From the IMG/VR virus record IMGVR_UViG_3300024265_000064: a stretch of 52,703 nt of DNA. One strand, given 5' to 3'. Position 1 is the first letter of the stretch, and every line of letters begins with the position of its first letter. The stretch is from a virus. The translations under genes and the position numbers were made by a program. The notes beneath the pieces are model-generated. The model saw nothing but the letters and a program-made list of their open reading frames with translations. It was not told the origin of the DNA and ran no database searches. Below are positions 1 through 52,703 of the stretch, piece after piece.

Positions 1-17622: not shown

Positions 17623-17694
17623 ACCTCGTTAGCTCAATGGCAGAGTGTGCGGCCGATAACCGCACGACGATCAGTTCGATTCTGACACGAGGTA
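17623..17694 (+). tRNA. tRNA-Ile(GAT), CCA encoded
   Basis: Acceptor ACCTCGT/ACGAGGT, anticodon arm TGCGG-CCGATAA-CCGCA, TTCGATT T-loop. Confidence 0.7.
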
Positions 17695-17703
17695 CCAAGT
17701 TTT

Positions 17704-17831
17704 TGGGGAGTAGCCGATTGGATAGGCAGCCGCTTTATATGTGGTGTTAACACCTAGAAGTCCAGCAATTGGACTGGCGCGAAGTTTTTAAAGGGCTTCA
17801 GGTTATGCGGGTTCGAATCCCGTCTCCCCCA
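17704..17831 (+). ncRNA. tRNA-like RNA with about 60-nt insertion between anticodon arm and T-arm (possible intron-containing tRNA, anticodon TAT)
   Basis: 5' TGGGGAG + D-arm + GCCGC-TTTATAT-GTGGT; then hairpins GGTGTTAACACC, GTCCA-GCAAT-TGGAC, GAAG..CTTC; then GCGGG-TTCGAAT-CCCGT + CTCCCCC-A-CCA. Confidence 0.35.
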
Positions 17832-17839
17832 CCAGTTTT

Positions 17840-17912
17840 GTCCTCATAGCTTAACCGGAAAAGCGCCACCGTGACATGGTGGAGAATGTTGGCTCGAATC
17901 CATCTGAGGATA
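17840..17912 (+). tRNA. tRNA-Val(GAC), CCA encoded
   Basis: D-arm GCTT-AACCGGAA-AAGC, anticodon arm CCACC-GTGACAT-GGTGG. Confidence 0.65.
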
Positions 17913-17917
17913 CCAAA

Positions 17918-18005
17918 GGGGTGTGCGTTGGTTCGAATCCAACCAATTCTGATGATGTTCGGCCATGACCGACGAGGAATTGTAGCTCAGCGGCAGAGCC
18001 ACCTC
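17918..18005 (+). tRNA. candidate permuted tRNA: 3' half 17918-17951 upstream of 5' half 17976-18005
   Basis: 3' half GGGGT + GTGC + GTTGG-TTCGAAT-CCAAC + CAATTCT-G; 5' half GGAATTG (pairs CAATTCT) + D-arm GCTC-AGCGGCA-GAGC + ACCTC (pairs GGGGT); the spacer forms hairpin TCGG-CCATGA-CCGA. Confidence 0.35.
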
Positions 18006-18103
18006 AAGTTTATGGGAAACGCAGGTTCAAATCCTACTGCCTTTCAACTTACGGATGCATACGTAGGGAGGTATCGTCTAGTCTGGCCTAGGACGCCCAT
18101 CGT

Positions 18104-18703
18104 TTATAGTTTGTAGCCATAGGATTCTGCGAGCTTTATTGCATCCGGATCTTTTAACTGCTTAGGTCCTTTATAATGACCCGAGTTTATTTTTCGATTG
18201 ATTGATTCAAGTTCTTTTTTTATTTTGTCTTCTGGCACTTTGATTTTGATGATGTCAAGCAAGTTGTAAATTTCGAAATCTATATCTTCAACTTTCCATC
18301 TATACACTGCACGTTCAGCAATGATATTGTTGATGTCTACCCAAAATCTTTCGTATATCAGCTGTCTTCTTTCTGATCCCCTAATGACATATCTTTCGGG
18401 TTTATTTGTGGTTCGAGAAGCATGTGCTTTATCTTTACCAGATTCTAATATAGTCCAGTGCATCATTGATTTGATAACTTCTGGAGGATAACGAACTTGG
18501 TGCAACACAATGACATCTTCTGGAAGAACATCAAAGTGTTGGACAGAAAGCCAGCTAGATTCACCAACAACACCTTCTCCCCACGCAGCGATATCATAAT
18601 TATAGATTTGCTCCCAACCACATTTAATTCCTAAGTTGCTTAAGAGGTCAGCAATGAATTTAGTTCCAGATCTCGGACAACCAGTAATAAGAAATCGTTG
18701 CAT
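18104..18703 (-). CDS. sulfotransferase-family (PAPS-binding-loop-like) protein; only credible minus-strand gene
   Basis: N-terminal ITGCPRSGTKF resembles the sulfotransferase 5'-PSB loop PKSGTTW; sits in a gap of the tRNA island. Confidence 0.45.
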   Translation of the reverse strand: MQRFLITGCPRSGTKFIADLLSNLGIKCGWEQIYNYDIAAWGEGVVGESSWLSVQHFDVLPEDVIVLHQVRYPPEVIKSMMHWTILESGKDKAHASRTTNKPERYVIRGSERRQLIYERFWVDINNIIAERAVYRWKVEDIDFEIYNLLDIIKIKVPEDKIKKELESINRKINSGHYKGPKQLKDPDAIKLAESYGYKL

Positions 18704-18740
18704 AGAATAAATATGCTAGCAAAGTGAAATGTTATAATTT

Positions 18741-18811
18741 GCCGCCTTCGTCTAATGGCAGGGCCTAGTCTTTACACGGCTGTGGCGGGAGTTCGATTCT
18801 CTCAGGCGGTA
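18741..18811 (+). tRNA. tRNA-Val(TAC)
   Basis: Acceptor GCCGCCT/AGGCGGT, anticodon arm TAGTC-TTTACAC-GGCTG, T-arm GGGAG-TTCGATT-CTCTC. Confidence 0.7.
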
Positions 18812-18830
18812 CCGTCTTCAAAGTCTGGTT

Positions 18831-18908
18831 GATCGCCAGGTATAGGAGATGCTTAGCAGGCTCGACTCCGAATCGAGGGATCCTGTTAGTGGGACTTTGC
18901 TGGCGGTC
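18831..18908 (+). ncRNA. atypical tRNA-like element (anticodon arm CTCGA-CTCCGAA-TCGAG, CCG) lacking a canonical T-loop
   Basis: Acceptor GATCGCC/GGCGGTC pairs; no TTCRA T-loop. Confidence 0.25.
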
Positions 18909-18916
18909 CCATGTTT

Positions 18917-18985
18917 GCCCTCAGCCACTGGATGGAACTTCCGGCTACGAACCGGAATGGAGAGGTTCGAGTCCTCTTGAGGGTA
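18917..18985 (+). tRNA. tRNA-Arg(ACG), CCA encoded
   Basis: Anticodon arm TCCGG-CTACGAA-CCGGA, T-arm AGAGG-TTCGAGT-CCTCT. Confidence 0.7.
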
Positions 18986-19096
18986 CCAACGGGGAGTTTT
19001 CTAGAAACAAACCGGACTGAGACGCTGGAATACCAGTAGGTCTGATTGATCAGTTATAATCTCCTTGGTTAGGGAGTCCTTTAATCTCAGTTATCT

Positions 19097-19170
19097 GCCC
19101 CGATACTCCAATTGGAAGAGAGACACGCCTGAGACGCGTGACAGTGTGAGTTCGAATCTCACTCGGGGCA
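19097..19170 (+). tRNA. tRNA with anticodon GAG (reads Leu codons CUC/CUU), class I architecture, CCA encoded
   Basis: Acceptor GCCCCGA/TCGGGGC, anticodon arm CACGC-CTGAGAC-GCGTG, T-arm GTGAG-TTCGAAT-CTCAC, A73. Confidence 0.65.
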
Positions 19171-19203
19171 CCAGCATCGTTGGATCACAAATCCAACAGC
19201 TAT

Positions 19204-19276
19204 ACCGCCGTACTCCAACGGCAGAGAGAGCGCGCTTAGAACGCGTAAAGTGGTGGTTCGAATCCACTCGGCGGTA
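19204..19276 (+). tRNA. tRNA with anticodon TAG (reads Leu codons CUA/CUG), class I architecture, CCA encoded
   Basis: Acceptor ACCGCCG/CGGCGGT, anticodon arm GCGCG-CTTAGAA-CGCGT, T-arm GGTGG-TTCGAAT-CCACT, A73. Confidence 0.65.
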
Positions 19277-19391
19277 CCAGACTATTGTATTAGAGACCGG
19301 GCACTAGCGTTAAGCAGATACAGCGGTCGGTGTAAATCGATCTTGACTTTTACAATGGTGGGCCTTTTTAGTTTCACATTGGTTCTTGATT

Positions 19392-19400
19392 TGATATAAT
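19392..19400 (+). promoter_or_regulatory. extended -10 promoter TGATATAAT
   Basis: Upstream of 19435. Confidence 0.45.
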
Positions 19401-19434
19401 AAGAGAGTATAACAGGGTCACGAAAGGACCAAGA

Positions 19435-19848
19435 ATGAAAAAGTTTATCGGGTTTACGATTGTAATTTTTGCGATTTGTCTCATTACCTCATCGTGTGGA
19501 TCTGGTGGACCTGATCCTGTAGAAAATGGTGTGACGTGCGAGCTAAGTGAAGAATGTGTATCTGGAAACTGTGTAACAGAATTTCAGGATGAGACAGAAG
19601 TTGCCGGTGGTTTTTGTACTGATGAATGTGCGTGGCTCACCACCGACGGCGAAGAATGTGAAGCTGGTTTGGATTGTCTAGTAGACTCCTGTCCAGATAC
19701 AGAACTTTGTCTCAGGTATAATCCGACCGGTGAAAAAGTTTGTTTTCAAAAATGTACTGCTAATGAAGACTGTAGGGTTAATGAAGGTTGGGAATGTGTC
19801 TGTCTAGACTTCTTCTGTGATGCTCAGGCCTGCGTTCCACCTCTATAG
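19435..19848 (+). CDS. secreted cysteine-rich protein, possibly a lipoprotein
   Basis: Signal peptide MKKFIGFTIVIFAICLITSSC; 20 Cys in 137 aa. Confidence 0.55.
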   Translation: MKKFIGFTIVIFAICLITSSCGSGGPDPVENGVTCELSEECVSGNCVTEFQDETEVAGGFCTDECAWLTTDGEECEAGLDCLVDSCPDTELCLRYNPTGEKVCFQKCTANEDCRVNEGWECVCLDFFCDAQACVPPL

Positions 19849-19854
19849 AAAGTC

Positions 19855-19880
19855 AGACGTTAGTCGTGCGTCTTTAAATT
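19855..19880 (+). terminator. weak rho-independent terminator
   Basis: Hairpin AGACG...CGTCT followed by TTTAAATT. Confidence 0.35.
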
Positions 19881-19959
19881 AAGTCGATCCGCCGGTAGGT
19901 GAATAAACAAGAGTCGGTATACCGGTAACGCCGATCGTACGGGTGGAAGGCCTGATCTA

Positions 19960-20040
19960 GGGAGTGCTGAGCATTGGCGAGCTCACCTGGCTGTAAACCA
20001 GACGCTTCGGCTGTTGGTGGTTCAACTCCACCGGCTCCCA
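19960..20040 (+). tRNA. tRNA-Tyr(GTA), class II
   Basis: D-arm GAGC-ATTGGCGA-GCTC, anticodon loop CTGTAAA, variable hairpin with TTCG loop, T-arm GGTGG-TTCAACT-CCACC. Confidence 0.65.
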
Positions 20041-20044
20041 CCGA

Positions 20045-20374
20045 ATGAAAAGGAATATCATGAAACTACACAGCTCAAGTAAAAATTCAGTCCTAGCAGA
20101 ATTCGAAGATGGTATCGACTATAAGCATAATTTATGTTTTAGCACACCACTGTATCACCACGAATTTGTCTGCACGGATGAAGCTCTTCAGACTATCGAG
20201 TCCTGGTATTGGAATAATGTCAGAAGCGATAAAGATGAGTTGATCGAACCAGAATTTAATTTCGATGCTTGTTATGACATTCCTGGTATGATGTATGTAA
20301 GTGCTTGGAGTGATGGGTTCGATAAAGAAGACGGTGAAATTATCGGAACAACATACGGAAGAATCTGTTTGTAG
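20045..20374 (+). CDS. hypothetical protein (109 aa)
   Basis: ORF between tRNAs. Confidence 0.45.
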   Translation: MKRNIMKLHSSSKNSVLAEFEDGIDYKHNLCFSTPLYHHEFVCTDEALQTIESWYWNNVRSDKDELIEPEFNFDACYDIPGMMYVSAWSDGFDKEDGEIIGTTYGRICL

Positions 20375-20381
20375 ATACTCA

Positions 20382-20455
20382 GGGCCCTTAGCTTAGCGGT
20401 CTAAAGCTCTCGGCTCATAACCGAGTCATCCTAGGTTCGAATCCTAGAGGGCCCA
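20382..20455 (+). tRNA. tRNA-Met/Ile(CAT) with three G:C pairs closing the anticodon stem
   Basis: Perfect acceptor GGGCCCT/AGGGCCC, anticodon arm CTCGG-CTCATAA-CCGAG, T-arm CTAGG-TTCGAAT-CCTAG. Confidence 0.75.
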
Positions 20456-20465
20456 CAAAGTAAAT

Positions 20466-20537
20466 AGGCCAGTAGCTCAATGGTAGAGCGCATGCCTTAT
20501 AAGCGTGTGATTTAGGGTTCGATTCCCTTCTGGCCTA
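20466..20537 (+). tRNA. tRNA-Ile(TAT)
   Basis: Perfect acceptor AGGCCAG/CTGGCCT, D-arm GCTC-AATGGTA-GAGC, anticodon arm CATGC-CTTATAA-GCGTG. Confidence 0.7.
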
Positions 20538-20549
20538 CTAATTTTTATT

Positions 20550-20624
20550 GCCTCCGTGGTGTTTAATGTGCAGCATACCAGACTTTTAATCTGTGCGGTG
20601 AAGGTTCGAATCCTTCCGGGGGTA
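20550..20624 (+). tRNA. tRNA-Lys(TTT), CCA encoded
   Basis: Anticodon loop CTTTTAA, T-arm GAAGG-TTCGAAT-CCTTC. Confidence 0.6.
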
Positions 20625-20632
20625 CCAATTTC

Positions 20633-20704
20633 GGCGTGGTAGGATAACGGTAGTCTCCGAGACTTTCAATCTTGGTTGTGCGAGTTCGACTCTCGTCCAC
20701 GTCA
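20633..20704 (+). tRNA. tRNA-Glu(TTC), CCA encoded
   Basis: Anticodon arm CGAGA-CTTTCAA-TCTTG, T-arm GCGAG-TTCGACT-CTCGT. Confidence 0.65.
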
Positions 20705-20800
20705 CCAAACAGTGGGTGCCCGTCCGTCACCCAGTAGCAGTATACTGCAGCTCTCTACAAAGTGAGATAAGCTAGCTAAAGTCGAACAACGGGCAAATTT

Positions 20801-20871
20801 CGCATCGTAGCATAAGGTAGTGCACCACACTGTCAATGTGGAAGGCGAGGGTTCAAATCCCTTCGGTGCGA
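20801..20871 (+). tRNA. tRNA-Asp(GTC), CCA encoded
   Basis: Anticodon arm CCACA-CTGTCAA-TGTGG, T-arm GAGGG-TTCAAAT-CCCTT. Confidence 0.75.
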
Positions 20872-20878
20872 CCAATTT

Positions 20879-20951
20879 CCCACTCTTGCAGAGATGGTCA
20901 ATGCGCTCGGTTGAAGCCCGAGAGATTGTGGTTCGAGTCCACAGGGTGGGA
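20879..20951 (+). tRNA. tRNA-Phe(GAA)
   Basis: Anticodon arm CTCGG-TTGAAGC-CCGAG, T-arm TGTGG-TTCGAGT-CCACA. Confidence 0.75.
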
Positions 20952-20986
20952 CTAATCTTTCTTTTGTTTACATATGAGTGTGAGAG

Positions 20987-21000
20987 TGGTATTATATAAT
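20987..21000 (+). promoter_or_regulatory. promoter -10 region (TGGTATTAT/TATAAT) inside inverted repeat GAGTGTG...CACACTC (20966-21008)
   Basis: The -10 hexamers lie in the loop of a 7-bp inverted repeat, upstream of CDS 21029. Confidence 0.4.
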
Positions 21001-21028
21001 TCACACTCTCAATTGAAACGGAGAAAAC

Positions 21029-22051
21029 ATGCAAAAGTATGGAAATATCGATGGCGCACTTAGTAAACTTCAAGAATATGATTCTAATATTTTTACCCAA
21101 GCGGTAGATGTTGGAAAGCTAACATTTACAGACAGTGAAGATCACGGGATGCTTGTGACAGAGGATGACAAGCGTCTCTCTCTCACGAAAGCTAGCGTCA
21201 CTTCGTTGGCAAGATTTATCAAGCTGCCTGCTGGTTACATCCGGACAGCATCTTCAACACTTGTCAATAAATCGCTCAGGGAGTTCGGTGAACAGCTTCA
21301 AAATCCAATCGGTCAAGCTATTATTCATCAGAACCCTGTCGACGGTAGGTTCACTCTTCGTGGCGTTATCGCTGAAGGAAAGAAATTCCGCGCCAATGCT
21401 CTTATGTTGGAGAATGTAAAACGCATTTTCAACGACGATGTAAAGATTGAACATGCTCCGTGGTCAGTTAGTGATCATCCAGCGTTCTTCCGCACTCGCC
21501 TCATTTGGCCAGATACTGGAATTGAAGTTGATGGCTCACCGATCATGATGGGCATGGATCTGTTGAACTCTGATGTTGAACATGTCCAAGAGCAGATCAA
21601 TCTCTTGCTTTACCGTCAGATCTGCACGAATGGAATGATTGCGCAGTATGGTGGTCGACCGTATTTCTACATGGACAACAAAAAGTCCGCAATCTTCGAT
21701 TATGAAGCTGTCATCAAGTCAGTATCTAATCGAGTTGGTGATGATGCAAAGCAGTGTTATGAAAATGTAAGAACTGCACAGACAGATCGCATGACTGCGT
21801 CTGATGCTCTCGACAGGCTCGTAGAACTTGAAAAACAAAAGAAATTGCCTAAGTCCTTTGTTGTAAAGACGATGACTGCAATTAGTGAAGATCTCTCGTT
21901 CAAGAGTCGTTGGGACCTGGTAAACGCCATCACCGCTCAGGCAAGGAAGTATAAAGACGAAGCACGTCTTCGTTATGAAATCGTTGGTGGTAATGTTCTT
22001 GGTCTTTCATTCAAGGCCGAGAAAAAGAAAGTAGAAACTGTAAAAGCTTAG
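21029..22051 (+). CDS. hypothetical protein (340 aa)
   Basis: ORF with own promoter; no motif recognised. Confidence 0.5.
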   Translation: MQKYGNIDGALSKLQEYDSNIFTQAVDVGKLTFTDSEDHGMLVTEDDKRLSLTKASVTSLARFIKLPAGYIRTASSTLVNKSLREFGEQLQNPIGQAIIHQNPVDGRFTLRGVIAEGKKFRANALMLENVKRIFNDDVKIEHAPWSVSDHPAFFRTRLIWPDTGIEVDGSPIMMGMDLLNSDVEHVQEQINLLLYRQICTNGMIAQYGGRPYFYMDNKKSAIFDYEAVIKSVSNRVGDDAKQCYENVRTAQTDRMTASDALDRLVELEKQKKLPKSFVVKTMTAISEDLSFKSRWDLVNAITAQARKYKDEARLRYEIVGGNVLGLSFKAEKKKVETVKA

Positions 22052-22104
22052 ATTAGTTTTCCCGACCCGACGGGAAGGAGAGGTTAAAATCCTCATCGGG
22101 ATAT

Positions 22105-22178
22105 CCCTCCTTGGTGGCAATGTGCAACATACCGGGCTCTTAACCCGTGAGATCTAGGTTCAAATCCTAGAGGGGGGA
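22105..22178 (+). tRNA. tRNA-Lys(CTT), CCA encoded
   Basis: Acceptor CCCTCCT/AGGGGGG, anticodon loop CTCTTAA, T-arm CTAGG-TTCAAAT-CCTAG; preceded by a minihelix/T-arm fragment at 22066-22108. Confidence 0.65.
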
Positions 22179-22200
22179 CCAATTTTTTGAAAGGAAAATC

Positions 22201-22491
22201 ATGTTTAAAGATCAATTTGGAAATGTTTTGACTATTGGTGATGTCGTAGTTTATGCAAAAGGATATTCTACAAAAGTTGCAACAATTGCAAAAATTACAA
22301 AGATGGTTCTAAGAGAAGATAGTCGTTGGGAACGCTCATACATGTCAGTTCGACCTCTTGAAAAGCAATACCAATATGCAACGAAGACATATAAAACCGG
22401 TTTAGGATATGCGCGCGGGCTGCAGCGGCCAGAGCGAGTTATCAAAGTTGATCCTGCTCTTCTTGAACAAGCATTAACAAAAACTTTCTAA
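22201..22491 (+). CDS. hypothetical protein (96 aa)
   Basis: ORF with SD AAAGGAAA. Confidence 0.45.
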   Translation: MFKDQFGNVLTIGDVVVYAKGYSTKVATIAKITKMVLREDSRWERSYMSVRPLEKQYQYATKTYKTGLGYARGLQRPERVIKVDPALLEQALTKTF

Positions 22492-22496
22492 GTTTT

Positions 22497-22569
22497 GCCA
22501 TCGTGGCTCGAAAGGATAGGCGCCGGATTTCTACTCCGGTTTATGGGGGTTCGAATCCTCTCGATGGTA
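22497..22569 (+). tRNA. tRNA-Arg(TCT)
   Basis: Acceptor GCCATCG/CGATGGT, anticodon arm CCGGA-TTTCTAC-TCCGG, T-arm GGGGG-TTCGAAT-CCTCT. Confidence 0.75.
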
Positions 22570-22583
22570 CTCATACTTATATC

Positions 22584-23054
22584 GTGAAGCGTCAGAAAAA
22601 GAAGTGGTCCTGCGGCGCTGCCGTCGTAAGAAATACTTTCCGAGTATTTGGAGTGCGAGTCGCAGAACACGAAATTAGAGCATGTGCTGGAACTCACCAA
22701 GATTATGGAACGTCAGAAGTAGGAATCTTGAAAGCTCTCAGAGCTTGGGGATTCCATCCGAAACAGCACTCCTTCGATGATAAGCAGAAAGCAACAGAGT
22801 GGCTCCACGAGACTCTGGCGAACGGCCAGCCGGTTATATTAGCCGTAGAGAATTGGGAGCATTGGATTCTCGCAATTGGCAGTCTAGGAACTTCTGGGAT
22901 TGCTATCTTCGATTCCTCGAATTTCAAAGTCAACTTATATGAGAACGGCACACACGTATGGAATGACAAGAAACTCATACATATGTGGTGGAACGATAGA
23001 AAGTCAATAACGGTAGATCAAAAGAGAATTTATGCGATCAGCGTTAGAAAATAA
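22584..23054 (+). CDS. papain-like cysteine peptidase (C39-like domain); GTG start placed downstream of the tRNA
   Basis: WSCGAAVVRN (Cys) ... EHWILAIG (His) spacing typical of C39/peptidase_C39-like; the upstream part of track ORF 22503 overlaps tRNA-Arg. Confidence 0.5.
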   Translation: MKRQKKKWSCGAAVVRNTFRVFGVRVAEHEIRACAGTHQDYGTSEVGILKALRAWGFHPKQHSFDDKQKATEWLHETLANGQPVILAVENWEHWILAIGSLGTSGIAIFDSSNFKVNLYENGTHVWNDKKLIHMWWNDRKSITVDQKRIYAISVRK

Positions 23055-23122
23055 GTCGAGCAATCTGAGATTAGGCGAGATTCCAAACCTTGCTAGCGTG
23101 GGTTTGATTCCCCGGTTCGGCG
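23055..23122 (+). ncRNA. atypical tRNA-like element with 9-nt anticodon-like loop (GCGAG-ATTCCAAAC-CTTGC), CCA encoded
   Basis: Acceptor GTCGAGC/GTTCGGC (two G-U), T-loop TTTGATT, GCCA 3' end; 67 nt. Confidence 0.25.
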
Positions 23123-23127
23123 CCAAT

Positions 23128-23200
23128 GGCTCCGTAGTCTAGAGGATCAGGCACTTGATTCCTAATCAAGTTTACGAGGGTTCAAATCCTTCCGGAGTCA
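23128..23200 (+). tRNA. tRNA-Arg(CCT)
   Basis: Anticodon arm CTTGA-TTCCTAA-TCAAG, T-arm GAGGG-TTCAAAT-CCTTC. Confidence 0.75.
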
Positions 23201-23237
23201 CTTTTAGAAAAATCTACCATGTTTGCATACTTAATGC

Positions 23238-23909
23238 ATGAGAAAGCAAGCAGGTAGACGAAAATACCACTACATTTATAAAACAACATGTACTATAACG
23301 AATCGATATTACATTGGAATGCATTCTACAGATGATCTCGAAGATGGTTATCTAGGATCAGGAAAAAGACTTTGGTATTCAATTAAGAAATATGGAAAAG
23401 AGAATCATGTTCGAGAAATTGTAGAATTTTTTTCAGATCGAGAAAGTCTTAAAAAACAAGAAATACAGATCATAACAGAAGATTTGATCGACGATAAACT
23501 GTGCATGAATCTCAGAAAAGGCGGGAGCGGATTTGATAGTGAAGAAGCAAGTCGAATATCTGCTATGGGATGGAAGAATGGAAAAACAAGAGAAGCAAAT
23601 CGTCAAGTTTGGATTATTCAAAAAGAAAAAATGTTTAAAAACCTTGAAAAAGGTCGAACAAGTGAAGCTCAAAGAAAAAAACTTTTAAATAATCAAAATT
23701 GGTTAGGTAAGAAACATGAGCCAGAAACAATTGAAAAAATGAGACAGTCTGCAGTTGGAAAACATATGGGCGACAAGAATGGATCTTTTGGATCAAAATG
23801 GATCTTTAATGAAAGATTAAGACAATCCAAAAGAATTATGAAAGAAGAAATAGAGGTTTATCTTTCTCAAGGATGGAAGATTGGAAGAAAGCAATACAAT
23901 GGCGAGTAG
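23238..23909 (+). CDS. GIY-YIG homing endonuclease with NUMOD-like repeats (free-standing, Seg-like)
   Basis: HYIYKTTCTITNRYYIGMH GIY-YIG core; repeated NGK/LGKKH...G motifs in the C-terminal half. Confidence 0.8.
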   Translation: MRKQAGRRKYHYIYKTTCTITNRYYIGMHSTDDLEDGYLGSGKRLWYSIKKYGKENHVREIVEFFSDRESLKKQEIQIITEDLIDDKLCMNLRKGGSGFDSEEASRISAMGWKNGKTREANRQVWIIQKEKMFKNLEKGRTSEAQRKKLLNNQNWLGKKHEPETIEKMRQSAVGKHMGDKNGSFGSKWIFNERLRQSKRIMKEEIEVYLSQGWKIGRKQYNGE

Positions 23910-23971
23910 CACAATTGGCGGTGCAGTCGGCTCTGACCCGAAAGGTTGTAGGTTCAAATCCTACTTCGCCA
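23901..23971 (+). tRNA. tRNA-Gln(CTG) overlapping the endonuclease stop codon
   Basis: Acceptor GGCGAGT/CTTCGCC (one mismatch), D-arm CAC-AATTGGCG-GTG, anticodon arm TCGG-CTCTGAC-CCGA, T-arm GTAGG-TTCAAAT-CCTAC. Confidence 0.5.
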
Positions 23972-24008
23972 ACCGCGCTGGTATAACATAAGCTGAGAGG
24001 AAAAGCAA

Positions 24009-24218
24009 ATGAGTAGCATTGAAGTATTTGAATGTAACGCTGAAGCTATCGTCTGTGGAGAGACTTACGATGTTAAAATTGTGACTGGCCCAGATGACGA
24101 CAACTTATGCAAAGTTGATATACCTTTTGCCAGCGATTTTGTGGAAAGAGTCGCTGTGTTGAGATCAAATATCTTTCCAAGGGATGAAGTAGCAGTTTCT
24201 ATCTTAATGGGAGTTTAG
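24009..24218 (+). CDS. hypothetical protein (69 aa)
   Basis: ORF with SD GAGGAAAAG. Confidence 0.45.
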   Translation: MSSIEVFECNAEAIVCGETYDVKIVTGPDDDNLCKVDIPFASDFVERVAVLRSNIFPRDEVAVSILMGV

Positions 24219-24277
24219 CTTAGCTTAGCGTTGTTCGGGAGGTTCCGACGCTATATAAAAGAACAATCTCCCCACTA

Positions 24278-24350
24278 CGGGGTGTAAGTCAGTGGTCAGA
24301 CAACTCGTCTTGGACACGAGAGGTCAGCGGTTCGAATCCGCTCTCCCCGA
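24278..24350 (+). tRNA. tRNA-Pro(TGG)
   Basis: Anticodon arm CTCGT-CTTGGAC-ACGAG, T-arm AGCGG-TTCGAAT-CCGCT. Confidence 0.7.
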
Positions 24351-24403
24351 CCGGCAGTTTTGTTCTCTTCGGGTTCTGCCAAATATAAAAAACTCGGACT
24401 AAT

Positions 24404-24474
24404 GCGGATATGGTATAGTGGTATTATTCGACGTTGCCAACGTTGAGATTAGGGTTCGATTCCCTATGTCCGCA
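24404..24474 (+). tRNA. tRNA-Gly(GCC)
   Basis: Anticodon loop TTGCCAA, T-arm TAGGG-TTCGATT-CCCTA. Confidence 0.75.
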
Positions 24475-24567
24475 CCGAGACATGGCGAGCTTTGGCGGCG
24501 TAGCGTGGGATCTAGCGATGCCAGAACAAAGAGCTAGACGAAGTAACCACAACCATGTCTCAACTAA

Positions 24568-24638
24568 GCGCTTGTGGTATAAAGGCAGAATTCTAGGTTT
24601 CCACCCTGGCGATGTGGGTTCGATTCCCACCAGGCGCT
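24568..24638 (+). tRNA. tRNA-Gly(TCC), U73, CCA encoded
   Basis: Anticodon arm CTAGG-TTTCCAC-CCTGG, T-arm GTGGG-TTCGATT-CCCAC. Confidence 0.75.
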
Positions 24639-24745
24639 CCAATATACACTCTAGCATCCTCTCTCGTCCCACCAGCTCCACTCAGAGACACTCAAGTGAG
24701 ACACCCATGGGGTTACACCCCGAGAGTCGAGAGGGACTCTGAATT

Positions 24746-24816
24746 GCCCTTATAGTTCAATGGCAGAACCATGGTTTTGTAAACCATATATCTCAGTTCG
24801 ATTCTGGGTGAGGGCT
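24746..24816 (+). tRNA. tRNA-Thr(TGT), CCA encoded
   Basis: D-arm GTTC-AATGGCA-GAAC, anticodon arm ATGGT-TTTGTAA-ACCAT. Confidence 0.8.
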
Positions 24817-24820
24817 CCAA

Positions 24821-25027
24821 ATGGTAGGTTGGATAGCTGAACATAAATTTTGTCACCTTGGCATCGGAAGATGTCATGAAGAACTCAAGCTTGTAAGTTT
24901 CATGAGCGATCGATTACTGGTCTTCGAATCCAAAGAAAAAGTTTTAGAATTTATCTCATGGAATAATCTGTACAATGTTACACCGATGGAGCATGTGTGG
25001 TACGATGACTATGAAATGCCTGGATGA
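24821..25027 (+). CDS. hypothetical protein (68 aa); 3' end overlaps next tRNA
   Basis: ORF between two tRNAs. Confidence 0.4.
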   Translation: MVGWIAEHKFCHLGIGRCHEELKLVSFMSDRLLVFESKEKVLEFISWNNLYNVTPMEHVWYDDYEMPG

Positions 25028-25088
25028 TTCAATGGTAGAATATCGTTGTGGTATAGCGAATATGAGAGTTCGATTCTCTCTCTAGGCT
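25018..25088 (+). tRNA. tRNA-Thr(GGT), CCA encoded
   Basis: D-arm ATTC-AATGGTA-GAAT, anticodon arm TCGTT-GTGGTAT-AGCGA, T-arm GAGAG-TTCGATT-CTCTC. Confidence 0.75.
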
Positions 25089-25092
25089 CCAA

Positions 25093-25332
25093 ATGTCAGT
25101 GATTACATGTGATTGTGACTGTGATCTTTGGAATAAGATTGGAGCACCAGTTGATAAAATCCCAGAATGTGTATTCGGTGGAATTCATTATTTCAAGAAT
25201 AAACGAAAAGCTGCAGAGAAGTGGATCGAATTAAAGTCATTCTATCGTATAGTTTCTGGATCTTGTTTTTCAGTGCCATACTACTGGGCAGTTCATCTGA
25301 ATGGGAAACACATACTTAAAGTCAAACCATGA
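25093..25332 (+). CDS. hypothetical Cys-rich protein (79 aa)
   Basis: CDCDCD motif. Confidence 0.45.
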   Translation: MSVITCDCDCDLWNKIGAPVDKIPECVFGGIHYFKNKRKAAEKWIELKSFYRIVSGSCFSVPYYWAVHLNGKHILKVKP

Positions 25333-26024
25333 ATTTTGTATTTGATGTAGATGGCACTCTCACTCCTCCGCGGAGCAAGATGTCAAAAGAGTTTAAGGAA
25401 TTTTTCCTTGAATGGATGAAAGACAAACAAGTTTATCTTCTAACCGGAAGTGATAAAGACAAGACGATAAGTCAAGTTGGTCAAAAAATCTGGGAAGGTG
25501 TGACCGCAGTTCATCAAACATGCGGTAATGAAGTCTGGACTCAAGGAAAACTTGTTTACGAGAATAAATGGGAAGCATCTGACTCCATGATGGCTTTATT
25601 CAATGACATTGTCAATAAATCAAAATATCCTGAAAGACACGGAAACCACGTTGAAGTTCGAACAGGGATGGTAAATGTCTCAACGGTTGGAAGAAATGCA
25701 ACGACGAAACAACGTGAAGACTACGTAGCTTGGGACGCTACCAATAAAGAGCGTGAACACTGGTGCAAAGTCATAAAGAGAATTCACAGATACACGCTTG
25801 ATGCCTCAGTCGGTGGTGAAATTAGCATTGACGTTCATCCGATTGGAAAAGATAAGTCACAGATATTAGATGATCTGTTTGGCGAAGTTCATTTCTTCGG
25901 AGATAAGTGTGGCAAGGGTGGAAATGATTATCCACTTGCTATAAAGATGAAAGGGAGTATACAACATCATGTCCACCAAGTAAAAGGACCTGAACATACA
26001 AGAAAGTTGATTGAGAGATATTGA
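25329..26024 (+). CDS. phosphomannomutase, eukaryotic type (HAD superfamily, PMM family)
   Basis: FDVDGTLTPPR, LLTGSD, RTGMVNVSTVGR, GGEISIDVHP, FFGDK..GGNDYP all line up with PMM1/2 motifs (FDVDGTLT, GGSD, RNGMLNVSPIGR, GGQISFDVFP, FFGDKT.PGGND). Confidence 0.8.
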   Translation: MNFVFDVDGTLTPPRSKMSKEFKEFFLEWMKDKQVYLLTGSDKDKTISQVGQKIWEGVTAVHQTCGNEVWTQGKLVYENKWEASDSMMALFNDIVNKSKYPERHGNHVEVRTGMVNVSTVGRNATTKQREDYVAWDATNKEREHWCKVIKRIHRYTLDASVGGEISIDVHPIGKDKSQILDDLFGEVHFFGDKCGKGGNDYPLAIKMKGSIQHHVHQVKGPEHTRKLIERY

Positions 26025-26242
26025 AGATTGAAGAAGTAAAGTGTCAGAAATGTGGAAATGGAGTTGTCCTGAGACACAACAGAAAGAATTTAAATTCTTT
26101 CTACGGATGTTCAATATATCCAAAGTGTAAAAGAACAATGACAGTTAAAGAATATAACAAGCAAGTTTGTGATATAATTGGAGATTATCCAGATATTGAT
26201 GAAGAACTTGATTACTTGGATCACGATATATTTGGATGGTAA
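26021..26242 (+). CDS. topoisomerase-type C4 zinc-ribbon protein
   Basis: CQKCG...FYGCSIYPKC matches the zf-C4 Topoisom pattern. Confidence 0.6.
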   Translation: MKIEEVKCQKCGNGVVLRHNRKNLNSFYGCSIYPKCKRTMTVKEYNKQVCDIIGDYPDIDEELDYLDHDIFGW

Positions 26243-26248
26243 TTTATT

Positions 26249-26321
26249 GCGGCTAGTGCAAACAGACGCTGCGAGGCTCATAACCTTGTGAAACTTACAG
26301 GGCGCAAGTCCCTGGGCCGCA
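26249..26321 (+). ncRNA. tRNA-like element (anticodon-like loop CTCATAA) with non-canonical T-loop CAGGG-CGCAAGT-CCCTG
   Basis: Acceptor GCGGCT/GGCCGC pairs; second T-loop of this unusual form (see 17356). Confidence 0.25.
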
Positions 26322-26326
26322 TCTAT

Positions 26327-26410
26327 GGAAGATTGACAGAACGGTAATGTGCGGGATTGCTAATCCCAGGCCGCTGAAAGGTGAAGAGTGTTCGACTCAC
26401 TCATCTTCCT
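26327..26410 (+). tRNA. tRNA-Ser(GCT), class II
   Basis: Perfect acceptor GGAAGAT/ATCTTCC, 3-bp D-stem, anticodon loop TTGCTAA, long variable arm, T-arm GAGTG-TTCGACT-CACTC. Confidence 0.65.
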
Positions 26411-26441
26411 CTCTTTATTTAGTGTACTAACACACTAGATA

Positions 26442-26450
26442 TGATATAAT
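26442..26450 (+). promoter_or_regulatory. extended -10 promoter TGATATAAT (preceded by hairpin TAGTGT/ACACTA at 26421-26438)
   Basis: Immediately upstream of a 5-tRNA cluster. Confidence 0.45.
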
Positions 26451-26451
26451 T

Positions 26452-26523
26452 GCTCTTATGGTGTTAATGGTAACACATGGCTTTCGTAATGCCAAACTCG
26501 CAGTTCGATTCTGCGTAGGAGCT
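26452..26523 (+). tRNA. tRNA-Thr(CGT), CCA encoded
   Basis: D-arm GTGT-TAATGGTA-ACAC, anticodon loop TTCGTAA, T-arm CGCAG-TTCGATT-CTGCG. Confidence 0.7.
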
Positions 26524-26527
26524 CCAT

Positions 26528-26602
26528 TCCAGGGTAGGCAAATTGGTAATGCCGGGCGCCTGTTAAGCGCTTGACTTGAAGGTTCGACTCCTTCTCCTGG
26601 AG
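26528..26602 (+). tRNA. tRNA-Asn(GTT)
   Basis: D-arm GGCA-AATTGGTAA-TGCC, anticodon arm GGCGC-CTGTTAA-GCGCT, T-arm GAAGG-TTCGACT-CCTTC. Confidence 0.75.
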
Positions 26603-26611
26603 CAAATTTTA

Positions 26612-26687
26612 GGGTCGTTGGCATGTCTGGTTTGATTGCGGCGGACTGTTAATCCGTGATAGGTGAGTTCGATTCTCACACGGCCCT
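26612..26687 (+). tRNA. second tRNA with anticodon GTT (Asn), long D-loop
   Basis: Anticodon arm GCGGA-CTGTTAA-TCCGT, T-arm GTGAG-TTCGATT-CTCAC. Confidence 0.6.
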
Positions 26688-26691
26688 CTAC

Positions 26692-26763
26692 GAGCGATTA
26701 GCCAAGCGGAAAGGCTTGAGGTTGCAACCCTCAGATGCCCCGGTTCGATCCCGGGATTGCTCT
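26692..26763 (+). tRNA. tRNA-Cys(GCA), U73, CCA encoded
   Basis: Anticodon arm TGAGG-TTGCAAC-CCTCA, T-arm CCCGG-TTCGATC-CCGGG. Confidence 0.8.
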
Positions 26764-26790
26764 CCAACTTAAGAAAAGAAAGGAAAGGAA

Positions 26791-26997
26791 ATGGCAGAAT
26801 CAACAAGTTCAGGTGGCGTAAGTTTAGGTACTGTTGTATTTATCATTTTTCTAGTGCTTAAACTAACAGATCATATCGATTGGTCTTGGTGGTGGGTAAC
26901 TGCTCCACTTTGGGGTGGATTAGTATTGATATTGGGTATAGTTGCGATAGTAGCTACCATAAAAATAGGGATACGTATATGTACTCATCCAAAATGA
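26791..26997 (+). CDS. small two-TM membrane protein, holin candidate
   Basis: 68 aa, two hydrophobic helices, charged C-terminus; two genes upstream of a lytic transglycosylase. Confidence 0.45.
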   Translation: MAESTSSGGVSLGTVVFIIFLVLKLTDHIDWSWWWVTAPLWGGLVLILGIVAIVATIKIGIRICTHPK

Positions 26998-26998
26998 C

Positions 26999-27550
26999 AT
27001 GATACACTTTACATCAGATACACACTACGGTCACAAGAACATCATTAAGTTCTGTGATCGGCCTTTTGATTCCATAGAACACATGGAACGTGCATTTATT
27101 ACGCGTTGGAATTTACATGTAAAACCAGGAGATACAGTCTACCATCTAGGTGATTTTGTCTTTGGTGGTCGAAAAGACCTAGCACGGATTGTCAATCAAC
27201 TGAATGGGACAATTAGATTGATTCGAGGTAACCACGATAAAGTGCTCAAGAGTCTAGAAGCTCAAAAGCACTTTGAATGGATCAAGGATTACCATGAATT
27301 GCGGGGTCCAGATAAAGTGAAGATTGTCTTGAGCCACTATGCTTTTGAAGTCTGGAATAAGTCTCACCATGGATCATGGCATCTTCATGGCCACAGTCAC
27401 GGAACACTTGGTTTTAAGGATATCAAGAGGTTAGATGTCGGAGTAGATAGCAATACTTTTTGTCCTGTTTCAATGGATGAAGTGGCGGAGATCATGAAAA
27501 AGCGCGGATATGATGCTCCAGATAATCATGGAAAACGATCAAGTAGATGA
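26999..27550 (+). CDS. calcineurin-like metallophosphoesterase (phage Ser/Thr protein phosphatase-like)
   Basis: DTHYGH, GDFVFGG, RGNHD, GHSHG motifs. Confidence 0.75.
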   Translation: MIHFTSDTHYGHKNIIKFCDRPFDSIEHMERAFITRWNLHVKPGDTVYHLGDFVFGGRKDLARIVNQLNGTIRLIRGNHDKVLKSLEAQKHFEWIKDYHELRGPDKVKIVLSHYAFEVWNKSHHGSWHLHGHSHGTLGFKDIKRLDVGVDSNTFCPVSMDEVAEIMKKRGYDAPDNHGKRSSR

Positions 27551-27602
27551 CACTATTTACATTGCATTCACTATTCAATGAAACCCTATTTAAGGATCTT
27601 CA

Positions 27603-28391
27603 ATGAGTTGTCTCGAAGTCGTACTTACTGCTCTTATGGCTCTCAATCCTACATGGAGTGAGGATAAGGCTGAGAAGTACGCAGAACCTATCTGCATTGA
27701 GTCTGAGAGGCGTGATATCGATCCACTTATTGGTGTCGCTATCATGAGACATGAAACTAATTTCAAGCCAAGAAAACTGCATACGAATAAGAACGGCTCA
27801 GTCGATATTGGTTTGATGCAGTTTAACTGTCGTGATCTAGACCAAATCCACATGAAATGGAGAAGACGACTCTGTGATCCTAAGCGTCGTAAGTATTTAA
27901 GAACGATTAAAGGGAACATTTATGCTGGGTTTAAAGAAATGTCTTTTTGGAAAAAAGCTTGTCTGAAGAAACATGGAGATGATAGATTCTTGCATTCTTT
28001 TATAGACTGTAGTAATAAACTCTCTAGATCTAATCTCTTTATATTTAATATACTAGATCTTTTAAAAGACTGTAGGGTTTGTAGGGATTGTAGGTCTGTT
28101 GCCCTAGTCCCTGATAAGTATCAAACTCAAAACGATCAGATACGACTTATAAATATTTTAAAGTCTCATTGGTGGATGCGACACTACAACTGGAATAGTA
28201 AAAGACACTGGCTGAGCGTGATGTATATCTACAAAATTCTTCTCGAGCAAAGAGATGAAAACTATGTAATGGTGAACTCTGATTATTATAGAAAACTCGC
28301 TAAAAAGGGTAAGTTAAAGAAATGTCTTGTAAAAGATGACATGTGTTTAAGGGAATATGAAAAATGGCAAAAAAGACGAAAACAAAAGTAG
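27603..28391 (+). CDS. lytic transglycosylase (SLT domain) endolysin-like protein
   Basis: ESERRDIDPLIGVAIMRHETNF...GSVDIGLMQFN matches the SLT catalytic E plus the GLMQ motif. Confidence 0.7.
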   Translation: MSCLEVVLTALMALNPTWSEDKAEKYAEPICIESERRDIDPLIGVAIMRHETNFKPRKLHTNKNGSVDIGLMQFNCRDLDQIHMKWRRRLCDPKRRKYLRTIKGNIYAGFKEMSFWKKACLKKHGDDRFLHSFIDCSNKLSRSNLFIFNILDLLKDCRVCRDCRSVALVPDKYQTQNDQIRLINILKSHWWMRHYNWNSKRHWLSVMYIYKILLEQRDENYVMVNSDYYRKLAKKGKLKKCLVKDDMCLREYEKWQKRRKQK

Positions 28392-28684
28392 AAACAGAGA
28401 ATCAAACTGAGCGAAGAACAGGACATGAAACAACACATCAAGTTGAACGAAAGACAGATTATGAAAAAGTGCTTGAAGCTGAAGTTAGAGCGCTTAAGGC
28501 TGAAGTTCAAGTATTGAAAGCAAAACACCACTCAGTTGATCTTAGTTGTGACTATGTTGTTCTTGATGGTAAGAAACACAAGATTAAGCTAGTTGCAGCA
28601 GCTAAAGAGATGATAGAACAGATCAAAAAGCGCTATGTCATTGACGACGCAACAGTAATTGCTATTGATCGAAGTGGCGCGTAG
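28364..28684 (+). CDS. hypothetical Lys-rich coiled-coil protein
   Basis: ORF only. Confidence 0.4.
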   Translation: MAKKTKTKVETENQTERRTGHETTHQVERKTDYEKVLEAEVRALKAEVQVLKAKHHSVDLSCDYVVLDGKKHKIKLVAAAKEMIEQIKKRYVIDDATVIAIDRSGA

Positions 28685-29520
28685 TGGGAGTTCGTCCACA
28701 CATTAGTTTCAGTGAGTGGGGCCTATGGAAGGAATGTCAATGGCGCTGGATGCGCGATTATCGTGAAGAGCGTAGATCGCAGATATACGGCGTTAATCTT
28801 GAATTTGGTAAAGCAGTACATGATGCACTGGAGAAATTCAAGCATCCTGAAGTAGAAAAAAATCTAAACCTGTCAGATTCTTGCGATCTTTTTGAAAGTA
28901 AGTTTAGATCAAGATATATCGAAATACGAGACAAAGACAAGAAGCCCCTAACAGACAAAGAAATTGATGAGTGGGTAGTTGCTGGTCGAAGAATAATTGA
29001 GAATCTCCATCATTGTGGTGAGATCGAAGAAGCACAAGTTCTCTTCGTTGAGTACCCCTTGATGGAGAAGATCTCAAGAACAGATGACGTTGAGATAAAA
29101 TTCAAGGGTTTTATCGATCTTGTGATTAAGACGAAAGATAAGAAAGGAAAGTCAATCGTTTACATCATAGATTATAAAACCTGTAGTTGGGGTTGGCCTC
29201 GTGCTAAGAGACAAGACGAGCATTTAGCATCTCAGATTAGACTTTATAAACATTTCTTTTCGAAGAGATTCAATCTTGATCCAAGAAATGTAAAGACAGC
29301 ATTCGCTTTGCTTAAGCGTGTTGCTAAGAATCCAGAGCAGACTACAGAGTTCTTTTCAATCAGTGCAGGACCAAAGACTGTCATGAGAGCTGTCAGTAAT
29401 CTCAACAGCGCGATTACTGGAATGCAGTCGAATGACTACAAGAAGAATCGTGAGGTTTGTATCAATAGATACGGTGATCGTTGTGCTTATTACCAGACAG
29501 ACTTGTGTCTAGATGATTAG
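28684..29520 (+). CDS. PD-(D/E)XK nuclease, Cas4/RecB-like with C-terminal Cys cluster
   Basis: FIDLVIK...YIIDYKT (D...D/EXK) and C-terminal CINRYGDRCAYYQTDLC. Confidence 0.6.
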   Translation: MGVRPHISFSEWGLWKECQWRWMRDYREERRSQIYGVNLEFGKAVHDALEKFKHPEVEKNLNLSDSCDLFESKFRSRYIEIRDKDKKPLTDKEIDEWVVAGRRIIENLHHCGEIEEAQVLFVEYPLMEKISRTDDVEIKFKGFIDLVIKTKDKKGKSIVYIIDYKTCSWGWPRAKRQDEHLASQIRLYKHFFSKRFNLDPRNVKTAFALLKRVAKNPEQTTEFFSISAGPKTVMRAVSNLNSAITGMQSNDYKKNREVCINRYGDRCAYYQTDLCLDD

Positions 29521-29540
29521 GAAATCTTATCTAGTGTAAG

Positions 29541-30869
29541 ATGCCCGATACAAATCGAAAAAAAATTCTAGTGCTATCAGATCATCCTCTCGTGCCTTCT
29601 GGAGTGGGGATTCAGACGAAGTACCTCATCGAGGGTTTGTTAAAGACTGGGAAGTATAAATTTGTCTGCATGGGTGGAGCAATCCAACACCCAGATAAAC
29701 GAATTCAACATGTTAACCCTGAAGAATTCGGTGACAAGAATTGGATAATCTATCCAGTCGATGGTCATGGAAACAAAGATCTACTCAGGAACTTCCTTCG
29801 TCAGGAAAAACCAGATGCTGTCTTACTTGTCACAGATCCTAGATTCTTTGTGTGGGTTTGGGAGATGGAAGACGAGATTAGATCAGTTTGTCCTCTGTTG
29901 TATTGGCATGTTTGGGATAATGACCCATCCCCTGATTTCAATGAAATCTACTACGATTCAACAGACATGATCGGTTGCATATCTCTAAAGACTTACGGTC
30001 TCCTTCAGGACTTAAAATATCCTGAGAGAAAGTTTGGGTATGTACCTCACTCTCTACCAGCAGAGCTCTTTAAACCACTTCCAAGAGAAGACGTAAAGAA
30101 ATTTAAGCAAGAAACTTACGGACCACACAAGGATAAGAAGTTTATCGTGATGTGGAATAACCGCAATGCTCGCCGTAAACAGACAGGCGATGTTATCGCA
30201 ACTTTTGCTAAATTTGCAAAGAAAATAGGGAGAGATAACACGTCACTGCTAATGCATACATCTCCAACAGATGAAGAAGGACAGAACATCATGGCAGTCG
30301 CCAGGAAATATGATGTTGAAGATTGTCTCATAATTTCAGACAAACGTGTCCAATCTGAAGCGATGAACATGTATTATAACTCTGCAGATATCGTGATTAA
30401 CATTGCGTCAAATGAGGGATTTGGTTTATCGGCGCTTGAGTCTCTCTACACAGGTACACCAATGATTGTTCACATGACAGGTGGTCTTCAGTACCAGATG
30501 GGTGATTGGTACGATAAGATCAAAGACTTCAGTGACCAAGATAAACTAACTGCTGGTGCTAAGAAAGCATGGGTTAGTAAAACTGCACGATGGTGGGGAG
30601 TTCCTGTTTTTACAGCATCAAGAAGTTGCACAGGTTCACAGGTAATCCCATACATTTATGACGATCGTGCTTGCCACGATGATATCGTAAAGGCACTAAT
30701 GAAGCTTTATGAAATGGGAGATGCTCGCCGACGTGAGATTGGCGCAGAAGCACGAGAGTGGGCTTTGCAAACATTTGGCTTACAGCAGATGACTGACAAA
30801 TGGGATACACTAATTGAGATGGCCTTTGATGATTTTGAGCCCGTCAGTATGCGAAGAGCGGTGATATGA
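29541..30869 (+). CDS. glycosyltransferase family 1 (GT-B)
   Basis: NIASNEGFGLSALESLYTGTPMIV matches the GT1 E-x7-E-like signature. Confidence 0.7.
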   Translation: MPDTNRKKILVLSDHPLVPSGVGIQTKYLIEGLLKTGKYKFVCMGGAIQHPDKRIQHVNPEEFGDKNWIIYPVDGHGNKDLLRNFLRQEKPDAVLLVTDPRFFVWVWEMEDEIRSVCPLLYWHVWDNDPSPDFNEIYYDSTDMIGCISLKTYGLLQDLKYPERKFGYVPHSLPAELFKPLPREDVKKFKQETYGPHKDKKFIVMWNNRNARRKQTGDVIATFAKFAKKIGRDNTSLLMHTSPTDEEGQNIMAVARKYDVEDCLIISDKRVQSEAMNMYYNSADIVINIASNEGFGLSALESLYTGTPMIVHMTGGLQYQMGDWYDKIKDFSDQDKLTAGAKKAWVSKTARWWGVPVFTASRSCTGSQVIPYIYDDRACHDDIVKALMKLYEMGDARRREIGAEAREWALQTFGLQQMTDKWDTLIEMAFDDFEPVSMRRAVI

Positions 30870-31870
30870 GTGGCGTGCATAGATGGAAAGATATTAAAAG
30901 AAAGCAGTGTGACAAAATGGCAGTTGCAGTTTTAGGTGGAGCAGGTTTTATTGGATCAAATCTCGTTGATAAGCTTTTAGCTCAGGGCTTTGAGGTTACA
31001 GTACTTGATAATTTCTCAGAGGGTAAACGTGAGAATCTAGTCAAACATCCAAATCTTGAAATTGTGAATGGTGATATACGTGATTACAATATTGTGAGAC
31101 GTGTTGTAGACCACAAAGATTGGGTGTTTCATTTAGCTGCGATGAGTCGAATTCAACCTTCTATCACTGATCCACTTCTTGCATTTGAACAGAATATTAC
31201 TGGTACTGCAAATGTGCTTGAGGCATGTAGAGATGCTGGCGTAAAAAGAGTTGTATACTCTGCTAGCTCTTCTGCATATGGAAAGATTAACGAACCACCG
31301 TTAATGGAAGAATATGAGACAGATTGTCTGAATCCTTACTCTCTTAGTAAGAAGGTCGGCGAGGAGCTTATGAAGCTCTACAATGATCTATATGGTCTCT
31401 CCACTGTGTCACTCAGGTATTTCAACGTGTATGGTCCAAAACACCAAGAAGAAGGTGATTACGCTACTGTTATTGCTATCTTCATGAGACAACTTCGACA
31501 TGGGAAACCATTAACAGTTGTTGGTAATGGCGAACAACGTAGAGATTTTACGTTTGTAACAGATGTCGTAGAGGCAAATATCCTTGCAGGGATGAACAGA
31601 GATGTTACTGGTGTGATCAACATCGGCACGGGTGTAAACCATAGCATTAATGAAGTTGCTTACTTGTGTGCTAGAGTAAAACATGGTGATACTGTCGGTG
31701 ACGTAGATTTAAAATATCTGCCTCCACGACTAGGTGAGGCTCAAATAACATTAGCGGCAGTAGAGAAAGCAAAAAACCTTCTTGGATGGCAACCAACTAT
31801 TTCTCTTGAAGAAGGTCTTGCTATCACACACGAATTTCAAAAAAGGACAGCGATAATCGTTGGAGTATGA
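30866..31870 (+). CDS. NAD-dependent sugar epimerase/dehydratase (SDR, UDP-glucose 4-epimerase-like)
   Basis: GGAGFIGSN Rossmann motif; YSLSK catalytic YxxxK. Confidence 0.8.
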   Translation: MSGVHRWKDIKRKQCDKMAVAVLGGAGFIGSNLVDKLLAQGFEVTVLDNFSEGKRENLVKHPNLEIVNGDIRDYNIVRRVVDHKDWVFHLAAMSRIQPSITDPLLAFEQNITGTANVLEACRDAGVKRVVYSASSSAYGKINEPPLMEEYETDCLNPYSLSKKVGEELMKLYNDLYGLSTVSLRYFNVYGPKHQEEGDYATVIAIFMRQLRHGKPLTVVGNGEQRRDFTFVTDVVEANILAGMNRDVTGVINIGTGVNHSINEVAYLCARVKHGDTVGDVDLKYLPPRLGEAQITLAAVEKAKNLLGWQPTISLEEGLAITHEFQKRTAIIVGV

Positions 31871-31873
31871 GAA

Positions 31874-34800
31874 ATGAAGAAACTCCTCTTTAAAGGACCA
31901 GTTACAACAGCATCCGGATATGGTGTCCATGCTAGGCAGATTCTAAAAGCGCTGGTTGCCAGTGGTGTCTATGATATCAGCGTAAAAGCTATAAGTTGGG
32001 GTAATACGTCGATGATCCATGACGGTTCTCTCTTCTTCGATAAAATCTATGAGCTTGCTTCAAAATTTGGCAGTGAGCACGAAAAAGGCGGAGTTGAATA
32101 TGATCTGTCAGTTCAGGTTACGATTCCGAATGAATTTGAAAAGCTAGCTAAGTGCAATATCGGTATCACTGCAGGTATCGAAGTGAACGCATGTTCTCCT
32201 GAATGGATCGTTAAAGCAAATGAGATGGTGGATGCCTTATTCGTTCCATCAATGCATTCGAAGCAGGTCTTTGAACAGACGGGATTTCAAGATCAAGCAG
32301 GAAATACGCTTAGCTTGAATAAGCCGGCATTTCTTGCACACGAGGGATTCAATCCCAAGTATTTTAATACAGATGAAGTCAATGAGTCGTTCAACGATTT
32401 CGAATGTGATTTCAATTTTCTTTTCGTTGGGCTCGGTATAAGTGGGAAATTTGACGAAGAAAGAAAGAATACGTCAAATCTCATTAAGTGGTTTTGTGAA
32501 GCATTCAAAGACCGTAAAGATGTCGGTCTTGTAATGAAAACAGCGATTGTTAATAATTCGCTTGCAGATTTTAGAAATACAAAATATCTAATTGAACAGA
32601 TTAAGAAATCAACTGATTGTGGGAAATATCCGCGTATCGAATTGATACACGGTCGTCTCTCAGATGAAGAGATGGCACTACTCTACAAGAACCCGAAAGT
32701 TAAAGCTTTCGTTAGTCTGACACACGGCGAAGGGTACGGACTGCCACTACTTGAAGCTGCAGCTTGTGGTCTACCAGTAATTGCTACAAATTGGTCAGGA
32801 CATCTTGATTTTCTTAATATTCCTGATGTAAAGACGTCATTCGTAAAACTTGACTTCGATCTGACACCTGTTCCAGATTCTGCAGTATGGAAGGGTGTAA
32901 TTGAAAAGGGAACGCAATGGGCATCAGTTAAGGAAGAAGATGTCAAGTTTAAGCTACGAAAAGTAGTTGATAGCTATGACAAACCAAAAGAGTGGGCAGA
33001 AAGTCTCGCAAAGCATGTACATGAGAACTTCACTGAAGGTAAAGTGATGTCTCAGCTCGTTAATGACATCACACGCGTTTCACATATGCATCGCCAAGTG
33101 AATCCAACATCTGTAAACGAAGTCATTAGCACACTTAAGTCGAGTTTCGATAAAGAAGATTCTGGCTTGAAACTTCTTTATACAATGCCAATATCTGCCG
33201 GTGATGTATACATTTCAACTGCAGTTGTTAATTCGCTGAAGAAGAAATTCCCAGAGCATAAGATTTTCTTTGCGACAAGCCAAGAGTATACATCAATTCT
33301 GAAAGATAACACTGATATACACAAAGTCTTGCAGCATCAGGACTGGATGAATAATGTTCCATTGCTTGAGCAAGTATTTGATGAGGTTTATACGCCGAAC
33401 CTTGCTGTCCAGATGACATTCTCAAACTGGGTACATGGTGGAAAAGGTCGTCTGCTTGCAAATGAAATTGCAAATCAGTGTAATGTAGAGCTCGGTGATT
33501 ATTTCATTAAGACAGAGGAGATTTCTACTCCAGAAAACTATATTGTCTTCAATCCTGGTTCCGGTGAGGGACAGTGGGAAGCACGGAACTATCTGCACTG
33601 GCAGGAGATCATCAATAATCTTATTAGAGAGCTAGGTGATGAAACACAGATTGTTCAAGTAGGACTGAAAGACGATCCATTGTATGCAGGCTGCACTGAT
33701 TTTAGAGGGAAAACAGAGAACTTTAATCAACTCGCACATGTGATTAGCAAGTCAAAACTCGTTCTCGGCATCGATAGCGTCACGATGCACATGGCGGCAG
33801 GTCTCAGTGTCGATCACGTAGCGCTCTTCGGTAGTTCATATCCAACATCAACAGGTCCAGTAGTTTCATTAATTGACGTATCAGACAATGGATTTGTAGA
33901 GTTTGGAAAAAAATCGTGTAAAAGTGTTCTTCTAGAGACATCAAGTCGCTATACATGTGACAAAGCATGCTATAAATATCAGTGTGAAGTTGACAAAGAC
34001 TATCCTTGTATCAACGAGATAATGCCAGAAAATGTTTTTCGCTCAACGTTAAGACTTCTCTATCCAGATAGAGATCAAAAGAATTTTCTTAAAAACTATG
34101 AAGAATATAATCCAAAGATCTCAGGATACACACATGTCTATAATGCAGAAGGCGGAGAGTATCCATTCGTAGAGTCAATCAAGTCGATGCTTGGATTCTG
34201 TGATGAGGTAATCGTCGTTGATGGTGGTTCAGACGATGGGACAGTAGAGAAAATAAATGCCATCGGAGACAAACGGATTAAAGTCATTGAGCGTAAGTGG
34301 GATTGGGATGAGCCAGGCATGGACGGCATGCAGAAAGCATATGGTCGTGCTATGTGCACTGGAGATTTCCTCTGGCAGCAAGATGTAGATGAAGTTGTCC
34401 ATGAGGAAGATTACGATAAGATTAGAAAGCTTTCAAAGAGATTCCCGAAAGATGTAAACTTACTTCATCTTCCAGTTATTGAACTATGGGGTGAGCCAGA
34501 TTGTGTTCGAACAGACCGCCACTCATGGAAATGGCGATTCTCAAGAAATGACTTTAGGATTACTCATGGTATCACTAAACACGCAAGATTGATTGATGAG
34601 AAGACTGGTAAGGTCTATGCGAAGCGTGGCCAATCTGACGGTTGCGAATATATCGACATCATGACGAATGAATATATTCCCCACAAGGGATTTTATACGA
34701 ACGAGATCGATCAAGTAAGACAACAGGATCCTGCTAGATACGGTGAACTAATGAACAAAGCATTCAGTGAATTGCCGTGTGTCTATCATTATTCATGGGC

Positions 34801-35038
34801 GAATATTCCAAGAAAGATTAAGAACTTTAAACAAACATGGGATGCTATGTGGTCTAATCTCTACCGCGAGCAGGAGCCAGAAGATAGATTTCCTGATGTA
34901 AAGGATGAGAATGATAAAGAAAACATACAGAGAGTTGCTGAAGCTCTTAAAACTCAGGGTGGGGAACACGACGTTGCTAAAACGTTCAGGTTGGATCGTA
35001 CAAATCCGACCGTGATGGGAGATTGGCTTGCTGACTGA
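31874..35038 (+). CDS. multidomain glycosyltransferase (1054 aa): N-terminal GT1-like plus C-terminal GT2-like
   Basis: EGYGLPLLEAAACGLPVIATNW (GT1) and VVDGGSDDGT DxD-type GT2 motif. Confidence 0.65.
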   Translation: MKKLLFKGPVTTASGYGVHARQILKALVASGVYDISVKAISWGNTSMIHDGSLFFDKIYELASKFGSEHEKGGVEYDLSVQVTIPNEFEKLAKCNIGITAGIEVNACSPEWIVKANEMVDALFVPSMHSKQVFEQTGFQDQAGNTLSLNKPAFLAHEGFNPKYFNTDEVNESFNDFECDFNFLFVGLGISGKFDEERKNTSNLIKWFCEAFKDRKDVGLVMKTAIVNNSLADFRNTKYLIEQIKKSTDCGKYPRIELIHGRLSDEEMALLYKNPKVKAFVSLTHGEGYGLPLLEAAACGLPVIATNWSGHLDFLNIPDVKTSFVKLDFDLTPVPDSAVWKGVIEKGTQWASVKEEDVKFKLRKVVDSYDKPKEWAESLAKHVHENFTEGKVMSQLVNDITRVSHMHRQVNPTSVNEVISTLKSSFDKEDSGLKLLYTMPISAGDVYISTAVVNSLKKKFPEHKIFFATSQEYTSILKDNTDIHKVLQHQDWMNNVPLLEQVFDEVYTPNLAVQMTFSNWVHGGKGRLLANEIANQCNVELGDYFIKTEEISTPENYIVFNPGSGEGQWEARNYLHWQEIINNLIRELGDETQIVQVGLKDDPLYAGCTDFRGKTENFNQLAHVISKSKLVLGIDSVTMHMAAGLSVDHVALFGSSYPTSTGPVVSLIDVSDNGFVEFGKKSCKSVLLETSSRYTCDKACYKYQCEVDKDYPCINEIMPENVFRSTLRLLYPDRDQKNFLKNYEEYNPKISGYTHVYNAEGGEYPFVESIKSMLGFCDEVIVVDGGSDDGTVEKINAIGDKRIKVIERKWDWDEPGMDGMQKAYGRAMCTGDFLWQQDVDEVVHEEDYDKIRKLSKRFPKDVNLLHLPVIELWGEPDCVRTDRHSWKWRFSRNDFRITHGITKHARLIDEKTGKVYAKRGQSDGCEYIDIMTNEYIPHKGFYTNEIDQVRQQDPARYGELMNKAFSELPCVYHYSWANIPRKIKNFKQTWDAMWSNLYREQEPEDRFPDVKDENDKENIQRVAEALKTQGGEHDVAKTFRLDRTNPTVMGDWLAD

Positions 35039-35828
35039 CATATTCATAACTTATAAAAATAGAGATGATCTTTTTGAAAGATCTTACTCATCTTTTATGG
35101 AAAACACAGATCCATCGTTATATCGTTTAACGGTTATTTGTGATGGATATGATATACCAGACTTTGTTAAAGACTGTGATCATATATTGTGGCACGCAGA
35201 TAATCTTGGTCTTGGTCCGTCGATAAATCAGGCTCTTGCTCACATTGATGCGTTGAATAAATATTACGAATCTTCACCTGATCCTGCTGATTGTAACGAA
35301 GTGACCGAATTTGTTTGCTACTGTCAGGACGATCTGCTATACTCTCCCGGTTGGCTCGAGACGCTAGCAAAGTTCTTCTTATTGTTCGAGCGACAAAAGA
35401 ATCTCGGTTTTGCATCTGGTGTAGAATGTATAGAACATGAGATGAAAGAGGTAGTGGGAGAATTTCAAGGAACAAAACTCATCACGAAAGATTGGATTCG
35501 TGCAGCACAAGTATTTGGTCGACGTGATTATTGGATGAGTATGTTTCCAATTCCTGCATTTGATCCTGAGACAGGTAGAAAGCGCGCTAAACCGAACGAC
35601 GGGATGGGATCGGGTGTCGACTGGCATTTTATACGAAACCATGAGAATTCCGTGTGCAAGTCAGGAAAAACGTGTTTAGTTCTACCTGGTCTCGTAAAAC
35701 ATATGGGATACGATCAATCAACGTGGTTAGATCGTGAAATGCCAGAGTCTAATGAAGATAAGCGTGCCATCCGATGGAACGACATAACCAAAAGCAAAGC
35801 TGTGATTAAGGACATTAATGACTGGTAG
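35028..35828 (+). CDS. hypothetical sugar-modifying enzyme (start TTG 35028 or ATG 35095)
   Basis: ORF inside the glycosyltransferase island. Confidence 0.4.
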   Translation: MLTDIFITYKNRDDLFERSYSSFMENTDPSLYRLTVICDGYDIPDFVKDCDHILWHADNLGLGPSINQALAHIDALNKYYESSPDPADCNEVTEFVCYCQDDLLYSPGWLETLAKFFLLFERQKNLGFASGVECIEHEMKEVVGEFQGTKLITKDWIRAAQVFGRRDYWMSMFPIPAFDPETGRKRAKPNDGMGSGVDWHFIRNHENSVCKSGKTCLVLPGLVKHMGYDQSTWLDREMPESNEDKRAIRWNDITKSKAVIKDINDW

Positions 35829-36870
35829 ATTAGTTACAATTTCATTTACTTCATTAGATTCTCCTGGTGGTGTTCCACGATGGTGTCGAGATTTTGCTAG
35901 TTGTTTTCCTGAGACAAAACACTATTGCTGGCAGGACTGCCCACTTAGCAAATTCAATGAGCCGATGGCTGAGTGGGATCGAGCGGCTGTCTTGAATGCC
36001 TGGCTTAGGAAGTTTGGTAAAGTAGACAAAGATGACATCTTCATCGTAGATGGATTCTGGGGCCAGGGCCTCGAGGATTTCCCAAATGTTATCTCAGTGT
36101 GCCATGGTATCTGGTCGCATCTCATAAAAGAAGAGGCCGACGCTGGCAAGAAACCTGACTTCCCTCTTAATCACGCGATGCAAGTGGGATACAGGAAGGG
36201 ACATTTAAAACGAGGCGGAAAGCTCGTCGCTGTATCTCAGTTCATCCAGCACCAGATGCAGATCCAGTGGGGATTCGAGTCTGAAGTAATCAATAATGCT
36301 ATTGATCTTGAGAAATATACTCCATCAGATGAACCACACTATTTAGGAAAACCATTCATTATACATGGTATAAATGATCGTGGGAATAAAAACAAAGGAT
36401 GGGAACATATTGAATATCTTAAAGAGAATTTAGATGCTGTCATTTTATCTCTTGATGAAGCATCCGGTCATCTTGATCAAGAAGATAAGCATAAAGTTTT
36501 AGCAATGGCAGATCTCGTCGTCATCCCGTCAGCATATGAAGGAAATTCATATTTTGCATTAGAAACGTTGGCATGTGATGTCCCAGTGGTGACATATAAT
36601 GTTGGATTATTCTATGAGCTAAGTAAACGAGATCATGATCATCCCTTTTGGCCAGCAAGATATGACGTTGGTTATATAATGCCAAGAATCTGTAGAAGTA
36701 AAGAGATGACATTGGAGTATGTAAAGTTAGCATTGGAAGGTTTAAAAGATTTTCCACATTCTAATTCTCCACGTTATGTTGCAAAAACCTATCAAGTGTA
36801 TAATTTCCATGCACACTGGAGAGCCTATTTGAATAGGGAGTTTGGATATGAGTCTTCGAGTCAGAGTTGA
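35818..36870 (+). CDS. glycosyltransferase family 1-like
   Basis: VVIPSAYEGNSYFALETLACDVPVV. Confidence 0.6.
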   Translation: MTGRLVTISFTSLDSPGGVPRWCRDFASCFPETKHYCWQDCPLSKFNEPMAEWDRAAVLNAWLRKFGKVDKDDIFIVDGFWGQGLEDFPNVISVCHGIWSHLIKEEADAGKKPDFPLNHAMQVGYRKGHLKRGGKLVAVSQFIQHQMQIQWGFESEVINNAIDLEKYTPSDEPHYLGKPFIIHGINDRGNKNKGWEHIEYLKENLDAVILSLDEASGHLDQEDKHKVLAMADLVVIPSAYEGNSYFALETLACDVPVVTYNVGLFYELSKRDHDHPFWPARYDVGYIMPRICRSKEMTLEYVKLALEGLKDFPHSNSPRYVAKTYQVYNFHAHWRAYLNREFGYESSSQS

Positions 36871-37495
36871 TGATTTTCCTGGAACGAAACCAGAAGAGTT
36901 CTTTAAGCACAATCTTGAGAACTTCAAGCGTTTTAATGACATCTTCTGGAATCGTGACATTTCATATGTCTTGGGTGTAATCCCAGGATATACAACTCCC
37001 AGAGATCTACAATGGCTTGCAGAGCAGGACCATATCACCATCGCCATGCACGGTGTGGTCCATAACGAGAGCCACCCAGACGAATTCAGAGACCACACAT
37101 ATCAAGATATAGAGAACTCCTTACACCGCATGAAAGATGTCTTTGAGAGCTCTACAGGCGCAAGAGTGGTAGACTATATTCCACCACATAACACAGTCAA
37201 TGCAGACACAGTTCTTGCATTGTCTCGTCTAGGGTTCGAAAATATATACGGTGGTCCTGAGACAGATGATGAGATCAAGCGCTATATCACAATACAAGGG
37301 ATGAACTACATTCATTCTGAGCCGCCATTAGAATATGGTAGATCTGATGAGCTGATGGAACGAGGTTCTGTTGAATATCTGCTTGAGAATGCATCGAAGA
37401 AAGACATACATCTTGCTCTACATTGGACATGGGAACACAACATAGGGCTTGATAATCTTAGAAACTATCTGGATCGACTCAAGAATCTTTTTTAA
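36848..37495 (+). CDS. putative polysaccharide deacetylase-like hydrolase
   Basis: HGVVHNESHPDEF His cluster; weak call. Confidence 0.35.
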   Translation: MSLRVRVDDFPGTKPEEFFKHNLENFKRFNDIFWNRDISYVLGVIPGYTTPRDLQWLAEQDHITIAMHGVVHNESHPDEFRDHTYQDIENSLHRMKDVFESSTGARVVDYIPPHNTVNADTVLALSRLGFENIYGGPETDDEIKRYITIQGMNYIHSEPPLEYGRSDELMERGSVEYLLENASKKDIHLALHWTWEHNIGLDNLRNYLDRLKNLF

Positions 37496-39030
37496 TGGAA
37501 ACTATCTGTTTAGTCATACCTCCTTCTCTCTTTCTTCTTGACGAAAGAGTGTTTCCATCACTTGGCATTCTCAAAGTTGCAGCATCATTGGAGGAACGTG
37601 GATGGCCAGTGGAAGTATTGGACTTGAGTGGGATAGAAAACTATCTGGAAGTTCTGACTATACATGCAAAGGATTCAAAAGCTACTATATGGGGATTTAC
37701 GTCGACTACCCCACAGATGCCTGCGACTGCGAAGCTTGTAGATACTCTAAGGGTGGAAAGGCCGGACGCTGCTGTCATTATTGGAGGTCCCCATCCGACG
37801 TTGATAAATGCTGCAAGAAAGAAGGAAGAAAAGTCACGTACGAATGGACGAGCACATCGAGCATTCAGTGACTTAACGTGGATGTTTGACATAATTGTTG
37901 CAGGAGATGGTGAAGATGCGATTTTTGAAGCTTTGGATCTATGTGGTAAAAGCAAAGGGTTGGTTGACGGGGATGATCCAAAAAGCCCTCTCTTTCTTAC
38001 GAATAAGAGATTAGGTGAGCTGCCGCCACCAGCTAGACATCTAATAGATTTAGACACATACAAATATATGATCGAAGGATTTAGCGCAACGAGCCTAATC
38101 GCTCAACTTGGTTGCCCATTTCAGTGTGGGTTTTGTGGAGGTAGAGAATCTCCAATGCTTAGACGAATTCGAATGCGCTCGATTCAGAGTATTATTGATG
38201 AGATGACATTTCTTCATGAGCAATATGGCTATACGGGATTCATGTTCTATGATGATGAGCTAAACGTAAATAAGAAGATGGTGGAGCTAATGAATGAGAT
38301 CTCCAATCTTCAGGATCGTCTTGGCATCGAATTTAGATTAAGGGGATTTGCTAAAGCAGAGCTTCTTACTGAAGAACAAGCTAAGTCAATGTACAGAGCT
38401 GGATTTAGACAATTACTCACTGGTTTTGAATCTGGTTCCCCACAAATACTTGAAAACATCAATAAAAGAGCAACTCGTGATGATAATACTCGTGCTGTTG
38501 AGATAGCAAAGAAGTATGGATTGAAAGTCAAGGCTCTCATGTCAATTGGTCATCCAGGCGAATCATATGAGACAATTGAAGAGACAAAACAGTGGCTTCT
38601 AGACATGGAACCAGATGACTTTGACTGTACGATTATCACGACATATCCTGGCTGCCCTTACTATGATGAAGCAGTAGAGACAAAACCTGGAATATGGACT
38701 TATACATATGAGAAGACAGGCGATAGACTTCATGCTATCGAACTGAACTACAACGAGACCGCTGACTACTACAAAGGCGATCCTAATCTAGACGGCGGCT
38801 ACCAAGCATATGTATATACAGATTATATATTTTCAAATGACCTTGTAACTGCAAGAGATGACCTTGAACGTTACGTTAGGAATAAACTTGAAATTCCATT
38901 TAATCAATCTACTGAATCAATATGTTTTGATCATTCAATGGGTCAAGGTTCATTACCTTCAAGTATCCTTAGAGTATCTCAAAACAAACGAGTTTCCAAA
39001 ATGCCTAATCTATTACCTGTGATTGAGTAG
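37495..39030 (+). CDS. B12-binding-domain radical SAM enzyme
   Basis: CPFQCGFCGG (Cx3Cx2C) after an N-terminal Rossmann-like B12-binding region. Confidence 0.75.
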   Translation: METICLVIPPSLFLLDERVFPSLGILKVAASLEERGWPVEVLDLSGIENYLEVLTIHAKDSKATIWGFTSTTPQMPATAKLVDTLRVERPDAAVIIGGPHPTLINAARKKEEKSRTNGRAHRAFSDLTWMFDIIVAGDGEDAIFEALDLCGKSKGLVDGDDPKSPLFLTNKRLGELPPPARHLIDLDTYKYMIEGFSATSLIAQLGCPFQCGFCGGRESPMLRRIRMRSIQSIIDEMTFLHEQYGYTGFMFYDDELNVNKKMVELMNEISNLQDRLGIEFRLRGFAKAELLTEEQAKSMYRAGFRQLLTGFESGSPQILENINKRATRDDNTRAVEIAKKYGLKVKALMSIGHPGESYETIEETKQWLLDMEPDDFDCTIITTYPGCPYYDEAVETKPGIWTYTYEKTGDRLHAIELNYNETADYYKGDPNLDGGYQAYVYTDYIFSNDLVTARDDLERYVRNKLEIPFNQSTESICFDHSMGQGSLPSSILRVSQNKRVSKMPNLLPVIE

Positions 39031-39085
39031 CTATAAGGTGAAAAAACACATTATAATTTCTCCTCGTGAGGGAAGTGATTTCTCC

Positions 39086-40063
39086 ATGGATCTCATTTTT
39101 GCCGGTCTTGTCAGGAGGTTTGGTAAGGAGAATGTAATCGATTGGCCACCAAGAGCTAAGCATCGTGAAGGAAAGCCAGAGCTCATTGGGCATGACGAAC
39201 AGGACTACGGAGCCGAACGCAGATCTCTATGTTATGTAGAGGGTTGTGGAGACATGAAAGAATGGTCACGTTCTGAAATAATAACAGAGATCTTTTCGCA
39301 CAATGTAGACGCTGTTTTCTTAGATGAGACAAATGAGTCGGCAGTGTATTGGCATGAGCTCTTTGCTCTGTATTCAGGAGTTGTAAGAACGGTTGTAATA
39401 GCAGGACATGATAGCTTTAGAGGATTGCCTAGAGGAGTTTTAGCTAGTTTTGGTCCCAATACAACAATGTTTGTAGATGATTGGAAGTCTGAGTATGACG
39501 AGTTAGAGAATACATACCTTACAAACCTCTCATGTAATTTCGATCACTTGTGGGATGTGGAGAACAGAGATAAGTATTTAGCAGACAAGAAATATGACAT
39601 TTGTTTCATCGGCTATAATAGCAACCCAGCGCGGAAAGTGGTGATAGACCATGTAAAGAAGAAGTGGGGACATCTCAACAACTGTATTGTATTTGAAGAA
39701 CGACCGGACATGTATGATGCTTTTGTACGACATGATGAGATGTTTCGTCTCATCGCCCAAAGCAAAATATGTCTTAATTTGCCCGGAGCATCAACAAATG
39801 GAAGGGCTCTTCGATACTACGAGATTCCATATGTTGGATCACTTATGGTGTCAATGAGAACGCTTGCTACTGACCTTGCTATGGCTCCAGCGATGGGGTT
39901 TTGTTTTGAGTCGTTGGAAGAACTGGACAAACTCATTCAGCAACGTCTTGACGATAATGGATATTGTGAAGATGTCGCCTGCCTTGACCATTATGGATGT
40001 ATGGAATCGCACACCATCGACGCTAGGATGAACTACATATTCGAGGTTTTAAACAATGGTTGA
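39086..40063 (+). CDS. putative glycosyltransferase (CgeB/DUF3880-like); start uncertain (TTG 39023 possible)
   Basis: SD GAGGGAAG before ATG 39086; C-terminal GT-B-like region. Confidence 0.4.
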   Translation: MDLIFAGLVRRFGKENVIDWPPRAKHREGKPELIGHDEQDYGAERRSLCYVEGCGDMKEWSRSEIITEIFSHNVDAVFLDETNESAVYWHELFALYSGVVRTVVIAGHDSFRGLPRGVLASFGPNTTMFVDDWKSEYDELENTYLTNLSCNFDHLWDVENRDKYLADKKYDICFIGYNSNPARKVVIDHVKKKWGHLNNCIVFEERPDMYDAFVRHDEMFRLIAQSKICLNLPGASTNGRALRYYEIPYVGSLMVSMRTLATDLAMAPAMGFCFESLEELDKLIQQRLDDNGYCEDVACLDHYGCMESHTIDARMNYIFEVLNNG

Positions 40064-40676
40064 TTATATTAAATTTATTGCAAAGAGAAAGAAACCTGGA
40101 GCTCTTTCTAGATCTCTTATTCCAATAGGAAAAATTTCAAGTATGCTTCAATTGTTAAATGATGTGACGTCAATTGAAGGTGACGTTGCAGAATGTGGAG
40201 TATACAGAGGTGGTTCTGCATATTTTATTTGTGAATTTCTTGAATCTGTAGAGTCAAATAAGAGAATACATTTGTTTGACACTTTTACCGGCATACCATA
40301 TTCTTCTTTAGATAAAAGTGATTCTCATAAAGTTGGAGATTTTTCTACTGTAGACCTTACAGATGTTAAGTCTCATCTCCAAGATCATAACGATAAGATA
40401 GACTATCATGCTGGTGAATTTCCTAGTACATTTAATAACTTAGATATAAGTAAGAAATTTTCATTTATCCATGTTGATTGTGATGTATATGATAGTGTAT
40501 TATCATGCTGTGAGTTTTTCTACGATAGAATGAATTCAGGTGGTATAATTCTTTTTGATGATACAAATTCACCATCATGCCGAGGTGCACTTCGTGCCCT
40601 TAATGACTTTGTCAAACATGCAGGTATAGAATATCTTAGAATTAATAATGACAATCATTATATTGTTAAAGAATAA
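40056..40676 (+). CDS. TylF/MycF-family O-methyltransferase (Methyltransf_24-like)
   Basis: ECGVYRGGS...FDTFTGIP...IHVDCDVYDS pattern. Confidence 0.7.
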   Translation: MVDYIKFIAKRKKPGALSRSLIPIGKISSMLQLLNDVTSIEGDVAECGVYRGGSAYFICEFLESVESNKRIHLFDTFTGIPYSSLDKSDSHKVGDFSTVDLTDVKSHLQDHNDKIDYHAGEFPSTFNNLDISKKFSFIHVDCDVYDSVLSCCEFFYDRMNSGGIILFDDTNSPSCRGALRALNDFVKHAGIEYLRINNDNHYIVKE

Positions 40677-42163
40677 TGAAGATACTCGTAGGTAAAACAT
40701 TCGGGTTGGGAAATGCTGTCATGTGTATTCCAATGCTCAAGGCACTTCGCTCATTAAAACCTGAACGTCTCGATGTAATGATAGGTGATACGCCTGATGA
40801 TTTTGGTGCTTATGATATTTTTAAATATTTGCTTAAAAATGGCATCATAGACAGTATCAACATCAACGTCTCTAGGGATTATGTCTATGATGTAGCCATA
40901 ATGTCTATACCATTCGATGGAAGATGGAGAAATCAAGAACATTACAGAGCATATAGGGTCATGGACAGTAGAACAAGACCTGATCCATCTACTACTGGAT
41001 TTATTTCATGGAAGAAACATGAAATAGAGTATCAGATGGATAATGCTCGTGAACTTGGATATAAAGATAAAGTTCCAGATTGTTCTTTTTATGGTGATGT
41101 AGATAGTAATAATTTCGATATTTATATTGGCGTAGGATATAAGAAAGATGCTGCGGGTTTTTGGAAGAAGAAACATTGGGGCAACGAAAAGTTTGCAGAG
41201 CTAATAACACTTTTATTGGATGATAATGGTAATAAAGATCTTACTATATGGTCAACAGGAAATACGTTAGATTGGGGTTTATCACTCGGACCAATTCAAA
41301 GATTAGTATCGAATAATAGATTTAAACCTGATATTACAACTTTAGATAATGCTTTTAAGAAGTTAAGTACTTGTGGATTATATATTGGAAATGACACTGG
41401 TATAACGCATGTAGCCGCATCGATGGATATTCCATGTATCGTGGCAAATTTTATAGAATATTCAGCTGTAAAATCTCATCCATGGAACAGTCACAGTTGT
41501 AGTTGTACTATAACAAAAGATAGTGCCGAAGGTCTTTCAGTACAAGAGATGTTTTCACATGTAAAAAACTTTAAGGGTTATATTGAGAGATATATTGCAT
41601 TGGGTGAAACAAGTAAAGCTAAAACTAGAAGAGAAAAGAGCAATTTCTTTGATTTGTATTGTAAAGGTAAAGGGATTGATATAGGATGCGGACCAGATCC
41701 CATCTTGCCTGACTCTGAAAAATGGGATATTCTTCTTGGACATGGGGATGCAACTTTAATGGAAGGTGTCGAAGATGAAACATATGACTATGTTCATTCT
41801 AGTCACTGTATAGAACATACCACTAGTCCTATTCTTTGTCTAAAGAATTGGTTTAGAATCTTAAAGAAAGATGGTTATCTTTCAATACTCATGCCCCACA
41901 GGGATTTGTATGAACAGCAAAAAACACTGCCTTCTAAGTTTAATCATGACCACAAGGTTTTCTTTTTACCGAATGAACATGAACTACCAGATACATTAGG
42001 TTTTAGACAACTTGTTGACGAAATACTTGAAGAAGGCTCTTATGAGATCATTTATATAAACACGTGTGATGCTGGCTATCATGGCGTTCCAAAAATGCCA
42101 GATGGACATGCACCGTTGGATTCAGAATATTCAATAGAAGTTGTTATTAAGAAATTAAAGTGA
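40676..42163 (+). CDS. bifunctional GT9 heptosyltransferase-like / class I SAM methyltransferase
   Basis: GLYIGNDTGITHVAASMDIPCIVA (GT9 GNDSGPMHLAAA-like) and IDIGCGPD...LKKDGYL methyltransferase motifs. Confidence 0.65.
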   Translation: MKILVGKTFGLGNAVMCIPMLKALRSLKPERLDVMIGDTPDDFGAYDIFKYLLKNGIIDSININVSRDYVYDVAIMSIPFDGRWRNQEHYRAYRVMDSRTRPDPSTTGFISWKKHEIEYQMDNARELGYKDKVPDCSFYGDVDSNNFDIYIGVGYKKDAAGFWKKKHWGNEKFAELITLLLDDNGNKDLTIWSTGNTLDWGLSLGPIQRLVSNNRFKPDITTLDNAFKKLSTCGLYIGNDTGITHVAASMDIPCIVANFIEYSAVKSHPWNSHSCSCTITKDSAEGLSVQEMFSHVKNFKGYIERYIALGETSKAKTRREKSNFFDLYCKGKGIDIGCGPDPILPDSEKWDILLGHGDATLMEGVEDETYDYVHSSHCIEHTTSPILCLKNWFRILKKDGYLSILMPHRDLYEQQKTLPSKFNHDHKVFFLPNEHELPDTLGFRQLVDEILEEGSYEIIYINTCDAGYHGVPKMPDGHAPLDSEYSIEVVIKKLK

Positions 42164-42170
42164 TCACACG

Positions 42171-42545
42171 ATGGCAAAAGTAGAAAAAGTTACATGGGAT
42201 GACACATATCGTGCAAATCGCACTTGGGGATATGAAAAATGGGTCGAAAATCTTGATGACTACTGTGGAAAAATACTTGTTCTACAGAAAGATAAAAAAG
42301 GCTCAATGCATTATCACATGAAGAAACTCGAAACGATGTACTTGAGTTCAGGACGTGTTAATATTCGCTTTAGAGATCCTTCAAACGCAGAAGACTATGT
42401 CATAAATCTTCATGTAGGAGATAGTGTTAGAATACCACGTGGGCAACAACACCAAATTATCGCATTGATGGATTCGACGTTGATTGAGTTTAGCACGAAA
42501 CATGAAGAAGAAGATTCTTATAGAGTCGAGTTAGGATCAAGATGA
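42171..42545 (+). CDS. cupin-domain protein (sugar epimerase/isomerase-like)
   Basis: HYHMK...G...IPRGQQHQ two-His cupin motifs. Confidence 0.5.
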   Translation: MAKVEKVTWDDTYRANRTWGYEKWVENLDDYCGKILVLQKDKKGSMHYHMKKLETMYLSSGRVNIRFRDPSNAEDYVINLHVGDSVRIPRGQQHQIIALMDSTLIEFSTKHEEEDSYRVELGSR

Positions 42546-42781
42546 AATATTTTGAAGATAAAGCCGACAGATCAAAACCTAGTGGTACGACTTTAGAAAA
42601 GGTAGCTAATCAAGAAGATATTTCTAAAGTAGAAAACAGCTTGTTTGTAATGTATAGACATTCATATGAAGCAGATATTCCAACATTCGATTTAGACATT
42701 ATACACTATATTAGATTAGAGTCTCTACCAGAAGATTTAAGAAACCAAGTTCGCGAACACTTTGGATGGGATCCAAAATGA
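42542..42781 (+). CDS. hypothetical protein (79 aa)
   Basis: ATGA overlap with previous. Confidence 0.45.
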   Translation: MKYFEDKADRSKPSGTTLEKVANQEDISKVENSLFVMYRHSYEADIPTFDLDIIHYIRLESLPEDLRNQVREHFGWDPK

Positions 42782-43689
42782 AGATTAACATGATAGGTGC
42801 TTTCGTTAGGAATGCTCCATTTGGCACTGAGATTGCATTCAAGAAAGGACTTGAGCAGATCGGTGTTTCAGTGTTTACATGGGATCCTTCACAAAAAGAA
42901 TCTCAAACGCTACGTAATGATGCTGATGCAACTATTGTATTCAAAGATCAAGGAGAATATTCGCATGTTGTTCTTCGTGATATGAAAACTTTTGGTCAAA
43001 CTGTAATTGAATATCAACCAGATGATATCCGTGCACCTGGCATCCGTGGAATGATGGAACACATGCGGGAGTTTTGTGATTATGCATTCACGTTTGATAA
43101 GGAAGGTGCTCGTGTAGCGAACGAGATCGGTTATAAGAAAGCCAAAAAATTACTTCTGACTGCAGATCCGGATCTCTATAGACCGCTCGGTCTTCTGCAT
43201 GATATTGATTTTTGTTTTATTGGAAGTCTTTCGAATCCAGTGATGCACGAAAGTCGAAATAAGATGATTAGACTTCTAACTGCAGCTGGTCATAACGTGG
43301 TTGCTTTAAGCATTTTTGATCCAGAAATAATTAATGCTATCTATAATAGATCAAAAATCGTGTTGAATCATGCTACAGATGTAGGACAAGATTTTGGTTG
43401 GGGTTATGGCTACCAATGTAGACACTTTGAAGCAGGGTTCGCAGGTTCATGTCTTCTTTCCAATTCACTTCTTGATAATGATGGAGATGGGCCAGAACAG
43501 TTTTGTACTTTCAATTCAGAAGAAGAGCTTCTTGAAGATTTAAATCTTTTGCTTGATGGGTGGTATGATGGTCCAATCAACGAACAACAAGGGAAAGCAT
43601 TGTTACAAGAACTAATGGAAGGACACACTCCACAACACAGAGCACGTGAGATCGTTCAGTTCATCGAAGAAGTGAGAGAATGCGATTAA
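42778..43689 (+). CDS. putative glycosyltransferase (GT-B C-terminal-like)
   Basis: ATG 42778 overlapping previous stop. Confidence 0.4.
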   Translation: MKINMIGAFVRNAPFGTEIAFKKGLEQIGVSVFTWDPSQKESQTLRNDADATIVFKDQGEYSHVVLRDMKTFGQTVIEYQPDDIRAPGIRGMMEHMREFCDYAFTFDKEGARVANEIGYKKAKKLLLTADPDLYRPLGLLHDIDFCFIGSLSNPVMHESRNKMIRLLTAAGHNVVALSIFDPEIINAIYNRSKIVLNHATDVGQDFGWGYGYQCRHFEAGFAGSCLLSNSLLDNDGDGPEQFCTFNSEEELLEDLNLLLDGWYDGPINEQQGKALLQELMEGHTPQHRAREIVQFIEEVRECD

Positions 43690-44258
43690 ATTTAGGATGC
43701 GGTTCTGATGTACGGGAAGGCTATATAAACGCTGATCTGCTGACATTAAGTTGTCGTGATGTAGTTAAGGTTGACTTGACAGTGTTTCCGTGGCCGTGGA
43801 GAGATGCAGAAGAGATCTTGATGCTTGATGTTCTCGAACATTTTTCTTATCGACTAACAGACACGATCCTTCAGGAAATTTGGTTTACATTAAAAACTGG
43901 TGGATTTGTTGAAATTCAAGTTCCTGACTTTGATCACTGTGCTATGGCTGCAATGAAAGACGATTGTCTTTGCAACGTATGCGCAAACAAGATGTATTCA
44001 GAAGATAAAAAATGTGCAAAATGCAACACGCCTTTCAATGATATAGCTCAAGCTGCTATGAATAGACTCTATGGCGGGCAGGATTATGAGGGTAACTGGC
44101 ACTACACAGCGTTTACAAAGTCTCTTTTAGAGCATAAGCTCAAACGAATAGGATTCAGTGATATCGAATTTCTAGATAAAAATGAGAATGGTGAGACGTA
44201 TTTTCAGAATTGGAACTTTAAAGTAAGAGCTTTTAAATCTGAAGATGCTTGGGGCTAA
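43680..44258 (+). CDS. class I SAM-dependent methyltransferase
   Basis: LNLGCGSDVREGYINAD motif I. Confidence 0.75.
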   Translation: MRLNLGCGSDVREGYINADLLTLSCRDVVKVDLTVFPWPWRDAEEILMLDVLEHFSYRLTDTILQEIWFTLKTGGFVEIQVPDFDHCAMAAMKDDCLCNVCANKMYSEDKKCAKCNTPFNDIAQAAMNRLYGGQDYEGNWHYTAFTKSLLEHKLKRIGFSDIEFLDKNENGETYFQNWNFKVRAFKSEDAWG

Positions 44259-45250
44259 ATATGGGCTGGAAGAACAAAAACGTATTAATCACTGGCATCA
44301 ATGGTTTCATTGGCACAGCTCTTGCCAGAAGACTTCTTCTCGAGGGAGCTAATGTTTCAGGTTTAGTTAAGGAAATTAGCCATGCAGCTGATATTTTGTA
44401 CCACGGAAACTGCAAGCTCTTCACGGGAGATATCTGCGATTACACGACATTAAGTGAGATAATCTCACTTCAGGAGATTGATGTAATCTTTCACTTTGCA
44501 GCATTTGCCATTGTTAGATCATCTTCAAAAGATCCAATGTCAACGTATCGTATTAATGTAATGGGAACTGTGAATGTTCTTGAAGCTGCACGCAATGTTG
44601 GTAGATGTAAGAGCATTGTAGTTGCTTCCTCAGATAAAGCATATGGAGATCATGAGGAACTTCCATATACTGAAGATTTTGCTCTACAACCAAAGAATAC
44701 ATACGATACCTCTAAAGCATGTATGGATATGATTGCTAGATCTTACGCGCATAACTATGATATGCCAATCTGCGTAACGAGGTGCAGTAATGTCTACGGT
44801 CCGGGTGACATGAGCTTATCACGAATCGTTCCAAATACAATCAAGCTAATTCTTGATGGAAAAGGCCCAATGCTTTATTCAGATATTGAAAGCATGGAGC
44901 GTGAGTTTATCTACATTGATGACGTAGTTGAAGCTTATCTTAAGTTAGGGACAGGATATTGTGCACTTAAACCAATCAAAGCGCCTCAGGGTGAAGCTTA
45001 TAACATCGGTGGAACAGGCCCAGTGAAAATCTATGATTTAGCTGCCAAGATATCAGAGCTTATGGGTTCAAAGAAGAAACCATTTGTAAGCCGGCGTGAT
45101 CCATTGTTTAAGGAAATTCAAAGACAGTACATCGATGCTAGTAAGCTTTTAACGATACATGCATGGAAGCCTCAAATAGATCTTGATGAGGGTCTTAAGA
45201 GAACTGTTGAGTGGTATAAGTCTTTTTACATAGATGGTGAATATAAGTGA
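44249..45250 (+). CDS. NAD(P)-dependent sugar nucleotide 4,6-dehydratase/epimerase (SDR)
   Basis: TGINGFIGTAL Rossmann; YDTSK YxxxK. Confidence 0.75.
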   Translation: MGLNMGWKNKNVLITGINGFIGTALARRLLLEGANVSGLVKEISHAADILYHGNCKLFTGDICDYTTLSEIISLQEIDVIFHFAAFAIVRSSSKDPMSTYRINVMGTVNVLEAARNVGRCKSIVVASSDKAYGDHEELPYTEDFALQPKNTYDTSKACMDMIARSYAHNYDMPICVTRCSNVYGPGDMSLSRIVPNTIKLILDGKGPMLYSDIESMEREFIYIDDVVEAYLKLGTGYCALKPIKAPQGEAYNIGGTGPVKIYDLAAKISELMGSKKKPFVSRRDPLFKEIQRQYIDASKLLTIHAWKPQIDLDEGLKRTVEWYKSFYIDGEYK

Positions 45251-46278
45251 GAATAGCTTTTGTAGGAATTGAGAGGAATTGGGAAGATCTCGCTAAACGT
45301 GATTATGTTTTTCAGTTTATTAAATGTCATCTTGAGCTTCCTTACTACTATTCTCTATTTGGTAAGAATGAAGTTGATATTGTAACAGATTTTGAGTGGG
45401 GTCCACAGACAACTCGTGACGGAGGATTATCATGCTTAGAGGTAATCCTGTATGATATCTTTAAGGAAAGAGATTATGATGTTGTTGTCCACTGGAGAAA
45501 ATGGATTGATACTTGTTATAAATCAGAAGCTGTAAACGTAATCAATAGTCAGGACCACACATACGGTCTTGGTTGGTTGAAGACTGTCGAGAAAGCTACA
45601 GAAGAAGGCAAGCTTGATGGTATTCTCTGTTTTCCTAAGTGGCATGAGAATAATTTGGCAAGTGAGCTCTCACGCCTTACGAGAGCTCCCCAGCTCCTCC
45701 CTGGTGTCACGCTTGGTGTTGATACAGAGACATATCACCCCTGTGAAAAAGACCCTCGAGCGCTTCTGTGGGCTTCTGATATCGGGAGAGGCTTGCAGGG
45801 TGCAATAGAGCTTACACTGAAGCTTTTTCAGCGCGATAAACGCTTCAAGCTACATATTTGTTGGCCTGACTACACGAATGGCGGAGTCATCATAGATCAT
45901 CCTGCATTGGAATTTCATAAGAATCTTGACAATGGTCCTGAGTTATGGGGATTATTCAATAAGTGTAGTTTTCTGCCGTATACTTCGACATTTAAGGAAC
46001 CCTCTTCAAGAGCTCACAGGCAAGCAATGGCGGCAGGATGTATAGTGCTGTATCCGCCAAACATGGGAACACCATCAGACTTGATTACATGCGGTGTCGA
46101 TGGCATCGTATCCCCTGTCAACAGCTGGATAGATACGATCATCGAATATACAGAAGATTCGACAGCATTCGCTTTGATATCAGATAATGCTAGGACTTAC
46201 GCAGTGAGTGAAAACTGGGAAGTACAAGCAAAACGCTTCAATAAGCTATTCGAAGGTATGATAAATGACAAGCATTAA
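45247..46278 (+). CDS. putative glycosyltransferase (GTG start)
   Basis: C-terminal GT-B-like region (AHRQAMAAGCIVLYPP). Confidence 0.4.
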   Translation: MRIAFVGIERNWEDLAKRDYVFQFIKCHLELPYYYSLFGKNEVDIVTDFEWGPQTTRDGGLSCLEVILYDIFKERDYDVVVHWRKWIDTCYKSEAVNVINSQDHTYGLGWLKTVEKATEEGKLDGILCFPKWHENNLASELSRLTRAPQLLPGVTLGVDTETYHPCEKDPRALLWASDIGRGLQGAIELTLKLFQRDKRFKLHICWPDYTNGGVIIDHPALEFHKNLDNGPELWGLFNKCSFLPYTSTFKEPSSRAHRQAMAAGCIVLYPPNMGTPSDLITCGVDGIVSPVNSWIDTIIEYTEDSTAFALISDNARTYAVSENWEVQAKRFNKLFEGMINDKH

Positions 46279-47263
46279 TACACCCGATTTCTTGGATAAC
46301 TTTAACGTTGCTGATATGACAGTCGGCATCGTTGGATTTGGTTACGTTGGTCAAGCAATTGAAAATTTCTTCAATGATCAGTGTCGTACCGTTGTCTATG
46401 ATAAGTTTAAGAAAGTTCATGATACATACAAGCTTGACACACTTGAAGACGTTGTTCGTGAGTCAAATGTGGTCTTTCTTGCAGTTCCAACGCCAATGAA
46501 CAAAGATGGCAGCTGTCACACTAGCATCGTCGAAAGCGCTCTCAGTGATATTAGAATAGTTGCCAAGAGCATTGATCGTGATACGAGTGAATTCGTCATC
46601 GTGATCAAGAGCACAGTGACTCCTGGGTTCACAAAGAAAATGCAACAGACTGGGCTTCGTGTTGTTTTTTCTCCTGAGTTTCTTACTGAGAAGAATAGCT
46701 TTGCAGATCTAGAAAATACATCACGTGTTCTATTTGGTGGTGATGACGAAGATACGACTATCGTCGTAAGATTCTTCCAAAAGAAACTGCAGAACAAAGC
46801 AGTCTTGGGGATGGCAGATGATCCAACGACATTAGAGATGGTGAAGCTCTTTACGAATACACTACTAATGACAAAGGTTCTCATTGCAAACGAGATTTTT
46901 CAAGTCTGTAGACATCTCGACGTTGATTACGAGGAAGTAATGCTTCTCACTTGTTTAGATCCACGTATTGCACGCAGTCATTTACAAGTTCCAGGACATG
47001 ATGGACAGCTCGGCGCGGGAGGTCACTGTTTTCCAAAAGACATTAATAGCCTTAGAAGTGTCGCAGCAGAGTTCGGGACTGGTGAGAAACTATTTAGTGC
47101 AGTCATCGAGCGGAATCTTGAGCTTAGAGAGAAGAAGGATTGGCTTGAGATGAAAGGAAGAGCAGTTGTCGAAGACTACGAAGAAGATAGTGATGGATCT
47201 GGACGGGACCCTGTGTACTCAGGAGAGTTCGGGAACATATCATCTAGCACTACCAAATCTTGA
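46265..47263 (+). CDS. UDP-glucose/GDP-mannose 6-dehydrogenase family
   Basis: VGIVGFGYVGQA N-terminal Rossmann; GGHCFPKD catalytic Cys motif. Confidence 0.8.
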   Translation: MTSINTPDFLDNFNVADMTVGIVGFGYVGQAIENFFNDQCRTVVYDKFKKVHDTYKLDTLEDVVRESNVVFLAVPTPMNKDGSCHTSIVESALSDIRIVAKSIDRDTSEFVIVIKSTVTPGFTKKMQQTGLRVVFSPEFLTEKNSFADLENTSRVLFGGDDEDTTIVVRFFQKKLQNKAVLGMADDPTTLEMVKLFTNTLLMTKVLIANEIFQVCRHLDVDYEEVMLLTCLDPRIARSHLQVPGHDGQLGAGGHCFPKDINSLRSVAAEFGTGEKLFSAVIERNLELREKKDWLEMKGRAVVEDYEEDSDGSGRDPVYSGEFGNISSSTTKS

Positions 47264-47513
47264 GGTTATAGAGGAAGTCAACCGTCTTTGGACGAACGGC
47301 TGGCATGTAACGATCTTCACTGCTCGTGGCATGGAATCGTGTGATGGAGATGTCATAATGATTGAGACAATATATCGTGAGATGACAGAGAAATGGTTGA
47401 AAGACAACAGAGTCTGTCATGATCGACTCTTGTTTGGCAAGCCGTCAGCAGATTTTTATGTCGACGATAAAGCTATGCATCCTGCAGAGTTCATAAATTT
47501 TAATGATAAGTAA
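47193..47513 (+). CDS. HAD-superfamily phosphatase (GmhB-like candidate)
   Basis: N-terminal MDLDGTLC DxDGT motif; ATG 47193 preferred over TTG 47166; overlaps 3' end of upstream gene. Confidence 0.5.
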   Translation: MDLDGTLCTQESSGTYHLALPNLEVIEEVNRLWTNGWHVTIFTARGMESCDGDVIMIETIYREMTEKWLKDNRVCHDRLLFGKPSADFYVDDKAMHPAEFINFNDK

Positions 47514-47919
47514 TATCGTATTCACGAATGGTTGTTTCGATCTTCTGCATGCTGGTCATGTAGGAACGTTGAGATACGCAAGAGATCTGACGGGCGGTCG
47601 CTTAGGTTCTGTGGTAGTTGGATTGAATAGTGATGTCAGCATTAGGAAGATCAAGGGCAACGATCGCCCAATAATCTCTCAGTGGATGCGACGTGATATG
47701 CTCTTGGCGCTTAAGTATGTCGATCGTGTCATGATATTTGATGAGGAAACACCCTACGATTTAATAAAGAAGCTAAACCCAGACATCATCGTTAAAGGCC
47801 CTGAATACCTGAATAAAGATGTTGTGGGATCTGATATTGCACGTATTGAAATAGTGCCTAAATCGTACTGTGTCGATATATCAACGTCGAAGACTATAGA
47901 GAAGATAAGGAAACTATGA
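47503..47919 (+). CDS. HxGH nucleotidyltransferase (RfaE domain II-like heptose-1-P adenylyltransferase / cytidylyltransferase)
   Basis: TNGCFDLLHAGHV motif. Confidence 0.8.
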   Translation: MISNIVFTNGCFDLLHAGHVGTLRYARDLTGGRLGSVVVGLNSDVSIRKIKGNDRPIISQWMRRDMLLALKYVDRVMIFDEETPYDLIKKLNPDIIVKGPEYLNKDVVGSDIARIEIVPKSYCVDISTSKTIEKIRKL

Positions 47920-48818
47920 GTAGAATCCTAGTAGTTGGTGACATAGTCATAGATTGCTACACACACGTTACGACTTCTCGCATGGCGCAGGAAGCAGATA
48001 TCCCTGTTTTTGATAAAACTGGTGTGAAAGAGCGTAGATTAGGTGGAGCTGCAAATGTAGCAGCAAATATCAAAGCACTTGCTGGAGATAGTATTTCTGT
48101 AGATCTAAATGGAATAATGAGAGCTCTAGATGCTGATCTCATGTCAGATAATGATCTTAACGGGTGGATGGTCTGGGGAGATAGTTTAGAAAAACATAGA
48201 TACGTCTGTGATGATAAGATAGTGTGTCGTGTAGATAACAAAAAGAAGTTTGATCGAGCATATAGAGAACATTTTGAAGAGTGTTTTGAGCTCAGTCAGC
48301 ACTATGACCTGATTGTCATATCTGACTATGACAAGGGGACAGTAACAGAAAGTGTCACAAAAAAGATTCTAGATTCTGGTATTCCCGTCGTTGTTGATTC
48401 GAAGCGAAAAGACCTGAGAATATTTGAGGGAGCAAAGTTCTTAAACGTGAATGAACACGAATACTCTCTTCAGGTTTCGAATAAAGACTACACGGCCGTT
48501 GAACGATTGTTTGACTTTGTCATTGTGACACTTGGAGAAAAGGGAGCTCAGCTTCACCAGTGTGAGAGCTCAAAAAGCGATGATAAATCGTACATGGTTC
48601 ATACTGAACGTTTTTCGACAAAAGAAGCAAAACATGTTGTAGATGTCACTGGTTGTGGTGATACACATACTGCAGCATTTGCGTTAGGGATTGTTAGAGA
48701 TCCACAAGATATTAGAGGCGCAGTTAGATATGCGAATGAGTGTGCCACATTAGCAGTAGAGAAGTTTGGTACAACGAGGATTTCAAGATGGGATTTTTCG
48801 AGGAACTTGCAAGAGTAA
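47916..48818 (+). CDS. PfkB-family sugar kinase (RfaE domain I-like heptose-7-P kinase candidate)
   Basis: VDVTGCGDTHTAAF GAGD-type motif. Confidence 0.75.
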   Translation: MSRILVVGDIVIDCYTHVTTSRMAQEADIPVFDKTGVKERRLGGAANVAANIKALAGDSISVDLNGIMRALDADLMSDNDLNGWMVWGDSLEKHRYVCDDKIVCRVDNKKKFDRAYREHFEECFELSQHYDLIVISDYDKGTVTESVTKKILDSGIPVVVDSKRKDLRIFEGAKFLNVNEHEYSLQVSNKDYTAVERLFDFVIVTLGEKGAQLHQCESSKSDDKSYMVHTERFSTKEAKHVVDVTGCGDTHTAAFALGIVRDPQDIRGAVRYANECATLAVEKFGTTRISRWDFSRNLQE

Positions 48819-49249
48819 TAAAAAAGTTTGGTAAGAGAAGACCACTCACTCCAGATACACAACTAACAGAAAACTTCAAGTTGGGAGAGTTTGTGACAAA
48901 TGATGACAGAAAGACTCAAGTCCCACTTCAGTTTGTCGACAATGTCAAAGAGCTTGCTAAGAATCTTCAAGTAATTCGTGACCATGTCGGTACTTCTATC
49001 AAAGTCTTTTCAGGGTATAGAACGCCTGAACACAACGCAGCTATAGGTGGAGTGAAAAATTCCAAACACATGGTTGCTAAAGCTGCAGACTTAAAGTCTC
49101 TTTGTTCTACGGCTAAACTCCATGAGTTAATTTTGCTACTTATCGATGAAGGAAAGATAAAAGAGGGTGGAGTGGGACACTATCCTGGTCGATTCGTGCA
49201 CTACGATATAAGAGGCACTCGAGCCCGATGGACCGGTAAAGGAAGATAA
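48788..49249 (+). CDS. zinc D-Ala-D-Ala carboxypeptidase-like peptidoglycan hydrolase (M15 family), endolysin candidate
   Basis: FKLGEF...SGYRTPEHNAAIGG..SKHMVAKAADL: conserved H and D zinc ligands of M15/Hedgehog-type peptidases. Confidence 0.7.
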   Translation: MGFFEELARVIKKFGKRRPLTPDTQLTENFKLGEFVTNDDRKTQVPLQFVDNVKELAKNLQVIRDHVGTSIKVFSGYRTPEHNAAIGGVKNSKHMVAKAADLKSLCSTAKLHELILLLIDEGKIKEGGVGHYPGRFVHYDIRGTRARWTGKGR

Positions 49250-49291
49250 GTCTTATAAGCCATCGGTAGGGTTTACTTATGGTTTTGCCAA

Positions 49292-49300
49292 TGGTATAAT
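49292..49300 (+). promoter_or_regulatory. extended -10 promoter TGGTATAAT
   Basis: Upstream of ATG 49321 with SD GGAGAA. Confidence 0.45.
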
Positions 49301-49320
49301 TGAGTAATGGAGAATACACA

Positions 49321-49512
49321 ATGAAATTAGGACCAGATGTTCTTATCGAGATCGTTTCTATCGTACAGGGTGGTTTGTTTGCGCAGACAGACATATCCGA
49401 TTCACTTAGAGATATTGAGTTATCAGTGGACAATGACGAAGTCCTTCATTTAAACTTAGATTATCTTAAGAGAAAAGGAAGAGTTGTTGGCGACGGCGAG
49501 GAACTGTGTTAG
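49321..49512 (+). CDS. hypothetical protein (63 aa)
   Basis: ATG start downstream of promoter; the track ORF 49300 uses TTG. Confidence 0.4.
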   Translation: MKLGPDVLIEIVSIVQGGLFAQTDISDSLRDIELSVDNDEVLHLNLDYLKRKGRVVGDGEELC

Positions 49513-49515
49513 ATA

Positions 49516-49710
49516 ATGCCGATATATGCCTATAAATGCTCGAAATGCAAGATAATTGTTGAGATTCAACAGAATTTAGACAAAAAGAACCAACCGATGT
49601 GTTGTGAAGAAAACTGCAACATAGAGATGGATCCAATTATTTCGAAGTCTAATTTTGCACTCAAGGGATCTTGTTGGGCCAAAGATGGGTATTCCAAAGG
49701 AACGAAATGA
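49516..49710 (+). CDS. Zn-ribbon protein
   Basis: CSKCK...CCEENC. Confidence 0.45.
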   Translation: MPIYAYKCSKCKIIVEIQQNLDKKNQPMCCEENCNIEMDPIISKSNFALKGSCWAKDGYSKGTK

Positions 49711-50042
49711 CTGCAGTTATAACAATTTTATTTATCGTGTCAGCATTGGGGAACGTTATTTCGTATTTTATTACTAAGCGCTTCATCAAGCGCACGATAC
49801 AGTTTGATGAATTGTTTGAAAATGTCATGGACGATATCGACCTTTTCAATGAATATTTTGAATCACTTCTTGCTAAATCGACCTTTTCAAATTCACCAGA
49901 TATCATGCACTTGAATCGAAATATGACTTTGATGAAGGGACGATTTGATTACTACGCACAAGTATTCAATGGTGTTAGAGTTGGACGCGCTCTTGCCCCG
50001 AAAGAAATAACTGAAGTAGAAAGACCAATTGTTGTAGATTAG
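49707..50042 (+). CDS. hypothetical protein with N-terminal TM helix
   Basis: ATGA overlap; hydrophobic N-terminus. Confidence 0.45.
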   Translation: MTAVITILFIVSALGNVISYFITKRFIKRTIQFDELFENVMDDIDLFNEYFESLLAKSTFSNSPDIMHLNRNMTLMKGRFDYYAQVFNGVRVGRALAPKEITEVERPIVVD

Positions 50043-50045
50043 ATT

Positions 50046-50717
50046 ATGCCACAATATTTTACAAAAGAAACTGACGAGTACATTAAGAAATTTCTTAAGA
50101 CTGAAGATTCAGAAAATAAACATGCTCTATTCAATGAAGGCATTCGACCTGCATTTGAGAAACTGATCGAGAATCTTATCTTTGTGTACAAATTTTTTAC
50201 AATCGATGATGTCGAAACTCTTAAGCAGGATTGCTTAGCAAACTTGTATGAGATGTTACCGAAGTTTGATCCTGAAAAAGGGACGAAAGGATTCTCTTAT
50301 TTTAACGTCGTAGCAAAGAACTGGTTTATCCAAAAGACGAGAGAAAGAGCGAAGAAGAACAGGATTGAGCGCGAATTGCACGTGGGAGTCGATAGTGATT
50401 CAATACGTGACAATCCCTCGATGACATATTCTCCACATGAAGATGACGTTCTTGAGCAGGAATTCTGGAAGAGTCTCTTTACTGAGCTTGACTTCTGGCG
50501 TTCAAAGCTTGTCAAGAAGAATGAGAGAAAAGTTTTAGAAGCCGTGATCTTTCTCATGAGTAATCCAGAACTAGTCACTATTTATAACAAGAAAGCAGTG
50601 TATCTTTATTTAAGGGAAATGACTGGACTGAACGAGAAGCAAGTCGCAATGAATCTTAAGAAGATGCGTGAGCTTTATGCAAAGTGGAAGTCAAAGTATT
50701 TTACTGAGGGATATTAA
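50046..50717 (+). CDS. sigma-70-family RNA polymerase sigma factor (phage-encoded)
   Basis: Region-2-like stretch DCLANLYEMLPKFDPEKGTKGFSYFNVVAKNWFIQKTRE resembles the sigma-70 r2 pattern DL.QEG..GL..A...FDP..G..FSTYA..WI. Confidence 0.6.
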   Translation: MPQYFTKETDEYIKKFLKTEDSENKHALFNEGIRPAFEKLIENLIFVYKFFTIDDVETLKQDCLANLYEMLPKFDPEKGTKGFSYFNVVAKNWFIQKTRERAKKNRIERELHVGVDSDSIRDNPSMTYSPHEDDVLEQEFWKSLFTELDFWRSKLVKKNERKVLEAVIFLMSNPELVTIYNKKAVYLYLREMTGLNEKQVAMNLKKMRELYAKWKSKYFTEGY

Positions 50718-50722
50718 AGATT

Positions 50723-51040
50723 GTGAAGCAATCAGAAGACTATATACTGAAGGCGCTAGAGAATATTACAGCTGATAGAAAGCGTCTAGAAACACTCTAT
50801 GATGAGCTCAATGAACAAGGTGCAGCTGATCCATTCGTACGTCAGGCTATCAGTGATAATCTTGTGAAGATCGTTGATTCTCTCACTAAGCAGACTGGCC
50901 AGGTAGTGGAGCTTGCAAAGCTTAAGCAGAAGCTTGAGAAGCCAGAAACTACAGATAATAAAAATCTTACGAAAGACGACAAAGATAGTCTATTTGACGT
51001 AATTGAAGCAAAACCACTGGGGAGAACAGCAGATGCCTGA
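50723..51040 (+). CDS. hypothetical protein
   Basis: ORF only. Confidence 0.45.
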   Translation: MKQSEDYILKALENITADRKRLETLYDELNEQGAADPFVRQAISDNLVKIVDSLTKQTGQVVELAKLKQKLEKPETTDNKNLTKDDKDSLFDVIEAKPLGRTADA

Positions 51041-51206
51041 TCTTTCTGTATGTGATGTTGATGACCTTAAAGCTCGTGTAGCAGCATTGTTGATTAGTCT
51101 GGACGATAAGCTTAAAGAAGCTGGTCCTCTTCTCGAGAAGATTGGTCGTTTACGAGAAGAGGTTCGAATCATCACAGATGAACTAGAAAAGAGAGGTGGA
51201 GACTAG
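51033..51206 (+). CDS. hypothetical coiled-coil protein
   Basis: ATG 51033 overlapping previous stop. Confidence 0.35.
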   Translation: MPDLSVCDVDDLKARVAALLISLDDKLKEAGPLLEKIGRLREEVRIITDELEKRGGD

Positions 51207-51215
51207 ATATCTTAG

Positions 51216-51839
51216 ATGGCTAAAAAATTCCAAACGATTGAGAAATTCCGAAGACCAGAGGTCTTTCTCTCAGAACTCATCAATAAAAGTGTACGTGGTG
51301 AGCTGTGGGATAAAGATGAAAATGTACAAGTTTGGTGGCGCGCCGTCGTTATAGCAATCGATGTAGAAGGTGGACTGTTAGAAAATCCAGAGGGTGAGGG
51401 TGGACTAGCGCATGTCATAGACAAACGAGAATTTGAAGTACCAGCGAATGTTGGCCCGTTGAATCCGCGCAATAGTATCAAGGCACGCATCATCACTGCT
51501 GGATTAGATCAGTATGATGATGATGACTCACTTCGAGTATTTTGGCCAATGTTCCCTGATCATGACGCAATGCCAATCAAACCAGGCGAGCACGTCTATG
51601 TGACCTTCGAAGATACAGACTTTCAGCATGGATTGTGGTTTGGCAAAGTCCCAGGTCACCAGAATGTAAATTATTTTCGCGGTCAGGATTCATTTGAAGC
51701 GAGTGAAACAGCTCGTCTTACATCTCTTTATGATGATTCTGCAGAATTAGCGGAAGACAATACAGCGCTTACGACAGATCGTGATGCAGGTGAAAGAGTC
51801 GTAAGCGCTGCTCTCACAGTTCTTTTTGGAGACTCTTAG
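51216..51839 (+). CDS. hypothetical protein, possibly virion-associated
   Basis: ORF only. Confidence 0.45.
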   Translation: MAKKFQTIEKFRRPEVFLSELINKSVRGELWDKDENVQVWWRAVVIAIDVEGGLLENPEGEGGLAHVIDKREFEVPANVGPLNPRNSIKARIITAGLDQYDDDDSLRVFWPMFPDHDAMPIKPGEHVYVTFEDTDFQHGLWFGKVPGHQNVNYFRGQDSFEASETARLTSLYDDSAELAEDNTALTTDRDAGERVVSAALTVLFGDS

Positions 51840-51841
51840 AC

Positions 51842-52489
51842 ATGTCATATGATATTGTTAAAGAAGAAGTTCCAGGATTCATAAGACGATACGGTGATAG
51901 AGTTATTGAAGGGTCAAATAATGTCACAATGATTTGTGGCGCCGATAGAGCAGCGCCCGGAGAAGCTCCTCTTGATTCAGGTCATGGGCATATAAATGCT
52001 CCTGGTGAGGGCAAGAGTGCAGGTTCGTGGCACTTGATTGCTGGTAGATCTAGCGTTAATCCAAATTTTGACACAGACATGTCATATATCTACGTGTCCA
52101 TGAAAACAGATGTCGATAAGAACCTGCAAATCGAAGACTTGCCAAGTAGAGAAGCTGGCACGAACGCAAATGAAACTCCTGCAGCAATAATAAAGTCTGA
52201 TTCTATCAGATTCGTTGCACGAAAGGATTTTCGCATTGTCGTGGGTGATTCACACATCATTGTGAAAGATGGAAAGATAATCCTCGAAGGTCCACAGATA
52301 TATCTCAGCAACAAAGCGATAGAGAAAGTTGCAGAAGCTGTGATACGTGGAAAGACATTCACTCAGGACTTCAAGGGTCATATTCATCTAACACCAACAG
52401 GACCTTCGAGTAATCCTGTACCATCATCGATACCGAATATCATATCGAATGCTCATCTATCAACATTTGTAAAAGTGGATGGTAAGTAG
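51842..52489 (+). CDS. hypothetical protein, possibly baseplate/tail component
   Basis: beta-rich repeats (IRFVARKDFRIVVGDSHIIVKDGKIILEG); weak call. Confidence 0.4.
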   Translation: MSYDIVKEEVPGFIRRYGDRVIEGSNNVTMICGADRAAPGEAPLDSGHGHINAPGEGKSAGSWHLIAGRSSVNPNFDTDMSYIYVSMKTDVDKNLQIEDLPSREAGTNANETPAAIIKSDSIRFVARKDFRIVVGDSHIIVKDGKIILEGPQIYLSNKAIEKVAEAVIRGKTFTQDFKGHIHLTPTGPSSNPVPSSIPNIISNAHLSTFVKVDGK

Positions 52490-52490
52490 T

Positions 52491-52703: not shown

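What the first reader, a model, noticed from the sequence alone, without database searches (positions are those of the whole stretch)
17918..18110. Third permuted-tRNA candidate plus orphan tRNA halves next to the only antisense gene
3' half GGGGT-GTGC-GTTGG-TTCGAAT-CCAAC-CAATTCT (17918-17951) precedes 5' half GGAATTG-TA-GCTC-AGCGGCA-GAGC-C-ACCTC (17976-18005). The acceptor stems pair (7 bp, one G-U) and ACCTC pairs GGGGT (anticodon stem). The spacer forms hairpin TCGG-CCATGA-CCGA. Downstream are an orphan T-arm with acceptor strand GCAGG-TTCAAAT-CCTAC-TGCCTTT (18021-18044) and an orphan Glu-like 5' half GGAGGTA-TC-GTC-TAGTCTGGCCTAG-GAC (18075-18103). The latter runs into the end of the minus-strand sulfotransferase-like gene (18104-18703), as if that gene had inserted into or truncated a tRNA.
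Basis: seen in the sequence. Interest (0 to 1): 0.6.

Follow-up and report, generated by a model that had tools for sequence, protein, structure and literature searches.

The report
Permuted tRNA-shaped mimics in phage array
Two neighbouring stretches in a phage's tRNA gene cluster encode tRNA-shaped RNAs with their halves in swapped order, a closed 'acceptor' end and no anticodon, so they are conserved tRNA mimics of the bacterial YrlA (Y RNA-like) type rather than split genes for working tRNAs.

Summary
The permuted order is real. Unit c3 (17918-18005) reads 3' half, hairpin linker, 5' half. All 7 acceptor pairs and all 5 anticodon-stem pairs form.

The two "orphans" are not orphans. They pair with each other (12/12) to form a fourth unit, c4 (18012-18100).

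Both units recur at the same array position in two related phage lineages, with compensatory base changes. In those relatives the acceptor arms are short hairpins capped by UUCG or GNRA loops. No ortholog has an anticodon loop or CCA. They are therefore not genes for decoding tRNAs.

Topology and tertiary nucleotides match the tRNA-like module of bacterial YrlA RNAs. c3/c4 lack the Ro60-binding stem and any Ro60 gene in the window.

They resemble domain B of a roughly 400-nt, two-domain permuted tRNA-like RNA that follows the DUF7873 gene here (c1/c2). The same RNA follows DUF7873 in every phage relative examined and in 74 of 80 bacterial genome loci. It reaches no Rfam gathering score.

The antisense gene is an insertion between c4 and tRNA-Val(UAC) and truncates nothing.

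The function is inferred, not shown: a tRNA-body or nicked-tRNA mimic.

Verdict: a genuine, conserved RNA and a new variant of a known kind.

The parts
17840..17915 (+). tRNA-Val(GAC) with encoded CCA. Its 3' end lies 2 nt before c3 and sets the likely 5' end of the c3-c4 RNA.
   Evidence: ARAGORN; Rfam tRNA 55.3 bits
17918..17951 (+). c3 '3' half': anticodon-stem 3' strand GGGGT, variable loop GTGC, T arm GTTGG-TTCGAAT-CCAAC, acceptor 3' strand CAATTCT, then G73.
   Evidence: Sequence; model R1 alignment; MFE fold
17952..17975 (+). c3 linker that caps the acceptor arm: internal loop plus hairpin TCGG-CCATGA-CCGA. No CCA.
   Evidence: The linker is not conserved in length in L056 (GNRA-capped) or L059 (UUCG).
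17976..18005 (+). c3 '5' half': acceptor 5' strand GGAATTG, U8 A9, D arm GCTC-AGCGGCA-GAGC, C26, anticodon-stem 5' strand ACCTC.
18006..18011 (+). U-rich joint AAGUUU between c3 and c4. The orthologs have GUUUUUU and ACUUUGUUUU. It is not an anticodon loop.
18012..18045 (+). c4 '3' half': ATGGG, AAAC, T arm GCAGG-TTCAAAT-CCTAC (one C-A mismatch), acceptor 3' strand TGCCTTT, then C73.
18046..18066 (+). c4 linker: AACT + hairpin TACG-GATGCATA-CGTA + G. The final G pairs with C73, extending the acceptor arm.
   Evidence: In L056 the hairpin stem becomes CATG/CATG, with two compensatory pairs.
18067..18100 (+). c4 '5' half': GGAGGTA, U8 C9, D arm GUCU-AGUCUGGCCUA-GGAC, G26, CCCAT.
18104..18703 (-). 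Antisense ORF (199 aa), lineage-specific, inserted between c4 and tRNA-Val(UAC). It is not part of the RNA element.
   Evidence: No family hit and no homolog in any fetched locus.
18741..18813 (+). tRNA-Val(UAC). In relatives it is the immediate 3' neighbour of c4.
12996..13730 (+). DUF7873 (PF25283) gene, the conserved protein partner or neighbour of the c1/c2 RNA.
   Evidence: Pfam E 9e-94; homologs; loci
13735..13972 (+). A permuted class-II, Leu-like tRNA mimic that opens through a long leader/post-A helix at the variable-arm position. Its 'anticodon arm' is a closed mini-hairpin.
   Evidence: RNAalifold with compensatory pairs
13991..14155 (+). Domain B (= c2; core 14020-14115). A permuted class-I tRNA mimic with a ~20-bp closed acceptor rod, outer leader/trailer helices and the conserved trailer CUUAGAUCUAAA...AUUAAACG.
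   Evidence: R1 56.9 bits; MFE z = -6.4; alifold
14195..14225 (+). Rho-independent terminator that ends the DUF7873-linked RNA.

Best explanation
c3 (17918-18005) and c4 (18012-18100) are two tandem, circularly permuted tRNA-like domains. They are non-decoding tRNA mimics of the same architecture as the tRNA-like module of bacterial YrlA (Y RNA-like) RNAs.

**Shown**
- Each unit folds as a four-way junction. A 5-bp closing stem sits at the anticodon-stem position. It encloses a T arm, an acceptor-like arm that is closed rather than open, and a D arm.
- The tertiary-contact nucleotides of the tRNA L-shape are kept: U8, A14, G15:C48, G18G19, U54-A58, G53:C61.
- Neither unit has an anticodon loop or a CCA end.
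- The fold is conserved with compensatory changes at the same array position in related phages.
- The same fold recurs as domain B of a two-domain RNA that follows the DUF7873 gene in this window, in every phage relative examined and in most bacterial loci examined.

**Inferred**
- c3 and c4 are transcribed inside the polycistronic tRNA-array RNA.
- They are released as a roughly 190-nt two-domain RNA by maturation of their neighbours. The upstream cut is 3' processing of tRNA-Val(GAC), 2 nt before c3. The downstream cut is RNase P at the next tRNA.
- They act through their tRNA-like body. Their free ends lie exactly where an anticodon nuclease would cut, so they look like a tRNA whose anticodon loop has been removed (a 'nicked tRNA').
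- The most likely role is as a ligand, decoy or platform for proteins that recognise the tRNA body or damaged tRNAs. Candidates are tRNA-targeting defence nucleases, RNA-repair sensors or ligases, modification enzymes, or the DUF7873 protein. They are not translation adaptors.
For: **Pairing and cloverleaf**
- Searches show the pairing and the cloverleaf after un-permuting.
- no non-cognate half combination among 992 reaches 12/12 pairs.

**Orthologs at the same array position**
- L056 has orthologs at 16060-16137 and 16145-16230. L059 has them at 11486-11550 and 11561-11627.
- In both loci the pair lies between tRNA-Ile(GAU) and tRNA-Val(UAC), though in L056 a dubious ARAGORN tRNA-Leu call (15926-16009) lies between tRNA-Ile(GAU) and c3.
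- In five of the six sequences the MFE fold is the four-way junction with a closed acceptor arm; the L056 c3 MFE differs, and there the fold was read from the sequence.

**Compensatory changes read from the sequences**
- c4 anticodon stem: CCCAT/ATGGG, CCCGC/GCGGG, TCCAC/GTGGA.
- c4 acceptor pair 5:68: G-C to A-U.
- c4 linker hairpin: TACG/CGTA to CATG/CATG.
- c3 anticodon stem: ACCTC/GGGGT, CCTTC/GAGGG, GTCCC/GGGAT.
- c3 T-stem pair 50:64: U-A to C-G.

**Closed acceptor arms in relatives**
- L059 c3: 5 bp plus UUCG.
- L056 c3: 5 bp plus internal loop plus CC-GUAA-GG.
- L059 c4: 4-5 bp plus a 3-5-nt loop.

**Family evidence**
- Model R1, built from 11 DUF7873-adjacent elements of other contigs, scores c2 at 56.9, c3 at 44.7 and c4 at 30.8 bits.
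- R1 finds domains A and B downstream of DUF7873 in the 62 phage or metagenome loci searched and in 74 of 80 bacterial genome loci.
- On 66 aligned members, 95.7% of cells are paired, against 56.5% when shuffled and 36-48% when slid. Twenty of 21 pairs show double changes.

**Link to YrlA**
- Rfam YrlA (RF02553) aligns to c3 through the T arm, closed acceptor and D arm in the same order, at 24.1 bits and E 0.0096.
- It aligns to the GodonK and Streptomyces DUF7873-linked elements at 38 and 31 bits.
- The literature describes YrlA as a circularly permuted tRNA with a closed acceptor stem. It is modified by TruB and DusA. The M. smegmatis form, with a 7-bp stem, is cut by RNase P and receives CCA (PMC4201824; bioRxiv 10.1101/312249).
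- An engineered permuted tRNA with an acceptor tetraloop mimics a nicked tRNA and binds RtcR (PMC10159003).

**Transcription context**
- A promoter-like site lies at 16439-16467. No terminator-like site lies between it and c4.
Against: - There are no expression or processing data. The ends of the RNA are inferred.
- Function is not shown.
- Only three independent lineages carry c3/c4 orthologs. Covariation for these two units rests on a few changes read by eye.
- The c4 model score (30.8 bits) lies within the range of dimeric-tRNA junction false positives (up to 33 bits here, 28 bits in T4). c4 also has three G-U pairs in its acceptor and a C-A mismatch in its T stem.
- MFE z-scores of c3 and c4 are unremarkable (-0.6 and -0.04), as is usual for tRNAs.
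- YrlA membership fails on score, on the Ro60-binding stem and on a neighbouring Ro60 gene.
- In this window both units have full 7-bp acceptor stems. RNase P cleavage into two pieces cannot be excluded.
- The DUF7873 protein has no recognisable fold relatives, so a protein-RNA partnership is inferred from adjacency alone.
Confidence: 0.6

Rival explanations
1. c3 and c4 are two-piece tRNA-like RNAs. RNase P cuts at G1 (17976; 18067). The linker is trimmed and CCA is added, as in M. smegmatis YrlA. The result is a nicked, possibly aminoacylatable but non-decoding tRNA mimic.
For: - Both units have 7-bp acceptor stems stacked on a normal T arm in this window.
- Many family members have linkers that begin N73-CCA and end with U(-1) before G1. 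Examples are the L021, L022, L032, L036, L041 and L055 elements, L056 14785-14862 and Streptomyces domain A, A-CCA-CGU-G.
- M. smegmatis YrlA is processed in this way.
Against: - c3 and c4 have no CCA, and the base at -1 is A or G.
- In c4 the -1 base pairs with C73, extending the helix.
- Orthologs in L056 and L059 have 4-5-bp acceptor hairpins capped by tetraloops. Such stems are described as poor RNase P substrates.
Confidence: 0.15
2. c3 and c4 are true permuted tRNA genes of the red-alga or archaeal type. The ends are cut and ligated into a circle. The acceptor linker is then removed, producing a functional decoding tRNA.
For: - The 3' half-linker-5' half order with a complete cloverleaf body is present.
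- Several DUF7873-linked B domains carry anticodon-loop-like heptamers (CUUAGAU, CUCAGAU, CUUCAAA) after the 5' half, plus leader/trailer helices.
- Phages often encode RNA ligases.
Against: - No ortholog of c3 or c4 has a canonical loop (U33, purine 37). Whatever split of flanking bases is used, position 33 is A or G.
- The leader is 2 nt and the trailer 6 nt, so no bulge-helix-bulge fold can form.
- The L056 and L059 orthologs cannot yield a 7-bp acceptor.
- Permissive Rfam scans of both regions found no ribozyme or intron.
- Bacteria are not known to have a tRNA splicing endonuclease.
- No RNA ligase was found among the window ORFs scanned.
Confidence: 0.07
3. c3 and c4 are decaying remnants of tandem tRNA duplications or recombination in a fluid tRNA array, with no function. 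Any apparent function would at most be as processing spacers.
For: - Arrays are rearrangement-prone. HNH and other mobile genes sit in the arrays of relatives, and the antisense ORF was inserted here.
- c4 has weak pairs.
- Tandem paralogous tRNAs give trivially 'permuted' matches elsewhere, as in L013, L031 and L040.
Against: - The units are retained at the same position in three lineages whose DUF7873 proteins are only about 67% identical.
- All four helices are maintained by compensatory changes while linkers and joints diverge.
- No partner half exists upstream or downstream that would complete a normal tRNA.
- The same fold is under strong structural selection family-wide.
Confidence: 0.1
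4. Chance resemblance caused by T-arm and D-arm motifs of neighbouring tRNAs.
For: Junctions of adjacent normal tRNAs score 20-33 bits with model R1.
Against: - Those junctions have mismatched acceptor and anticodon stems.
- c3 and c4 both form 12/12 pairs, against 0 of 992 in the empirical null.
- A strict scan found 33 hits in real sequence and 0.33 in shuffled sequence.
- Orthologs are conserved.
Confidence: 0.01

Closest known systems
YrlA (Y RNA-like A; Rfam RF02553), the tRNA-like module of bacterial and phage Y RNAs bound by Ro60/Rsr
   Same: - The order of elements is the same: closing stem at the anticodon-stem position, T arm, acceptor-like stem-loop, D arm.
- The tRNA tertiary nucleotides are kept, and there is no anticodon loop.
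- Acceptor length varies between species. Forms with a 7-bp stem can be cut by RNase P and receive CCA.
- YrlA also occurs in phages.
   Different: - c3 and c4 lack the Ro60-binding terminal helix with the GNCGAAN0-1G motif.
- They lie inside a tRNA array rather than beside an rsr gene.
- They score 24 bits against a gathering score of 69.
- The related c1/c2 RNA has two tRNA-like domains and accompanies DUF7873, not Ro60. Its domain A opens at the variable-arm position.
Circularly permuted tRNA genes of Cyanidioschyzon merolae, other algae and Thermofilum pendens
   Same: The 3' half lies upstream of the 5' half, joined by a linker across the acceptor ends. The precursor has a closed acceptor and ends at the anticodon region.
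   Different: - Those genes encode a complete anticodon loop and a bulge-helix-bulge motif. A splicing endonuclease and ligase process them into working tRNAs.
- Here there is no loop, no BHB, no CCA and a bacterial/phage setting. The orthologs have tetraloop-capped short acceptor arms.
[quoted passage not shown]
   Same: The design is the same: the acceptor is closed by a small loop, the ends lie in the anticodon region, and the RNA mimics a tRNA cut by an anticodon nuclease. It is a ligand for RtcR and a substrate for RtcB.
   Different: [quoted passage not shown]
- The end chemistry of the natural elements is unknown.
Two-piece (permuted) tmRNA genes
   Same: The gene is permuted so that the T arm and 3' acceptor strand precede the 5' acceptor strand. 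Processing yields a tRNA-like domain without an anticodon.
   Different: - tmRNA has no D stem, carries a tag reading frame and pseudoknots, has G3:U70 and is alanylated.
- Rfam tmRNA_permuted does not match c3 or c4.
Phage T4 stable RNAs species 1 and 2 (rnaC, rnaD) in the T4 tRNA cluster
   Same: They are small stable RNAs of unknown function co-located with a phage tRNA cluster (annotation).
   Different: Model R1 does not match them. The best hit is 14 bits and covers only a T-arm-like piece.

Membership tests
YrlA (RF02553) | tRNA-like domain in the order closing stem - T arm - closed acceptor-like stem-loop - D arm | tested here: met
   The Rfam YrlA alignment covers these elements of c3. 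Model R1 alignments and MFE folds show the same order.
YrlA (RF02553) | Conserved tRNA tertiary nucleotides (T loop UUCRA, D-loop GG, U8, A14, R15:Y48) | tested here: met
   Read from the sequence. c3 has U8, A14, G15:C48, GG in AGCGGCA, and UUCGAAU. c4 has U8, A14, G15:C48, GG in AGUCUGGCCUA, and UUCAAAU.
YrlA (RF02553) | Ro60/Rsr-binding helix formed by the 5' and 3' ends, with the GNCGAAN0-1G motif | tested here: not met
   c3 is flanked by tRNA-Val CCA plus 2 nt on one side and by a 6-nt U-rich joint on the other. The Rfam alignment deletes or mispairs the outer-stem positions.
YrlA (RF02553) | Encoded next to an rsr (Ro60/TROVE) gene | tested here: not met
   The five ORFs of 400 aa or more were scanned with Pfam and/or PHROGs and none is a Ro60/TROVE protein: MVP-like, radical SAM and GT9/methyltransferase by Pfam, two glycosyltransferases by PHROGs only. 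No TROVE gene appears in the gene tables of L056-L065. The rest of the ~196-kb genome was not seen.
YrlA (RF02553) | Rfam gathering score (69 bits) | tested here: not met
   c3 scores 24.1 bits and is absent at gathering threshold. DUF7873-linked elements score 38.2 and 31.2 bits.
Permuted tRNA genes (algal/archaeal type) | 3' half upstream of 5' half of one cloverleaf, joined by a linker | tested here: met
Permuted tRNA genes (algal/archaeal type) | Complete anticodon loop recoverable at the junction, and a BHB motif formed by leader and trailer | tested here: not met
   Every split of the flanking bases gives a loop with no U at position 33. The 2-nt leader and 6-nt trailer leave no room for a BHB. 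The orthologs have only U-rich joints.
Permuted tRNA genes (algal/archaeal type) | Removal of the linker leaves a 7-bp acceptor with a discriminator ready for CCA | tested here: inconclusive
   Possible in the window, which has 7-bp stems. Impossible in the L056 and L059 orthologs, which have 4-5 bp stems with tetraloops.
Permuted tRNA genes (algal/archaeal type) | A mature, joined tRNA is detectable | not testable with these tools
   Needs RNA data.
DUF7873-linked permuted tRNA-like RNA (defined here) | Matches the covariance model of domain B built from other contigs, with all four helices paired | tested here: met
   c3 scores 44.7 bits with all pairs standard. c4 scores 30.8 bits with one non-standard pair.
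DUF7873-linked permuted tRNA-like RNA (defined here) | Lies within about 400 nt downstream of a DUF7873 gene, with outer leader/trailer helices | tested here: not met
   c3 and c4 lie 4.2 kb downstream, inside the tRNA array, with no outer helices. c1 and c2 (13735-14155) are the canonical copy.
Two-piece tmRNA | tmRNA-type tRNA-like domain (no D stem), tag ORF, G3:U70 | tested here: not met
   No tmRNA_permuted match on c3 or c4. Both have normal D arms.

The most novel reading that the evidence does not exclude
c3 and c4, together with c1 and c2, may belong to a widespread and undescribed protein-RNA system. Its components would be the DUF7873 protein and RNAs built from circularly permuted tRNA mimics. 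DUF7873 is found in at least about 580 bacterial species genomes and in many phages. It would be analogous to, but distinct from, Ro60-Y RNA.

In this reading the mimics act as surrogates of anticodon-cleaved ('nicked') tRNAs. They would engage tRNA-damage sensing or repair, or tRNA-targeting immunity. This phage would have multiplied the RNA module inside its tRNA array as a counter-defence.
Probability: 0.2. Interest if true: 0.85.

Novelty: new variant of a known kind. Interest (0 to 1): 0.68.

Why it matters
- **A new setting for tRNA mimicry.** tRNA mimicry by circularly permuted tRNA-like RNAs has so far been tied to Ro60-associated YrlA. Here the same fold appears stripped of the Ro60-binding stem and embedded in a phage tRNA array, where standard tRNA finders miss it.
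- **A possible new RNA-protein system.** The fold also appears as a two-domain RNA that accompanies a protein family of unknown function (DUF7873). This holds in many phage contigs and in 74 of the 80 bacterial genome loci examined.
- **Links to phage-host conflict over tRNAs.** If these RNAs bind tRNA-directed enzymes or damage sensors, they would connect phage tRNA arrays with counter-defence.
- **A practical caution.** A 'permuted tRNA' pattern in bacteria or phages should not be read as a split tRNA gene without checking for an anticodon loop, a CCA and the form of the acceptor arm in orthologs.

Tried and rejected
**Searches for close relatives**
- Megablast of 13700-19100 against phage isolates gave no match.
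- blastn (distant mode) of c3-c4 against phage isolates gave no match.
- tblastn and related-locus scans with the antisense ORF gave nothing.
- A scan with the ORF at 19435-19848 gave nothing.
- A metagenome scan with the conserved c4 linker pattern gave no match.

**Searches for a DUF7873 function**
- A profile search against PDB sequences, and the NCBIfam and PADLOC libraries, gave nothing.
- The literature library holds no paper mentioning DUF7873.

**Other tests**
- T4 rnaC and rnaD were tested as possible members and do not match.
- A relaxed regular-expression scan for the T arm-acceptor-D arm core was too noisy: 692 forward hits against 229 in shuffled sequence. It was replaced by the strict scan and the covariance model.
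- The first MAFFT alignment of 26 elements mis-registered the closing stem. A uniform subset of 11 was used instead.
- Several high-scoring model hits proved to be junctions of adjacent or paralogous normal tRNAs and were discarded: L062 8528 and 8604, L013 19072, L031 13032, L040 11806.
- The normal-order reading (c3 5' half with c4 3' half) was rejected. It gives 7/12 pairs and an Rfam tRNA score of 18.8 bits, below the gathering score of 29.
- Ribozyme-assisted or intron-assisted joining was rejected. Permissive Rfam scans of both regions found no such family.
- A link between the MVP-like ORF and TROVE or RtcB systems could not be substantiated from the literature library.
Full report
**Context.** The window is phage-like. 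Genes are dense and nearly all on the + strand. ARAGORN finds 32 tRNAs between 14957 and 26766, and Rfam finds 33 tRNA matches plus a tmRNA-like match. The nearest isolates share only distant protein similarity: Arthrobacter, Gordonia, Rhodococcus, Pseudanabaena and Vibrio phages at 46% identity or less. No isolate matches at the DNA level. The DUF7873 protein encoded at 12996-13730 occurs with an identical sequence on a 196-kb contig.

**Observation.** The sequence confirms c3 exactly as described.
- The 3' half lies at 17918-17951, the linker hairpin TCGG-CCATGA-CCGA follows, and the 5' half lies at 17976-18005.
- The acceptor stem forms 7/7 pairs and the anticodon stem 5/5 pairs.
- The 'orphan' T arm is at 18021-18044.
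- The 'orphan' 5' half starts at 18067, not 18075.

GGAGGTA pairs with TGCCTTT, and CCCAT (18096-18100) pairs with ATGGG (18012-18016). They form a fourth permuted unit, c4, which ends 3 nt before the stop codon of the antisense ORF.

ARAGORN calls a cloverleaf for c3 and c4 once the halves are rejoined in normal order, whichever flanking bases fill the loop. None of 992 non-cognate half combinations of the window's own tRNAs reaches 12/12 pairs. The normal-order reading (c3 5' half with c4 3' half) gives 7/12.

**Relatives.** Contigs encoding the closest DUF7873 proteins (67% identity; L056-L058 and L059) are syntenic. Their order is DUF7873, a gene-free stretch, tRNA-Gln, a PF04308 gene, then the tRNA array.
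- L056 carries c3 and c4 orthologs at 16060-16137 and 16145-16230.
- L059 carries them at 11486-11550 and 11561-11627.
- In both, the pair lies between tRNA-Ile(GAU) and tRNA-Val(UAC), though in L056 a dubious ARAGORN tRNA-Leu call (15926-16009) lies between tRNA-Ile(GAU) and c3.

Helices are kept by compensatory changes:
- c4 anticodon stem: CCCAT/ATGGG, CCCGC/GCGGG, TCCAC/GTGGA.
- c4 acceptor pair 5:68: G-C to A-U.
- c4 linker hairpin: TACG/CGTA to CATG/CATG.
- c3 anticodon stem: ACCTC/GGGGT, CCTTC/GAGGG, GTCCC/GGGAT.
- c3 T-stem pair 50:64: U-A to C-G.

In five of the six sequences the minimum-free-energy fold is the four-way junction; the L056 c3 MFE differs, and there the fold was read from the sequence.

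The acceptor arm is not conserved as a 7-bp end.
- L059 c3 has 5 bp closed by UUCG.
- L056 c3 has 5 bp, an internal loop and a GNRA-capped mini-helix.
- L059 c4 has 4-5 bp with a 3-5-nt loop.

The joints after each 5' half are U-rich (AAGUUU, GUUUUUU, ACUUUGUUUU; then CGUUUAUAG, CGCUUUUUAC, CGCUAUUUUACUUU). None is a canonical anticodon loop, and there is no CCA. These units cannot be split genes for decoding tRNAs.

**The antisense gene.** In L056 and L059, c4 is followed after 10-14 nt by tRNA-Val(UAC). In the window the 199-aa ORF and its flanks sit in exactly that gap. The ORF has no homolog in any fetched locus or in the phage and viral collections. It has no family assignment. It is a lineage-specific insertion that truncates nothing, and the 'sulfotransferase' label is unconfirmed.

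**A larger family.** A strict scan for T arm, acceptor 3' strand, linker, acceptor 5' strand, D arm and closing stem was run over 55 viral contigs fetched through DUF7873. It gave 33 hits against 0.33 in shuffled sequence, almost all 50-400 nt downstream of DUF7873.

The region after DUF7873 is a conserved RNA of about 400 nt that ends in a terminator. RNAalifold on six relatives predicts 87 pairs, 46 of them with compensatory changes. Its parts are:
- a long leader/post-A helix;
- domain B, with a class-I body that opens at the anticodon stem, outer leader/trailer helices and a conserved CUUAGAUCUAAA...AUUAAACG trailer (this is c2).

Covariance model R1 was built from 11 B domains of other contigs.
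- It scores c2 at 56.9, c3 at 44.7 and c4 at 30.8 bits.
- It finds A and B after DUF7873 in all 62 loci searched.
- On 66 aligned hits, 95.7% of cells pair, against 56.5% shuffled and 36-48% slid. Twenty of 21 pairs show double changes, and the acceptor helix is 99.6% paired.
- Junctions of adjacent normal tRNAs give up to 28-33 bits, but with mismatched stems. The c4 score alone is therefore not decisive. Its pairing and its 47.6-bit ortholog are.

DUF7873 is also chromosomal in at least 581 species-representative bacterial genomes, including Streptomyces, Actinoplanes, Nocardia, Myxococcota, Abditibacteriota, Acidobacteriota, Chloroflexota and Planctomycetota.
- A and B follow it in 74 of the 80 loci kept.
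- No other neighbouring gene is conserved.

Further array-embedded copies exist in the relatives. L056 14785-14862 has a U73-CCA-AUUUCAUAU linker, and L059 10753-10824 has G3:U70.

**Comparison with known systems.** Permissive Rfam scans give YrlA (RF02553) as the only non-tRNA family aligned to c3 (24.1 bits, E 0.0096, gathering score 69). The alignment runs through the T arm, closed acceptor and D arm in that order, and the outer Ro60-binding stems are not matched. The GodonK and Streptomyces DUF7873-linked elements reach 38 and 31 bits. Nothing reaches gathering threshold.

The literature describes YrlA as follows:
- It is a tRNA mimic that resembles a circularly permuted tRNA with a closed acceptor stem and no anticodon loop.
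- It is modified by TruB and DusA.
- Acceptor length varies between species.
- The M. smegmatis form, with a 7-bp stem, is cleaved by RNase P and receives CCA.
- It is encoded next to Ro60 in more than 250 bacteria and phages.

That range mirrors what is seen here. Many family linkers read N73-CCA...U(-1)G1, while others are tetraloops.

c3 and c4 meet the architectural features of YrlA. They fail on the Ro60-binding helix, on a neighbouring rsr gene (none among the scanned ORFs or in the relatives' gene tables) and on score. They are not algal or archaeal-type permuted tRNA genes, because they lack an anticodon loop and a BHB motif. They are not two-piece tmRNAs. T4 rnaC and rnaD are not of this kind. 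An engineered permuted tRNA with an acceptor tetraloop was used as a mimic of an anticodon-nicked tRNA that binds RtcR and is ligated by RtcB. c3 and c4 have that design.

**Mechanism.**
- *Shown:* the fold, its conservation, the absence of an anticodon and CCA, the closed acceptor arms in orthologs, and the position inside a run of same-strand tRNAs. A promoter-like site lies at 16439-16467 and no terminator-like site lies before c4.
- *Inferred:* c3 and c4 are co-transcribed with the array. They are released by maturation of the flanking tRNAs, fold into an L-shape and act through tRNA-body mimicry. They are most plausibly a decoy, ligand or platform for tRNA-directed or tRNA-damage-sensing proteins, or for DUF7873.

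RNase P cleavage of the 7-bp stems in this particular phage remains possible. The DUF7873 protein gives no functional clue. Its model is confident (pLDDT 87), but no informative structural or profile match was found.

**Verdict.** The feature is real and conserved. It is best filed as a new variant of the YrlA-type tRNA mimic. It is linked by fold to a widespread DUF7873-associated RNA that reaches no Rfam gathering score, and the literature library holds no paper mentioning DUF7873.

Noticed in passing
window 12996-14225; also L001-L065 and L067-L146: DUF7873 (PF25283) is followed almost everywhere by a conserved ~400-nt RNA. The RNA has two circularly permuted tRNA-like domains (A and B) and a terminator whose loop UAGGUUA is conserved. 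The module occurs in phages and in the chromosomes of many bacterial phyla, with no other conserved neighbour. It has no Rfam family at gathering threshold, and the literature library holds no paper mentioning DUF7873.
   Followed up: partly
window 17537-17619: An 83-nt match to Rfam tmRNA (64 bits; model positions 1-374 with 304 positions skipped). It is a tmRNA tRNA-like domain (acceptor GGGCGCG/CGCGUCC with G3:U70) whose whole mRNA and pseudoknot part is replaced by a short hairpin. In effect it is a 'tRNA-like-domain-only' mini-tmRNA inside the tRNA array.
   Followed up: no
window 17704-17831: A 128-nt tRNA (Rfam 36.5 bits; missed by ARAGORN). It has a UAU anticodon loop, an encoded CCA and a 57-nt structured insertion in the variable region.
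   Followed up: no
window 2507-5140: An 877-aa ORF with Major Vault Protein shoulder (E 1e-20) and Vault_3 repeat domains. This is unusual for a phage, and it lies in the same genome as several tRNA and Y-RNA-like mimics.
   Followed up: no
L056 14785-14862; L059 10753-10824: A third conserved array-embedded permuted tRNA-like unit in the relatives, directly after a normal tRNA. The L056 copy has a U73-CCA-AUUUCAUAU linker like that of domain A. The L059 copy has G3:U70. No ortholog was seen in the window.
   Followed up: partly
window 14116-14151 and the B domains of many loci: The trailer after domain B carries anticodon-loop-like heptamers (CUUAGAU, CUAAGAU, CUCAGAU, CUUCAAA), then CUAAA, a variable helix and AUUAAACGUCGUUAG. 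The long acceptor rod of B carries a conserved CUGAG/UUGAG internal G-G mismatch. The meaning of both is unknown.
   Followed up: partly
window 15050-15562; L056 12062-12577; L059 7001-7489: A PF04308 'RNaseH_like' (YkuK-type) gene is conserved just after tRNA-Gln, between the DUF7873 RNA and the main tRNA array in this clade. It may be an RNA-processing factor.
   Followed up: no
L105, L108, L109 (Herpetosiphon): These DUF7873 loci lack the A/B RNA. In L105 an ADP-ribosylglycohydrolase gene starts 93 nt downstream instead.
   Followed up: partly
L018/L019 19097-19351: A second A-like plus B-like pair of permuted tRNA-like domains lies about 9 kb downstream of DUF7873 in these contigs. This suggests the RNA module can be duplicated independently of the protein gene.
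   Followed up: no
window 18104-18703 (-): The only plausible minus-strand gene. It is 199 aa with an N-terminal GCPRSGT motif, and has no hit in Pfam, PHROGs, NCBIfam, PADLOC or PDB sequence searches and no homolog in the relatives. It appears to be a recent insertion into the tRNA array.
   Followed up: yes

What the first reader, a model, noticed from the sequence alone, without database searches (positions are those of the whole stretch)
29541..48818. About 20-kb glycan-modification island including a phage-encoded ADP-heptose pathway, a B12-radical-SAM enzyme and GT9-methyltransferase fusion
Seventeen consecutive genes are involved: GT1, GT2 and GT9 glycosyltransferases (one of 1054 aa with two GT domains), SDR epimerase and dehydratase, UDP-sugar 6-dehydrogenase, three methyltransferases (one fused to a heptosyltransferase-like domain), a cupin, a B12-binding radical SAM enzyme, and a HAD phosphatase. 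A split RfaE pair (PfkB kinase 47916-48818 plus HxGH nucleotidyltransferase 47503-47919) points to ADP-heptose synthesis, a Gram-negative LPS-core precursor. No GmhA isomerase is present, so this step is presumably supplied by the host. The island could remodel host LPS or O-antigen (superinfection exclusion) or glycosylate virion proteins. The radical-SAM and methyltransferase genes suggest an unusual methylated or deoxy sugar.
Basis: partly seen in the sequence, partly recalled or inferred. Interest (0 to 1): 0.6.

Follow-up and report, generated by a model that had tools for sequence, protein, structure and literature searches.

The report
Phage sugar-coat factory with heptose pathway
A large (~200 kb) uncultured phage carries a conserved 19-kb run of about twenty soluble enzymes that make activated sugars, including a heptose, and join them into a complex methylated glycan. 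This is a bigger variant of the unexplained "LPS gene clusters" of marine cyanophages, and it suggests that a small cupin protein may replace the missing first enzyme of the heptose pathway.

Summary
Window 29541-48818 is an unbroken, same-strand, overlapping run of 20 ORFs, nearly all with sugar-nucleotide, glycosyltransferase or glycan-tailoring domains, in a tRNA-rich large phage.
- The 1054-aa protein has three GT domains (GT4, GT9, GT2).
- The "UDP-sugar dehydrogenase" lacks its C-terminal domain.
- The HAD is not GmhB-type.
- Two ORFs without Pfam hits are a methyltransferase and a GT-B enzyme.

The kinase and nucleotidyltransferase are closest to HldA and HldC. Together with the HAD and the cupin they form a four-gene module. 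T4-like cyanophages share it, and so do some Saccharibacteria, where the cupin heads a canonical HldA-GmhB-HldC-HldD operon. GmhA is absent everywhere I looked, so the cupin is a candidate sedoheptulose-7-phosphate isomerase (about 0.5).

The island is syntenic in at least 19 related contigs (up to ~205 kb) and always lies about 5 kb upstream of baseplate genes. No island protein has a membrane segment. I favour cytoplasmic glycosylation of virion proteins (about 0.45) over LOS-type remodelling of host LPS (about 0.3).

Phage "LPS clusters" and viral NDP-heptose enzymes are already published, so this is a new variant of a known kind.

The parts
29541..30869 (+). GT4-type glycosyltransferase (442 aa); first gene of the island
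   Evidence: Pfam Glycos_transf_1, E 7e-10. It is 34-40% identical to two adjacent GT ORFs of Microcystis phage Mel-JY01, in the same position after a PD-(D/E)XK nuclease.
30866..31870 (+). Extended SDR, NDP-hexose 4-epimerase-like (334 aa)
   Evidence: Pfam Epimerase, 208.7 bits. The best solved relatives are UDP-Glc/GlcNAc 4-epimerases (6DNT, 4ZRM, WbgU, WbpP) and UDP-xylose synthase. No chain named as a heptose 6-epimerase (HldD) is among the 60 best PDB matches listed. heptose_epim scores 149 bits against a cutoff of 274.6.
31874..35038 (+). Three-domain soluble glycosyltransferase (1054 aa): GT4 (~1-400), GT9 heptosyltransferase-like (~430-700), GT2/GT-A (~745-870)
   Evidence: Pfam Glycos_transf_1, Glyco_transf_9 and Glycos_transf_2, all above cutoff. 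NCBIfam heptosyltransferase III/II/I hits fall in residues 604-670. The sequence contains a DVDE (DxD-like) motif. There is no TM segment. Orthologues are present in L009, L015 and L021.
35028..35828 (+). GT2-like protein (266 aa), weak assignment
   Evidence: Pfam Glycos_transf_2, E 0.0044, below cutoff. It is conserved at 49-71% identity in eight relatives (L009-L015, L021).
35818..36870 (+). GT4-type glycosyltransferase (350 aa)
   Evidence: Pfam Glycos_transf_1 (E 1e-8) and Glyco_trans_1_4. It is conserved in relatives.
36842..37495 (+). DUF2334 / CE4-like polysaccharide deacetylase (217 aa)
   Evidence: Pfam DUF2334 (32.5 bits) and Polysacc_deac_1 (24.7 bits), both above cutoff. It is conserved in relatives. 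A DUF2334 protein also lies near the cupin in the marine loci L024-L026.
37495..39030 (+). B12-binding radical SAM enzyme (511 aa); accessory, present in few relatives
   Evidence: Pfam B12-binding plus Radical_SAM. The CPFQCGFC cluster motif is present. The best NCBIfam hits are HpnJ, PhpK and BchE, all far below cutoff. Orthologues are found only in L010, L020 and L029.
39023..40063 (+). GT-B-like glycosyltransferase (346 aa; the ENA gene call starts at 39038)
   Evidence: Pfam Glyco_trans_1_2, 29.2 bits. It is conserved in most relatives.
40056..40676 (+). TylF-family sugar O-methyltransferase (206 aa); found in this genome only among the relatives examined
   Evidence: Pfam TylF (E 1e-21) and Methyltransf_24. 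No orthologue was found in any of the 19 related loci. It lies in the lowest-GC stretch of the window (0.34).
40676..42163 (+). GT9 heptosyltransferase-like domain fused to a class I SAM methyltransferase (495 aa)
   Evidence: Pfam Glyco_transf_9 (residues 162-273) plus Methyltransf_23/11 (residues 355-419). In relatives L004, L006 and L029 the two halves are separate adjacent genes, MT then GT9.
42171..42545 (+). Metal-binding cupin (124 aa); candidate sedoheptulose-7-P (manno-type ketose-phosphate) isomerase
   Evidence: - H47-x-H49-x-x-K52-x-E54 and H94 are invariant in 22 homologues.
- Pfam Lyx_isomer scores 22.2 bits against a cutoff of 20.8.
- The AF2 model has pLDDT 96.
- It is 41-45% identical to the cyanophage 'cysteine dioxygenase' gene, which directly follows NT-kinase-HAD.
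- It heads a HldA-GmhB-HldC-HldD operon in Saccharibacteria.
42542..42781 (+). 79-aa ORF of unknown function
   Evidence: It is called as a gene on the identical ENA contig. It has no family hit and no orthologue detected in relatives. Its membership of the island is by position only.
42766..43689 (+). GT-B-like glycosyltransferase (307 aa; the ENA gene call starts at 42778)
   Evidence: Pfam Glyco_trans_1_2, 36.1 bits. It is conserved in all relatives that cover the region.
43680..44258 (+). Class I SAM methyltransferase with a zinc-ribbon insert (192 aa)
   Evidence: The window copy has no Pfam hit above cutoff. Its orthologues in L004 and L006 hit Methyltransf_11 at 27.9 and 29.6 bits against a cutoff of 21.2. 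An N-terminal LNLGCG motif is visible in the sequence.
44249..45250 (+). Extended SDR, NDP-hexose 4,6-dehydratase-like (333 aa); present in about half of the relatives
   Evidence: Pfam GDP_Man_Dehyd, 200.7 bits. The best NCBIfam hits are the CDP-Glc and dTDP-Glc 4,6-dehydratases, both below cutoff. The best PDB hits are dTDP-glucose 4,6-dehydratases 6BI4 and 5U4Q.
45247..46278 (+). Divergent GT-B (GT4-like) glycosyltransferase (343 aa); lineage marker of the island
   Evidence: The window copy has no Pfam hit. Orthologues hit Glycos_transf_1 at E 3e-5 to 7e-5. A 14-sequence profile hits the GT4 structures 4XSO (E 1.5e-4) and MshA. It is present in all 19 related loci.
46265..47263 (+). NDP-sugar 6-dehydrogenase-like enzyme lacking the C-terminal nucleotide-sugar-binding domain (332 aa)
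   Evidence: Pfam UDPG_MGDP_dh_N and the central domain only. TIGR03026 aligns to model positions 70-296 of 413. The GGHCFPKD motif with the catalytic Cys is present. The short form (302-332 aa) is conserved in relatives.
47166..47513 (+). Small HAD phosphatase (about 115 aa; start codon uncertain), fills the GmhB step
   Evidence: - TIGR01689 EcbF/BcbF capsule phosphatase, E 6e-20.
- PDB 1XPJ, E 8e-19.
- The DLDGTL motif is present.
- It is 36% identical to the cyanophage gene annotated 'phosphoheptose isomerase'.
- It occupies the same operon slot that a true GmhB occupies in Saccharibacteria.
- It is not called on the ENA contig, but orthologues are called in L004, L006 and L029.
47503..47919 (+). 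HldC-like heptose-1-phosphate nucleotidyltransferase (138 aa)
   Evidence: - TIGR02199 rfaE_dom_II scores 137.6 bits (cutoff 181.5); the next family scores 46 bits.
- PDB HldC 5X9Q, E 2.7e-22.
- It is 47-60% identical to stand-alone HldC proteins, including NCBI-named ones.
- The C-terminal motif is YCVDISTS, which lacks the Arg of the published STTR5 hallmark.
47916..48818 (+). HldA-like PfkB sugar-phosphate kinase (300 aa); last gene of the island
   Evidence: TIGR02198 rfaE_dom_I scores 160.4 bits (cutoff 345); the next family, ribokinase, scores 45.8 bits. The best PDB hit is HldA 4E84. It is 24-29% identical to cyanophage 'carbohydrate kinase' genes. The next gene is the M15 endolysin (ENA call 48788-49249).
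25329..26024 (+). Eukaryotic-type phosphomannomutase (231 aa); possibly an outlying member, 3.5 kb upstream of the island
   Evidence: Pfam PMM, 108 bits. PHROG 29277, E 6e-55. tRNA genes, a phosphoesterase, an SLT-like protein and a nuclease separate it from the island. The link to the island is inferred only.

Best explanation
The island is a conserved, operon-like glycan factory of a ~200-kb tRNA-rich tailed phage. All of its enzymes are soluble and act in the host cytoplasm.

Precursor supply.
- I propose that the isomerase is the metal cupin 42171-42545, replacing GmhA (about 0.5).
- The 4-epimerase-like SDR, the 4,6-dehydratase-like SDR and the truncated sugar dehydrogenase supply further sugars from host nucleotide sugars. 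These are probably a uronic acid and a 6-deoxy/4-keto sugar.

Assembly. About ten glycosyltransferase domains, two of them GT9 heptosyltransferase-like, assemble a hetero-oligosaccharide.

Tailoring. Three SAM methyltransferases, a B12-radical-SAM enzyme and a deacetylase decorate the glycan.

Acceptor. The most likely acceptor is a phage structural protein, either a tail/baseplate fibre or the capsid (about 0.45). This would resemble chlorovirus and mycobacteriophage virion glycosylation.

Shown versus inferred.
- Shown: domain identities, module conservation, synteny, absence of membrane proteins, absence of GmhA.
- Inferred: the substrate of each enzyme, the role of the cupin, the nucleotide used, and the acceptor.
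For: Heptose module.
- The kinase and NT are closest to HldA and HldC by large margins.

Four-gene module.
- NT, kinase, HAD and cupin all have homologues in the cyanomyoviruses S-CAM1, S-T4 and P-SSM2, where they are contiguous and overlapping.
- In the phage database the cupin occurs in 35 marine records and the NT in 36. In the records where both positions are listed they lie 0.4-6 kb apart.
- No cyanophage record has a GmhA homologue. The probe itself is valid: it is 97% identical to an E. coli-derived record.

Slot equivalence.
- Saccharibacteria locus L051 reads cupin, HldA (276 bits), GmhB (169.5 bits), HldC, HldD (345 bits, above cutoff). This is pathway order, with the cupin where GmhA would be.
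- Other cellular loci read NT-kinase-1XPJ-like HAD-cupin.
- GmhA lies within 8 kb of the cupin in 0 of 80 cellular loci.

Cupin chemistry.
- An invariant HxHxxKxE...H metal site.
- Lyx_isomer hit above cutoff.
- Structural neighbours include D-lyxose/mannose isomerases and a small phosphomannose isomerase.
- In 11 relatives a transaldolase gene, whose product can make sedoheptulose-7-P, lies immediately upstream of the cupin; the two genes overlap in L004, L006 and L029.
- Several relatives keep the cupin but have no SDR within 21 kb. This argues against a role in NDP-ketosugar chemistry.

Island conservation.
- The same gene order at 35-73% amino-acid identity in 19 contigs from different samples, with contig lengths up to 198-205 kb.

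Acceptor.
- No TM segment in any island protein.
- The island ends at the endolysin, and baseplate gp25 plus a fibre-like Laminin_G_3 protein follow within about 5-9 kb in relatives.
- In P-SSM2 and S-CAM1 the heptose module is bracketed by tail-fibre genes.
- Multidomain soluble GTs and a GT-methyltransferase fusion mirror PBCV-1 A111/114R and A064R, which glycosylate the capsid protein in the cytoplasm (PMC7826918).
- Cyanobacterial LPS is reported to lack heptose (PMC4515613).
Against: - Kinase, NT and both SDRs score below NCBIfam equivalog cutoffs, so substrates are not proven.
- The cupin fold is generic. CapF's cupin domain is as close as the isomerases; from my own recollection of the literature, that domain is a C3-epimerase acting on a UDP-4-keto sugar.
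- In 43 of 80 cellular loci (mostly redundant Binataceae MAGs) the cupin lies next to an SDR and not next to a kinase or NT. In L094 it sits between a GT and a true GDP-mannose 4,6-dehydratase.
- Marine loci L024-L026 carry the cupin together with a faint SIS+NT fusion.
- In the window the cupin is 5 kb away from the kinase, NT and HAD.
- GT9 enzymes are best known as LPS-core heptosyltransferases. These act on lipid A-core at the cytoplasmic face and need no membrane segment, so the lack of membrane proteins does not exclude LOS-type remodelling of LPS.
- No virion protein, glycopeptide or expression datum is available. The host is unknown.
- Only 52.7 kb of a ~196-kb genome was examined, so GmhA could be encoded elsewhere in it.
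Confidence: 0.6

Rival explanations
1. Host envelope remodelling. The soluble GTs, including the two GT9 domains, extend or replace the host's lipid A-core at the cytoplasmic face of the inner membrane, LOS-style. The host MsbA/Lpt machinery then exports the product. This changes the surface of the infected cell, for example to block superinfection or to stop progeny adsorbing to lysing cells. It is essentially the first reader's main idea and the classic 'LPS gene' hypothesis for cyanophages.
For: GT9 is the LPS heptosyltransferase family (NCBIfam heptosyltransferase I/II/III hits). From established knowledge, LOS-type synthesis needs no Wzx, Wzy or initiating phosphoglycosyltransferase, so the lack of membrane proteins is compatible. 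The cyanophage clusters have been interpreted this way in the literature (PMC1079782).
Against: - The same heptose module occurs in phages of cyanobacteria, whose LPS is reported to lack heptose and Kdo, and in Saccharibacteria.
- The island is a stable, syntenic core feature next to baseplate genes in a whole clade, not a variable host-matching cassette.
- The GT9 domains are very remote from WaaC/WaaF (best PDB E 0.045).
- No lipid A or Kdo enzymes are present.
Confidence: 0.3
2. The heptose pathway is incomplete. The host's GmhA supplies heptose-7-phosphate. The cupin is instead a CapF-like or RmlC-like NDP-4-keto-sugar epimerase/isomerase that works with the SDR dehydratase to make a rare 6-deoxy or epimerised sugar.
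Against: - Seven related phage loci keep the cupin, kinase and NT but have no detectable SDR in 15-21 kb. The cellular loci L043 and L082 are the same.
- In L035 and L047 a separate RmlC-like gene already sits beside the cupin.
- The gene order cupin-HldA-GmhB-HldC-HldD places the cupin at the isomerase position, far from the SDR.
- Complete cyanophage genomes lack GmhA.
Confidence: 0.35
3. DNA hypermodification. The GTs decorate modified bases of the phage genome with sugars to evade restriction, as in T-even phages and other phages with glycosylated DNA.
For: Phage GTs are often DNA-modifying, and diverse glycans on phage DNA have been reported (as cited in PMC12619734). All enzymes are cytoplasmic.
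Against: - No base-hydroxymethylase or other hypermodification gene was seen among the ORFs scanned in the window.
- About ten GT domains, three methyltransferases, a deacetylase, a uronic-acid-type dehydrogenase and a heptose pathway are far more than known DNA glycosylation systems use.
- The island sits beside lysis and baseplate genes rather than the replication genes.
Confidence: 0.05
4. Non-functional cargo: 'stuffer DNA' or a recently captured bacterial polysaccharide locus with no role in infection.
For: This possibility was raised for the cyanophage LPS clusters (PMC3037559). Parts are variable: the radical SAM, TylF, the dehydratase and the transaldolase cassette. GC dips to 0.34 at 40-42 kb.
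Against: All 20 ORFs are intact and tightly packed. The core is kept in order at 35-73% amino-acid identity across 19 contigs from different environments. Catalytic motifs are preserved: CxxxCxxC, the HxHxxKxE metal site, GGHCFPKD and DLDGTL.
Confidence: 0.03

Closest known systems
'LPS gene' clusters of T4-like marine cyanomyoviruses (P-SSM2, S-SM2, S-SSM7, S-CAM1, S-T4; T4-GC 304-308)
   Same: [quoted passage not shown] The NT, kinase, HAD and cupin of the window have direct homologues there, at 40%, 25-29%, 36% and 41-50% identity. Both lie next to tail or baseplate genes and near tRNA genes (PMC3037559). Function is unknown in both.
   Different: - This is a different phage lineage: there is no DNA match in INPHARED, and the MVP-like protein is shared only with huge phages.
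- The island is larger and is a conserved core feature of its clade.
- In the window the cupin is 5 kb from the other three genes.
- It adds a tri-domain GT, a GT9-MT fusion, a B12-radical-SAM enzyme, a deacetylase and a truncated dehydrogenase.
- It lacks the NodU-like carbamoyltransferase that precedes the cyanophage module.
Bacterial ADP-L-glycero-beta-D-manno-heptose pathway (GmhA, HldA/HldE-I, GmhB, HldC/HldE-II, HldD)
   Same: The kinase and nucleotidyltransferase belong to the HldA and HldC families, and a HAD phosphatase lies between the steps. Saccharibacteria loci show the cupin in one operon with HldA, GmhB, HldC and HldD.
   Different: There is no SIS-type GmhA and no HAD-IIIA GmhB; a 1XPJ/TIGR01689-type HAD is present instead. 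There is no HldD: the island's SDR epimerase is closer to UDP-hexose 4-epimerases. Scores are below equivalog cutoffs.
Viral NDP-heptose biosynthetic enzymes (Tang et al., Science 2024, as summarised in PMC11573728)
   Same: A virus-encoded monodomain heptose nucleotidyltransferase together with a kinase. The physiological role in viruses is stated to be unknown.
   Different: The window's NT lacks the (F/L)xxGRSTT hallmark of NTP-promiscuous enzymes (it has YCVDISTS), whereas relative L029 has FVPGRSTT. The summary I could read does not mention the cupin or the 1XPJ-type HAD as pathway members.
Chlorovirus PBCV-1 capsid glycosylation machinery (A064R, A111/114R)
   Same: Virus-encoded, cytoplasmic and independent of membranes. 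PBCV-1 A111/114R is a soluble protein with three GT domains, and A064R combines two GT domains with an O-methyltransferase (PMC7826918). These parallel the 1054-aa tri-domain GT and the GT9-MT fusion. Both viruses also encode nucleotide-sugar enzymes.
   Different: PBCV-1 is a eukaryotic giant virus. No sequence homology was shown here, no heptose is involved, and the acceptor (the major capsid protein) is proven there but unknown here.
Mycobacteriophage virion glycosylation
   Same: Phage-encoded GTs add glycans to the capsid and tail-tube subunits (Freeman et al. 2023, as cited in PMC12619734).
   Different: From my own recollection of that work, those systems have two to four genes and use host nucleotide sugars; I could not obtain the paper to check this. 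This island has 20 genes with its own precursor pathways. No homology was tested.
Microcystis phage Mel-JY01 (190 kb, cultured)
   Same: A colinear mini-version of the island's upstream end: PD-(D/E)XK nuclease, then a GT4 (34-40% identical to 29541), then a GT4 (39% identical to the N-terminal domain of the 1054-aa protein), then GT-A and a methyltransferase.
   Different: It is only about 6 kb. It has no kinase or cupin hit and is not among the NT-positive organisms listed, so there is no sign of the heptose module. It lacks a GT9, the radical SAM enzyme and the SDRs.

Membership tests
[quoted passage not shown] | HldA / RfaE domain I-type PfkB kinase for heptose-7-phosphate | tested here: inconclusive
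   TIGR02198 is the best family by more than 110 bits (160.4 bits, E 5.7e-47), but it is below the equivalog cutoff of 345. The best solved relative is HldA 4E84, E 1.6e-15.
[quoted passage not shown] | HldC / RfaE domain II-type heptose-1-phosphate nucleotidyltransferase | tested here: inconclusive
   TIGR02199 scores 137.6 bits (E 2.5e-40) against a cutoff of 181.5. The best PDB hit is HldC 5X9Q. It is 47-60% identical to stand-alone HldC proteins, including NCBI-named adenylyltransferases. The family assignment is strong; the nucleotide used was not tested.
[quoted passage not shown] | GmhA (SIS-domain sedoheptulose-7-phosphate isomerase) | tested here: not met
   tblastn with E. coli GmhA finds nothing in the window or in any related locus. 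The probe was validated. Only 52.7 kb of the genome was available.
[quoted passage not shown] | GmhB (HAD-IIIA heptose-1,7-bisphosphate 7-phosphatase) | tested here: not met
   There is no GmhB homologue. The HAD present belongs to TIGR01689 / PDB 1XPJ. It occupies the same operon slot as a true GmhB in other genomes.
[quoted passage not shown] | HldD (ADP-heptose 6-epimerase) | tested here: not met
   For SDR 30866, heptose_epim scores 149 bits against a cutoff of 274.6, below GalE and LegB. The top 60 PDB matches are UDP-sugar 4-epimerases, decarboxylases and dehydratases.
[quoted passage not shown] | Product is an NDP-heptose | not testable with these tools
   This needs enzyme assays.
Cyanomyovirus heptose module (T4-GC 304-307) | Homologues of all four genes (NT, kinase, small HAD, cupin) | tested here: met
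   tblastn against S-CAM1 and S-T4 gives NT 40%, kinase 25-27%, HAD 36% and cupin 41-45% identity.
Cyanomyovirus heptose module (T4-GC 304-307) | The four genes are contiguous in one block | tested here: not met
   In the window HAD, NT and kinase are contiguous (47166-48818), but the cupin lies at 42171-42545, with five genes between.
Wzx/Wzy- or ABC-transporter-dependent O-antigen/capsule loci | Initiating phosphoglycosyltransferase, flippase/polymerase or ABC transporter (integral membrane proteins) | tested here: not met
   No 19-residue window has Kyte-Doolittle hydropathy above 1.6 in any island protein, except one window in the cofactor-binding (Rossmann) domain of SDR 44249. No such Pfam families were found.
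Serotype-converting prophage modules (gtrABC, oac type) | Membrane GtrA/GtrB/Gtr-type or acyltransferase proteins on a temperate phage | tested here: not met
   There are no membrane proteins in the island. No integrase was seen among the window ORFs scanned. Lifestyle was not otherwise tested.
Virus-encoded cytoplasmic virion-glycosylation systems (chlorovirus / mycobacteriophage type) | Soluble, often multidomain, virus-encoded GTs with fused or adjacent methyltransferases | tested here: met
   A tri-domain GT (31874), a GT9-MT fusion (40676) and no TM segments. The comparison is with PMC7826918.
Virus-encoded cytoplasmic virion-glycosylation systems (chlorovirus / mycobacteriophage type) | Glycan demonstrably attached to a virion protein | not testable with these tools
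   There is no isolate and no proteomic data. Only positional evidence exists: baseplate and fibre genes downstream.
Class B (cobalamin-dependent) radical SAM enzymes | N-terminal B12-binding domain plus a radical SAM core with CxxxCxxC | tested here: met
   Pfam B12-binding (45.3 bits) and Radical_SAM (89.5 bits). The CPFQCGFC motif is present. The specific subfamily is unresolved: all NCBIfam hits are far below cutoff.
UDP-glucose/GDP-mannose 6-dehydrogenases | Three-domain architecture including the C-terminal nucleotide-sugar-binding domain | tested here: not met
   Only the N-terminal and central domains are found, and the TIGR03026 alignment stops at model position 296 of 413. The catalytic-Cys motif GGHCFPKD is present.

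The most novel reading that the evidence does not exclude
The 124-aa metal cupin is a previously unrecognised sedoheptulose-7-phosphate (manno-type ketose-phosphate) isomerase, and the 1XPJ-type mini-HAD is a heptose-bisphosphate phosphatase. Together with HldA- and HldC-like enzymes they would define an alternative NDP-heptose pathway that needs neither GmhA nor GmhB. This pathway would be spread through large phages, CPR bacteria and archaea. The phages would use it, with GT9-like transferases, to heptosylate their own virion proteins rather than LPS.
Probability: 0.3. Interest if true: 0.75.

Novelty: new variant of a known kind. Interest (0 to 1): 0.55.

Why it matters
Large sugar-gene clusters in lytic phages have been known since 2005, but nobody knows what they do; the literature even asks whether they are "stuffer DNA".

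This island is one of the largest and best-conserved examples, and it defines a whole clade of ~200-kb phages. Its anatomy is all-soluble, has multidomain GTs, and lies next to baseplate genes. That points to a testable answer: the phage glycosylates its own particle.

The comparison also yields a concrete, cheap biochemical hypothesis. A small cupin and a mini-HAD would complete an NDP-heptose pathway without GmhA or GmhB. If true, this would:
- correct widespread misannotations ("cysteine dioxygenase", "phosphoheptose isomerase") in cyanophage genomes;
- explain how phages of heptose-less hosts can make heptose;
- widen the list of organisms that produce NDP-heptoses, which are innate-immune agonists in vertebrates.

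Tried and rejected
- Near-identity DNA search of the island against 50,697 phage records: no match.
- The search for related loci in IMG/VR with the kinase alone: nothing confirmed.
- Sigma-70 promoter and intrinsic-terminator scans over 26-52.7 kb: counts no higher than in shuffled sequence, so no transcription units could be drawn.
- PDB sequence searches with the GT9-MT fusion and the 1054-aa protein: too remote to tell LPS-type from protein-type heptosyltransferases (best E 0.045, and none).
- hhalign of the 343-aa family against the island's own GT4: no signal. BLASTP of the 192-aa ORF against the MT domain of the fusion: no signal. Both were resolved instead through orthologues and a deeper profile.
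- Single-sequence AlphaFold of the 343-aa protein: pLDDT 32, unusable.
- Exact look-up of the truncated NT call P0001, to reach the 196-kb JGI contig: not on record.
- Literature: no paper links a cupin to sedoheptulose-7-P isomerase, none was found on Mel-JY01, and the Freeman et al. paper is not held.
- Idea that ORF 43680-44258 (192 aa, the length of GmhA) is a divergent GmhA: rejected. It is a methyltransferase.
- Idea that SDR 30866 is HldD: rejected.

Full report
**1. What is in the sequence**

The window is one long array of + strand genes with phage hallmarks. PHROG hits include a homing endonuclease, a phosphoesterase, a PD-(D/E)XK exonuclease and an M15 endolysin. There are 32 tRNA genes between 14.9 and 26.8 kb. 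An 877-aa major-vault-protein-like gene has its only relatives in the phage collection in 462-735-kb "huge phage" genomes. An identical stretch exists on an ENA metagenome contig, and the identical cupin is on a 196,492-bp JGI contig.

From 29541 to 48818 there are 20 back-to-back ORFs. Their junctions overlap by a few bases or are 3-7 nt apart, apart from the HAD ORF, whose start is uncertain. A PD-(D/E)XK nuclease precedes them and the endolysin follows.

The corrections are these:
- The 1054-aa protein has three GT domains: GT4, GT9 and GT2.
- The sugar dehydrogenase is truncated. It has no C-terminal nucleotide-sugar-binding domain, and relatives conserve this short form.
- The HAD belongs to the TIGR01689/1XPJ family, not to GmhB.
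- The 192-aa ORF with no Pfam hit is a methyltransferase with a zinc-ribbon insert, as its orthologues show.
- The 343-aa ORF with no Pfam hit is a divergent GT-B.

In total there are about ten GT domains, three SAM methyltransferases, a class B radical SAM enzyme with CxxxCxxC, a deacetylase, two extended SDRs and the heptose genes. A simple hydropathy scan found no membrane segment in any of the island proteins.

**2. The heptose genes**

The kinase matches RfaE domain I at E 5.7e-47, and the next family (ribokinase) is 115 bits lower. The NT matches RfaE domain II at E 2.5e-40. Their best solved relatives are HldA and HldC. The NT is 47-60% identical to thousands of stand-alone HldC-like proteins, including ones NCBI names heptose-1-phosphate adenylyltransferase. 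Both are below the equivalog cutoffs, so the family is secure but the exact substrate is inferred.

The island's SDR epimerase is closer to UDP-hexose 4-epimerases than to HldD.

The NT lacks the arginine of the published (F/L)xxGRSTT motif, which marks NTP-promiscuous enzymes (PMC11573728). It reads YCVDISTS, whereas one relative has FVPGRSTT.

**3. A four-gene module, and a candidate for the missing isomerase**

tblastn of the island proteins against two cyanomyovirus loci showed four shared genes, not two. Besides the NT and the kinase, these are the small HAD (annotated there as "phosphoheptose isomerase") and the cupin (annotated there as "cysteine dioxygenase"). In S-CAM1, S-T4 and P-SSM2 the four are contiguous and overlapping. 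They correspond to T4-GC 304-307. Sullivan et al. had noted that 304, 305, 307 and 308 co-occur without a known function (PMC3037559).

In the phage database the cupin occurs in 35 marine records and the NT in 36. None of these genomes has a GmhA homologue. Cyanobacterial LPS is reported to lack heptose (PMC4515613).

A scan of one genome per species found the cupin family in 234 cellular contigs, and I analysed the best 80:
- In 14 phylogenetically scattered loci the cupin sits with an HldC-like NT, and in 12 of these also with an HldA-like kinase.
- In Saccharibacteria the order is cupin, HldA, GmhB, HldC, HldD. GmhB scores near its cutoff and HldD scores above it. This is the canonical pathway in pathway order, with the cupin in the GmhA position.
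- Other loci have the 1XPJ-type HAD in place of GmhB.
- GmhA lies within 8 kb in none of the 80 loci.

The cupin has an invariant HxHxxKxE...H metal site, a Lyx_isomer hit above cutoff on that stretch, and a confident model with pLDDT 96. Its structural neighbours include D-lyxose/mannose isomerases and a small archaeal phosphomannose isomerase. They also include the CapF cupin domain and many unrelated cupins.

In eleven relatives of this phage a transaldolase gene, a possible source of sedoheptulose-7-P, lies immediately upstream of the cupin and overlaps it in the relatives with gene calls.

The evidence against the isomerase role is real:
- Most Binataceae genomes place the cupin beside an SDR. 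In one case it lies between a GT and a true GDP-mannose 4,6-dehydratase.
- This fits either a phosphomannose-isomerase-like role or an NDP-ketosugar epimerase role.
- However, seven related phage loci keep the cupin, kinase and NT with no SDR within 15-21 kb. That speaks against an obligatory SDR partner.

I put the isomerase model at about 0.5.

**4. The island is a conserved feature of a phage clade**

I used the 343-aa GT-B as a marker. Twelve IMG/VR loci and five metagenome loci were retrieved, and three more came from the NT and cupin searches. The contigs reach 185-205 kb.

A tblastn matrix shows the following order in essentially all of them, at 35-73% identity:
- GT 35028, GT4 35818, deacetylase, GT 39023, GT9 (with or without the MT);
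- cupin, GT 42766, MT 43680, GT-B 45247, truncated dehydrogenase;
- (HAD), NT, kinase;
- then the endolysin, and about 5 kb further a gp25 baseplate gene and a Laminin_G_3 fibre-like protein.

Accessory parts are:
- the radical SAM enzyme (three relatives);
- the TylF methyltransferase (this genome only, in the lowest-GC stretch);
- the 4,6-dehydratase (about half of the relatives);
- a four-gene cassette of class II aldolase, RpiB, a second PfkB kinase and transaldolase (11 of 19 relatives; absent here).

The cultured Microcystis phage Mel-JY01 has a colinear mini-version of the island's first genes, about 6 kb long, after its PD-(D/E)XK nuclease.

**5. How it most likely works**

Shown: the enzyme families, their order, their conservation and their solubility.

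Inferred: the island makes an NDP-heptose, plus probably a uronic acid and a 6-deoxy/4-keto sugar, from central metabolites and host nucleotide sugars. It builds an oligosaccharide with about ten transferase domains, then methylates and deacetylates it.

For the acceptor I rank virion proteins first (about 0.45), for these reasons:
- The machinery is entirely cytoplasmic.
- It is a stable core trait next to baseplate and fibre genes.
- In two cyanophage genera the heptose module is bracketed by tail-fibre genes.
- Multidomain GTs and a GT-methyltransferase fusion are the signature of the chlorovirus capsid-glycosylation enzymes (PMC7826918).
- The module occurs with hosts whose LPS is reported to lack heptose.

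LOS-type extension of host lipid A-core by peripheral GT9 enzymes stays a serious rival (about 0.3). That route needs no membrane proteins either, and it is the classic reading of cyanophage "LPS genes" (PMC1079782). DNA glycosylation and non-functional cargo are unlikely.

**6. Novelty and score**

Already published:
- phage sugar clusters (2005, 2010);
- viral NDP-heptose enzymes (2024);
- virion glycosylation in mycobacteriophages and giant viruses.

New here:
- the clade-wide, about 19-kb all-soluble island;
- its architecture (tri-domain GT, GT9-MT fusion, truncated dehydrogenase, occasional B12-radical-SAM enzyme);
- the recognition that cupin and mini-HAD are integral members of a four-gene heptose module that lacks GmhA and GmhB.

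I class it as a new variant of a known kind, with interest 0.55. The most novel reading is an alternative NDP-heptose pathway used for virion heptosylation. It has a probability of about 0.3 and would deserve about 0.75.

Noticed in passing
window 14957-26766: A dense array of 32 tRNA genes covering most amino acids, all on the + strand and interspersed with small ORFs. Rfam adds an 83-nt tmRNA-model hit at 17537-17619 and a 128-nt tRNA-model hit at 17704-17831, which could be an intron-containing tRNA.
   Followed up: no
window 2507-5140: An 877-aa protein with major vault protein shoulder and repeat domains. Its only relatives in the phage collection are the 462-kb and 735-kb 'huge phage' genomes LR756500, LR756501 and LR756503, at 40-42% identity.
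   Followed up: partly
window 18104-18703 (- strand): The only sizeable minus-strand ORF (199 aa), inside the tRNA array. Its N-terminus, ITGCPRSGTKF, resembles a sulfotransferase PAPS-binding loop, and Pfam Sulfotransfer_3 hits very weakly (E 0.051). If real, it would suggest glycan or protein sulfation.
   Followed up: partly
window 25329-26024: A eukaryotic-type phosphomannomutase (Pfam PMM, 108 bits; PHROG 29277) lies 3.5 kb upstream of the island. No GDP-mannose pyrophosphorylase was seen among the ORFs scanned.
   Followed up: partly
window 23238-23909: A homing endonuclease (PHROG 314, E 1e-35) sits among the tRNA genes.
   Followed up: no
window 46265-47263, and orthologues in L004, L006, L029: The NDP-sugar dehydrogenase-like gene consistently lacks the C-terminal nucleotide-sugar-binding domain (302-332 aa) but keeps the catalytic Cys motif. 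It always sits directly upstream of HAD-NT-kinase. Its substrate is unexplained.
   Followed up: partly
L004 2189-4944; L006 2289-4873; L029 2902-6013: Eleven of 19 relatives, but not the window, insert a cassette of class II aldolase, RpiB-type isomerase, a second PfkB kinase and transaldolase between the GT9 gene and the cupin. In L029 the RpiB is fused to a second cytidylyltransferase-like NT. It looks like a second sugar-nucleotide pathway.
   Followed up: partly
L002 5943-7625; L030 5732-7534; L094 3735-5513: A NodU/Nol-like carbamoyltransferase directly precedes the heptose module in cyanophages. One also lies near the cupin in a Binataceae genome. It is absent from the window.
   Followed up: no
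window 40001-42000: This is the lowest GC of the window (0.34, against about 0.41 elsewhere in the island). It coincides with the TylF methyltransferase, which no relative has, and with the GT9-MT fusion, which is split into two genes in relatives. This may reflect recent acquisition or rearrangement.
   Followed up: partly
window 12996-13730: A DUF7873 protein (314 bits) has 39-46% identical homologues in large Arthrobacter, Rhodococcus and Gordonia phages; Vibrio, Rhizobium, Klebsiella and Serratia phages also have matches. Its function is unknown.
   Followed up: no
L027 6001-11731: In one metagenome lineage the same cupin family heads an operon of GHMP kinase, NT, two SDRs, an RmlC-like epimerase and a B12-radical-SAM enzyme, preceded by transketolase-like/E1 fragments. 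This is another variant of a cupin-led sugar-nucleotide pathway that also includes a B12-radical-SAM enzyme.
   Followed up: no
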